Positions 1 to 64,000 of a DNA stretch of 64,000 nucleotides are shown piece after piece (within the stretch, counting starts at the first letter, position 1; each line of letters starts with the position of its first letter). The notes beneath the pieces are model-generated. The model was not told the origin of the DNA. It saw only the letters and a list, made by a program, of their open reading frames with translations, and ran no database searches. The stretch covers positions 16,678,001-16,742,000 of the forward strand of contig NC_086108.1 of NCBI RefSeq assembly GCF_963921235.1, written 5' to 3'. Source of the stretch: Mobula hypostoma. Lineage: Eukaryota. Made by a program: the position numbers and the translations under genes.

Positions 1-140
1 AGCTTTCTGCTACCCATCAGTTTAATTCTCTATCCTTTGTCACATTGACTCTTCTGTATGTGACCTCCTGCATTGTTACAAGGAGACTCAACATAAACCT
101 GAAGAACAACTTATCTTCTATCTGCGCATATTGACCTAGA
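1..140 (+). mobile_element. Degenerate Penelope-like element, end of GIY-YIG endonuclease region
   Basis: Partial translation (FNS...LLHCYKETQHKPEEQ-LIFYL) resembles the PLE C-terminal HFNS...LLHC...KLEEQHLIFRL motif; heavily decayed. Confidence 0.45.
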
Positions 141-329
141 ACTCCCCATGACAAAATGCCTCAAAATGTATGTATAATTTAATGAACAACCCTAATCTAG
201 ATAAGTCACTTATTATATGATAATGAAGCCAGCTTGTCTTCATGTGGGATGCGGGCTAGGGTTTATTCAAACTAATGACCTCATCCATCCAACCAACAGG
301 AGCCATGTGAATCACATCTAGATAGTATT

Positions 330-1560
330 CAAATCAACCATAATTAGCACGCTCATGAAGACTTGTGGCTTCTCCAGCAAAATACACATTTTATTTGTTC
401 AATATGTTTGATGACTGCAATGAGAAGATTCAGGAACTAATGAATAAAAAATGCAATGCATTCTTGGACTATAAAAGGAAAATTTGAACAGGCTGGAGTT
501 CAACAGAGAACTGTAACTTTAAGCATAGATAACAAGTAGAAACAGCACAGGAGGTGCAGTAACTTGTACCATGACATGCAGTGTGCCTTCAGCAATGTCA
601 AGGCCCAAATATTCAAGGACTCACTCCAATGACAGCTAAGAACAAAAGTAAACTTATCAAGCACAGAGACGCAGTTAGTGCTTGCAGGAGGAACAACTCA
701 AACAACTCCTCATGAGTGTTCTTGATACATTTCCATCATTTGACTGGTAAGAGACTGAAAATACCAGATGCCAAACAGGCCCTCAAGAGCAGCTGAAGTT
801 CTAATACTTGGCAGAGAGAAAGTTCCATCACAAATTCACAATCATAATTCCCATGTTTGGGAAGAGGAGAACATACGAGTGGATTTCAATAAATCTACAA
901 TCATGACCATTTTCAACAAAGGAGAGAAGTCCAACAGTGTTGATTACAGAGGAACTCTGTTATCTGCCACAGGGAAAGTTTCACCAAGGTCTTCAACAGC
1001 TGTCTCCTTCCAGTGGCTCAAAGCTGCTCTCCATATTACAATGTGGGTTCTATCCCTCTAGAGACCCAACAAACGTGATTTTCAACATGTGTCAAATCCA
1101 AGAATAATGCATCAGCCACTACATATAGCTTTGGCCTCACAAGAGATTTAACTTCAGTTATCAAGTGGGATTGCAGAGCTTCATTCTCAAATTTGCCTAT
1201 CTGTAGAAATTCACCTCCATCTTACGTATACTTGCCATGATCGTAACCAGATTCTCGGTATTCCCAATCTCAGTGCAGATTGGCATCAAGCAAGGCTGTG
1301 TCACTACGCAAGATGTTTCTCAATTTTCCTAGCCACCTGCAGAGAGCTTCCCACTGGAGAGGAGCTAATCTACATGACCAACCAATATCAACTCTACACA
1401 AGTAACAAGTTCATGTCAACTTCAGCCATTGAGCTTGAGTTGTGCTCTTTAGGATGCTGACTTTCAAGCCATTGTTGATTCATTTACTGAAGCAAATGAG
1501 GGACTGGAGCATACACATAATATTTGTAAAGCTAGGCTCATTAATCCTGAAGGACTGCCT
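330..1560 (+). mobile_element. Old RTE-clade LINE remnant
   Basis: ORF 768-1061 contains WEEENI...IMTIFNKGEKSNSVDYRGT-LLSATGK, like the RTE/BovB WEEE..P.D...TIFKKGDKSDCGNYRGISLLS motif; GIKQGCV-like segment near 1283. Ends approximate. Confidence 0.55.
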
Positions 1561-2339
1561 AATAAGGAAAAAAATATGCATAAAGTGCATAAAGAATGGA
1601 TTGGGATCAGCTGTGATTACCAATAGTCAAAGTCAATGTCTCCTATGGACAATATTTATCTGGGTTGACACAAGACAAATAAACTGAATTCCAACAATGT
1701 CAATGCTTCACAGAGGAGCTGACAAAAACTGAAAGAGAAACAATAAAAATGACAGATTTTTAGTAATTCTATTCAACAAATGCTCATTTCAGTGGGTAAA
1801 TACCATTACTTGAACACATTACCAGGACAGTTTTTTGGTTTAGACATTTGATCTTCTCCTATGTGACATTACTGGCTAAATACAGCTGTGAGAAACATTC
1901 ATCAGCTTTTATCATTTCTGTGCTGCTTTATCAAGATAGTGTAATTACTGTTCTGTCAATCATCTACAAATGTGCAGTGTTACACTATTTCAAGTTTGGC
2001 AACCAAACATATGCCACAGTGGCTCTTCAGAAAACCAGTTACAAAAAGTAATTACACAATTGGTTTATATTCCATCAATACAACTCTTTTCCCCAGAGCA
2101 TATGCAAGAATATTCCTCTGTAAATATTTATGAACTATCGATATTTCCAGTTATTACTTAAATGGACATACCTTCAATTGCTAGCCAGAAGCAATGCAAT
2201 GTCTGAGTCTTACATACCCTGCTAGATTAATATTGGAGATGCCAACCCTCCCAGACTGTCTCCAGAAATTAAAGATGAACAGCATGGACACAGCTTTGAA
2301 CAAATGAAATGGAGTATTTTAATACAGTTCTAAAAGTAT

Positions 2340-2613
2340 TCGGTGCTGTGGTGGCTTGATGCTATTACAGCTCAGGACATTTGGAATTCAATTCAGGTGC
2401 TGTTCTGTAAGGAGTCTCTGTATGTTATCTCAGCAGAATGTGTGGGTTTCCTCCCTCAGTCCAAAGACGTACAGGGTAGCTTAACTGGTTATCGCAAGTT
2501 ATCATGTGATTAGGTTTGGGTTAATCTGGTCTGTCGGAGGTTGCTGGGGCAGCGTGGCTTGAAGGGCAGGAAGGGCCTATTCTGTGCTGTATTGCTAAAT
2601 AAAATAAATAAAT
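2340..2613 (+). mobile_element. V-SINE (HE1-like)
   Basis: V-domain-like gggtttcctccctcagtccaaagac core, CR1-like 3' tail gggcctattctgtgctgta and (taaa)n end. Confidence 0.65.
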
Positions 2614-2669
2614 ATTGGAAGGGGGAAGAAAGACTGCTTCATTAAGATGATCACATCAAGATACAGAAT

Positions 2670-3453
2670 CAAAACATCAGAGAACATTAATAGCACAGAA
2701 ATAGGCCCTTTGGCCCATTTAGTCCATGCCCATCTATTAATCTTGATCTGTGCTATTGATCTGAACGAAGACCACAGCCCTCCATACACTGCACATCCAT
2801 GTACTTATCCAAAGTTCTCTACAATATTGAAATCGAACCTGCATCCACCACTTTCACTAGCAGCTCATTCCACACCCTCACCACCCTCTGAGTGAGATTC
2901 CCATCATATTCTTTTAAACATTTCACCGTTCATCCTTAACCCATGACCTGTATTTGTAGTCTTTTTTAACCTCAGTGGAAAAAGCCTGCTTGCATTTACC
3001 CTATCCGTACTATGTATACCTCTATCAAATCTCCCCTGATTCTCTTATGCTTCAGGGAATAAAGTGCTAACCTATTCGACCTTACCCTATAACCCTGGTT
3101 CTTAAATCCTGGCAACATCCTTGTATACTCTCTCTGCACTCTTTCAACCTTATTGATATCTTTTCTGTAAGAAAGTGACCAGAATTGCACACAACACTAC
3201 AAATTAGGCCTTACCAACATCTTAAGCAATTTCAACATAACATCCCAACTCCTGTACTCAATACTTCAATCTATGAAGGCCAGTGTGCCAAAAACTCTTT
3301 TGACAACCCTATCTACCTGTAACACCACTATCTAGTAATTATGGATCTGTATTTCTAGATCCCTTTGTTCTACTGCGCTCATTGGTGTTCAACTATTCGT
3401 CATGTATGTCCTACCATGGTTTGTCATCCCAAAGTGTAACACATCATACTTAT
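2670..3453 (-). mobile_element. CR1 LINE 3' fragment
   Basis: Minus ORF 2996-3190 QFWS..YRKDINKVERVQREYTRMLPG..RGDLIEVY is the CR1 ORF2 C-terminus; 3'UTR near 2690. Confidence 0.85.
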
Positions 3454-3460
3454 CAAGAGG

Positions 3461-4295
3461 TGTGACAACAAACCAAGTTATCAGAAGATTGATGCTGATG
3501 AGAGAGATAAGGGAGACAATGGAGAAACATTCAAAATGCTAATAAGAGAGAACAGAGAGTTTAACGAGAAAGAAACACATTTCAGAGTATTGACGGACCG
3601 GTTGCTTTGAACCTGAACTGTCTGAAGTTTGATGGACAGGCGATACCCCACCAGGGGGATAAAAAGAACAGATTCGCTAAGGCACGACACACACCACGAG
3701 ATCACGAGATAACGAGACCCTGGAAGAGCAGTGTGCCCCACAAGTTGGTGGGAGTTGGAGGTCTGGTTCGAGGGAACCGACCATAGACTGACAGGGTGAA
3801 AAGGTACGATCGGCGGGAACCTGGTGTGTGTGTCCGCCCTTGCCTGGGTGCCGGGTTCACTGCAGAAGAACAGTTGTATCCAGAACGGAGGGGTCACAGT
3901 CGGTGACCACAGAAGACATAAAAAAGGGTCCGCCCGAAAGCCAACTGCAAAGAACATCAAAGGTCTGCTGAATCAGATTTGCATATCTCTCTCTCTCTCC
4001 CTCCAACGGCACAACAGCGATTACTGCAAACTGCACTCAGCTGAACTGAACTCTACATCACTTGAGACTGATCATTTTACCCCTAGAGTGCGATAGAGCT
4101 TGATTGATTCCTATTCCCCTAGTTCTGTGCACATGTGTATTTTATCATTGCTAAACTGTTGCATTTATATCCGTACGATTAGAGTACTGTGTTACTTATT
4201 TCTTTAATAAAACTTTATTAGCTTCCAGTAATCCAGACTCCAACTAAGTGGTCCATTTCTGCTGGTTTGGCAACCCAGTTACGAGGTACATAACA
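3461..4295 (+). mobile_element. Solo LTR, 835 bp
   Basis: TGTGAC...ATAACA termini, 4-bp TSD GAGG (3457-3460, 4296-4299), AATAAA at ~4206, no internal coding sequence. Confidence 0.75.
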
Positions 4296-4384
4296 GAGGC
4301 TACCAAGGTTTTTTCAGATATATAAAGAGTTAAAGAGAGGCAAGAACGGATATTGAAATGCTGGAAAATGACGCTGGAAGGGTA

Positions 4385-4912
4385 CAGTGCCGGTAAAAAG
4401 TATTCACCCCCACTTGGAAGTTTTCATGTTTTTTTTGTTTTATAACATTGAATCACAGTGGATTTAACTTGTTCTTTTTAATACTGATCAACAGATCTTT
4501 TGCGTCAAAGTGAAAATAGATTTCTATAAAGTGATCTCAATTAATTACAAGTATACAACACAAAATAATTGTTTGTAGAAGTATTCACCCTCTTTAATAA
4601 GACAAACCAAATCATCAATGGTACAACTAATTGGTTTTAGAAGTCACATAATTAGTCAATTGGAAATCTGGTTTTGGAGACCCCTTATGCAGTCAAAGTA
4701 ACTCAATTGATTGTAGTATCTGTACACCTGTATCTGGAAGGCCCAACTGCTGATGAGTCAGTATTCTGACAAAAACTGCACCATGAGAACACTCCAAGCA
4801 ACTCCGCGAAATGGTTATTGAAAAGCACAAGTCAGGAGATGGATACAAGAAAATTTCCAAGTCACTGAATATCCCTTGGAGTATAGATAAGTTAATCATC
4901 AAGAAATGGCAA
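4385..4912 (+). mobile_element. Tc1-like transposon, left end plus transposase N-terminus (truncated)
   Basis: TA|CAGTGCC...AAAGTATTCACCC TIR start with inner DR aagtattcaccc at ~4579; EHSKQLREMVIEKHKSGDGYKKISKSLNIPWS...IIKKW HTH segment at ~4786-4910. Confidence 0.8.
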
Positions 4913-4929
4913 GTTCCTCCTGCATTTTG

Positions 4930-5782
4930 CATGAGTCTGTAGAAAGACTTGGACAGATTGGGGGAATGGGCGAAGATGTGGTAGATGGAATATACTGTAG
5001 CAAAGTGTGCGATCATGAACTTTGGTAGAAGAAATAAAGGTGTGGACAATTTTCTAAACGGGTAGAAAATTCAAAAGGGGAGTTGCAAAAAGGGACTTGG
5101 GAGTCCCTGTGTAGGATTCCCTGATGGGTAATTTGCAGATTGAGTCAGTGGTAAGGAAGGCAAATGGAATGTTAGTATTCATTTCAAGATGATTAGAATA
5201 TCAGAGCAACAATGAATGCCGAGGCTTTATAAGGTGTTGGTCAGACTGTACTCAGAGTACTGTGAACAGTTTTGAGCCTCTTATCTAAGAAAGGATGTGC
5301 TGGCATTGGCGAGGAGGTTCACAAGAATGATTCTAGGAATGAAAGAGTTAATGTACGAGGAGCATTTGATAACTCTGGGCCTGTATTTATTGGAGTTTAG
5401 AAGAATGGTGGGTGGATCTCATAGAAACCTATCAAATAATGAAAGGGTGATACAGTGTGGATGTGAAGAAGATGTTTCCCATCATGGGTGAGTCCAGGAA
5501 TAGAGAGCATAGCGTCAGGCTGGAAGGACATCCACTTAGAACAGACATGAGAAGGAATTTCTTTAGCCGGAGGGTGACGAATCTTTGGAATTTATTGCCA
5601 CGGACTGTTGTGGAGGCCATGTATATTTAAAGCAGAGATTGATAGGTTCTTGGTTAGTCAGAGCATTAAAGGTTATGGGGAGAAGGCAGGAGAATGGGAT
5701 AATAAATCAGCCATGATGGAATGGTGGAGTAGACTTGATGGGCCAAGTGGCCTAATTCTGCTTCTATGTCTTCTGGTCTTAT
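4930..5782 (+). mobile_element. CR1 LINE 3' fragment
   Basis: RRFTRMILGMKELMYEEHL..LGLYLLEFRRM motif; 3' end ggcctaattctgcttctatgtcttctggtcttatggt. Confidence 0.85.
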
Positions 5783-8170
5783 GGTGTGCATTAAATTCCA
5801 TACGTCATTTTTCAGCACATTTTTCCAGCTGGTCCAGATTCCGCTACAAGCTTTGATAGTTTTTCTTGATGTCCACTATACCCCCAACCTTGTGGCATCT
5901 GCATATTTGCTAATCTCATTTACTACGTTATCACAGTTGATATAAATGACAAGGTACAGGAGGAAGCTTGAGTGGAAACTCCAGCAGAACAACATGAGAG
6001 AGGTCTGGAGGGGGATGAGGACTATCACTGGGTTCCGGCAAACTAGCAAGAGGAGCTGAAGGCAGTGTGGACAGGGCCAATGAAGTTAACCTGTTCTTTA
6101 ACAGATTTGACATTGTGGCCCCTGCCCATCCCCCACATGAGCCATCTGTTGTCAGCCCCCAACCAACACATATTCCACTCTCCCCTCCTACCCCTCTTCA
6201 CAGTGCCCCACCCTGCTCTCATGACTATACCCCTTCCCCACATGAAACCACCACGGTGGGCTTCACAGCTGAAACGTCTCAACCCAAGCAAGGCTGCAGG
6301 ACCAGATGGTGTCAGTACCAGGGTGCTCAAAGCCTGTGCCCCTCAGCTATGTGGAGTACTTCGCCATGTACTCAACCTGAGCCTGAGGCTCCAGAGGGTT
6401 CCTGTACTGTGGAAGACGTCCTGCCTCGTCCGTGTCGAAGACGCCGTGCCGCAGCGGCCTCAATGATTACAGACCGGTGGTATTGACCTCCCACATCATG
6501 AAGACCCTGGAGAGACTTGCTCTGGAGCTGCTCCAGCCTATGGTCAGGCCACACTTAGATCCCATCCAGTTCACCTACCAGCCCCGACTAGGAGTTGAGG
6601 ATGCCATCGTCTATCTGCTGAACCGTGTCTACGCCCACCTGGACAAGCCAGCAACCACTGTGAGGGTCATGTTTTTTGACTTCTCCAGTGCATTCAACAC
6701 CATCCGCCCTGCCCTGCTGGGGGAGAAGCTGACAGCAATGCAGGTGGATGCTTCCCTGGTATCATGGATTCTTGATTATCTGACTGGCAGACCACAGTAC
6801 GTGTGCTTGCAACACTGTGTGTCCAACAGAGTGATCAGCAGCACTGGGGCTCCACAGGGGACTGTCTTGTCTCCCTTTCTCTTCGCCATTTACACTTCGG
6901 ACTTCAACTACCTCACAGAGTCTTGTCATCTTCAGAAGTTTTCGGATGACTCTGCCATAGTTGGATGCATCAACAAGGGAGATGAGGCTGAGTACAGGGC
7001 TAAGGTAGGAAACTTTGTCACATGGTGTGAGCAGAATTATCTGCAGCTTAATGTGAAAAAGACTAAGGAGCTGGTGGTAGACCTGAGGACAGCTAAAGTA
7101 CTGCTGACCCCTGTTTCCATCCAGGGTGTCAGTGTGGACATGGTGGAGGATTACAAATACCTGAGGATACGAATTGACGATAAACTGGACTGATCAAAGA
7201 ACACTGAGGCTGTCTACAAGAAGGGTCAGAGCCGTCTCTATTTCCTGATGAGACTGAGGTCCTTTCACATCTGCCGGACGATGTTGAGGATGTTCTACGA
7301 GTCTGTGGTGTCCAGTGCTATCATGTTTACTGTCGTGTGCTGGAGCAGCAGGCTGAGGGTAGCAGACTCCAACAGAATCAACAAACTCATTCGTAAGGCC
7401 AGTGATGTTGTGGGGATGGAACTGGACTCTCTCACGGTGGTGTCTGAAAAGAGGATGTTGTCTAAGTTGCATGCCATCTTGGTCAATGTCTCCCATCCAC
7501 TACATAATGTGGGCACAGGAGTACATTCAGCTAGACACTCATTTCACCGAGATGCAGCACAGAGTGTCATAGGAAGTCATTCCTGCCTGTGGCCATCAAA
7601 CTTTCCAACTCCTCCCTTGGAGGGTCAAACACCCTGAGCCAATAGGCTGGTCTTGGACTTATTTCATAATTTACTGGCATAATTTACATATTACTATTTA
7701 ACTATTTATGGTTCTATTACTATTTATCATTTATGGTGCAATTGTAATGAAAAACAATTTCCCCCGGGATCAATAAAGTATGACTATGACTATGAATAAA
7801 TAACAATGGACCGAATACTGATCCCTGCAGCACACCACTAGTCAAAGACGCAACCATATATTACTACTGTCTGGCTTCTTGCATGAAGCCAATATCTAAT
7901 CCAAGTTACTACCTCATCCTCTCATCCTGAATGTCAAGTGACTGAATCTCCTTGAACAAGCTCCCATGCGGGACCTTGTCGAAGTCCTTGCTGAAGTCCA
8001 TGTAAACACTAAACTGTCTTGCATTCATCAACTTTTCTGGAAACTTCTTTGAAAAATTCTCTAAAATTGGTTAGACAGGACCTACCATGCACAAAGCCAT
8101 GTTGACCATCTCCAATCAGTCCCTGTTCTTCCAAATACTCATATATCCTGTCCATTAGAGTACCACCTAA
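5783..8170 (-). mobile_element. CR1 internal RT fragment split by the Rex1 insertion
   Basis: Reverse complements of CR1 RT segments at 5783-5952 and 7796-8170 join across the Rex1 TSD. Confidence 0.7.
5953..7795 (+). mobile_element. Rex1/Babar-clade LINE, 5'-truncated, RT disrupted
   Basis: [42 protein letters not shown] motifs; frameshifts near 6265 and 6432 and an in-frame TGA at 7191; AATAAA plus (TATGAC)n tail; TSD ataaatgacaa 5942-5952 / ataaataacaa 7796-7806. Confidence 0.9.
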
Positions 8171-9056
8171 TCTCTAGGAATATGCTCAACCTGTGCAGCC
8201 AAATTTATTTAAGCTTTGTTTGAACTGAGATCTTGACAGAGGTGTCAGAAATTATTAAGCTATTTACAGAATGAATGAAAACCTAATGCTTTCATGAACT
8301 GGTAACAAACACAGAGACCACATCAACATTCAAAAATGCATATGTGACTGAAGGAAAGTTGACAGAGTGACACAAGTACAAAACAGGCACAAGGGTGTAA
8401 AATTAAAATTTGCATAGAGGATGAACACCGACATCACAACTTGGTGTAAACCATAAGACACAATTATTACACCACTAGCATAGACAAATACTGTTAGCAA
8501 TTGTTATAAGTCTAACAATGGGCAACATCGTAACTAAATTTGGTCTTCATTTAAGTACATGTTTTTGATTATTAAATTGAAGTGGAAATCCTGTTGTTAG
8601 GAATAGAGGAATAATAACTGAAAACTTATTGAGATAATATATCAAAATCTTACATATACAGAGATCAAGAATTACACCAGGTGATATACTTTTGAACCAG
8701 GTCATAATATCACATTTGCAGTACCGAATTTACTGTGCACATGACAATTAATACTCTGTCCACTTAAAGTTTATTTCACTAAATACCATGTGCAAAGTAA
8801 TTATTGAATCCATCCAGTTCAAATGATGACTGTTAGACAAGCACTGCAGAATACTTCATGGAAATGTGTTTGACCCATGCAAGTTAAACATAATTATTTC
8901 AGGACACAAGTTCCAATTTCCCGAAGGATGAAGAAATAATGGTAACACACTTGCAGAGAGAAAAGGGGCGAAGTGAGTGGCAGTGAGAAAAGTGGGCAGA
9001 AGGAGAAAAGGGAGAAGGTTTGATTGAAGGAGTAAATGGATGAGGGAATAATGATA

Positions 9057-9511
9057 CGAGGGGTGATTGATAAGTTTGTGGCCTAAGGTAGGAGTCAATT
9101 TTAGAAAACCTAGCACACTTATTTTTCAACATAGTCCCCTCCTACATGTACACACTTAGTCCAGCATTTGTGGAGCATACGGATCCCTTCTTTGTAGAAG
9201 TGGTCCACAGCAGGGGTGATTGATAAGTTCATGGCCTAAGGTAGAAGGTGATGAGTTATTAACTTCAAACTTTCTGCATTATTACTCAAAGAGTTGAATT
9301 GCACGTGCATGTAACGAGAGCGTCTTGGACCTCCAGGTGGTCCACAGCAGGGGTGATTGATAAGTTCGTGGCCTACAGTAGAAGGAGGTAAGTTAGACAG
9401 CTCTCGTTACATGCACATGCAGTTCAACTCTTTGAGTGAAAATGCAGAAGGTTTGAAGTTAATAACTCATCTCCCTTTACCTTAGGCCACAAACTTATCA
9501 ATCACCCCTCG
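9057..9511. mobile_element. Mariner-type MITE with repeated internal TIR modules
   Basis: TA|CGAGGGGTGATTGATAAGTTTGTGGCCTAAGG ... CCTTAGGCCACAAACTTATCAATCACCCCTCG|TA perfect TIRs; second copy at 47661-48061. Confidence 0.88.
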
Positions 9512-9718
9512 TAAATGGATGAGGGAGCAACAGGAAACAGGGAGGGCAGTGGTAAACTCGCCACAGACACGTACAGTGGAAAATGGGGAGATGAAAGTGT
9601 GAAAGGGATGGGTACCAAATGGAGGGAGTTGCAGCATGGGGCAGTGGGAGAATCAGTGTGGCGCAGAAGGGGTAAGAGGTATGGAGATTGGGCAGGAGGA
9701 GTAAATGAAAGGAGGTGC

Positions 9719-9913
9719 TGTGGCGACCCACTTTCTGACACCCACGAACCGGCTCACGAAACAGCGCGCGCAGGCAGAGGGCGGGCAGCAAAAAGGGCGG
9801 GAACGGGAAGGCTTTAAAGTGGGCCGCGAAGTTTGAATAAACCTCTTTCATCGCAACTCCAACTCACCGACTCCGTGTGGTTATCCTAGCGCTGTGTGTA
9901 GCACATCGCTACA
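9719..9913 (+). repeat. Gypsy 5' LTR
   Basis: TGTGGCGA...TCGCTACA; AATAAA at 9836-9841; 4 mismatches in 195 bp versus the 3' LTR by manual comparison. Confidence 0.96.
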
Positions 9914-9915
9914 AT

Positions 9916-9929
9916 TGGTGACCCCGACG
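9916..9929 (+). promoter_or_regulatory. Primer-binding site complementary to tRNA-Trp 3' end
   Basis: TGGTGACCCCGACG 2 nt after the LTR; the first 14 nt of the known tRNA-Trp PBS TGGTGACCCCGACGTGAT. Confidence 0.9.
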
Positions 9930-9953
9930 GCCCAAACGATATTTGGACCAGAG

Positions 9954-11215
9954 ATGACCGACGCTGCATCTGTTCACGCAGTTTCGTTAGAACTGCCAGG
10001 CTTCTGGACGCTGCGACCCCATTTATGGTTCGAACAGGCAGAAGCACAATTCCACATTCGGCAGATAACCTCGGAGTCCACTCACTACTACTACGTGCTG
10101 AGCTGCCTCGACCAGGAGACTGCTGCACAAGTTGAGGAGTTTATACAGTCGCCCCCGGAGGACGGCAAATACACAGCATTCAAAACCCTGCTCATAAGGA
10201 CTTTCGGACTCTCACGGCGCGAACGAGCACGCCGCTTAATGCACCTGGATGGTTTGGGAGACAGGCCGCCATCAGCATTAATGAACGAGATGCTGGCCCT
10301 GGCTGAAGGACACAAACCCTGCCTCATGTTTGAGCAGGCGTTCCTAGAGCAACTGCCCGAGGACATATGCCTGCTGCTGTCCGACGCAGATTTCAGCAAA
10401 CCCCGGGGGGTGGCGGCCCGAGCAGGTGTGCTGTGGAATGCCAGGAAAGAGAGAGGGGCATCCGTCGCACAGATCACCAAGCCGCGTGCCCAACGACAGA
10501 CCAGACCGGGCCCGGCAGCAGAGCCTACAAAACCCGGCGACGGGAGTGAGGAGCCCAATGAACAATGGTGTTTCTACCACCAGCGGTGGGGCACGGAGGC
10601 CCGCCGCTGCAGACCGCCCTGCAAATTCCCGGGAAACGCCAAGGCCCAGCCGCTGCCGATCGCTACGGCGGCTGGCCATCAGGACAGCCTCCTGTACGTC
10701 TGGGACAAGCAGTCGAGACGCCGCTTTTTGGTCGACACTGGAGCGGAGATCAGCGTCTTACCTCCAACGAGTTACGACACCCGCAACAGAGAACCGGGAC
10801 CCACCCTGAGGGCCGCTAATGGCAGCACAATACGAACCGCACGGTGCGGCTACAGTTCAGCTCCAGCCGGTTCACGTGGGACTTCACACTGGCACGTGGC
10901 CCAACCACTGCTGGGGGCAGATTTTCTACGAGCCCACAGCCTGCTGGTCGACTTGCAAGGGAAGCGATTAGTCCACGCCAAGACTTTTCAAATGTTCTCC
11001 CTGGGTGAAGCACAGTTGCCAGCCCCACACCTGGACTCCATCACGCTGTCTGACGATGAATTCACCAGGGTCCTGGCGGATTTCCCATCAGTACTGACAC
11101 CGCAGTTCACGGCAGCCATGCCCAGACACGTAGTACAGCACCACATCCCGACCCAGGGACCACCCCCTCCACGCCCGTGCTCGAAGGCTTCCCCCGGACA
11201 AGCTCCGACTGGCGG
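9954..11215 (+). pseudogene. gag: Gypsy gag plus aspartic protease (internal frameshifts after ~10835)
   Basis: MTDAASVHAVSLELPGFW...WFEQAEAQF gag N-terminus; CFYHQRWGTEARRCRPPC zinc knuckle; FLVDTGAEIS protease active site; LLGADFL motif. Confidence 0.88.
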
Positions 11216-11229
11216 AGGAGTTCAAGAAG

Positions 11230-13700
11230 ATGGAGGAATTAGGGATCATACGACGGTCCGACAGCCCATGGGCCTCTCCCCTTCACATGGTGCCCAAAGC
11301 AACGGGGGGCTGGAGACCATGCGGTGACTACCGCAGACTGAACGAGGCTACAACGCCAGACCGCTACCCTGTGCCGCACATTCAAGACTTCGCAGCAAAC
11401 CTACACGGCGCAAGGATCTTTTCCAAGGTAGACCTCGTCCGGGGATACCATCAAATCCCTGTACATCCGAACAACATCCCCAAAACAGCACTTATCACCC
11501 CGTTCAGACTTTTCGACTTCCTCCGAATGCCGTTTGGTCTAAAGAACGCCGCACAGACTTTCCAGCGGCTAATGGACGCAGTGGGACGCGACCTGGACTT
11601 TGCATTCATCTATTTGGACGACATCCTCATAGCCAGCAGTAGTCGGCAGGAGCATCTGTCCCACCTCCGCCAGCTCTACTCCCGCCTGAGTGAATTCGGC
11701 CTTACAATCAATCCAGCCAAATGCCAGTTCAGACTCGACACCATCGACTTCCTGGGCCACAGGATTACTAAAGACGGGGCAACCCCGCTGCCCGCTAAGG
11801 TAGACGCGGTCCGCCACTTCCCCCGACCCAACACAATCAAAGGCTTGCAGGAATTCATGGGTATGGTGAATTTCTACCACCGTTTCCTCCCCTCAGCAGC
11901 CCGAACCATGCGCCCCTTGTTCACTCTAATGTCGGGTAAGGGCAAGGACATTACCTGGAACGAAGAGGCCGCAACCGCTTTCGTTAAAACCAAAGAAGCC
12001 TTGGCAAACGCCGCGATGCTAGTGCACCCCAGAACGGACGTTCCTACTGCCCTCACGGTGGACGCATCCAACACAGCAGTCGGTGGAGTGCTGGAACAAC
12101 TCATCGAGGGTCGCTGGCAACCCCTGGCGTTCTTCAGCAAACACCTACGACCACCCGAACTCAAATACAGTGTTTTCGACCGGGAGCTATTGGCACTATA
12201 CCTGGCAATCCGGCATTTCAGGTACTTCTTAGAAGGTAGGCCTTTCACCGCGTTCACAGACCACAAACCGCTTACCTTTGCGTTCACTAAGGTGTCCGAC
12301 CCGTGGTCGTCCCGCCAGCAGCGACATCTGTCCTACATCTCCGAGTACACGACGGACATCCGACATGTCTCTGGAAAGAACAATGTCGTGGCAGACGCAC
12401 TTTCCAGACCTACCATACAGGCCCTGTCCCAGGGGGTGGACTATGCAGCGCTGGCAGAAGCACAGCAGGCAGACACTGAGATCCCCAGTTACAGGACTGC
12501 AGTCTCCGGTTTGCAGCTCCAAGACCTCCCCGTAGGCCCAGGTGAGAGGACCCTACTATGTGACGTAGCTACTGGCCAACCCCGCCCCGTCGTCTCAGCA
12601 GCCTGGCGCCGGTGGGTGTTCGAATCCATTCACAACTTAGCGCACCCCTCCATCAGGACAACTGTCCGGCTGGTCTCCAACAGGTTCGTGTGGCATGGAC
12701 TTCGTAAACAGGTCAGTGAATGGGCCAAAACGTGTATGCAGTGCCAAACGGCCAAGGTGCAGCGGCACACCAAGGCTCCACCGCAGCGGTTCGAACCCAC
12801 CCGCCGGAGGTTCGACCACATCCATGTGGATATCGTGGGGCCCCTGCCAGTGTCACGAGGAGCGCGGTACCTCCTAACTATGATAGACCGCTTCACCAGA
12901 TGGCCAGAGGCAGTCCCGCTCAGCGACACCACCTCCGAATCCTGCGCCCGAGCACTGATCGCAACCTGGGTAGCACGCTTTGGGGTACCGGCCCACATTA
13001 CCTCTGACAGGGGCGCCCAGTTCACCTCCAGCCTGTGGTCGGCTATGGCCAGACTTTTAGGAACACAGCTACACCACACAACTGCCTACCACCCACAGTC
13101 GAACGGACTAGTGGAGCGCTTCCACCGTCACCTGAAATCGGCTCTCATGGCCCGCCTGGAGGGGCCTAACTGGGTGGACGAACTTCCCTGGGTCCTGCTC
13201 GGAATCCGCACGGCGCCCAAAGAGGATCTACACACCTCGTCGGCCGAGTTGGTGTACGGCGCGCCCCGGTCGTCCCAGGAGAGTTCATACCAGCCCCAAG
13301 GGGGCAAGAGGAAGAACCCACAGCAGTCCTGGACAGACTACGGGAGAGGCTCGGTAACCTGGCCCCCATACCCACTTCACAGCACGGACAGAGCCCGACC
13401 TGCGTACCCAAAGACCTGCAGAACTGTAAGTTCCTTTTTGTACGACGGGGCGGACACCGGGCACCGCTACAGCGGCCCTACGAGGGGCCGTTTAAGGTGA
13501 TCAGCAACAACGGGTCCACGTTCGTGCTGGACATTGGGGGGAGAGAGGAGGTTTTCACGGTGGTCCGACTCAAACTGGCCCATGTGGACTTGGCGCAACC
13601 GGTCCAGGCTCAGGCACCGCGGCGCAGGGGCAGACTTCCCAAACAGAGGCCGATCCAGACTGTGGACATTGGGGGAGGTATCACCGATTCTGGGGGGGGG
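11230..13700 (+). pseudogene. pol: Gypsy pol: RT, RNase H, integrase (frameshift near 13265)
   Basis: ORF 11230-13500: [30 protein letters not shown] (RNase H), H-X3-H...C-X2-C, HVDIV / SDRGAQF / NGLVERF (DDE). The GPF motif follows in a shifted frame near 13485. Confidence 0.95.
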
Positions 13701-13707
13701 GGGGGGG
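13692..13707 (+). promoter_or_regulatory. Polypurine tract (G16)
   Basis: G-run ending 5 nt before the 3' LTR. Confidence 0.85.
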
Positions 13708-13712
13708 CGTTA

Positions 13713-13907
13713 TGTGGCGACCCACTTTCTGACACCCACGAACCGGCTCACGAAACAGCACGCGCAGGCAGAGGGCAGGCAGCAAAAAGGGCGGGAACGG
13801 GAAGGCTTTAAAGCGGGCCGCGAAGTTTGAATAAACCTCTTTCATCGCAACTCCAACTCACCGACTCCGTGTGGTTATTCTAGCGCTGTGTGTAGCACAT
13901 CGCTACA
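13713..13907 (+). repeat. Gypsy 3' LTR
   Basis: Direct repeat of 9719-9913 followed by TSD GTGC. Confidence 0.96.
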
Positions 13908-14342
13908 GTGCCATTCATGGAAGAATACCAAATTGGGGAATGCAAAGTCAGGAAGTGACAACGTAGGGTAGAACAGTTGTTAGGGAATCCAACTGAGGTC
14001 AAGTACTGGAAAAATGTAGAAAGGAGTAAGTGGTCCAGAAAAGAGAGGTGCCAGAGAATGATGAGGGTCATAAACAGGGAGCACTCAGATAAGATGGAAC
14101 AGAGTAAGGCGAAAGGGAATAAAATGGGGTAGATAAGCAATAGGGAGGAGAGGAAGGGGCATAAACAGACAGGGCAAGCAATAGAGGTATTTGGATCAGA
14201 CAAAGAATAGAGGAGAGAAATAAAATTTAGAATGGAGAAAACAGAGAGCACAACAAAGAGGGAAACAGCATGAACCAGAAGGGAAAAAGAAGAAAAAAAT
14301 TGTTTAGCACATGGAGAAACAGAATGAGAAGGCTTGAAAATG

Positions 14343-14589
14343 AAAGCAACATACATCAAAGTTGCTGGTGAACGCAGCAGGCCAAGCAGCATCTGTAGGA
14401 AGAGGTGCAGTCGACGTTTCAGGCTGAGACCCTTTGTCAGGACGAACGAATGTCAAGTCCTGACGAAGGGTCTCGGCCTGAAACATTGACTGCACCTCTT
14501 CCTACAGATGCTGCTTGGCCTGCTGCGTTCACCAGTAACTTTGATGTATGTTGCTTGAATTTCCAGCATCTGCAGAATTCCTGTTGTTT
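14343..14589 (+). mobile_element. Short Penelope-like insertion: inverted pseudo-LTR pair with two mutated hammerhead cores
   Basis: 100-bp inverted arms 14344-14443 / 14457-14556 (5 mismatches), 13-nt spacer, 33-nt unpaired tail, exact 13-bp TSD aggcttgaaaatg (14330-14342, 14590-14602). Confidence 0.85.
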
Positions 14590-15308
14590 AGGCTTGAAAA
14601 TGGATCAGTTGAATTCCCTGATGATTCCTTCAGAATGAACAAAGAAAGAAAATTACCCACATCTTTAGCATCAAAAGCAGTATTTTGAATTATTTTTTTA
14701 AAATACAGTATGCCCTGTGGAGAACCCCAATCTGTGTTAATATTGAATGTGCATCACTTCAGGAAATCTAACTCCATTAAATTTAAAATACTTCTAATGA
14801 GATATAAAAATAAACAAATTATGATTCCAAACAGTATTTTCAAAACTGCATTAGATAGAACAACTCTGCATAAACAGTGCTGAAGATTTTCCAAGGCCTG
14901 AATAAATACAGCATTATGTTTTCATGGATACTAAAAATACCACTACCAAATAAAAACTCCTTACACTACAGAGGCCTGTGGTGTACCATTAAAATAATCA
15001 TTGACCGGATAAAATACATCAGTGAAGTAGGAATTTTATTTGAGTACTGTCATTATGTAGCTTATTTATATCGGCATATTGTAAACTTGCAAACAAGTGC
15101 ATTCTGTAGCTGACAATTTCATGACAAATTGTGTTTTATACAAAAAAATGTTATCTCAATATCTTAATTTACTGTCTGATGAAATCATTTTCCTGAAAGC
15201 TTATTGACAATTCGGTAAGAAAATTAAATATAACATTACAATTTTATAATGTATTAAAAGGAGTAACATTTGTAACCTGTAATTACAACTAAGGGTTTTA
15301 GACTCGGA

Positions 15309-15333
15309 ACACACACACACACACACACACACA
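15309..15333. repeat. (AC)12 microsatellite
   Basis: Read directly from the sequence. Confidence 0.95.
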
Positions 15334-15334
15334 A

Positions 15335-16870
15335 TTAAATAAGTAGTGCAAAATGGAAGCACAAAAAACTGATTTTCTTTCAGAAATCTGATAGTAGTGA
15401 GGTAGAAGCTGTTCTAAAACATTGAGTGTGTCTCCTTAGGCTCCTGAATGTCCTTGATGGTAGCAATGAGAAGTGGGCATGTTTTGGGTGATGGGGGTCC
15501 TCAATGACGAATGCTATCTTTTTGAGACATCGCCCTTTGGTCCTCAACACTGGGGAGCCTAGTGCCCATGATGGAGCCGGATGAGTTTGCAACTTCCTGC
15601 AGCTTTTTCCCGATCCTGTGCAGTCATGCCTCCACATCAGACGGTGATGCAACTAGTTAGAATGCTCTAGTTAGAAATATGCGAGCCTTTGGTGACATAC
15701 AATGTTTCCTCAAACTCCTAATGAATTATAGCTGCTGTTACGTCCTCTTCATAATTGCATCAATATGTTGGGCCCAAGATATACCGTCAGAGATGGTGAC
15801 ACCCAGAAACTTGAGACTGCTTACCCTTTCCACTGTTAACCCCTCAAGGATTAAGATAAGAGGATGCTAAGTTGCATGCCATCTTGGTCAATGTCTCCCA
15901 TCCACTACATAATGTACTGGGTAGGCACAGGAGTACATTCACCCAGAGACTCATTCCTCCAAGATGCAGCACAGAGCGTCATAGGAAGTCATTCCTGCCT
16001 GTGGCCATCAAACCTTACAACTCCTCCCTTGGAGGGTCAGACACCCTGTGCCGATAGGCTGGTCCTGGACTTATTTCATAATTTACTGGCATAATTTACA
16101 TATTACTATTTAACTATTTATGATTCTATTACTATTTATTATTTATGGTGCAACTGTAACGAAAACCAATTTCCCCCTGGGATCAATAAAGTATGACTAT
16201 GACTATGAGGACTAATGTGGATACCCTGGAATTCCTCTTCCTGAAGTCCACAATCAACACCTTGATCTTACTGGCATTGAGTATAAAGTTGTTACTGTGA
16301 CACCACTCATCTAGCTGATCTACCTCACTCTTGTTTGCTTCCAAGTCATCATCTGAAATTCTGCCAACAGCAGTTGTGTCATGGGCAAATTTATAGATGG
16401 CATTTGAACTGTGCCTAACCACAAATTTGTAGGTGCAGTGACACATATCCTTATGGTGTGCCAGTGTTGACTGTCAGCGAGGAGATGTTATTTCTGACCC
16501 ACACTGACTGTGGTCTCCTCATGAGAAAGCCAATGATCCAGTTCCAGAGGGAGGTATAGAGGTCCAGGGTTTGGACCTTGTTGATTAGTACTGAGGGTAT
16601 GATGGTGTTGAATGTTGAACTGTAATCAATAAATAGCAGCCTGACATATGTATCATTGTTGTCCAGGTGATCCAAGGCCGAGTGGAGATCCAGTGAGACT
16701 GCATCAGCTGTGCACCTATTGTGCTGATAGGCAACTTGCAATGGGTCCAGATTTTTGCTTAAGCAGGAGATGATTCTGGCCATGATCAACCTCTCAAAGC
16801 ACTTCATCACAGTAGATGTGAGTACAACTGGGCGATAGTTGTTGAGGTAGCTCACCATGCTCTTCTTTTT
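15335..16870 (-). mobile_element. Rex1/Babar-like LINE fragment, older family
   Basis: Minus ORFs 16451-16858 ([18 protein letters not shown]...[12 protein letters not shown]) and 16183-16446 (KFAHDT...VDFRK). Confidence 0.8.
15859..16207 (+). mobile_element. Rex1 3' fragment, same family as 5953-7795, nested in the older LINE
   Basis: Near-identical to 7450-7795 with the (TATGAC)n tail; approximate TSD aggattaa/aggactaa. Confidence 0.88.
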
Positions 16871-17104
16871 AGATCTTCAGGTTAGTGGTCAAAAACCTAT
16901 TCACTGAACATGAACCTAGAGGTCCAATTTACATGAGTAATGAAAACAATAAAAATTGCTCCATTTTTGCAATTTCCAATAACTGATCCATTTGGAAAAC
17001 TAGTTGTAGTGGAGATCCACAATCTCTGAGAGAAGAAATTCCTTTGCACCTCATTGGTTGACATCTTCTGGATAGATCATGAAACTACCTTTTTCATTTC
17101 TTTT

Positions 17105-17732
17105 ATATCTCTCACGTCTGTTTCTCATCTTGAATGTGATTCTGGAACTGTTTGAGCCTGTGCTTTGCTGCTTGGAGATGGTTTGGGTGCTTTAGTTCAT
17201 TGCAGTCTCCCAGAGGATTCCAGGAGGCAAAGGCAGTGTGAGTGAACCACGTAGTGGGTAGGCTGCAGGACTGGCGCAAGCCGATGTTTGGTTCCATTTC
17301 ACCAATTAAAGCTTTCATTGTTCACCAATTAAAGCGATGATGGATATTGAAGCATTAAAGCAAGTGCAGAGGATGAGTGCCTGCTGCTCGCCTTTTGATC
17401 GGTTGCTCTCTACTGGAGAGGGGAGAGGTTGCCGCTGCACCTGGAGTGTGTGGTCCAGGTTTTTTTCTGCATTTTGGATGTAGACATAGACCACAGATTC
17501 TCTTTTTTTCTCTCAATCTTATAATTTTTATATTCTGTCTTTTTTCACCCGATCTTGGCTTTTATTGTGCGAAGGAGGGGATTTGGGGTCGATGCGTCTG
17601 ATCTGGTTTTTTTTGTGTGGGAGGAGGGACTTAAGGGTTGATGATCTTTCATTCCTTACTTGGTGTCATGGTTACCCAGAGAATTGAAGAATTTCAGAGT
17701 TGTATATTTTGATAATAAGTGAACCTTTGAAC
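17105..17732 (+). mobile_element. Non-coding retroposon with LINE-like 3' tail
   Basis: Ends ttgataataagtgaacctttgaacc, similar to the tail at ~51750-51776; no ORF. Family not identified. Confidence 0.45.
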
Positions 17733-17976
17733 CATCTCCCTTTTTGTAATCACATTCCCTCATTCAAGAGTTCCCAGACATTTCTTTCTACTCCCTCTCT
17801 CTGCAAGTTAAAACACTTCGACTTTCTCAGTTTAGATGAAAGGTCATTAACGTTATACAGCAGCTCTGTTTCCTTTGCCACAAATGCTATTCTGTTCAGC
17901 ATCTTCTGTTTAAATTGTTTATTTCCGGTTATCTGTCAGTTTTTACTTTATAACCGACAAAGCACATTGTTTATGT

Positions 17977-19275
17977 GCAGCATGGATTTGTGAAAGGAAA
18001 ATCATGTCTGACGAATCTCATAGAATTTTTTGAGGATGTAACTAGTAGAGTGGATAGGGGAGAACCAGTGGATGTGGTATATTTGGATTTTCAAAAGGCT
18101 TTTGACAAGGTCCCACACAGGAGATTAGTGTGCAAACTTAAAGCACACGGTATTGGGGGTAAGGTATTGGTGTGGGTGGAGAATTGGCTAGCAGACAGGA
18201 AGCAAAGAGTGGGAATAAACGGGACCTTTTCAGAATGGCAGGCGGTGACTAGTGGGGTACCGCAAGGCTCAGTGCTGGGACCCCAGTTGTTTACAATATA
18301 TATTAATGACTTGGATGAGGGAATTAAATGCTGCATCTCCAAGTTTGCGGATGACACGAAGCTGGGTGGCAGTGTTAGCAGTGAGGAGGATGCTAAGAGG
18401 ATGCAGGGTGACTTGGATAGGTTGGGTGAGTGGGCAAATTCATGGCAGATGCAATTTAATGTGGATAAATGTGAAGTTATCCACTTTGGTGGCAAAAATA
18501 GGAAAACAGATTATTATCTGAATGGTGGCCGATTAGGAAAAGGGGAGGTGCAACGAGACCTGGGTGTCATTATACACCAGTCATTGAAAGTGGGCATGCA
18601 GGTACAGCAGGCGGTGAAAAAGGCGAATGGTATGCTGGCATTTATAGCGAGAGGATTCGAGTACAGGAGCAGGGAGGTACTACTGCAGTTGTACAAGGCC
18701 TTGGTGAGACCACACCTGGAGTATTGTGTGCAGTTTTGGTCCCCTAATCTGAGGAAAGACATCTTTGCCATAGAGGGAGTACAAAGAAGGTTCACCAGAT
18801 TGATTCCTGGGATGGCAGGACTTTCATATGAAGAAAGACTGGATGAACTGGGCTTGTACTCGTTGGAATTTAGAAGATTGAGGGGGGATCTGATTGAAAC
18901 GTATAAGATCCTAAAGGGATTGGACAGGCTAGATGCAGGAAGATTGTTCCCGATGTTGGGGAAGTCCAGAACGAGGGGTCACAGTTTGAGGATAGAGGGG
19001 AAGCCTTTTAGGACCGAGATTAGGAAAAACTTCTTCACACAGAGAGTGGTGAATCTGTGGAATTCTCTGCCACAGGAAACAGTTGAGGCCAGTTCATTGG
19101 CTATATTTAAGAGGGAGTTAGATATGGCCCTTGTGGCTACGGGGGTCGGGGGGTATGGAGGGAAGGCTGGGGCGGGGTTCTGAGTTGGATGATCAGCCAT
19201 GATCATAATAAATGGCGGTGCAGGCTCGAAGGGCCGAATGGCCTACTCCTGCACCTATTTTCTATGTTTCTATGT
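17977..19275 (+). mobile_element. Young 5'-truncated CR1 with uninterrupted RT C-terminal ORF
   Basis: 402-aa open frame to TGA at 19183 ([36 protein letters not shown]); 3'UTR and (TTCTATGT)n tail. Confidence 0.95.
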
Positions 19276-19348
19276 TTACGATAAATGAATTTCACTTCTA
19301 GCACTTTCAATATTAATACTATTAATAAAGATTCAGGAAAGGACTTAC

Positions 19349-19528
19349 CAAGAGCTTTAAGAGCCAGAACCTGGATTTGTAATAGCAGGTTTTTGTAGGA
19401 TTGATCAGAAACAGGAACATGAATCCATACAGTACAAGAGGATTGAATGGCATTGGAATTAAACTGTATGGCCCATACAAACTGATGAATAAACTCAAGC
19501 CCCAAAGAACTCCAAGGAATCCAGCAAT
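19349..19528 (-). CDS. XPR1: XPR1 internal exon, 180 bp, phase 0/0
   Basis: tatctttttgcAG|ATTGCT...CTCTTG|GTaagt; translates [60 protein letters not shown]. Confidence 0.96.
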
Positions 19529-20091
19529 CTGCAAAAAGATAGTTTACATGGGTATAACTCTTTATAAAGCTATAAAATACCTACACACCAACAGAACAAT
19601 TCTCCATCTATAAGTATATTTCAATACAATTCAATTAACTTGTCAATATAATTCATTATAACCCCATGGTGTCAATAGGCTGGGTATGGCAAGAGCTAGA
19701 CCGTCTTCTTAAAATAGGCAGCCTCTGAGAGGACTTTATCAATATAATTATTACTAATTTCACAAAAATTAGACAAAGGTTCAAATATAAGCTAAAAGTA
19801 TTTATGGATTTTTCCATAAATCTGTTCTAGCTTTTGCTTCTCCCACAATTAGCAGCATTTGCAGCATTAGGAGGTCAGGGATTAATAAACAAAAAGGGCA
19901 ATAAAAATATTCTCCAACAAGTATGCATGAAATAAAGTTACTATAAGCTCCATGATTGTGGATTTCAAGTGCTGCGCAATGAAACTAGAGTTTGAGAATG
20001 AAGACATTTGCAACTTGTTCTAAATTGTTCCACAGCAGTATACCAGAAAATGCTCATTGCAATGATTATGATCACATTCACAGTATCTAAC

Positions 20092-20273
20092 CTCAAAGAG
20101 ATGCTGGTGAGAGAGATTGCTTCTGGGATTGAGTTCAAAGATCAGCACGTGATTCACACCAGCTTGTCGCCAGCCATATGTGTTGATGCCAAGAAGAAAG
20201 AGAAACTCGATCAAAAGGAAACCACCACGGTAAATACGCACCAAGGGCCAAATATTTCCCTCTTTTGATTGAG
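20092..20273 (-). CDS. XPR1: XPR1 internal exon, 182 bp, phase 1/0
   Basis: tttgctccatcttccAG|CTCAATCA...TTTGAG|GTtaga; with the upstream G gives [61 protein letters not shown]. Acceptor chosen because it is the nearest in-phase AG with a pyrimidine tract. Confidence 0.93.
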
Positions 20274-20556
20274 CTGGAAGATGGAGCAAATGCTTGTTAA
20301 AGCAGAACAACTGAACTATTAACAACTGCTCTTTTCATATTAAGATATATGGGTCAATTTACATCACATTTTCTTTATCAGAAATGACTGCTTGACAGTT
20401 GTGACTTAAAATACATTAACTGAAATTCAACATATAAAATTACTTAGAAATACAAGAAAAGGCAAGTTTTAGGTAGTGCAGTCATGATCAAAGATAAAGC
20501 AGTCCTCATAAGCTCCCTTTACTTAGGTAGCCATTAATATTATAATAAATAATAAC

Positions 20557-20716
20557 TTATTTATAGAGTACTTTTTATACAAATGACATAGTTCAAAGTA
20601 CTTTGCAATGGGTTAAAGTGCAAACATAAAAATAAAAGATAAAAAGATGCTGGTTAAAAGCAAAGTTAAATAAATAGGTTTTGAGCTGGCATTTAAAAGG
20701 GTCAACTGAGTCTGCA
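20557..20716 (-). mobile_element. L2-like LINE 3' end remnant
   Basis: Minus strand ADSVDPFKCQLKTYLFNFAF then ...gcaaagtactttga...tataaat, typical of an L2 terminus. Confidence 0.5.
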
Positions 20717-22126
20717 TAATGAAGAACAGTACACATAAACAGGATATACCAAAATAGCAAGTAGCATGGACCTCTTGGTTCTTGAACAGTATTGGGCTTT
20801 AATTGCTGCAACATGGTCCTTTTGGAGAGAAATGATGCTTATCATGAAAAATACCTCACAGCACTCCTTTGCTTTAGAATCTATCCTGTCTCTAGGAGCC
20901 TGTGTATATTCCCCATATATGCAGCAATGCAAGAAAGAATAATTTTGTAACTTTTAAGCCTTTGACTGTCCTGAAGTTGTACATTTTCAGCTTTTCTTTT
21001 CTCTATTTTATCTTTACAGACTCTTCAACTCCTTTCTTTCTTTTACAAAGTACTTTGATCAACATTAACTCTCAGCAAAATGGCCCCAAATGTACTGTTA
21101 ACAGACTTGATACATCTTATATCAATTTGAAAGTTTTGTTTTAGACAATGATCCACAATGGTTTAGTGGCTTGGTTATGCAGTTGACTAACTTTTAATCT
21201 ATCTTTAAACTCTTCAGACCTTCTTCAACTCTTCAATTTTTAATTCTTATTTGTCATTAGCAAGCTACAAAACCTTTGATGAGGTCTGACACTATGAATT
21301 CTTAAAAAGTAATCAATGTATTATTTTCCATCAAAGCCACTTTTATAATGATCCAGTCCAATTATCCCCTTCTTTACCAAGGCTGTAATTAATATTAAGC
21401 CTTTTGATTCACTTTAAATGAAACCTTGAACTTGTTCTTTCTGCATTTTAAAGTATTCTACTATGATACTACTCAGTCACTGCTTGGTATTGTGTGTCTG
21501 TCTACATTTGGGAATTTCTGTACCTGCTTCAGTATAGTCAGTGCGTGGAACCAACATGCATCCTACAAGAATTGCTGTGCTGTGGATCTCAACCTGCTGT
21601 GCATCTTTCATTTGGGCACTGCCCTTTGTGTCTGATTTTTTAAAGGCATGGAAACCCCTTGTCCTTTGTAATTCAATAACAACAAACATATATAGCAAAG
21701 TTTTACAGTTATATTTCTCAAAGCACTTCAAAGTATCAGCAGGGAAAATTGGCATCAAATCACAGGAGGAGTGTTTTAGGAACATGATTAGAGATCTTAT
21801 CAGAAAGATTTAAGGTACATTTTTAAAATAGTAAGAGACTTAGGAAGCGAATTTCAGCAGCAGCCTGAGTAGCTGAAGAAACATTCACGCATTGGTGAAT
21901 AGCAGTAAACTAAAAATTAGGCTCCAAGTAAAATCAGAACTGGAGGAATGTTGGGATCTAGGGAGACTTGTTGGGAATGGAGGAGGCTACAAAAGTAGAA
22001 AGAAAATATATACTCCAAGCCTCACCCCCATTTACTGTTGTCCCTTCAAGAAGAGTAAAACTCCAATAAAAGAGTATTTGTTTCCAGAAATCTAGATAAT
22101 CAAAATTTATTTCCCATTACACAGAT

Positions 22127-22612
22127 CTGGGTCCTGCTCCCCATACTTTCTTTAAGTACACCTTGATCTAATTTCTTATGCTCCATTTAGACTGACTGGG
22201 GTCCTGTTTTTCATATTCCCTTTGAATATACCTGGCTGTTGTTTCCCATGTTCATGTTAAAGATAGCTGGGTCCTGTTTCCCACATTTTCTTTAAACAGA
22301 AACTGGCCTTGCTTCCAGCACTTCTTTTAAAATCACCAAGTTCTGTTTCCCATACTCTATTTAAACTCAAGGCCCATTTTCTGCACTTCCTTTAAGTTCA
22401 CTAGAACCTCGTTTTCACCTTGCCTTATTGCCCTTTCTCCCTTAAATACATCTGGGCTCTGTTTCCTATGCTGCCATTAAACACAACTGGGCTTGGTTTC
22501 CCACATTCGCTTTAAACAAATCAGGTTTTGTTTTCACAGCTCCTTTTAATCTCACTTGGGCCCTGTTTCCTAACACGTGGGTCTTGTTTTACATGCTTAC
22601 TTTAAACCCACT
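22127..22612. repeat. Degenerate ~35-bp minisatellite, about 14 units
   Basis: Recurrent ctgggtcctgtttccca...tttaaa units, e.g. at 22128, 22196, 22267, 22452, 22487, 22556. Confidence 0.85.
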
Positions 22613-25608
22613 GATGTCACTTGAAGTTTTAGTATACTATTGTATCGTATGTAAACAAAAGTCAAATACAGATGTTTAGGTATTATTAGGAATAATATCC
22701 AACAGTCTAGAAAATCTGTGTGGTACCAAGAAAGTTCTGAGGTATACGGTTTCTCCACTTACTCCAATCTCAACACAGGATTAAAAAAGGGCCTTAAGTA
22801 GCAAAATTATTGTTTTTGCAAAAACACAGCTTGCTAAACATTTTTTCTGAAACTCTCCTGTTTGGAGAGTTAGTACTGATAAATTCAGTTTTGCAATCGG
22901 CCTTAAGATAATTAAGTCATAAAAACACATCAACCTTTCAATACTTGATCACTGTACCGATTACAACTCATTTTAACTGCCAAAGTGAAAAGAACAAGAA
23001 ACACACTCTGTATGTTGGGCTGATCATCAGCCTAAAGGAAGTTGTCTCCCTTTAAGTATACTGGAGTTGATGAGACTTTGTAATTTTCACCTAGCAACAG
23101 GAGTGTTTAAGGGATAATCTTACAAAGGCTAATCATAATATCATGTAACATTAACTTGTGTTGCTACGACAAAGAATTCTGATCAAATGGTAAAAAAACA
23201 ACTTTAGAATTGCCCTAAATGCACAGGATAACCGACATTTAGAATAATTCCCTTCAAAAACGTAGTAATACGTCCCGGATTTTGAATAACTATTAGCTGC
23301 TACTGTGAAGCCACAAGCAGAATGCACATGAAGGTGAGTGTCTTAATAAGAGCTAATGTATCTTTTCAATCTGTAAAGATCTTTTCATCTCACTGTCTAT
23401 AACAACACAGTTGGTGGCCTTTTCCAAGAAAATTAAGCATGGCTTCTCGATTAACAGCTAAACTTTCCTTTTTAAGAGCAGATAGCAATATTTTTTCATG
23501 TAGTTTGAATTTAATCATTACATTTTTTTGCTGTATTGACTTTGTATGACTACTTGAATTAATAGATATCTTATGCCTCATTAGCTAGTTTATAAACACT
23601 GCTCTCCTTATTACCATCAACAATGACTCTCTATAACTGAGTACAAGACCAAGAACCAGAGTGACTTAAAGTGATGTGCCACACAGTAAGTGCTCAGCAT
23701 CTTCAACTTCACCAAATATAACAATGTAAGACACACATTCTTCCATCTTATCACTGACTGGGTGTGCACCACATAATGTGAGCATTGTCTTCTGTTCATT
23801 TTGTTAGAATCTTTTACTAACTTACAGTATGTACAGATCTCATATATGATGCATAAATAATCAACTTTAATACTTTCAGGGCTTAGTGATAGCTTATTTT
23901 GTGATTAGATGAAGATAGCAGAGCAAAATTATGATACCCCCTCCCCTAAATCCCCACCCCACCAATTAATTTTTGGTGGCCTGTTGGATCTTGCACAGCA
24001 CAAAATCAAGCCTAAACCAGTATTAATGTTAGATTCACAGAATTGCCTAATTTACCTCATCATGGCATTGCACCTTATCATCTGCCTACACTGCACTTTC
24101 TCTTTAACTGTAACAATTTATTTTGCATTCTATTACTGGTTTTCCCTTGTACTACCTCAAGGTACTGAATGACAAAATGATTTGGATGGTTGACAGGCAA
24201 AACAAAATTTTTCACTCTTCATCAGTACGTGTGACAGTAAACTAATTCACTGCTTTTCCAAGTCACAGCTCACAGGTTTGCAATTTCAAACAGGAACCTG
24301 AACCAACCATCCTTGCTCTAGTCCTGTGATCCTAATGCAAATGGCCGCTTCACGCCACCAGTCGCACCAACTGCCATTTTACCTCCACAACTGCTTCAGC
24401 AGCTGATCTAATTATTGACAAGCCATGGACTTGGGATATTTTATATGACTTGGGTTCTACCATTCATTTGCACTCATGACTGACCTTACTCTTCTGAAGT
24501 ATGCTCAGAATTGCCTCTGTGACCTTTCTAGCAGCAACTTCCAAAAACTGCTGGGAGAAACACGGGGTCACAAGGCATTATGTTGCATTGCAATGGTCTC
24601 CCTCACAGTAATGTGATCAAGCCACAACTGCCTTCCTCACAGTAAAATTATCAAGTTGGGGAGACACAAAAAGAAAAAAAATAACTTATTGGCTGACTAA
24701 ATGCCTCTGACAGTCAGAGTTCCCAAGGACCATCGAAGTATTTGGCATTTGCTTTGGAGACATGGAGAAAAATCACTTATTTATCATTTAAAAACTCAAT
24801 AAAATAGAAGATCAGAATCATTAAAAGACTTCTTTAAAATTCCTTACAAAAATACTTAATTTTTTTTACACCATATTTACAAGGAGATTAGATGTTTTAA
24901 AGCAGGAAGAATAATTTTATACCTGGAACCTGATGAAAGTAAGTGGTGAAGAAATGTGAAACGTAATTAGGGAACACCTTGCCCATTTGTTCACAGTTCA
25001 AGTTGAACCCTTTGAAAAATCCTGAAATCTGGTGCCTGATGAAATGCCACCAAGTTCCACATTTCATAGACATGTAAACATGGAATTATTATATAAATAA
25101 CAACAGTGATATCTGACATGTCCTTCAAATTCTGAAGTATTGTTACTTAATCCTCGGGTCTAGTTGGTGAATCAATGTAACATTATACATTACAGAATAT
25201 TCTTTTGATACATTACACTGCCTTTGTAAAAGGGTGGAGGAGAACAGTCACAACGGAAACCTGGGACTGACTCACTGTATTACCACAGCTGATTCAGTGA
25301 TGATGCTCAAATTATGACAAATCACAGAGAAAAGTCGAAACTTCCAAATTTGCTGGATTTATTCTATTTTTGTTCTTGTAATGATATTTTTAGTGAGTAG
25401 TTTCTGTAAATGGTACAAATACAAATATGATCAGGATAATAATCTACAGTTCACAATGACTAAATTGCCACCCTTTAATTGAACATGCTTAGGAATCACA
25501 ATCAGTGCAGAATGGAAGCACACAGCATTATCAATTCAATAAGGGCAGGCACAAAACCCGATCTATTTGAAAGCAGAAAGTAAGTGCATAAATTCTGTGG
25601 ATATTTAC

Positions 25609-25690
25609 CTATGATAACCAGAGCAGCAAGGAGTACAACGAATATTCCAAAGTACATTCCCACCCTGAATATGGTCCAGGCAGGGGCTGG
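25609..25690 (-). CDS. XPR1: XPR1 internal exon (first TM helix), 82 bp, phase 0/1 (not in ORF track)
   Basis: ttttctttttccAG|CCAGCC...ATCATAG|GTaaat; translates PAPAWTIFRVGMYFGIFVVLLAALVII plus 1 nt. Confidence 0.95.
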
Positions 25691-26238
25691 CTGGAAAAAG
25701 AAAAAATGAGGAAGGATAAGATCCTGATAAATCAGGGGAAAACACTGAAGAATAATACTACAATTTTTGTATATTCAATATTTATATTTTTATATATAAA
25801 ACTGAAAAATAATTTCAAGTATTCCAAACAGTGATAATTCACAAGTTTTTACTCCTTTCAGGAAGTCTGAGGCTTCCATAATTGATGCAATAAGAACTTA
25901 CCCAACAGGATAAATTATATACAGTACCTTTATGCTATACTTCTGGCAATCATGAGATACTTCAGATGACTGATTAAATGTATTCTATGAAATTCACTAT
26001 GAGACACACCATATGATTACATTACAAGTAGAAGCCCCCCACTACTCCAGACTGTATTCTGCAAGTGTCACAGAATCTTTTCCAAGGCACCCACATCGTT
26101 ATGAAGGAAAAAAAAATGCCTGGACCCTCATCCAGTATTTCACTTTCCACTATAGTATTCATGAGCATTCAAAGAGAATGTAGCTGCTGGAATAAGATGG
26201 AAAACTTAAGCAAGTGAACTGAGTACGGTTGCTCTAAG

Positions 26239-26318
26239 CAGGAGTTCCCAACTTGAGGTCCATGGACCCCTCAGTTAATAGTAAGGGTTCATGGTACAAA
26301 AAAGGTTGGGATCCCTTG
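26239..26318. mobile_element. 80-bp hAT (Charlie-type) MITE
   Basis: TIRs CAGGAGTTCCCAAC / GTTGGGATCCCTTG; flanks gctctaag / ctctagaa resemble the NTCTAGAN target. Confidence 0.7.
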
Positions 26319-26329
26319 CTCTAGAAACT

Positions 26330-26765
26330 GGTCACCAGTTCTGTATTTGGCTTCTTCTTTGTGAATACTGAATGCAATTCACTAGATTGGTAGAAGTGCA
26401 AATGAACCTGAACTTCTTGCTGCTTCCCTCTCTACTTCCCCATCCTATTCCAACTCTGATCCGTCTGTAGCTTCTTGCTTTGTTGTAATGAGATGCAAGG
26501 TGCTTGAGGAATGGCTTTCCAACTTCCACCTGGACATGTTGCAGACTTCCAGACTCAATATTTCTGATTCAGGTAAATCACATTCTGTTTACATCAGGAA
26601 CCCACTATCCTACCTTGTTTATCCCTATGGCAACCCTGGTCTCACCTAATCACAGATATTCCCAAGTGAATATGCTAAACCTTGCTTCAATTTTCACTGA
26701 TACTGCCTGATTTGCAAACAGTTTCTAGCATTTTCTGTTTTAATTTCTGATTCTGCACCTGCAGT
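26330..26765. mobile_element. Rearranged old Penelope-like remnant
   Basis: Minus FRFICTSTNLVNCIQYS resembles the GIY-YIG N-terminal FTCTSxNLVYCIxC motif; decayed pLTR on the plus strand at ~26690-26765. Confidence 0.5.
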
Positions 26766-27414
26766 TATTTAATCTTCAGTGGGAAAAAAACAGCTATTGG
26801 TTGAAAAGGTAAAATGTGAATTAAGTTTAGGCATTGCAAATCAACTTGTGAGTAGAGAAAGGACACATAGCACAACACTGCTTTCAAAATAATGGCTGTT
26901 GTTGCAAAATGGAAAACATTTTCTTGATCCAACTGATACCACTCACAAGCTTTGTAGTAGAAATGATGAACCTTCATTACATCTAGGGATGCTAAGGGTG
27001 CTCCAGGAGTGTTCACCGGATACAAAATACTTTAAGTTGAGTGTTAAATACATAGCTGTGACAGAGATGAAACAAGATACCGCATTTGCATTGCACTTGT
27101 TAAATGTGGCCACTGCAGCCAAAACTGCTATTTTGGGAGATCTGCTTATAAACACGATAGGTGTTCAGTGATGATCTAGCTTGGGGAGCTGGATTAGATA
27201 AAATGTTAGGCAGGCCACTAGGAGAACTCCCCCCCCCCCCCCCATAAATTCAGTTCTTTAAAATCTGTTGGTTTGACTTGTACTGTCATCCATCACCAAC
27301 TCGGAATGACTCCGTCTACTAATTCGGAGCAAGAAGGCTGCGAGTGAATGGCTGATTTTCGGAGTGAAGGCAGTTTTTACCACTCAGGGTAAAAGAGAGG
27401 CAAGACTGCGCAGG

Positions 27415-27468
27415 CACGTGACGTCAGCCAGTAGAGCGCGAAAGGTTTAAAAAAGAAGACCGCCATTT
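27415..27468 (+). promoter_or_regulatory. Putative CR1 internal promoter motifs: overlapping E-box/CRE and YY1-like site
   Basis: CACGTGACGTCA at 27415-27426 (CACGTG plus TGACGTCA); CGCCATTT at 27461. Motif presence only. Confidence 0.5.
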
Positions 27469-30077
27469 CCAGCGAGCAGTGTTTGGATCAGGCAGTGGAG
27501 TGACAGGCAGCAGAGTAATAGGACTTTGGCTCAACGGGCTTAGGCGGTAACGGGACAAGGCAAGGTAGGTTTACCTGTGTTATTTGTGGAAAGGAGGAAG
27601 TATGTGTGTGAGGCCAGTTTTCTGTGCTCGATGTCAGATGTGGGAGGTCCTGGAGTCTCCCAGCCTCCCGGACGGCCATATTTGCACCAGATGTGTCGAG
27701 CTGCAGCTCCTAAGGGAACTGAATATGCAAATTGATGACCTTCACCTGGTCAGGGAGAGCAAAGAGGTGATAGAAAGGAGTAACAGGCAGGTGGTCACAC
27801 TGGGGCCACGGGAGACAGCCAAGTGGGCCACAGTCAGGAGGGGGAAGGGGAAGAGTCGGAGTCAGGTACAAGAGAGTACCCCTGTGGTTGTACCCCTCGA
27901 CACTAAGTACTCCTGTTTGAGTACTGTTGGCGGGGGGGGGAGAGACAGCCTACCTGGGGGAAGTGACAGTGGCCGTGCCTCTGGCACAGAGTCTGGCCTT
28001 CTGGCTCAGAAGGGTAGGAAAGGGAAGAGGAAGGCATAGTGATAGGGCACTCTATAGTTAGGGGGTCAGACAGGCGATTCTGTGGACGCAGGAAAGAAAC
28101 TCGGATGGTAGTTTGCCTCCCAGGTGCCAGGGTCCAGGATGTTTCAGATCGCGTCCAAGATATCCTGCAGTGGGAGGGAGAACAGCCAGAGGTCGTGGTA
28201 CATATTGGTACCAATGACATAGGTAGGAAAAGGGAAGAGGTCCTGAAAAAAGACTACAGGGAGTTAGGAAGGAACTTGAGAAGCAGGACTGCATAGGTAG
28301 TAATCTCGGGATTACTGCCTGTGCCACAAGACAGTGAGAATAGGAATAGAATGTGGTAGAAGATAAATGCGTGGCTGAGGAATTGGAGTAGGGGGCAGGG
28401 ATTCAGATTTCTGGATCATTGGGACCTCTTTTGGGGCAGGTGTGACCAGTACAAAAAGGACAGGTTGCACTTGAATCCCAGGGGGACCAATATCCTGGCA
28501 GGGAGGGTTGCTAAGGCAACTGGGGAAAGTTTAAACTAGAATTGTTGGGGGGTGGGAACCAAACTGAAGAGACTGGGGAAGAGGGGGTTGGCTCACAAAT
28601 AGAGAAAGCTTGTACAGTGCAAGAGGGAGGATAGGCAGGTGATAGAGAAGGGACACGCTCAGACCAAAGGTTTGAGATGTGTCCATTTTAACGCAAGGAG
28701 TGTTGTGAACAAAGCGGATGAGCTTAGGGCGTGGATCAGGACTTGGAGATATGATGTGGTGGCCATTACAGAGACTTGGATGGCTCAGAGACAGGAATGG
28801 TTACTTCAAGGGCCGGGTTTTAGATGTTTCAGAAAGGACAGGGAGGGAGGCAAAAGAGATGGGGGCGTGACAATGTTGATAGTGTCACAGCTGCAGAAAA
28901 GGTGGACGCCATGGAGGGATTGTCTACGGAGTCTCTGTGGGTGGAGGTTAGGAACAGCAAGGGGTCAATAACTTTACTGGGTGTTTTTTATAGGCCGCCC
29001 AATAGTAACAGGGATATCAAGGAGCAGATAACCATATAACGATTACAGCACGGAAACAGGCCATCTCGGTCCTTCTCATCCGTGCCGAACACTTACTCTC
29101 TCCTAGTCCCACTGACCTGCACTCAGCCCGTAACCCTCCATTCCTTTCCTGTCCATATACCTATCCAATTTTTCTTTAAATGACAATATCGAACGTGCCT
29201 CAACCACTTACTGGAAGCTCGTTCCACACAGCCACCACTCTCTGAGTAAAGAAGTTCCCCCTTGTGTTACTTCTGCCCCCTAACTGTCAACTCATGTCCT
29301 CTTGTTTGAATCTCCCCTACTCTCAATGGAAAAAGCCTATCCATGTCAACTTTATCTATCCTCCTCATAATTTTAAATACCTCTATCAAGTCCCCCCTCA
29401 ACCTTCTACCCTCCAAAGAATAAAGACCTAACTTGTTCAACCTTTCTCTGTAACTCAGGTGCTGAAACCCAGGTAACATTCTAGTAAATCTTCTCTGTAC
29501 TCTCTCTTATTTTGTTGACATCTTTCCAATAATTCGGTGACCAGAACTGTACACAATACTCCAAATTTGGCCTTACCAATGCCTTGTACAATTTTAACAT
29601 TACATCCCAACTCCTATACTCAATTTTCTGACTTATAAAGGCCAGCATACCAAAAGCTTTCTTCACCACCCTATCCACATGAGATTCCACCTTCAGGGAA
29701 CTATGCACTATTATTCCTAGATCACTCTGTTCTTTCTTTTCTTTTTAAATCTTTTTATTGAATAAGTATACAAAAAGGTAAGCCATATAGACACTAATAC
29801 ACTGTTAAAATAAAATAAAATTACAGAAGATATTAATACAAAAAAAATACTATAAACAATGTAATTTAAACATAACATACCAAGGTAACATAATAGTATA
29901 CTAATTTTTATATATATATCAATAGAGAAAAGGAAACCCCCCCCCAAAAAAAACCCACCATGCAACTAACTAAAAGCAAAGCAAAGCAATGGGCTAACTT
30001 GAAACCAAACAGAGTTAAAAAACTTAAAATCACGTCCTCAATTAAAAACAGTAAAAAAAAAACAAGAAGGGTATATA

Positions 30078-33000
30078 TTACATTAAATGAAAATATTGAA
30101 TAAAAGATCTCCAAGTCTGTTCAAATTTAAATGAGGAGTCATAAAGATTGCTTCTAATTTTCTCCAAAGTCAAGCATAATATCGTCTGAGAAAACCAAAA
30201 AAAGGTAGTTGGAGCATTAAGCTCTTTCCAATGTTGTAAGATACATCTTTTCGCCATTAAAGTAAGAAACACAATCATTCTACGGGTTGAAGGGGAAAGA
30301 TTACTGGAAATTTTAGGTAGTCCAAAGATAGCAGTAATAGGGTGAGGAGAGATATCTATATTCAATACCTTGGAGATAATATTAAAAATGTCTCTCCAAA
30401 AAGTTTCCAGAGTAGGGCAAGACCAAAACATATGAGTTAAAGAGGCTATCTGCCCCAAACATCTATCACAAAAAGGATTAATATGAGAATAAAAGCACGC
30501 TAACTTATCTTTGGACATATGTGCTCTATGAACAACTTTAAATTGAATTAGGGAATGTTTAGCACAGATAGAGGAAGTATTGACTAATTGTAAAATCTGC
30601 CCCCAGTCATCCACGGAAATGATAAACCCCAATTCCTGTTCCCAATCTACCCTAATCTTATCAAATGGAGCTTTCCTAAGTTTCATAATAATATTATAAA
30701 TCATAGCCGATGCACCTTTCTGACATGGATTAAGGTTAATTATAGTATCTAAAATGTATGTAGGAGGAAGCATTGGAAAGGAAGAAAGTATAGTACTTAG
30801 GAAATTTCTAACTTGTAGATATCTAAAAATATGTATTCTTGATAAGTTATATTTATTAGATAATTGTTCAAAAGACATAAGGGAACCATCTAAAAATAAA
30901 TCCAAAAACCGTGAAATACCCTTAGTCTTCCAAATTTGAAAAGCACGATCCGTAAAAGAGGGAGGAAAAAATATGTTACCTAAAATAGGAATCGCTAACC
31001 CAAATTGATTAAGATCAAAAAATTTTCTGAATTGAAACCAAATACGTAAGGTATATTTAACTATCGGGTTAGACACCTGTTTAAGGCGTTTCAAATCAAA
31101 AGGAAGAGAGGAGCCCAAAATAGAGCCAAGTGTAAAACCCTGAACAGATTGCAATTCCAATGCTACCCATTTAGGAATGGATAGTATATCCTGGTCAAGT
31201 AACCACAATTTCATATGTCGAATATTAATTGCCCAATAATAAAATCTAAAGTTAGGTAATGCTAAGCCTCCATCTCTCTTAGCTTTCTGTAAATGTATTT
31301 TACCCAGTCTCGGGTTTTTATTCTGCCAAATAAATGAAGAAATTTTAGAGTCGACTTTGTCAAAAAAAGATTTTGGAACAAAGACTGGTAATGCCTGAAA
31401 TATATATAAAAATTTTGGCAAAAAAAACATCTTAACTGCATTAATACGACCAATCAAAGTTAAATATAAAGGAAACCATTCAGATGAAAGTTGAATAATA
31501 TGGTCTATTAATGGTAAAAAGTTAGTCTTAAATAAATCTTTGTATTTACAAGTAATTTTAATCCCAAGATATGAAAAATAATTATTAATCAATTTAAATG
31601 GAAATTTATAATATAAGGGAAGTTGTTTATTAATCGGAAAGAGTTCACTCTTACTAAGATTTAATTTATAACCTGAAAAAAGACCAAATTGTGCTAATAG
31701 CTCTAAAACAGCCGGGATGGATTTTTGGGGATTAGAAATATATAAAAGTAAATCATCAGCATAGAGTGATATGTTATGGGACTTTAAACCCCGAGTTATC
31801 CCAGTAATATTTGGAGATTCTTGAATGGAAATTGCAAGAGGTTCTAATGCAATATCAAATAATAAGGGACTAAGAGGACAACCTTGTCGAGTACCTCGAA
31901 AAAGAGGGAAAAAAGGTGAACTTAAAGAGTTAGTACTGACTGAGGCCACAGGAGAATGATATAACAGTTTAATCCAGGATATAAATTTTGAGCTAAAATT
32001 AAACATTTCAAGCACCTTAAATAAATAAGGCCATTCTACTCTATCAAAAGCTTTCTCAGCATCTAAAGAGATAACACACTCAGGAACATTTTGTGAGGGA
32101 GTATAAACAATATTTAACAGTGTGCGAATATTATAAAAAGAGTAACGACCTTTAATAAAACCCGTTTGGTCTTCCGAAATAATAGAAGGAAGTACTTTTT
32201 CTAATCTATTTGCTAATAACTTAGAAAAAACTTTAGAATCAACATTTAATAAAGATATTGGTCTATAAGATGCACATTGAGCAGGATCTTTATCCTTCTT
32301 TAATATTAGAAAAATTGACGCTCTATTAAAAGATTCAGGAAGTTTACCAAGTTTTAATGAAGCCTCAAAAACCCTACAGAATCAAGGGATTAATGAAGGA
32401 GCAAAACATTTATAAAATTCTACGGTAAACCCATCAGGGCCAGGAGCTTGCCCCAAATTCATAGAGAAAATAACATTCTTAATCTCATCCGTGGTAATGG
32501 GAGTACCTAACATAGAAGACATATCCTGTGAAATCTCGGAAGTCTAAATTATCTAAAAAATCATTCATATATTTAGAATCTCGAGGAGACTCTGATTGAT
32601 ATAAGGAAGAGTAAAAATCACAGAAGGTTTGATTAATCCCCACATGATCAAGTATCAGTCGATCATTTTGGTTATAAATCTGATTAATTTGAGATTTAGC
32701 ATAATTAGACTTCAGTTGATTAGCCAACAGTTTGCTAATTTTGTCACTGTGTACATAAAATTCACTTCTTGTTTTCTTTAATTGGTTTACAATCGAGGAC
32801 GAGAGTAATAAACTGTGTTCCATTTGAAGTTCAGTTCTTTGTTTATATAACTCCTCAGAAGGAGCGATAACATATTTCTTATCAATTTCCTTAATCTTGT
32901 CCACAATTACCAACTCCTCCTGCTTCAGCTTCTTCCTCAAAGCAGCAGAATACGAGATAATCTGACCACGAATATAAGCTTTAAAAGTGTCCCAAAGAAT

Positions 33001-33855
33001 GTTGACAGAAATATCCTCTGTATAGTTAATTGTTAAAAAAAAGATCAATCTGTTCATTCATAAAGTTAACAAAGTCCGAGTCCTGAAGCAACAGCGAATT
33101 AAAACGCCATTGTCTATTATTTTGTATATTGGCCAGAATTTTAATAGAAAGCTTAAGTGGAGCATGATCCGAAATGGTTATAGAGTCATAATCACATTTA
33201 ATCACTGAGGAAATAAGACGAGAATCAATAAAGAAATAATCAATTCTTGAATAGGAATGGTGAACATGTGAAAAAAAAGAAAAATCTTTTTCCTGAGGAT
33301 GCAAAAAACGCCAAATGTCCGTCAACCCAGAATCAGAAAGGAATGAATTAATCAAAGTTGCAGATTTATTAGGTAAGGTCCGTAGAGGAGCCGAATGGTC
33401 CAAAGCTGGAGACAAACAGGTATTAAGATCTCCGCCCCAGATCAATGAAAACTCATTCAAATTCGGAAACTGATTAAATAATGATTTATAAAATTCCGGA
33501 CAGTCCATATTAGGAGCATAAACATTAACCAAAACTACTTTTTTTTATTAAATAGTAAACCACTAACCAATAGAAATCTACCATTCGGATCAGAAATAAT
33601 ATCATGTTGTATAAAAGTAACTGAGGAGTCTATAAAAATAGAGACGCCTCGAATCTTAGCATTGGAGTTCGAATGAAACTGTTGACCCTTCCAGAATTTA
33701 AAAAAACGTAGTCTGTCCCCCCTCCGCACATGGGTCTCTTGTAAAAATAAAATTTGTGCTTTAAGTCTCTGGAACACTTTAAAAACTTTTTTCCTTTTAA
33801 TAGGATGATTAAGACCATTAGTATTCCAGGAGACAAAATTAATAATAGACTCCAT
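30078..33855 (-). pseudogene. L1 ORF2 (APE-RT-CCHC), three frameshifts and one stop
   Basis: SWNTNGL, FLQETH, NVYAPN, GGDLN, SRIDY, SDH; APGPDG, LDAEKAFD, RQGCPLSP, YADD; CDRC...HMFWSC. Frameshifts near 33540, 33040 and 32540; TGA near 32383. Confidence 0.93.
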
Positions 33856-34567
33856 AAACCCTAAAGTCAACCCGCAACAAGGAGGATTGACGATAGGCTC
33901 GACCCACGAACCCGGAAAGGGAACAGAACATACAAGAGATACCGGGAAGAAGAACGCAACCAATACTTCAATAATGTATATAGCCCAAGAAGAAAGAAAC
34001 TAAAACGTGAAGCCCCTCCCACCACCCCCCACCCCATGACCCCAAGGCTAAATCTAACGCAGACCAGCCCGAAAGAAGCAAGCACTAAAACTACCCCCAT
34101 GACTTCCGATATACGCTCCCTAAAAAAAGTGTAAATATAAAAAAGATCAGCTAATTATAAAACAGTAAAAGAATAAAAAAAAGATAACTCAATTAAAATA
34201 AACACATAACAGAATAAAAGCCAGAAAATATAAAAAAACCGCAATAAACCCCAGACCCATGAGTAAACAAAACAACAAAAAAAAGAGAGATTATTAACAT
34301 AAACTAGTTATAAAACCCTACAAAACAAAATAGATTTAAAAAAAACTACAAAATTTAAGGCCACAAAGGAAATACGTAAAATGACGATGAGGAAGTAACC
34401 ACCCAGAGTCCCCTGGGAAAAAGAAAGAAATGACGCAGTTAAAAAGAAAGTTTAGCAACCATATTAAATAATCAAAAATAAACTTTTCTGCCCAAATAGG
34501 GCAAAAAAAAAATTAAGACCGACAAATTCACAGCCTCCGATCAACGGAGCTAGTTAAAATATTACGA

Positions 34568-35413
34568 TTAAGATGTTGAAGGTGCAAATTGATCCAGATA
34601 ACTCTGGGCATCTGATGGAGATTCAAAAAAACAGAGGGCTCCATCCAACGTACGAATCCTTAAATGTGCAGGATAAAGCAGCGCTGGTTTTAAATCCATC
34701 TTGTAGAGTTCCGACATCACAGATCTATAACGAACCCGTTGATCCCGGATTGGTTTACTGAAATCCTCCACGAATCAGAACTTAAGATCCAGAAAATCAA
34801 TGTAACCTTTAGATCGAACGAAACGAAACAGTTTCTCCTTGTCTTGAAAGTAATGAAAACGTAAAATGACATGTCTAGGTTTATCTGACCTAGGCGAGTA
34901 TGATGGAACTCTGTGAACACGATCCAATAACGATGGTTGGTCAGAAAATACAGTAGGAAATGCATCTTTTAAAAGTTGAGAAAAATACTTCATAGGGTTA
35001 TCGGATTCAACAGCTTCACGCACCCCAAACATTTGAAGATTCTGCCGTCGCATTCTAGATTCTAAGTCAGAATTTTTAAAGGTCAGAAAGTCGAGTTTCT
35101 TCTTCATTACATTAATTGTTTCTTCGATTTTCTCCATCTTGAGCTCACTTTGTTGCGTGGATTTTTGAAGATCAGATATAGCCGACCGATGTTCCGTAAT
35201 AGATATCTGTATCTTCTCGATTGAATCGGCAACTTTCTGGAAACTAGTTGAAATTTCCGCACGAATCAGCTCCATAACAGAGGTTGAAATTTCCCTTTGA
35301 ATTAGCTCCGATATAGCTTTCAAAGTCACCGGTGGTTCAGTCGGAGGGAAATCAGTACCTTTCGGTCTAACCGGAGGTTTGCCATCCTTCCCGTTTTTTC
35401 CATTCTTAGACAT
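34568..35413 (-). pseudogene. L1 ORF1 (coiled coil-RRM-CTD), one in-frame stop at 34775-34777
   Basis: DLESRMRRQNLQMFGVRE, LDRVHRV, PRHVILRF, EDFS, LLYPAHLRI motifs. Confidence 0.9.
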
Positions 35414-38400
35414 AGCAGACCTTAAACGCATCCAATTATCGGAGAGCCCAATTTGTTTCAAACTATTGTAAAAGTTGATGCCTTAATGGTTAATTAAAAT
35501 ATAGCTGATCATAAGAAGAAAAACTCAGAGGTAATGGAGCGAGTCAAGAACGCGACTTCACTCCATGAGCGCTACCGGAAGTCCCCCCACTCTGTTCTAC
35601 TGCATTTTTCAATGTCCTACCATTTACCATGTATGTCCTATTTTGATTGGTCCTACCAAAATGTAGCACCTCACATTTATCAGCATTAAACTCAATCTGC
35701 CATCTTTCAGCCCACTCTTCTAATTGGCCTAAATCTCTCTGCAAGCTTTGAAAACCTGCTTCATTATCCACAATACGACCTATCTTAGTATAATCTGCAT
35801 ATTTACGAATCCAGTTTACCACCCCATCATCCAGATCATTAATATATATGACAAACAACATTGGACCTAGTACAGATCCTTGAGGTACACCACTAGTCAC
35901 TGGCCTCCAACCTGACAGTTATCCACCACTACTCTCTGGCATCTCCCATCCAGCCACTGTTGAATCCATTTTACTACTTCAATATTAATATCTAACGATT
36001 GAACCTTCCATGTGAAACCTTGTCAAAGGCCTTAATGAAGTCCATATAGACAACATTCACTTTACCCTCGTCAACTTTCCTAGTATCCTCTTCAAAAAAT
36101 TCAATAAGGTTTGTCAAACATGACCTTCCATGCACAAATCCATGTTGACTGTTCGTAATCAGACCCTGTCTATCCAGATAATTATATATACCATCTCAAA
36201 GAATACTTTCCATTAATTTACCCACCACTGACTTCAAACTTATAGGCCGATAATTGCTAGGTTTACTCTTAGAACCCTTTTTAAACAATGGTACAACATG
36301 AGCAATATGCCAATCCTTCGGCACCATCCCCGTTTCTAACGTCATTTGAAATATTTCTGTCAGAGCCCCTGCTATTTTTGCACTAACATCCCTCGAGGTC
36401 CTAGGGATTATCCTGTCAGGACCCGGCAACTTATCCACTTTTATATTCCTTAAAAGCGCCAGTACTTCCTCTTCTTTAATCAACATAGTTTCCATAACTT
36501 CCCTACTTGCTTCCTGTACCTTACACAATTCAATATCCTTCTCCTCAGTGAATACCAAAGAAAAGAAATTGTTCAAAATCTCCCCCATCTCTTTTGGCTC
36601 CACACATAGCTGTCCACCCTGATTCTCTAAGGGACCAATTTTATCCCTCACTATCCTTTTGCCATTAATATAACTGTAGAAACGCTTTGAATTTATTTTC
36701 ACCTTACTTGCCAAAGCAACCTTGTATCTTCTTTTAGCTTTTCTAATTTCTTTCTTAAGATTCTTTTTACATTCTTCATATTCTTCGAGCATCTCATTTA
36801 CTCCATGCTGCCTATATTTATTGAAGACATATCTCTTCTTCCGAACCAAGTTTCCAATATCCCTTGATATCCCTTGGCTCTCTCAAACTTTTAACCTTTC
36901 CTTTCAACCTAACAGGAACATAAAGATCCTGCACCCTCAAAATTTCACCTTTAAATGACCTCCATTTCTCTATTACATCCTTCCCATGAAACAAATTGTC
37001 CCAATCCACTCCTTCTAAATCTTTTCACATCTCCTCAAATCAAAAATCTCAACCCTGGGTCCAGACCTATCTTTCTCCATAATTATATTGAAACTAATGG
37101 CATTGTGATCACTGGACCCGAAGTGCTCCCCAACACATACCTCTGTCACCTGACCTATCTCATTCCCTAACAGGAGATCCAACACTGCCACTTCTCTAGT
37201 TGGTACCTCTATGTATTGCTGCAAAAAACTATCCTGCACACATTTTACAAACTCCAAACCATCCAGCCCTTTTACAGTATGGGCTTCCCAGTCTATGTGT
37301 GGAAAAATAAAATCTCCTACGATCACAACCTTGTGCTTACTACAAATATCTGCTATCTCCTTACAAACTTGCTCCTCCAATTCTTGTTCCCCATTAGGTG
37401 GTCTATAATACACCCCTATAAATGTTACTACACCTTTCCCATTCCTCAATTCCACCCAAATAGCCTCCCTATATAAGCCCTCTGATCTATCCTGCCAGAG
37501 CACCGCTGTAATATTTTCTCTGACAAGCAATGCAACACCTCCCCCTCTTGTCCCTCCGATTCTATCACACCTGAAGCAACAAAATCCAGGAATATTTAGT
37601 TGCCAATCACACCCCTCCTGCAACCATGTTTCACTAATAGCTACAACATCATACTTCCAGGTATCAATCCATGCTCTAAGCGCATCCACCTTTCTTACAA
37701 TGCTCCTAGCATTAAAATAAATACATTTAAGAAATTCTCCACCTCTTACTCTCTGTTTATCACGAACGGTGCAAACAATTTTACTCTCTTCTTTTTCTTC
37801 CTTCTCCCCTACATCTGGTCCTACACTCTTGTTCCCCTCCCCCCTTGTATCTAGTTTAAATCCACTCGAGCTGCTCGAGCAAACCTACCTGCAAGAATAT
37901 TTGTCCTCCTCCAGTTCAGATGTAAACCGTCCTGCCGGAACAGTTCCCACCTTCCTTGGAAAACTGCCTAATTATCTATAAATCTGAAGCCCTCTCTCCT
38001 GCACCATGTCTTCAGCCACGTGTTGATCTGCTCTATCTCACTATTTCTAAACCCGCCTGCACGTGGCACTGGTAGCAATCCTGAGATTGCTATCCTGGAG
38101 GTTCCGTCCTTTAACTTGACGCCTAACTCCCTAAACTCACCTTTCAGGACCTCCTCACTCTTCCTACCCATGTTATTGGTCCCTACATGGACCACGACAT
38201 CCAGCTGCTCACCCTCCCTCTTGAGAATACTGAGAACTCGATCCGAGATATCGCGGACCCTGGCACCAGGGAGGCAACAGACCATCTGGGGTTCTCAATC
38301 TCTTCCACAGAACCTCTTATCTGTCCCCCTAACTATCGAATCCCCTATCACTACTGCTCTCCTCTTTTCCCTCCTTCCCTTCTGAGCTGAGGGTCCAGTC

Positions 38401-38601
38401 TCGGTGCCAGAGATGCAACCACTACAACTTGTCCCTGGTAGGTTGTCCCCACCCAACAGTATCCAAAACGGTATACTTATTATTGATGGGAACGGCCACA
38501 GGGGTGCTCTGCTCATTGTGTCTATTCCCCTTCCCTCTCCTGACAGTCACCCAGCTACCTGCCTCCTGACTTTTAGGGGTGACTATCTCCCTGTAACTCC
38601 T

Positions 38602-38781
38602 ACATGAGGAAATCTGCAGATGCTGGAAATTCAAGCAACACACATCAAAGTTGTTGGTGAATGCAGCAGGCCAGGCAGCATCTCTAGGAAGAGGTACAGT
38701 CGACGTTTCAGGCCGAGACCCTTCGTCAGGACTTGAGATGCTGCCTGGCCTGCTGCGTTCACCAGCAACTTTGATGTGTGT
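38602..38781 (-). mobile_element. Short Penelope-like insertion with partial inverted arm
   Basis: Same unit as 14457-14589 on the minus strand plus inverted arm ~38735-38781; TSD tccctgtaactcct (38588-38601) / tccctgtgactctt (38782-38795). Confidence 0.85.
38698..38733 (-). ncRNA. Minimal type-I hammerhead ribozyme, intact core
   Basis: Minus strand AGUC-CUGACGA-AGG-gucucgg-CCU-GAAA-CG-UC-GACU: stem I AGUC/GACU, CUGANGA box, 3-bp stem II, GAAA box, palindromic ACGU stem III and GUC cleavage triplet, matching the minimal hammerhead described in PLE terminal repeats. Confidence 0.8.
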
Positions 38782-41700
38782 TCCCTGTGACTCTTGTTTA
38801 TTTCTACTTCTGCCTCACGAATGATCCGAAGTTCATCCAGTTCCAGTCCAGTTCCCTAACACGGTTTGTCAGGAGCTGCAGCTGGATGCACCTTTCACAG
38901 GTGTAGTCATCAGGGACAATTGTGCTCGCCCTGACTTCCCACATTCTGCAAACAGAGCACTCAACTGAAATAGGGAAACAGATCCTGGAAAGGTGTAATA
39001 ATAATAGAGTTGTCATGATGGGAGATTTTAATTTCCCAAGTATCGAATGGTATCTCCCTACAGCAAGGGGTTTAGTTGGGATGGAGTTTGTTAGGTGTGT
39101 TCAGGAAGGTACCTTGACACAATAGGCCTACAAGAGGAGAGGTGATTTGGTATTGGGAAATTAACCTGGTCAGGTGTCAGATCTCTTAGTGGGAGAACAT
39201 TTTGGAGATAGTGATCATAATTCTATCTCCTTTACAATAGCATTGAAGAGAGATAGGAACAGACAAGTTAGAAAAATGTTTAATTGGAGTAAGGGGAATT
39301 ATGAGGTTATCAGGGAGGAAATTGGAAGCTTAAATTGGAAACAGATGTTCTCAGGGAAAAATACAGAGGAAATGTGGCAAATGTTCAGGGGATATTTGTG
39401 TGGAGTTCTGCATAGGTACGTTCCAATGAGACAGAGAAGTTTTGGTATGGTACGGTACAGGAACTGTGGTGTACAAAGGCTGTAATAAATCTAGTTAAGA
39501 AGAAAAGCTTACAAAAGGTTCAGAGAGCTAGGTAATGTTAGAGATCTAGAAGATTATAAGGCTAATAGGAAGGAGTTTGAGAAGGAAATTAGGAGAGCCA
39601 GAAGGGGCCATGAGAAGGCCTTGGCGGGCAGGATTAAGGAAAACTCCAAGGCATTCCATAAGTATGTGAAGAGCAAGAGGATAAGACGGGAAAGAATAGA
39701 ATCTATCAAGTGTGACAGTGGGAAAGTATGTATGGAACCGGAGGAAATAGAAGAGGTACTTAATGAATACTTTACTTCAGTATTCACTATGGAAAAGGAT
39801 CTTGGTGATTGTTGTGATGACTTGCAGCAGACTGAAAAGCTTGAGCATGTAGATATTAAGAAAGAGGATGTGCTGGAGCTTTTGGAAAGCATCAAGTTGG
39901 ATAAGTCTCCGGACCGGAGGAGATGTACCCCAGGCTACTGTGGGAGGCGAGGGAGGAGATTGCTGAGCCTCTGACGATGATCTCTGCATCATCAATGGGG
40001 ACGGGAGAGGTTCCGGAGGATTGGAGGGTTGTGGATGTTGTTCCTTTATTCAAGAAAGGGAGTAGAGATAGCCCAGGAAAGTATAGACCAGTGAGTCTTA
40101 CCTCAGTGGTTGGTAAGTTGATGGAGAAGATCCTGAAAGGCAGGATTTATGAACATTTGGAGAAGTATTGTATGATTAGGAATAGTCAGCATAGCATTGT
40201 CAAGGGCAGGTCATGCCTCATGAGCCTGATTGAATTTTTTGAGGTTGCGACTGAAAACATTGACGAAGGAAGAGCAGTCGACGTAGTGTTATGGATTTCA
40301 GCAAGGCATTTGGTAAGGTACCCCATGCAAGGCTTATTGAGAAAGTAAGGAAGCATGGGATCCAAGGGGACATTATTTTGTGGATCCAGAACTGGCTAGC
40401 CCACAGAAGGCAAAGAGTGGTTGTAGGTGGGTCATATTCTGCATGGAGGTCGGTCACCAATGGAGTGCCTCAGGGATCTGTTCTGGGACCCTAACTCTTC
40501 GTGATTTTCATAAATGACCTGGTGAGGAAGTGGAGGGATGGGTTAGTAAGTGTGCGGATGACACAAAGTTTGGAGGTGTTGTGGATAGTGTGGAGGGCTG
40601 TCAGAGGTTACAGCGGAACATTGATAGGATGCAAAACTGGGCTGAGAAGTGGCAGATGGAGTTCAACCCAGATAAGTCTGGAGTGGTTCATTTTCGTAGG
40701 TCAAATATGATGGCAGAATATACTATTAATGGTAAGACTCTTGGCAGTGTGGAGAATCAGAGGGATCTTGGGGTCCGAGTCCATAGGATGCTCAAAGCAG
40801 CTGCGCAGGTTGACTCTGTGATTAAGAAGGCGTACAGTGTATTGGCCTTCATCAATCGTGGAATTGAATTTAGGAGCCGAGAGGTAGTGTTGCAGCTACA
40901 TAGGACCCTGGTCAGACCCCACTTGGAGCACTGTGCTCATTTCTGGTTGCCTCACTGCAGAAAGGATGTGGAAGCCACAGAAAGGGTACAGAGGAGATTT
41001 ACAAGGATGTTGCCTGGATTGGGGAGCATGCCTTATGACAATAGGTTGAATGAACTCGGCCTTTTCTCCTTGGAGCGACGGAGGATGAGAGGTGACCTGA
41101 TGGAGGTGCATAAGATAATGGGAGGCATTGATTGTGTGGATAGTTAGAGGCTTTTTCCCAGGGCTGAAATGGTTGCCACAAGAGGACGCAGGTTTAAGAT
41201 GCTGGGGTGCAGGTACAGAGGAGATGTCAGGGGTAAGTTTTTTTACTCAGAGAGTGGTGAGTGCGTGGAATGGTCTGCCGGCAACGGTGGTGGAGGCGGA
41301 TACGATAGGTTCTTTTAAGAGACTTTTGGATAGGTTTATGGAACTTAGAAAAATAGAGGGCTACAGGTTAGCCTAGTAATTTCTAAGGTAGGGACATGGT
41401 CGGTACACCTTTGTGGGCCGAAGGGCCTTTACTGTGCTGTAGGTTTTCTATGTTTCTATGTAACCCTTTTTCCTTTAAAGTATTGATCAGATTTGGTCAT
41501 TACTGGCAAAGCCAGCATTTATAATCCATTCCTAAATGCCAAATCTCTCATCCCATGAACATTGTGATTTGCTTGGTAGAGGAAACCACAATGGAGTCAG
41601 TCTTGGCTATGCAAGGTAAGGATAGCAGTTTTCATCTTCAGATGATACAAATCAGCCTGATAGGGTTTTCCAAAAAATTTATAGTTTTATTCAATGTTCA

Positions 41701-42124
41701 AAGTAAATTTATTATCAAAGCATGTGCATGTGTTTATGTCACCATACACTACTTTGAGATTCAGTTTCTTGCAGGCATTTACAGATGCACTTAAACAAGT
41801 TGAATTTAAATTTAAATTTCCTTGGTAGCCTAAAGTAATTTAAACTTATATCTCTCGCTCAATATTCCAAATCTCTGGGTACGACTACAATGAACAATCT
41901 TTGATCTTGAAAGTTAATTCTGCTTTTTTTCTTTCCATGGATGGTGCCTGACCTAAGTATTTACAAAACGTTATTTTTTATTTCAGATCTCTAGTACCTG
42001 TAACCATCTGATATCCACCTTGAATACTGTACCTGGAGAATACATGCTGGTCAGAACAGGGAGCAGAAAACATTTTTCACATTATGTACAAAACATTCAC
42101 AGAAAGAAAGTACTCAAGATACAC

Positions 42125-42680
42125 ATTCAAAGTTCAAAGTAAACTTATTATCAACATATATACACACACATATATATATATGTCACTATATACTGCCTTG
42201 AAATGTATTTTCTTGCAGGCATAACAGAGAAATACAATAAGATCAATAAAAACTACACACAAAGATTGACAAAACAGCCCATGTACAAGAGAAGACAAAC
42301 TAAATAAAAACAAACAAATATTAGTATTGAAAACATGTGTTATAGAGTTCTTGAAAGTGATTCCATAGGCTGTGGAATCTGTTCAGAGCTCAGGTGAGTG
42401 AAGTTATCCATTCTGGTCCAGGAGTCTGATGGTTAAAGAGTAATTGTTCCTCAATATAATAGCAGGACGCAAGGCTCTTCTAACTCCTTCTCAATAGCAG
42501 CAGTAAGAAGAGAAAATATGGCCTGGATGGTGGGAGTCCTTGATGAAGGATACTGCTTTCTTATGGCAGAGCCTCTTGTAGATGTGCCAAATAGTGGGGA
42601 GGGCTTTGCCTGTGATGAACTGGATTGCGTCCACCACTGTTTGTAGGCTTTTCTGTTTATTGCACATTGCATCAATCAAC
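42125..42680 (-). mobile_element. Rex1-like LINE 3' remnant
   Basis: Minus SLQTVVDAIQFITGKALPTI...FIKDSHHPGHIFS; tail ttcaaagttcaaagtaaacttattatc on the plus strand. Confidence 0.7.
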
Positions 42681-42762
42681 GTATCTCAAAGAACTAGCTT
42701 GCACAATGAGAGTCAATACGACAGTTGAAAGGTAGCCTACTTGTGGTTTAACCATAACTAAC

Positions 42763-42846
42763 CTGAGCAGCTCCCAGGGGCGGCACTCGTAATCTCTTCA
42801 TGGCTTTCTGCCTGTCACCTCCTTCCAACTCTGCAGTAACAAGGGC
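42763..42846 (-). CDS. XPR1: XPR1 internal exon, 84 bp, phase 0/0 (not in ORF track)
   Basis: ttattcctttgtAG|GCCCTT...GCTCAG|GTtagt; translates [28 protein letters not shown], the XPR1 SPX-to-membrane linker. Confidence 0.96.
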
Positions 42847-42877
42847 CTACAAAGGAATAACACAGATTATAAATAGT

Positions 42878-43043
42878 AATGGGCTGCCGGCAATGGTGGT
42901 GGAGGCGGGATACAATAGGGCCTTTTAAGAACCTTTTGGATAGGTACATGGAGCTTAGAAAAATAGAGGTCTATAGGTAAGCCTAGTAATTTCTAAGGTA
43001 GGGACATGTTCGGCACACCTTTGTGGGCCAAAGGGCCTGTATT
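42878..43043 (+). mobile_element. 166-bp CR1 3' fragment
   Basis: Matches 41269-41453; ends ttttctatgt; short TSD tagt. Confidence 0.9.
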
Positions 43044-44436
43044 GTGCTGTAGGTTTTCTATGTTAGTCTTACTGATACCCATCGAATAAAATTGGAAAGA
43101 AATGGTTTTCTGAGCCACTCTATCTGAAGTTATTTATTTCATACCTACTGAAAATCTAACTTCGTTAATTTATTTTAACTGACAGATTTATTGTCTGGCA
43201 TTAGTTGTTTTACAAATCATCTGCTGCTGATTCATGAAACCAAGAGTCAGCTGCATCAAACAGAACTTGAAGTTAACGCTTTAAAAAAAAAACTTAAGAA
43301 ACAATGCAAAGACCAGCAACCACTATTCATCCTAATTTCTCCAAGGAAGGTGGTAATGAACCACTGAAGACACTTGCTGTGTGCTATTTGCAAGGAAATA
43401 TCAGGACTTTTGATCCATCAGCAACAAATGCACAGTGAGAGTTTCAAATTAGGATGATGTGTGACCTGTAAGGGAACATGAAGTGGTACTATTCTCATAA
43501 AGTTACCATTCTTGTTCTTCTTTGAGGTAGTGTTTGGGGTTTGTTAAGTACCATCTGAGTAGCTAATGGAAGCAGCTGCAATGCATTTTGTAAATGGTGA
43601 TGGATGGAGTACATATTCAGGTTTATGCAGTGGGTGCTAACCAAGCACACTGCTTTGTTCTCAATGTTATCAACTCTCCTGCAGGTTGTTGAGGGCTCCA
43701 GACAGGTAGGTATTATTCAATTATGCTTTGTCTTGTGACTTACTGAGTTGGAAAGACTCTGGGATGTCAAGGTGAGTTACTTGCTCAAGGTACCAACTCT
43801 GATGAACTGTTGTTGCTATGGTATTTATATATGTAGTTGGTCCAGTTCAGTTACTGGTCAGTGGTGACCCCCAGACTTAGTAACAGAAAGGCCACTGTAT
43901 ATTGATAATTATGGTTAGACTCTCTCCTTCTGGAGTTGGGCATAGCTTGGCTTTTAAATGTTAAACAGATCTCATCAACTCACTCCTAAATAATATCCAA
44001 GTCTTGCTGCATTGAAGAATGATCTGCTTCATTTTGAGAGATATTGCACATAGAATTAAATATAATGGAAACATCAACAAACCATTTTGCTTTCTGACCA
44101 CACGATGTAAGAATGGTCATTTCTGATTTACTGAAGCTTGTTGAGTCTTGGACACTGCTTGGAGGAAGAGCTGCGGCAAATTCAGAAAAGGAAATGCCAG
44201 AGATATTCAGCAGATAAGGTGGCATTTTGGAGAAAGAGTCAGAGTTACATATTCCAGGTTAAAAACATTTCATCACAAGTGATCAACCACCTGAAATCCT
44301 GATTTTCTCTTTCCATTGATGTCTGTCCTGCTGAATATCTCCAGCATTTTCTGTCTTTAATTCTCAATTTGTTTTTTGATTCTTTCAGTTATGTCTAAAA
44401 ACCAAGGCAACTAGCCTCAAACAATCACAACCACCT

Positions 44437-44619
44437 AAACAAGAGAAAATCTGCAGATGCTGTAAATCTGAGCAACACACACAAAATGCTGGAGGAACTC
44501 AGCAGGCCAGGCAGCATCTATGGACAAGAATACAGTCCATACGGCTTGAAATGTCGACTGTACTCTTTTTCATAGATGCTGCCTGGCTTGCTGAGTTCCT
44601 TCAGCATTTTGTGTGTTGC
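44437..44619 (-). mobile_element. Older PLE pseudo-LTR foldback
   Basis: Arms gcaacacacacaaaatgctggaggaactcagcaggccaggcagcatctatg / catagatgctgcctggcttgctgagttccttcagcattttgtgtgttgc, with a GAAAtgTCgact hammerhead remnant at the centre. Confidence 0.78.
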
Positions 44620-44724
44620 GCAGCAACATGAATTTGGTATGACTGTAATCTGTGGAGTGCTTTCCCCTTGATAATCACTGACTTCAGGTTTACAAGAGTT
44701 TCCAGAACCCATACTTAGTTGTAA

Positions 44725-45078
44725 TTGTCTCCTGCGCTATCACCAATCTCACTGACTCTGGATCTCCCACCCACTGCCACCAACCTCATAGTTCCCCAAA
44801 GCCGCACTGCTTATTTCCACCTACTACCAAAGATCCACAAACCTGACTGTCGGGGTGGGCTCACTGTTTCAGCCTGCTCCTGTCCTACTGAACTCATGTT
44901 CACATACATCAATTTCATTTTATCCCCCCTTGGTTCAGTCCCTTCCCACCTACATCTGTGTTAATAAATGGGCTCTTGATCACTTCAACCTCTTTCAGTT
45001 CCCTGGCCCCAATTGCCTCACATTCACTATGGATGTTCAGTCTCTATACACTTCTATACCCCATCAGGAAGGCCTTAA
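44725..45078 (+). mobile_element. Penelope-like reverse transcriptase fragment
   Basis: FHLLPKIHKPDC...VSACSCPTE...LVQSLPTYI...FTMDVQSLYTSIPHQEGLK, characteristic PLE RT motifs. Confidence 0.88.
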
Positions 45079-47660
45079 AACAGTTGTACAAAGGCTGTTG
45101 TAAATCTAGTCAAGAAGAAAAGAGTTTACAAAAGGTTCAAAAAACTAGGTAGTGATAGAGATCTAGAAGATTATAAGGCTAACAGGATGGGGCCATGAGA
45201 AGGCCTTAGCAGACAGGATTAAGGAAAAACCCCAGGGCATTCTACAAGTATGTGAAGAGCAAGAGGAGAGAATAGGACCAATCAAGTGTGAAAGTGGAAA
45301 AGTGTGTAAAGAACCGGAGGAGAAAGCAGACGTACTTAATGAACACTTTGCTTCAGTATTCACTATGGAAAAGGATCTTGGTGATTGCAGGGATGGCTTA
45401 CAGCAGACTGAAAGGCCTGAGCATGTAGATATTACGGAAGATGTGATGGAGCATTTGGAAAGCATCAAGTTGGATAAGTCACCAGAACCAGATATGTACC
45501 CCAGGCTACTGTGGGAAGAGAGGGAGGAGATTGCTGAGCCTCTGGTGATGATCCTTGCATCATCAATGGGGACAGGAGAGGTTCCAGAGGATTGGAGGAT
45601 TGCGGATGTTGTTCCCTCACTCAAAAAAGGGACTAGAAATAGCCCAGGAAATTATAGACCAGTGAGTCTTATTCAGTGGTTGGTAAGCTGATGGAAGAGA
45701 TCCTGAAAGGCAGGATTTATGAACATTTGGAGAGGCATAATATGATTAGGAATAGTCAGCATGGCTTTGTCAAAGGCAGGTCATGCCTTACGAGCCTGAT
45801 TGAATTTTTTGAGGATGTGACTAAACACATTGATGAAGGAAGAGCAGTTGATGTAGTGTTATGGATTTCAGCAAGGCATTTGATAAGGTACCCCATGCAA
45901 GGCTTATTGAGAAAGTAAGGAGGCATGGGATCCAAGGGGCCATTGTTTTGTGGATCCAGAACTGGCTTGCCCACAGAAGGCAAACTGTGGTTGTAGACGG
46001 GTCATATTCTGCATGGAGGTCGGTGATCAGTGGAGTGCCTCAGGGATCTGTTCTGAGACCCTTACTCTTTGTGATATTTATAAATGATCTGAATGAGGAA
46101 GTGGAGGGATGAGTTAGTAAATTTGCTGATGACACAAATGTTGGGGGTGTTGTGGATAGTGTGGAGGGCTTTCAGAGGTTATAGTGGGACATTGATAGGA
46201 TGCAAAACTGGGCTGAGAAGTGGCAGATAGAGTTCAACCCAGATAAGTGTGAGGTGGTTCATTTTAGTAGGTCAAATATGATGGCAGAATATAGTATTAA
46301 TGGTAAGACTCTTGGCAGTGTGGAAGATCAGAGGGATCTTGGGGTCCGAGTCCATAGGACACTCAAACCTACTGCACAGGTTGACTCAGTGGTTAAGAAG
46401 GCATACGCTGCATTGGCCTTCATCAAACGTGGGATTGCGTTTAAGAGCTGAGAAGTAATGTTGCAGCTACTGTATATAGGATCCTGGTCAGACCCCACTT
46501 GGAGTACTGTGCTCAGTTCTGGTCGCCTCACTACAGGAAGGATGTGGAAACCATAGGAAGGGTGCAGAGGAGATTTACAAGGATTGTAAATCCCTGGATT
46601 GGGGAGCATGCTTTATGAGAATAAGTTGAGGGAACTCGGTTTTTTCTCCTTGGAGTGACAGAGGATGAGAGGTGACCTGATAGAGGTATATAAAATGATG
46701 AGAGGCATTGATCTGGGATATAGTCAAAGGCTTTTTCCCAGGGCTGAGATGGCTAGCACGAGGGGGCACAGGTTTAAGGTGCTTGGAAGTAGGTACAGAG
46801 GAGATGTCAGGGGTAGGTTTTTTAGACAGAGAGTGGTGAGTGTGTGGAATGGGCTGCCGGCGACGGTGGTGGAGGCGGAAACAATTGGGTCTTTTAAGAG
46901 ACTCCTGGATAGGTACAGTGGCATGCAAAAGTTTGGGCACCCTGGTTAAAATTTCTGTTACTGTGAATAACTAAGCGAGTAAAAGATGACCTGATTTCCA
47001 ATAGGCATAAAGTTAAAGATGACACATTTCTTTAATATTTTAAGCAAGCTTACTTCTTTATTTCCATCTTTTACAGTTACAAAATAACAAAAAAGGAAAA
47101 GGGCCTGAAGCAAAAGCTCGGGCACCCTGCATGGCCAGTACTTAGTAAAACCCCCTTTGGCAAGTATCACAACTTGTAAACGCTTTCTGTAGCCAGCTAA
47201 GCGTCTTTCAATTCTTGTTTGGGGGATTTTCACCCATTCTTCCTTGCAAAAGTCTTCTAGTTTTGTGAGATTCTTGGGCCGTCTTTCATGCACTGCTCTT
47301 TTGAGGTCTATCCACAGATTTTCGATGATGTTTAGGTCAGGGGACTGTGAGGGTCATGGCAAAACCTTTAGTTTGCGCCCCTTGAGGTAGTCCATTGTGG
47401 ATTTTGAGGTGTGTTTAGGATCATTATCCTGTTGTAGAAGCCATCCTCTTTTCAGCTTCAGCTTTTTTACAGACGGTGTTATATTTGCTTCCAGAATTTG
47501 CTGGTATTTAATTGAATTCATTCTTCCCTCTACCAGTGAAATGTTCCCCATGCCACTGACTGCAACACAAGCCCAAAGAATGATCGATCCACCCCCTGTG
47601 CTTAACAGTTGGAGAAGTGTTCTTTTCATGAAATTCTGCACCCTTTTTTCTCCAAGCATA

Positions 47661-48061
47661 CGAGGGATGATTGATAAGTTCGTAACGTGAGCTGTATAAC
47701 TCATCTCCTTCTACCCTAGGCCACGAACTTATCAATCACCCCTGTTGTGGACCACTTGGAGGTCCAAGACATTCTCATTAAATGCACGTGCAGTTCAACT
47801 CTTTGAGTGATAATGCAGAAAGTTTGAACTTAATAACTCATCTCCTTCTACCTTAGGCCACAAACTGATCAATCACCCCTGCTATGGACCACTTTTAGGA
47901 GGTCCAAGATGCTGACTTCTACAAAGAAGGGATCCATATGCTCCACGACCACTGGACTAAGTATGTACGTGTCGGGGGGACTATGTTGAAAAATAAACGT
48001 GCTAGGTTTTCTAAAATTGACTCCTTCTACCTTAGGCCACAAACTTATCAATCACCCCTCG
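47661..48061. mobile_element. Mariner-type MITE, second copy, inserted at a TA in the Tc1 transposase
   Basis: Same TIRs and modules as 9057-9511 in the opposite orientation; TA on both sides. Confidence 0.88.
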
Positions 48062-48084
48062 TACCTTTGCTCATTGCGGCCAAA

Positions 48085-48399
48085 GACCCCAAGATCCCTC
48101 TGATCCTCCACACTGCCAAGAGTCCTACCATTAATACTATATTCTGCCATCATATTTGACCAACCAAAATGAACCACTTCACACTTATCTGGGTTGAACT
48201 CCATCTGTCACTTCTCAGCCCAGTTTTGCATCCTATCAATGTCCCGCTGTAACCTCTGACAGCCCTCCACACTATCCACACCACCTCCAACCTTTGTGTC
48301 ATCAGCAAACTTACTAACCCATCCCTCCATTTCCTCATCCAGGTAACTTATAAACATCACGAAGAGTAACCAGAACAGATCCCTGAGGTACACCACTGG
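48085..48399 (-). mobile_element. Internal CR1 RT fragment inside the Tc1
   Basis: GWVSKFADDTKVGG...LQRDIDRMQNWAEK; flanked by tcattgcggccaaa (48071-48084) / tcactgcggccaaa (48400-48413). Confidence 0.85.
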
Positions 48400-49929
48400 T
48401 CACTGCGGCCAAACAGTTGTATTTTAAATTCATCAGTCCACAGGACTTGTTTCCAAAATGCATCAGGCTTGTTTAGATGTTCTTTTGCAAACTTCTGATG
48501 CCGAATTTTGTGGTGAGGATGCAGGAAAGGTTTTCTTCTGATGACTCTTCCATGAAGGTCATATTTGTGAGGTGTCACTGCACAGTAGAACAGTGCACCA
48601 CCACTCCAGAGTCTGCTAAATCTTCCTGAAGGTATTTTGCAGTCAAACAGGGATTTTGATTTGCCATTCTAGCAATCCTATGAGCAGTTCTCTCGGAAAG
48701 TTTTCTTGGTCTTCCAGACCTCAACTTGACCTCCACCGTTCCTATTAACAGCCATTTCTTAATTACATTACGAACTGAGGAAACGGCTACCTGAAAATGG
48801 TTTGCTATCTTCTTATCGCCTTCTCCTGCTTTGTGGGCATCATCTATTTTAATTTTCAGAGTGCTCGGCAGCTGCTTAGAGGAGCCCATGGCTGCTGATT
48901 GTTGGGACAAGGTTTGAGGAGTCAGGGTATTTATAAAGCTTTGAAATTTGCAACACCTGGCCTTTCCTAATGATGACTGTGAACAAGCCATAGCCCTAAC
49001 AAGCTAATTAAGGTCTCAGACCTTGGTAAAAGTTATCTGAGAGCTCAAATCTCTTGGGATGCCCAAACTTTTGTATGGTCCTCCTTTCCTTTTTCTCACT
49101 CTAATATTGTACATAACAAAACTAATACACGAATCTTGCTTAAAATGCTGAAAAGAATGTTTCATCTTTAACTTTACGACTTTTGGAGATCAGTTCATCT
49201 TCTGCTCACTTAACTGTTCATAGTAACAGAATTGTTGACCGGGGTGCCCAAACTTTTGCACACCACTGTACATGCAGCTTAGAATAACAGAGGGTTCTGG
49301 GTAACTCTCGGTATTTTTAATCATCTGGAGGAAGGAGTTCTTCGCTTGCTTGTGCTTAGACTTCATGGGATCTGGAATCATTCATTTCATCTGCGTACCA
49401 CTGTGTTACCACCTACTGTGAGTCTGTCCTTCTGGTGTGACTAGATATACCTGGAGATTGTGAAGGATAGATTTGCATGTTGGCTGCAAGGATAATCTGA
49501 TTAATACAACTATACAACCCTCTGACTGATGTGGGACGGGTCACATCATTTAGACCTAATTGCTTGATGTTCATAAGCAGAACATTGCTGGAATCCTGCA
49601 AGTAGATCACAACTAGGTGGTCATATTGGTTCATTCCTATTATTATTCTATAGCAGCTTTGATACAAAATGGATGTCTTGCTAACTCTAGCTTGATCATT
49701 AATTTGACCTCCTAATTCATGTTCTAATCCTAAACTTGCCAGCACATACAATAAGAAGTGACAAAACGCATCAAAATCACTTGTAAAGCATGTTTCCTAG
49801 AATAAACTTGTGGCTAATGAACATTTTTTGACAGTAAAAACATAGGCATTATGAATACTACATTGTGAACTGACCATTTTCAGGAAGAATCCTTGTCCTT
49901 CATCATGTGAAATACTCTGTATCTCTCAC

Positions 49930-50079
49930 CTCTGTTTCACTGATGAGCTGAGTGATTTTCTTGCAGGTGTAGAATGGAGCCACTTCTACATGCACTACTC
50001 GCCAGTCAGCTCCACGACTTGTCTCCAGCATCTTGTCATGCTTCTTCAGAATCTTTCGGAAACCAGTGAAATTCAGATT
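49930..50079 (-). CDS. XPR1: XPR1 internal exon (C-terminal part of SPX domain), 150 bp, phase 0/0
   Basis: Minus strand ctatctttcAG|AATCTGAAT...GAAACAGAG|GTgaga; translates [50 protein letters not shown], near-identical to vertebrate XPR1 including the KILKKHDK lysine cluster. Confidence 0.97.
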
Positions 50080-51049
50080 CTGAAAGATAGTATTTAGACT
50101 AGTAATGCATACTGTTTTTATCTCATACATTTAACTGCCTAGTTGAGATTGCTGGAACTGTAATGTAAGCTGAAAAGTAATTTGAAGTTTCTTCTATGGA
50201 AGCATTCCAGACTTCTCCTACTCTGTTTGCTGTTGTACCCATAAATGTACATTTTCTCATACATTCAGATATTTTTATACTGTGGGTTAATGGAATCAGT
50301 AGTTACTTCACTAAATTTTAAATATGGAGATAAAAAGAAGTGAAAGTAATTAAATGATGTTGAGCACATAGGGGCCATGCTCTAAATGAACGATGGAATA
50401 GATTCATGGAACTGAATCATCCACACTATTCACTTTCATGGTCAGCAGCATTATCAATTACATAGCTACCAGCATTGCTCAAATTTGTGAGAGTAGACAC
50501 ATATTTCTCTCATTTTTCTCAAACCTTCCACTAGTAAATGCATCTCTTTGCTGCCTCAAGTACTTGGAACTGATTCAATACTGCAAACCATGACATAAGG
50601 ATCGATCAGTCAGATCAAAAATGGTGTAATTTTAAGGCATTAATACATACAATTGTAACATTACTCTACTGGAAGTTCATGACTAGCACCAATAATCCAG
50701 AGCAATTAATTCTCATCCAACAATGGCAGTTTGTAAATTACATTTACGTCAGTGGTGTACGATAACATCAGTACTGGTGATTAGAAAGCCTAAATGACTT
50801 TGGATCCAGAGCAAAAGAGGTTGCCTTTTGACTGTCCTCTGAAATGATGGAGCAAACTGCATATTTGTCTCAAATCTGTTATAAAATAAAGTAACGAAAA
50901 GGGCAATTTTCTTGGGATAAGATTTAGAGAAAACAAATGCATACCCAACCAGTCAAACTGAAAAGTCCTCCTCACTCTCTGGTTTGAGATGGTGAAGCTC
51001 AGCAAACACTTGCTGGCTACTAATTACTTTATCGATCACACCTTTTCTT

Positions 51050-51776
51050 GAAAACGATCACTGTAATGAATAGCCTGTAACTTCCATTTCGGAGTTCAGC
51101 TGGCATTTTTGCAGTGTGAACTGCAGTCTCAGAGGTGCAGGGTGGTTGTGGTCTGGCGTGTACGGGCTGAATCAAGGTGGTGGGGCCGGGCCCGAGAACA
51201 AGGAATGAGCCAATGGCTGGCCATCGCTGGAACAGGCTTGGAGCTAATTGGAAGTGCAGATCCAAAATGAGGTGAGGCAGAGGTGCTCGGGCCCAAGAGT
51301 GAGGAACAAGCCAATGTCTGACTGATTGAAGAGCAGAGCCAGATTGGAAAGGCCAGGTATAGGCTGAATCGAGGCAGCGGGTCCCTGGCCTGAAAGCATA
51401 TTGAAGAGGACCTGAGTCTGAGAGCAAGGAACAACTTGCTGTTTGGCTGATTTAAGCGCCAGACCAGATTGAAAAGATTAGGGTGTTGGGGCTGGAGGAG
51501 AGGGACAGGCTAGTGTGAGGCTCGCTGCTCCGCGAGGTTTACTCATCTGTGTTGAACTGAGGCTGTTGGCTGCAACCAACGGGCTCTTGGATTAGCTGTG
51601 ACAGGCTTACTTTTATTGTTTGCACAGTTTGTTTTTTCTTCCCACGCATTGGGTATGTGACATTCTTTTTTAATGGGTTCTATTCGATTTCTTAGTTTTG
51701 TGGCTGCCTGTAAGGAGACAAATCTCAAGGTTGTGTACGGTTTGTATATAGTTTGATAATAAACATACTTTGAACT
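51050..51776 (+). mobile_element. Non-coding retroposon with LINE-like 3' tail
   Basis: Ends ggctgcctgtaaggagacaaatctcaaggttgt...ttgataataaacatactttgaact, the same tail type as the remnants at 41690-41790 and 42125. 5' end approximate. Confidence 0.5.
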
Positions 51777-52516
51777 AACACCTAAGAACATATCCCAAGC
51801 TGCGCCATAGTATTGTCAAGAAATGGTCTGACCTAGGATGAATCTGTGAATCTACTGATTCCCAGACTCTACTAATTCCAGAAAAAATAGCAGCATGTAC
51901 CGTAGCTCCTGACACTAGCATCGTCATTCACTATCATAGTTGATCTATTTCAGATCCCTTTCCTAGCACTGATGTCAATAACCTTGATTTCCATAAATCC
52001 CAGAAATAACCTGACCTTTATTCTGAAATTTATCCACTTCTTTTGGTAAAAAGACCAAAACAGTATACAGTTCCTTGGGTCTGGTCTTACTGACAGTTTA
52101 TACAAATGCAATATAAATTCTTAACTTCTGCATTCAAATTATCTTGTAATAAAGGCTAAATATTATTTGCCTTCCTTATTGCTTGTTGCACCCACGTTGG
52201 CCTTCAGCAACTCGTGTGTAAACTTGACAATGTTCCTTTGAATGCCAACCATTCCTTACCGTTTAGCAAATAATCTGAATGTGCAACAAAATGGATAATT
52301 TCACATCTTTCTACATTATATTCCCACTGTCATGTTTTCAACCTCTCATCAGTTTGCCCAGATCCCCCTGAAGCCTCTTGACGTACCCACCTGCCTCAAT
52401 ATTCACAATTCTAACTAGTTATGTAGTGCCAGTAAACTTGGAAATAGGCATTTGGTCTTCTGAGCCAAATTGTTGATGTAGATTATGAAAAATAGTGGCT
52501 TTTCATCTGAAATCTA

Positions 52517-55500
52517 ATAGGGACTTAGGAAGGAATTTGAGAAGCAGGACCTCAAAGGTAATTATCTCAGGATTACTGCCTGTGCCACGTGACAGTGAAT
52601 ATAGGAATAGAGTGAGGTGGAGGATAAATGCGTGGCCAAGGGATTAGAGCAGGGGGCAGGGATTGAGGTTTCTGGATCATTGGGACCTCTTTTGGGGTAG
52701 GTGTGACCTGTACAAAAAGGATGGGTTGCACTTAAATCCCAGGGGTACCAATATCCTGGCAGGGAGGTTTGCTAAAGCTATTTGCAAGAGTTTAAATGAG
52801 AATTGCTGGGGGGGTGGGAACTGAAAAGATGGAGGAAGGGGCTGTTAGTTCACAAACAGAGAAAGCCTGGAGACAGTGCGAGAGGAAGGATAGGCAGGTG
52901 ATAGAGAAGGAATGCACCTAGACCGATGGTTTGAGATGTGTCTAGTTTAATGCAAGAAACATCATGAACAAAGTGGATGAGCTTACAGCGTGGATCACTA
53001 CTTGGAGCTATGATGTTGAGACTTGGATAGCTTAGGGGCAGGAATGGCTGCTTAGAGTGCCAGGCTTTAGATGTTTCAGAAAGGACAGGGAGGGAAGCAA
53101 AAGAGGTGGGGGCGTGGCAGTGCTGATCAGAGATAGTGTCACAGGTGTAGAGAAGGAGGAAGTCATGGAGAGATTGTCTTCTGAGAGTCTGTACGTGGAG
53201 GTTTGAAACAGGAAGGGGTCAATAACTCTACTGGGTGTATTTTATAGACCACCCAATAGTAACAGGGACATTGAAGAGCATACAGGGAGGACAGAGAGGA
53301 AATTAAGAACCTGGTGGCATGGTGCAAAGACAATAACCTATCCCTCAACGTCAGCAAGATGAAGGAATTGGTTGTTGACTTCAGAAGGAGTAGCGGACCG
53401 CACAACTCCATTCACATCGGTGGTGCGCAAGTGGAACAGATCAAAAGCTTTAAGTTCCTCCGGGTCAATATTACAAATGACCTGACTTGGTCCTACCAAG
53501 CAGAGTCCACTGCCAAGAAGCATAATCCACCCATCCAACACACTTTTTCTCCCTCTTCCCTCCGGGAAAAGGCTCAGGAGCTTGAAGACTCGTATGGCTA
53601 GATTTGGGTACAGCTTCTTTCCAACTGTGATAAGATTGCTGAACGGATCCTGACCCGGATCTGGGCCGTACCCTCTAAATATCCGGACTTGCCTCTCGGT
53701 TTTTTGCAATACGTTACTTCCCCTTTTCTATTTTCTATTTATGATTTATAATTAAAATTTTTACTATGTACTATCAATTTGTATTCCAGGGAGCTCAAAG
53801 CGCAGAATCAGATATCGCTGTGATGATCATACGCTCTAGTATCAATTCTTTGGCGACAATAAAGTAAAGTAATTCTGGAAAGGTGTAATAACAACAGGGT
53901 TATCATGGTGGAAGATTTTAATTTCCCAAATATTGATTGGCATCTCCCTAGACCAAGGGGTTTAGATGGGGTGGAACTTCTGAGGTGTGTTCAGGAAGAT
54001 TTCCTGACACAATATGTAGATAAGCCTACAAGAGGAGAGGCTGTACTTGATCTGGTATTGAGAAATGAACCTCGTCAGGTGTCAGGTCTTTCAGTGGGAG
54101 AGCACTTTGGAGATAGTGATCACAATTCTATCTCCTTTACTATAGCATTGGAGAGGGATAGGAACAGACAAGTTAGGAAAGCATTTATTTGGAGTAAGGG
54201 GAAATATGAAGCTATCAGGCAGGAACTTGGAAACATAAATTGGGAACAGATGTTCTCAGGGAAATGTATGGCAGAAATGTGGCAAATGTTCAGGGGATAT
54301 TTGTGTGGTGTTCTGTATAGTTATGTTCCAATGAGACAGGGAAAGGATGGTAGGGAACCGTGGTGTACAAAGGCTGTTAAAAATCTAGTCAAGAGAAAAA
54401 GAAAAGCTTAGGAAAGGTTCGAAAAACTAGGTAATGATAGAGATCTAGAAGACTGTAAGGTTAGCAGGAAGGAGCTTAAGAATGAAATTAGGAGAGCCAG
54501 AAGGGGCCATGAGAAGGCCTTGGCGAGCAGGATTAAGGAAAACCCCAGGGCATTTTACAAGTATGTGAAGAGCAAGAGGATAAGATATGAGAGAATAGGA
54601 CCAATCAAGTGTGATAGTGGAAAAGTGTGTATGGAAACGGAGGAGGTAGCAGAGATACTTAATGAATACTTTGCTTCAGTATTCACTATGGAAAAGGATC
54701 TTGGCGATTGTAGGGATGACTCACAGTGGACTGAAAAGCTTAAGCATGTTGATATTAAGGAAGAGGGTGTGCTGGAGCTTTTGGAAAGCATCAAGTTGGA
54801 TAAGTCTCTGGGACCGGATGAGATGTACCCCAGGCTACTGTGGGAGGTAAGAGAGGAGATTGCTGAGCCTTTGGCAATGATCTTTGCATCATCAGTGAGG
54901 ATGGGAGAGGTTCCGGAGGATTGGAGGGTTGCAGATGTTGTTCCTTTATTCAAGAAAGGGAGTAGAGATAGCCCAGGAAATTATAGGCCACTGAGTCTTA
55001 CTTCAGTGGTTGGTAAGTTGATGGAAAACATCCTGAGGGGCAGGATTTATGAACATCTGGTGAGGCATAATATGATTAGGAATAGTCAGCATGGCTTTGT
55101 CAAAGGCAGGTCATTCCTTATGAGCCTGATTGAATTTTTTGAGGATGTGACTAAATAGATTGATGAAGGCATAGCAGTAGATGGAGTGTATATGGATTTC
55201 AGCAAGACATTTGATAAAGTACCCCATGCAAGGCTTATTCAGAAAGTAAGGAGGCACAGGATCCATGGGGACCTTGCTTTGTGGATCCAGAAATGGAGCG
55301 GTTGGAGACGGGTCATATTCTGCATGGAGGTCGGTGATCAGTGGTCTACCTCAGGGATCTGTTCTGGGATCCCTTCTCTTTGAGATATTTATAAATGACC
55401 TGGATGAGGAAGTGGAGGGATGGGTTAGCAAATATGCTGATGACACAGAGGTTGGGGGTGTTGTAGATACTGTGGAGGGCTGTCAGAGGTTACAGCGGGA

Positions 55501-56324
55501 CATCGATAGGATACATAACTGGGCTGAGAAATGGCAGATATAGTTCAACCCAGATAAGTGTGAGGTGGTTCATCTTGGTCGGTCAAATATGATGGCAGAA
55601 TATAGTATTAATGGTAAGACACTTGGCAGTGTGGAGGATCAGAGAGATCTTGGGGTCCGAGACCATAGGACACTCAAAGCTGCTGCTGTGCTTAAGAAGG
55701 CATACAGTGCATTGACCTCCATCAATTGTGGGATTGAGTTTATGAGCCGACAGGTAATGTTACAGCTATATAGGACCCTGGTTAGACCCCACTTGGAGTA
55801 CTGCACTCATTTCTGGTCACCTCACTACAGGAAGGATGTGGAAACTATAGAAAAGGTGCAGAGGAGATTTACAAGGATGTTTCCTGGATTGGGGAGCATG
55901 CCTTATGAAAATAGGTTGAGTGAATTTGGCCTTTTCTCCTTGGAGTGGTGGAGGATGATAGGTGACCTGATAGAGGTATATAAGATGATGCGAGGCACTG
56001 ATCGCGTGGATAGGCAGAGGCTTTTTCCCAGGGCTGAAATAGCTAACATGAGAGGGCACAGTTTTAAGGTGCTTGGAAGTCGGTACAAAGGAGATGTTGG
56101 GGGCAAGTTTTTTACACAGAGTGGTGAGTGCATGGAATGAGCTGCCGGCGACGGTGGTGGAGGTGGATACGATAGGGTCTTTTACGAGACTCCTGGATAG
56201 GTACATGGAGCTTAGAAAAATAGGGGGCTATGGGTAACCCAGGTAATTTCTAAAGTAAGTACATGCTCGCCGCAGCATTGTGGGCCAAAGGGCCTATATT
56301 GTGCTACAGGGTTTCTATGTTTCT
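52517..56324 (+). mobile_element. CR1 (ORF1 end through 3' tail), interrupted by a Rex-like insert
   Basis: Colinear with 28258-29027 plus 38975-41460; ORF pieces 53905-56140; tail gtttctatgtttct. Confidence 0.92.
53311..53871 (+). mobile_element. Rex1-like LINE 3' fragment
   Basis: AWCKDNNLSLNVSKMKELVVDFRR...FKFL; ends caataaagtaaagta. Confidence 0.8.
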
Positions 56325-56451
56325 AAATCAAACCTCAATCTATTTCAGCATATTACATCCAATGGCAGGCAATGACATTATCCAAGAAGAGAAAATTCAG
56401 CCCCCCTGACCTTCAATGACATTACCATCATCGAATACCCCACCATCAATC

Positions 56452-56745
56452 GGGCACCACAGTATTACAGCAGCTAGCACGATGCTATTACAGCTAAGGT
56501 CGTTCTGGAATTCAATTCTGGCACCACCTATAATGGAGTTTGTATGTTCTCCCAGTGAGTGCGTAACTTTATTCTGGTGGCTCTGGTCTCCTTCCACAGT
56601 CCTAAGACATACTGGTTAGTAGGTTAATTGGTCATAAAATTGCCTATGATTAGGCTAGTGAGAAATTGGTGGGTTGTTGGGTGGTGCAGCTCGATGGCCT
56701 GAAAGGGCCTGTTCCATGCTGTATCTCAAATAAAAATAAATAAAT
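56452..56745 (+). mobile_element. V-SINE (HE1-like)
   Basis: Similar to 2340-2613: gatgctattacagct head, ccacagtcctaagac core, gggcctgttccatgctgtatctc(aaat)n tail. Confidence 0.65.
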
Positions 56746-57000
56746 CAACATCCTGAGGGGTGGGGGAGTGGTTACTATTGACTGGAAACTATATTGGTGT
56801 AGCTATATAAACAATGTGGTCACAAGATCAGGTTAGAGGCTAGCATAGGAATGCTACTTTCCAAACCACACCATCCTGACTTGGAAATATATTGCTGTTC
56901 CTTTGCCGTTGCTGAATCAAAATCTTAGAACTTGCTCCCCAATAACATTGTGGGTATAGCTCAAAGATAGCAGCCATTCAAAAAGGCAGCTCACTTCATT

Positions 57001-58050
57001 TGTTTTTAATATTTCAGTAATATTTGAATAATATTGTAAATATATCATTGATTAACTCTTCCTTGTTTAAATAATTCATTATGGTTATGTGTATAAAGTA
57101 CATGAATAGCATACGTCATCAAGCTGTGCATCATAAATGTGCTCAAAGTAAAAACGAACTAATGTCCATTAATTATCCTGACTGACCCAATGTTTTGCTT
57201 TCAATTATTTTAATACTTTGGAGATATAAAACATACCAGTGACAACAAGTTTTAAATGAAACCAAGACGACTACTACCTGTTGAAGAACAGCAAAATGTT
57301 TAAGATTTAATTAAAGTGCAGCATGCTTTCTCCACAAGAGAGAAACGATTGAGTTTAAAAAAAAGGCATAAAACGGATGAGTTCACGGGTTCATAAACAG
57401 TGAGTACTGGGTGATAATAATCATAATTTTTAAAAAATGCAGAAATGGCTGGCTACATTGGAAAGATAGACATGCTTGATTACACAACAGATAACTGGAC
57501 TATGTATACTGAGTGAATTGTGCAGTTCTTTAAAGCAAATGAAATAGCCAATGAGAAGTGAGTGCCAGTTTTGCTGAATGCATAGGGTTTAAAAGGCAAA
57601 CAGTTTGCTTAGAAGTTTAACAGCTGCAACCAAACCAGTCAGAATTAGCTTTGCTGATATCATGAAAATAATGCAAGAACACTTAGAAGTCAAACCACTG
57701 TTAACTGCAGAACGCTTTAGGTTTCATAAGTGGAATCAAAAGGAAGGGGAGTCAATTTCAGTGTAAGTAGCTGAATTGAAGAGATTATCTGAGTAGTATC
57801 AGTTTAGTAATGGGCTTAATGATGCTCTGAGAGATCATTTAGTTCGTGGAATCTTACAAGAAAGCAGTCAAAAATGGTTCCCAACCTAAGCACACGTTAC
57901 GTTTAAAAGAGCAGTTGAAATTGCTATATCAATGGATACAGCAGGTGACAGAATTAATTTTCAGACAGGAATAAAAGTGAATGTGAACAAAATTGCAACA
58001 TTTGAATAATTCATTATGTACGAAGTATGTCATCATGCCGTCACGTCATA
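57001..58050 (+). mobile_element. Degenerate, internally deleted LTR retrotransposon (LTR plus gag remnant)
   Basis: TGTTTT...AAAACA LTR-like segment 57001-57233; from ATG 57445 MAGYIGKIDMLDYTTDNWTMYTE*IVQFFKAN...AERFRF...NQKEGESI...LNDALRDHLVRG Gypsy-type gag with stops; partial LTR echo at 58001-58050. Confidence 0.7.
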
Positions 58051-58209
58051 CTATCTTCTTGTAAGAACGTAGAACAGTACAGCACATGAACAGGCCCTTC
58101 AGCCCACAATGTCTGTCCAACCATGAAGCCAAATTAAGTTAATCTTATCTATGTTTCTATGTTTTATCTGCCTGCATGTGATGTATATTCCTCCATTCAC
58201 GGATGCCAA

Positions 58210-60205
58210 CTCCCTGGCCTACACTCATCTCTAGAGCTTCTGAACAGTAAAAACACCCACATTACATTATTGTTTATTCACTACAGCTTCAGTCTCAATA
58301 CTATAATTCCTAGCAAACACATCTACAAACTCTTAGACTTGGAACTCAACACCTCCCTTTGTGCTTGATCTTCGACTTCTGGACCAACAGAATGCAATTA
58401 GGCAGAACAGCTTTGCCACAATTATTCCCAGCACTCATGATTGTGTGGCCAGATGGTGCTTTAACTCCATCTACAAGTTTGCAGATGATATCACCATAGT
58501 GGACTGTATCTCAGTCCTGTGCTCAAGAGTTGGAGCACTGGAAGAAGACAGAGTCTAGTGACATGGCCTCATGACAATAACATTTTCATAAACGTTAGCA
58601 AAACCAAATAACTTGTCTTTGACTTCAGGAAGAGGGTGGAGTGTGTTATGTCACCAGAGAGACTCTGAAGCTGATGATATAGAAGCCCTTATTTATCACA
58701 ACAAGCAGGCATTCTTCTGGACGTCCCCATCTAGGTGGAGTCTCACAAACATATTTCTATATCCTTAAGACTTGGAACTCAACACTACCCTTTGTGCTTG
58801 ATCTTTGACTTCTGGACCAACAGAATGCAATCAGGCAGCAACAGCTTTAGTAATTTAGCAATAGTATAAAGATCAATGGTAACAGTAGGTGATTCAATAC
58901 AATTACAATAGTTACAATGACATTGTTTATTTCAATACTTTTGGTTGACAATGCTTCCTTTGAATTGTATATCTACAGTGGGAAAAACTCTGAATGTTCA
59001 AATATCTTTGCTGGAACAATCTAATTGTCACAGATATTCTAAAAAAAAGATATTCAAAGAGTAAGATGCCCAATATTAGTGCTGCGAGAACTGACTCTCT
59101 GAGTACACAAATCTCCCAACTATTGATAAATCAGCTATTTGATGCGCTCAGTGATAATATCAGTCTGGTTTGCAAGCTTCCTTGAACTTGTTTACAGTGG
59201 TGCAAATTACATAAGCCCATAGCTGACGGGATTGATGCAGGCCAATTAACATAGCCACATTGTCTTAACGTTTGACTGATGCATATGCTAACTTCTCATG
59301 GTCACCATTTTGAAAACCAGACCTCTTAATCCATGGGTCAGCCTGTGATCTACAGACAACATTGTTTATCTGCAAAGATATGCTTTTAACTTCAACTTAC
59401 TGCTTGCAATTTACAATTTATATTGAGAACTGAAGATTAGTTCTTGCTTGAATTAATATCTGCTATATTCACCTAACTTCAGAATACTTCATAACAAACT
59501 TCTGTTTACATCGATGGTGCTGCGGTCGAGAGGGTTGAGGGCTTCAACTCTTTAAGAGTGAACATACTCATTTGCATATCTTGGTCTAACCAAGTTGATG
59601 TCATGGTCAAGAAAGCTTACCAGCCACCTCTACTTCCTCACGAGGCTAAAGAACTTTGGCACGTCTCCTTTGACCCTCACCAATTTTTCTCAATGCACTA
59701 CAGAAAGCATCCTATCTGGATTTATCATGGTTTGGTGTGGCAAATGCTCTGCCTGTGACTGCAGAGTGTCAACCACATCACAAAAACCAATCTCTCCTCC
59801 ATGGATTTTGAATACACTTCTTGGTGCCTTGGTACAGCAGGTAAGGCACCAAAGACCCATCCTATCCTGGACAACCTCTCTTCTCCCACCTCCCAGTTGA
59901 CAGAAGATACTAAAGCCATACCACCAGGCTCAAGGATAGGTTCTATCTCATTATTCTAAACCTATTGAATGGTTCCCCAGCACGATAAGAGAAATTTTGA
60001 CCACAAAATCTACTTTGTTATGACCTTGCATTTTATTGTCTACCTGCACTGCATTTTTCTACAATTTTAATACTTTGCTCTGCATGCTGTTGTTTTACCT
60101 TGTATTACTTTTAATGCACTGTTGTAATGAAATAATCTGAATGAACTGTATGTAAGACAAATTTTTCACTCGTATCTCAGTATGAGACAATAATAAACCA
60201 ATTTA
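58210..60205 (+). mobile_element. Old Rex1-like LINE remnant split by an LTR-like insert
   Basis: LLFIHYSFSLNTIIP, YKFADD, LYFLTRLKNFG...ESILSG motifs. Confidence 0.65.
58644..59496. mobile_element. Probable solo LTR, 853 bp
   Basis: Perfect 7-bp inverted termini TGTTATG...CATAACA interrupting the Rex remnant; no TSD seen. Confidence 0.5.
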
Positions 60206-61488
60206 CCACTCCCTGCATTTTCATGTGTCTAAATGCTTCTTCAAAACCACTGTTTCCACTACCACTACTGCAGCACATTCCAAGCACCTACCACTTTCTG
60301 TGAAAGGGGAAAGTTTAAAGGAAATATACAATTAATCCTTTGTCAGTACACAAAACAAAATCCCAAATACTTCTTATTTTAAAATCCTATTTCTTCAACA
60401 TATTGATCTGGATGTGCATCTCCCAAACATTCCATTAATTCATTTTTCATCTTGCTATAGCAGTCTTGATTTGTCTACTAGTCCTAATGCGGTTAAATGC
60501 CCCACTGTTTATACGCGCACCTCAAATTTCCTAATTTATGCCATTGTCGACAACATAACTACATTTTGGTGGACTAAAAATATTCTTACTGATGTCATCT
60601 GCCCTTTGCTATTTCATAATGCAACTCAAATTAATTCTAGTTGTACTCCATGATCTGTGAAGCCAAGAAAATTTCTGACTATGGACTGATCTTGTCCATC
60701 CTCTTTTCCTTATTCCTTGTTCTTCCTGAATGTTGAGTGCCCTGGAATATGTGGTTGACAGATTTGGTCATTGTGCAGCCACATTACAGTAATGTCAAAG
60801 AGATAAGATCTCTTTCCTATTTGTGCCATTAATGCACTTACTCTGTTATGATGCTACAAATCTATTACTATATCTTGTAAAACTGTTACTTGCAAACAAC
60901 TATAGGGATTAGTGCTGAGAGAATGATCTACCTCAACCCCTTCTGAGGTCCACAACTTTACAAACTCTTGTCAGGAGGCAATTCAATTCAACCAATGTAA
61001 AAATTCAACAAGAAATACTGGATTGTACTGGTTACAACAAAGACAAGGGACAACATAAGCCTATAAGACATTGGAGCAGAATTAGGCTATTTGGCCCATT
61101 GAGTCTGCTCCGCCATTCAATCATGGCTGATTCTTTTTTTTTCTCCTCCTCAACTCCAGTTCCCATCCTTCCCCCTGTAACCTTTGATACCATGTGCAAT
61201 CAAGAACCTATCAATCTCTGCCTTAAATACACCCAATGACCTAGCCTCTACAGCTGCATGTGGCAACAAATTCCACAAATTCACTACCCTCTGGTTAAAG
61301 AAATTTCTCCATATCTCTGTTTTGAATGGATGCCCCTCTATCCTGAGGCTGTGCCCTCTTGTCCTAGACTCTCCCACCATGGGAAACATACTTTCCATAT
61401 CTACTCTGTCAAGGCCTTTCAACACTTGCAAGGTTTCAATGAGAACCCCCGTCATCCTTCTAAATTCCAGTGAGTACAGACCCAAAGC

Positions 61489-62296
61489 CAGACACCCCAC
61501 CCTGCAAAAATTCATTTCAGGGAGGTAATTTGCAGGAGACTCCCAGAACTTCCGGGAGAGGTGGGATGTCTGCAATAGAATAGCTCCTTAGCAGCTAGCC
61601 AGCTAGTTTAAATAACGTTAGCTATGCTAATGAACAAATGACACCCATTAAACTCACCTCACCATGTCTTTTACAGTCTTAATCCACCATGGGCAATAGA
61701 AAAGTCACTGTTGCAAACAGTGCAGCGAGCAACACTGTCATTATTTTTGACCCCTATTAGGCAGGGGTACATTTTAGTGTAGTCTGGGGTGACGTACGTT
61801 TTATTATTTTTTTTTGGAACACTCTGCCACTCTGACTTTTTTTGGAACTCTCTCGCTCTTGCTCTCTCTATCGCACGTGCGCTCTTTCGCTCGTGGTCAC
61901 TAACACTCGCGTTTGCTTTCTCGCTCTCGCTCTCTCTCTCGTGGTCGCTCTCACTCGCGCTTGCTCTCTCGCGCTTGCTTTCTTGCTCTCGCTCTCACGC
62001 GCTCTCTCGCTCTCGCACTCTCTCTCTCTCGCGCTTGCTTTCTTGCTCTTGCTCGCTCTCTCTCGCACTTGCTTTCTTGCTCTCACTCTCTCTCGTGCTT
62101 GCTTTCTCGCTCTCTTGCTCTCTCCCTCACGGTCACTCTCACTCGCGCTCGCTCTCTCACTCTCCCTCGCGCGTTCTCTCACGCTCGCTCTCAAAAAAAT
62201 CAATTTCCAGGACATTGTATATAATTTGCGGGCATCAGGGAGCCACTATTAATTTGTGGGAGACTCCCGGAACTTCCGGGAGAGGTGGGATGTCTG
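61489..62296. mobile_element. 808-bp non-autonomous TIR element with 6-bp TSD (hAT-like)
   Basis: TIRs CAGACACCCCACC / GGTGGGATGTCTG (12 of 13 match); TSD caaagc (61483-61488) / caaagt (62297-62302); the host CR1 rejoins across it. Confidence 0.8.
61847..62192. repeat. CT/CG-rich low-complexity tract (ctcg/ctct/cttg units)
   Basis: Read directly; explains the spurious ORFs at 61789-62355. Confidence 0.9.
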
Positions 62297-63146
62297 CAAA
62301 GTCATCAAATGTTCCTTGTATGATAATTCTTTCATTTCAGGAATCATCCTTGTGAACCTCCTCTGGACCCTCTCCAATGCCAGCACATCTCTTCTAAGAT
62401 GAAGAGCCCAAAACTGTACACAATACTCAAGGCGAGGCCTCACCACTGCCTTATAAGCCTCAGTGTCATGTTCTTGTTCTTGTATTGTAGACCTCTTGAA
62501 ATGAATGCTAACACTGCATTTGCCTTCCTTACCATCAACTCAATCTGCAAGTTAACCTTCAGGGTGTTCTGCACAAGGACTCCTAAGTCCCTTTGCATCT
62601 CAGATTTTTGGACTTTCTCCCCGTTTAGAAAATAGTCCCCACATTTACTTCTACTACCAAAGTGCATGACCGTGCGTATTCCAACATTATATTTCATTTG
62701 TCACTTTCTTGCCCATTCTCCTAATCTGCCTAAGTTCATCTGCATCCTACCTGTTTCCTCAGTACTACCTGCCCCGCCACCAATCTTCGTATCATCTGCA
62801 AACTTGGCAACAAAGCCTCTGTTTCATCATCTAAATCATTTATATATAGCATAAAAAGAAGTGGTCCCAACACTGGCCCCTGCAGAGAACCAGACAAGGA
62901 TCCTTTAATTCCCCCTCGCTGCCTTCTTCCAATCAGCCAATGCTCTAACCACATTCGTAACTTTCCTATAATAACACGGACTCTTAACTTGGTAAGCAGC
63001 ATCACGTGTGACACCTTGTCAAAGGCCTTCTGAAAGTCCAAATATACAACATCCACTGTATCTTTGTACTTTACTTGTAATCTCCTCAAAGAACTCCAAC
63101 AGGTTCATCAGGCAAGATTTCCTCTGAAGAAAACCATGCTGACTTT

Positions 63147-63268
63147 AAGGGTCTCGGCCTGAAACGTCGACTGTACCTCTTCCTAGAGATGCTGCCTGGC
63201 CTGCTGCGTTCACCAGCAACTTTGGTGTGTGTTGCTTGAATTTCCAGCATCTGCAGAATTCCTGTTGT
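63147..63268 (+). mobile_element. Single 5'-truncated PLE pseudo-LTR unit, 122 bp
   Basis: Same unit as 14466-14588; exact 8-bp TSD ctgacttt (63139-63146, 63269-63276); truncated inside the hammerhead CUGANGA box. Confidence 0.87.
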
Positions 63269-64000
63269 CTGACTTTGTCCTATCTTGTCCTGTGCCACCA
63301 AGTACCCCATCAGCTCATCTTTAACAACTGGCTCTAACATCTCCCCAATCACTGAGGTCAGGTTAACTGGTCTATAATTTCCTTTCTGCTGCCTTCCTCC
63401 TTTCTTAAAGTGTGGAGTGACATTTGCAATTTTCCACTCCTCTGGCACTATACCAGAGTCCAACGATTTTTGAAAGATCATTGCTAATGCCGCTACCTCT
63501 TCCAGAACCCTAGGGTGCAGTTCATCTGGTCCAGGTAACTTATGTACTTTTAGGTCTTTCAGCTTTTTGAGCACCTTCTCCCTTGTAATAGTAACTGCAC
63601 CCACTTCTCTTCCTTCACACATTACATCATCTGGCAACACTGCTAGTGTCTTCCACAGTGAAGACTGATGCAAAATACTCATTTAGTTCATATGCCATCT
63701 CCTTGTCCCCGTTATTATTTCTCCTGCCTCATTTTCTAGTGGTCCTATATCCACTCTCATCTCTCTTTAATTTTTGACATACTTTAAAAAGCTTTTATTA
63801 TCCACTTTGATATTATTTGCTAGCTCGCTTTCATATTTCATCTTTTCCCTTCTAATGATTCTTTTTAGTTACTCTCTGTAGGTTTTTAAAAACTTCCCAA
63901 TCTATCTTCCCACTAATTTTTGCTTTGTTCTATGCCCTCTCTTTTGTTTTTACATTAGCTTTGACTTCCCTTGTCAGCCACGGTTGTACTATTTTGCCAT

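What the first reader, a model, noticed from the sequence alone, without database searches (positions are those of the whole stretch)
14343..63268. Family of tiny hammerhead-carrying Penelope-type insertions with a fixed foldback geometry
Seen: one ~130-nt unit (gtcCTGACGAagggtctcggcctGAAAcgTCgac...gcagaattcctgttgt) inserted independently at 14343, 38602 and 63147 with TSDs of 13, 14 and 8 bp, and an older relative at 44437. No copy carries coding sequence. In all three foldback copies the inverted arm stops within a few nt of the same point (gt.tgttgctt), leaving a 30-40-nt unpaired 3' tail. Known: PLE pseudo-LTRs carry minimal type-I hammerheads, and inverted pLTRs with a short 3' tail are a Penelope hallmark. 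PLE RT (44725-45078) and GIY-YIG remnants (1-140, 26330-26765) are in the window. Inference: these are either extremely truncated PLE insertions or a non-autonomous ribozyme-based retro-unit mobilised in trans. This is the best candidate for an under-described system here.
Basis: partly seen in the sequence, partly recalled or inferred. Interest (0 to 1): 0.72.

Follow-up and report, generated by a model that had tools for sequence, protein, structure and literature searches.

The report
Short Penelope retroelement end fragments

Summary
The four copies are real. A (14343-14589) has an exact 13-bp TSD, B a 14-bp TSD with 2 mismatches, C an 8-bp TSD; D has none. The tail-less arms end within about 5 nt of each other and leave 33-35-nt tails. 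A fifth, older foldback lies at about 44179-44370.

The geometry is the published PLE signature: inverted pLTR plus 30-40-nt tail, explained by two RT start sites (PMC11167929). Only copy B keeps an intact minimal hammerhead core. The three foldbacks have different junctions and different source subfamilies, and public contigs show at least six more junctions. So the foldback is rebuilt at each insertion, not copied from one master.

The unit was laid on 85,541 and 53,265 contigs of two public DNA-type runs, and some relatives run on past both ends. The RT remnant is confirmed; the two GIY-YIG remnants are not statistically supported. No genome was held, so the copy-length distribution and a direct repeat-to-ORF link are untested.

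One open point: junctions cluster at the 5' strand of helix I, which could mark a defined short template. Verdict: new member of a known kind.

The parts
14330..14342 (+). Copy A left TSD (13 bp, exact)
   Evidence: 1 of 400 random placements reach it
14343..14450 (-). Copy A tail-less inverted pLTR arm; hammerhead box mutated (CUGACAA); last ~7 nt resemble the upstream sequence seen in one loose end
   Evidence: loose end of X12 at 38714
14456..14589 (+). Copy A tail-bearing pLTR arm, starting at helix I 5' strand; cleavage triplet mutated; 33-nt tail 14557-14589
14590..14602 (+). Copy A right TSD
38588..38601 (+). Copy B left TSD (14 bp, 2 mismatches)
   Evidence: 3 of 400
38602..38733 (-). 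Copy B tail-bearing pLTR arm with 35-nt tail
38698..38733 (-). The only intact minimal type-I hammerhead motif: 4-bp helix I, CUGACGA, 3-bp helix II, GAAA, palindromic ACGU, GUC; predicted cut between 38702 and 38701
   Evidence: layout as in PMC4209133; activity not tested
38733..38781 (+). Copy B short tail-less inverted arm, no hammerhead; about 2-nt microhomology at the junction
38782..38795 (+). Copy B right TSD
63139..63146 (+). Copy C left TSD (8 bp, exact)
   Evidence: 5 of 400
63147..63268 (+). Copy C: single arm with tail, 5'-truncated inside the hammerhead, no inverted arm
63269..63276 (+). Copy C right TSD
44437..44537 (-). Copy D (second subfamily) tail-bearing arm, starting at the predicted cleavage position; 35-nt tail; no TSD found
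44534..44619 (+). Copy D tail-less arm with partly deleted hammerhead; shares 4 nt (helix I complement) with the other arm
44179..44370 (.).
   Evidence: I8; z 3.8-8.1, 0 of 300 shuffles in each of 8 comparisons
44761..45097 (+). Frameshifted PLE RT remnant, abutting a LINE fragment at about 45085; about 105-140 nt downstream of D's plus arm, same sense
26690..26775 (+). Decayed pLTR (F) downstream of the unconfirmed GIY-YIG-like remnant
   Evidence: significant against D arms and E right arm (z 4.6-6.1, 0 of 300), borderline against E left (3 of 300), not against B or C (z 1.2)

Best explanation
These are dead, very short insertion products of an abundant endonuclease-bearing Penelope-like retrotransposon, probably of Neptune type. 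The ~132-nt unit is the element's terminal repeat, with a minimal hammerhead at its 5' part. Steps: (1) the PLE protein cuts both target strands with a stagger of 8-14 nt, giving the TSD (TSD shown; enzyme inferred). (2) RT starts inside the RNA at one of two sites about 33-35 nt apart; the distal start gives the tail-bearing arm and the proximal start the tail-less arm (end-points shown; mechanism taken from PMC11167929). (3) Synthesis stops early, often at or near the hammerhead. The two oppositely oriented cDNAs from one template, or one cDNA and its snap-back copy, are joined through 0-4 nt of microhomology or a few added bases (junctions shown; twin priming versus snap-back not resolved). 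(4) If only one arm forms, a plain truncated copy like C results. (5) Copies then decay neutrally, mostly at CpG. A foldback transcript buries the ribozyme in a long hairpin, so these copies are unlikely to self-cleave.
For: TSDs. Arm ends within about 5 nt and 33-35-nt tails in two subfamilies about 81% identical. A's two arms share 4 substitutions absent from B and C, and 4 of their 5 differences are CpG transitions, so both came from one template. Junctions differ in A, B and D. The 6 opposite-strand joints among 15 shown (of 33) in public contigs are all different. Very high abundance: 85,541 and 53,265 contigs laid in two DNA-type runs (not a copy number). Relatives continue past both ends: loose-end consensuses share a G plus A-run upstream (agreement 0.32-0.42) and a CGCAA motif beyond the tail (0.44-0.45). 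CpG changes at the cleavage triplet and stem III run at 9-12% in the DNA-type runs, like 9-11% at a CpG outside the motif. PLE RT remnant in the window, with 61-67% identical relatives named as whale shark proteins. Helix I and II probability is 0.04 or less in foldback transcripts.
Against: No contiguous ORF-to-pLTR link for the A/B/C subfamily was shown here. F is significant only against the D and E subfamilies, and its GIY-YIG is unconfirmed. Inner ends are not uniformly spread: A's tail arm, B's tail arm and D's plus arm start at the helix I 5' strand, and 5 of 6 shown opposite-strand joints have one side at 38731-38733. The low agreement of upstream loose ends (0.32-0.42) also fits many copies ending there in unique DNA. 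D lacks a TSD.
Confidence: 0.75

Rival explanations
1. A discrete size class comes from a defined short template. Either a non-autonomous pLTR RNA is mobilised in trans, or RT starts in the first (5') pLTR of the PLE transcript, whose 5' end is set by a transcription start, a splice acceptor at helix I, or ribozyme cleavage.
For: Three arms in the window start at helix I. 5 of 6 shown opposite-strand joints are anchored at 38731-38733. In X1, loose ends at 38731, 38732 and 38733 number 245, 268 and 815, among the six largest shown for that run. The upstream consensus reads in sense as a pyrimidine run plus CAG, and in D. virilis Penelope an intron ends at helix I (PMC4209133). D's tail arm and two listed joints (38701 to 38602, 38701 to 38664) begin at the predicted cut site. 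pLTRs suffice for mobilisation in trans in rotifers (PMC3846280).
Against: My reference stops resembling the family at 38733, so every longer copy is also scored there. Helix I complementarity gives 4-nt microhomology, and CpG decay at 38701-38702 ends alignments, so both hot spots have trivial explanations. C, B's short arm and the partner sides of the joints (38637-38698) are variably truncated. A's inverted arm, one X12 loose end and gene model P0157 extend a few nt upstream.
Confidence: 0.18
2. Non-LTR retrozyme: the unit spreads through hammerhead-cut circular RNA and rolling-circle reverse transcription.
For: pLTR-derived retrozymes exist in vertebrates, including one chondrichthyan (10.64898/2026.07.22.740005). 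Three 'goes back' joints are listed, one the size of the hammerhead core.
Against: No tandem array of the unit in the window. Copies are head-to-head, with hammerheads on opposite strands that cannot dimerise in one transcript. The motif is minimal, not the canonical type I of retrozymes (PMC7229834). Copy ends follow the PLE tail rule.
Confidence: 0.04
3. A MITE-like foldback master amplified as a unit.
For: Long inverted arms in A, B, D and E.
Against: Arm lengths, loops and junctions differ in every copy. The tail lies outside the inverted repeat. TSD length varies from 8 to 14 bp. C has no arm.
Confidence: 0.03

Closest known systems
EN+ PLE insertions with inverted pLTR and tail, e.g. Pen2a_Av of Adineta vaga (PMC3846280, 12 passages read); general scheme in PMC8557442 (12 passages read)
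   Same: Head-to-head inverted pLTR, optional tail on one arm (31 bp there, 33-35 here), TSD of 8-10 bp there and 8-14 here, microhomology junctions, solo pLTRs
   Different: Here the whole insertion is only 122-247 bp with no ORF, and the family is extremely abundant
PAc/Poseidon of Anolis carolinensis (PMC11167929, parts 1-2 of 4 read)
   Same: Minimal hammerhead in the pLTR; genomic ends at two points 30-40 nt apart
   Different: The RT relatives here carry a Cys-rich RT-EN linker, suggesting Neptune/Nematis type (inferred from sequences; no tree built). No enzyme data here
Minimal hammerheads of metazoan PLEs (PMC4209133, parts 1-2 of 4 read)
   Same: Short helix I, palindromic or absent helix III, mostly solo motifs on truncated PLEs, opposite-strand pairs close together
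   Different: Helix II is short (3 bp plus a 7-nt loop) against 7-8 bp in Schistosoma. No cartilaginous fish is named in the parts read; one supplementary file could not be searched
Non-LTR retrozymes (PMC7229834, 12 passages read; 10.64898/2026.07.22.740005, parts 1-3 of 5 read)
   Same: Non-coding, hammerhead-bearing, pLTR-related
   Different: Defined by head-to-tail tandem units with complete hammerheads; these copies are solo or head-to-head and mostly broken

Membership tests
EN+ Penelope-like element (pLTR-derived insertion) | Inverted 5'-truncated copy next to a pLTR | tested here: met
   (A, B, D, E); opposite-strand joints
EN+ Penelope-like element (pLTR-derived insertion) | 30-40-nt tail on one end only | tested here: met
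   33, 35 and 35 nt in A, B, D
EN+ Penelope-like element (pLTR-derived insertion) | Variable-length TSD | tested here: met
   3 of 5 copies tested (A, B, C); none for D and E
EN+ Penelope-like element (pLTR-derived insertion) | Minimal type-I hammerhead motif in the repeat | tested here: met
   Intact in B only; no Rfam hammerhead hit
EN+ Penelope-like element (pLTR-derived insertion) | Repeat contiguous with an RT plus GIY-YIG ORF | tested here: inconclusive
   RT remnant confirmed near D; F pLTR follows an unconfirmed EN remnant; no genome held; collection scans empty
Neptune clade | RT phylogeny and Zn-finger-like RT-EN linker | tested here: inconclusive
   Cys-rich linker seen in relatives P0004, P0006, P0012, P0071; the window remnant does not reach it; no tree with named references
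Active hammerhead ribozyme | Self-cleavage at GUC; RNA ends at the site | not testable with these tools
   Only contigs were available. The hammerhead-shaped monomer of B is -5.7 versus -11.1 kcal/mol for the MFE fold
Active hammerhead ribozyme | Core boxes more conserved than neighbours | tested here: inconclusive
   Triplet and stem III CpGs vary at 9-12%, like an outside CpG; the table lists nothing at 38706-38733, so CUGANGA and GAAA were not assessable
Non-LTR retrozyme | At least two head-to-tail units each with a complete hammerhead | tested here: not met
   none of 11 tandem rows is this unit; window only. Three goes-back joints exist elsewhere
Non-LTR retrozyme | Circular RNA of unit length | not testable with these tools
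   no raw RNA reads offered
Distinct non-autonomous family with one master | Copies share ends and internal junction | tested here: not met
   A, B, D junctions differ; 6 of 6 shown opposite-strand joints differ

The most novel reading that the evidence does not exclude
A large share of the copies are complete reverse transcripts of a defined template of about 132 nt, running from the 5' strand of hammerhead helix I (a splice-acceptor-like site) or from the ribozyme cut site to the two RT start sites. They would be made pairwise on both nicked target strands and joined head to head. The family would then be a genome-scale fossil record of two-start-site, two-strand PLE priming and of hammerhead cleavage in vivo, which was not detected in RNA-seq for the one PLE studied biochemically.
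Probability: 0.2. Interest if true: 0.55.

Novelty: new member of a known kind. Interest (0 to 1): 0.24.

Why it matters
As it stands it is an ordinary, very abundant PLE family. Its value is as a test set: very many junctions from one family could show whether inverted pLTRs arise by twin priming or snap-back, and whether the PLE hammerhead cuts in vivo; both are open in the papers read. Copies are also included in host gene models (2 Mobula proteins), which matters for annotation quality.

Tried and rejected
Whole genome: none held, so no copy table.

Collection scans: exact or degenerate unit patterns gave 0 matches in metagenome, viral and prokaryote genome collections. RT-based locus searches gave no confirmed relative. 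These collections are not expected to hold animal DNA.

Rfam: no hammerhead family hit. Folding z-scores of the unit were -0.51 to 0.31 in 4 of 4 pieces, so there is no excess stability.

GIY-YIG remnants: not supported by HMM, PSSM, tblastn or Atlas. The one extra EN search returned a single unnamed protein. The references were mostly distant, so this is weak evidence of absence.

pLTR-like peptides in PLE proteins: among 158 proteins only the two Mobula gene models scored clearly. The pLTR-like start of P0011 did not appear among the 25 best scores and is a lead only.

Expression: no RNA holder on record. X11 and X12 are guessed RNA and are contigs, so they say nothing on expression or RNA ends.

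mir-2131: match to D at 42 bits, below the gathering score of 92; lost when one arm alone was searched. Not accepted as homology.

Dfam and Repbase were not available, so no comparison with curated Penelope entries was made.
Full report
Observation. The unit is present where stated. TSD tests against 400 random placements of the same span gave 1 of 400 for A (13 bp exact), 3 of 400 for B (14 bp, 2 mismatches) and 5 of 400 for C (8 bp exact); D and the extra copy E had none above background. Inverted arms are 109, 56 and 61 nt at 91-93%. The tail-less arms stop within about 5 nt of each other, leaving tails of 33, 35 and 35 nt. Only the outer end is fixed. A has two full arms and a 13-nt spacer; B has a full tail arm and a 50-nt arm joined by about 2 nt of microhomology; D has the tail on the arm without the hammerhead and a 4-nt overlap at helix I; C has one arm, cut inside the motif.

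Hammerhead. B carries a 4-bp helix I, CUGACGA, a 3-bp helix II, GAAA, a palindromic ACGU and GUC, the minimal layout of PMC4209133. It is the only intact core among 7 arms of A-D. Rfam models do not match. The hammerhead-shaped monomer is 5.4 kcal/mol worse than the MFE fold, and in foldback transcripts helix I and II probabilities are 0.04 or less. In the two DNA-type runs, CpG transitions at the triplet and stem III are 9-12%, like 9-11% at a CpG outside the motif. In the two guessed-RNA runs they are lower (3-7%) while the outside CpG stays at 7-8%, but non-CpG sites outside the motif also drop, so I do not read this as selection.

Origin of the foldback. A's arms share 4 substitutions absent from B and C, and 4 of their 5 differences are CpG transitions: one template, then decay. 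Three of those 4 substitutions also appear as variants in the contig table (22%, 7% and 5% in X1), so A comes from another source lineage than B and C. D, at about 81% identity, is a further subfamily, and E (about 44179-44370) an older one (0 of 300 shuffles in each of 8 comparisons). The same geometry in several lineages with different junctions points to a process, not a master copy.

Public runs. No genome was held. I laid contigs of 4 of 23 listed runs on copy B's single unit at 85% likeness: 85,541, 53,265, 7,120 and 5,443 contigs were laid. The tool warns that this is no copy number and that some differences, joints and loose ends were not counted in X1 and X2. Of 33 joints 15 were shown; 6 were opposite-strand, all different, and 5 of these had one side at 38731-38733; 3 were goes-back joints. 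Of 777 loose-end rows 24 were shown. Upstream loose ends share a G followed by an A-rich run (agreement 0.32-0.42), ends beyond the tail share a CGCAA motif (0.44-0.45), and others reproduce the D subfamily (0.57-0.69). So some relatives are longer at both ends, but the low agreement does not tell how many. My reference stops matching at 38733, which itself piles longer copies at that point.

Link to a PLE ORF. The RT remnant is solid. Its best relatives are whale shark gene models, and P0004, 53% identical, has RT and GIY-YIG domains. It lies about 105-140 nt downstream of D's plus arm in the same sense, which is suggestive but post hoc, and D's arm does not run into it. A decayed pLTR at about 26690-26775 is significant against D and E arms but not B or C. 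The GIY-YIG remnants before it and at 1-140 did not pass my tests. So the direct link is inconclusive here, and the assignment rests on the combined signature. The unit also occurs in two Mobula gene models, which with the RT relatives suggests a ray-like host (inference). Earlier AI notes on this genome report the motif just behind the coding part of one abundant PLE; I could not check that.

Mechanism. PMC11167929 (parts 1-2 of 4) shows a PLE protein cutting and extending both strands and starting RT at two internal sites whose spacing equals the genomic tail; hammerhead cleavage was dispensable in vitro and not seen in RNA-seq. That explains the fixed outer ends. The inner junction could be two cDNAs joined by microhomology or a snap-back at helix I; PMC3846280 argued for self-priming. 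My data do not separate these. Confidence in truncated by-products of an autonomous PLE: 0.75.

What remains open. Three arms start at the helix I 5' strand, joints cluster there, the upstream consensus looks like a splice acceptor as in D. virilis Penelope (PMC4209133), and D's tail arm and two listed joints start at the predicted cut site. Microhomology, CpG decay and my choice of reference could produce each of these. I give a defined short template 0.18-0.2.

Comparison with print. Inverted truncated copy plus 30-40-bp tail: PMC8557442 (12 passages), PMC3846280 (12 passages), PMC8969392 (5 passages). Solo and opposite-strand minimal hammerheads on truncated PLEs: PMC4209133 (parts 1-2 of 4; supplement file 1 not searchable); review PMC6155905 (12 passages). 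Non-autonomous pLTR derivatives: PMC7229834 (12 passages) and 10.64898/2026.07.22.740005 (parts 1-3 of 5; supplements not seen). Searches listed no paper whose title or abstract start describes this particular family; most subscription papers, Dfam and Repbase were not searchable. The label 'twin priming' is recalled from L1 literature and comes from no call.

Verdict. Real, well observed, ordinary in kind: new member of a known kind, interest 0.24.

Noticed in passing
window 44507-44586: Copy D's foldback matches Rfam mir-2131 at 42 bits, E 7e-5 (gathering 92), with some primary-sequence likeness in the 3' arm; one arm alone gives no hit. A possible origin of that bird miRNA from an ancient PLE foldback is an untested lead; 25 papers listed for the term, none opened.
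   Followed up: partly
window 44179-44370: Older pLTR foldback of a third subfamily, 60 nt from D and about 400 nt from the RT remnant: a small PLE cluster.
   Followed up: partly
P0156, P0157: The unit is translated inside two Mobula gene models (CoA synthase, STARD3NL isoform): exonisation or annotation artefact.
   Followed up: no
window 38699-38733: A goes-back joint of 35 nt, about one hammerhead core, in 3 contigs of X1 and 1 of X12: possible tiny tandem of the core elsewhere in the genome.
   Followed up: no
window 63139-63146: Copy C's TSD begins with CTGAC, the same letters as the missing hammerhead box just upstream of its truncation point; chance or microhomology.
   Followed up: no
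window 9719-13907: LTR retroelement with 195-bp LTRs at 98% identity, a PBS-like site and long gag-pol-like frames; Gypsy-like by eye, not tested.
   Followed up: no
window 9055-9513 and 47659-48063: Two copies of an element with terminal inverted repeats starting TACGAGGG and nested internal inverted repeats; MITE-like.
   Followed up: no
window 30078-34000 and 34775-35482 (minus): Long LINE frames (767-aa RT-like piece, endonuclease-like and ORF1-like pieces), L1/Tx1-like by eye.
   Followed up: no
window 46958-49003 (minus): Tc1-like transposase fragments by eye, interrupted by other repeats.
   Followed up: no
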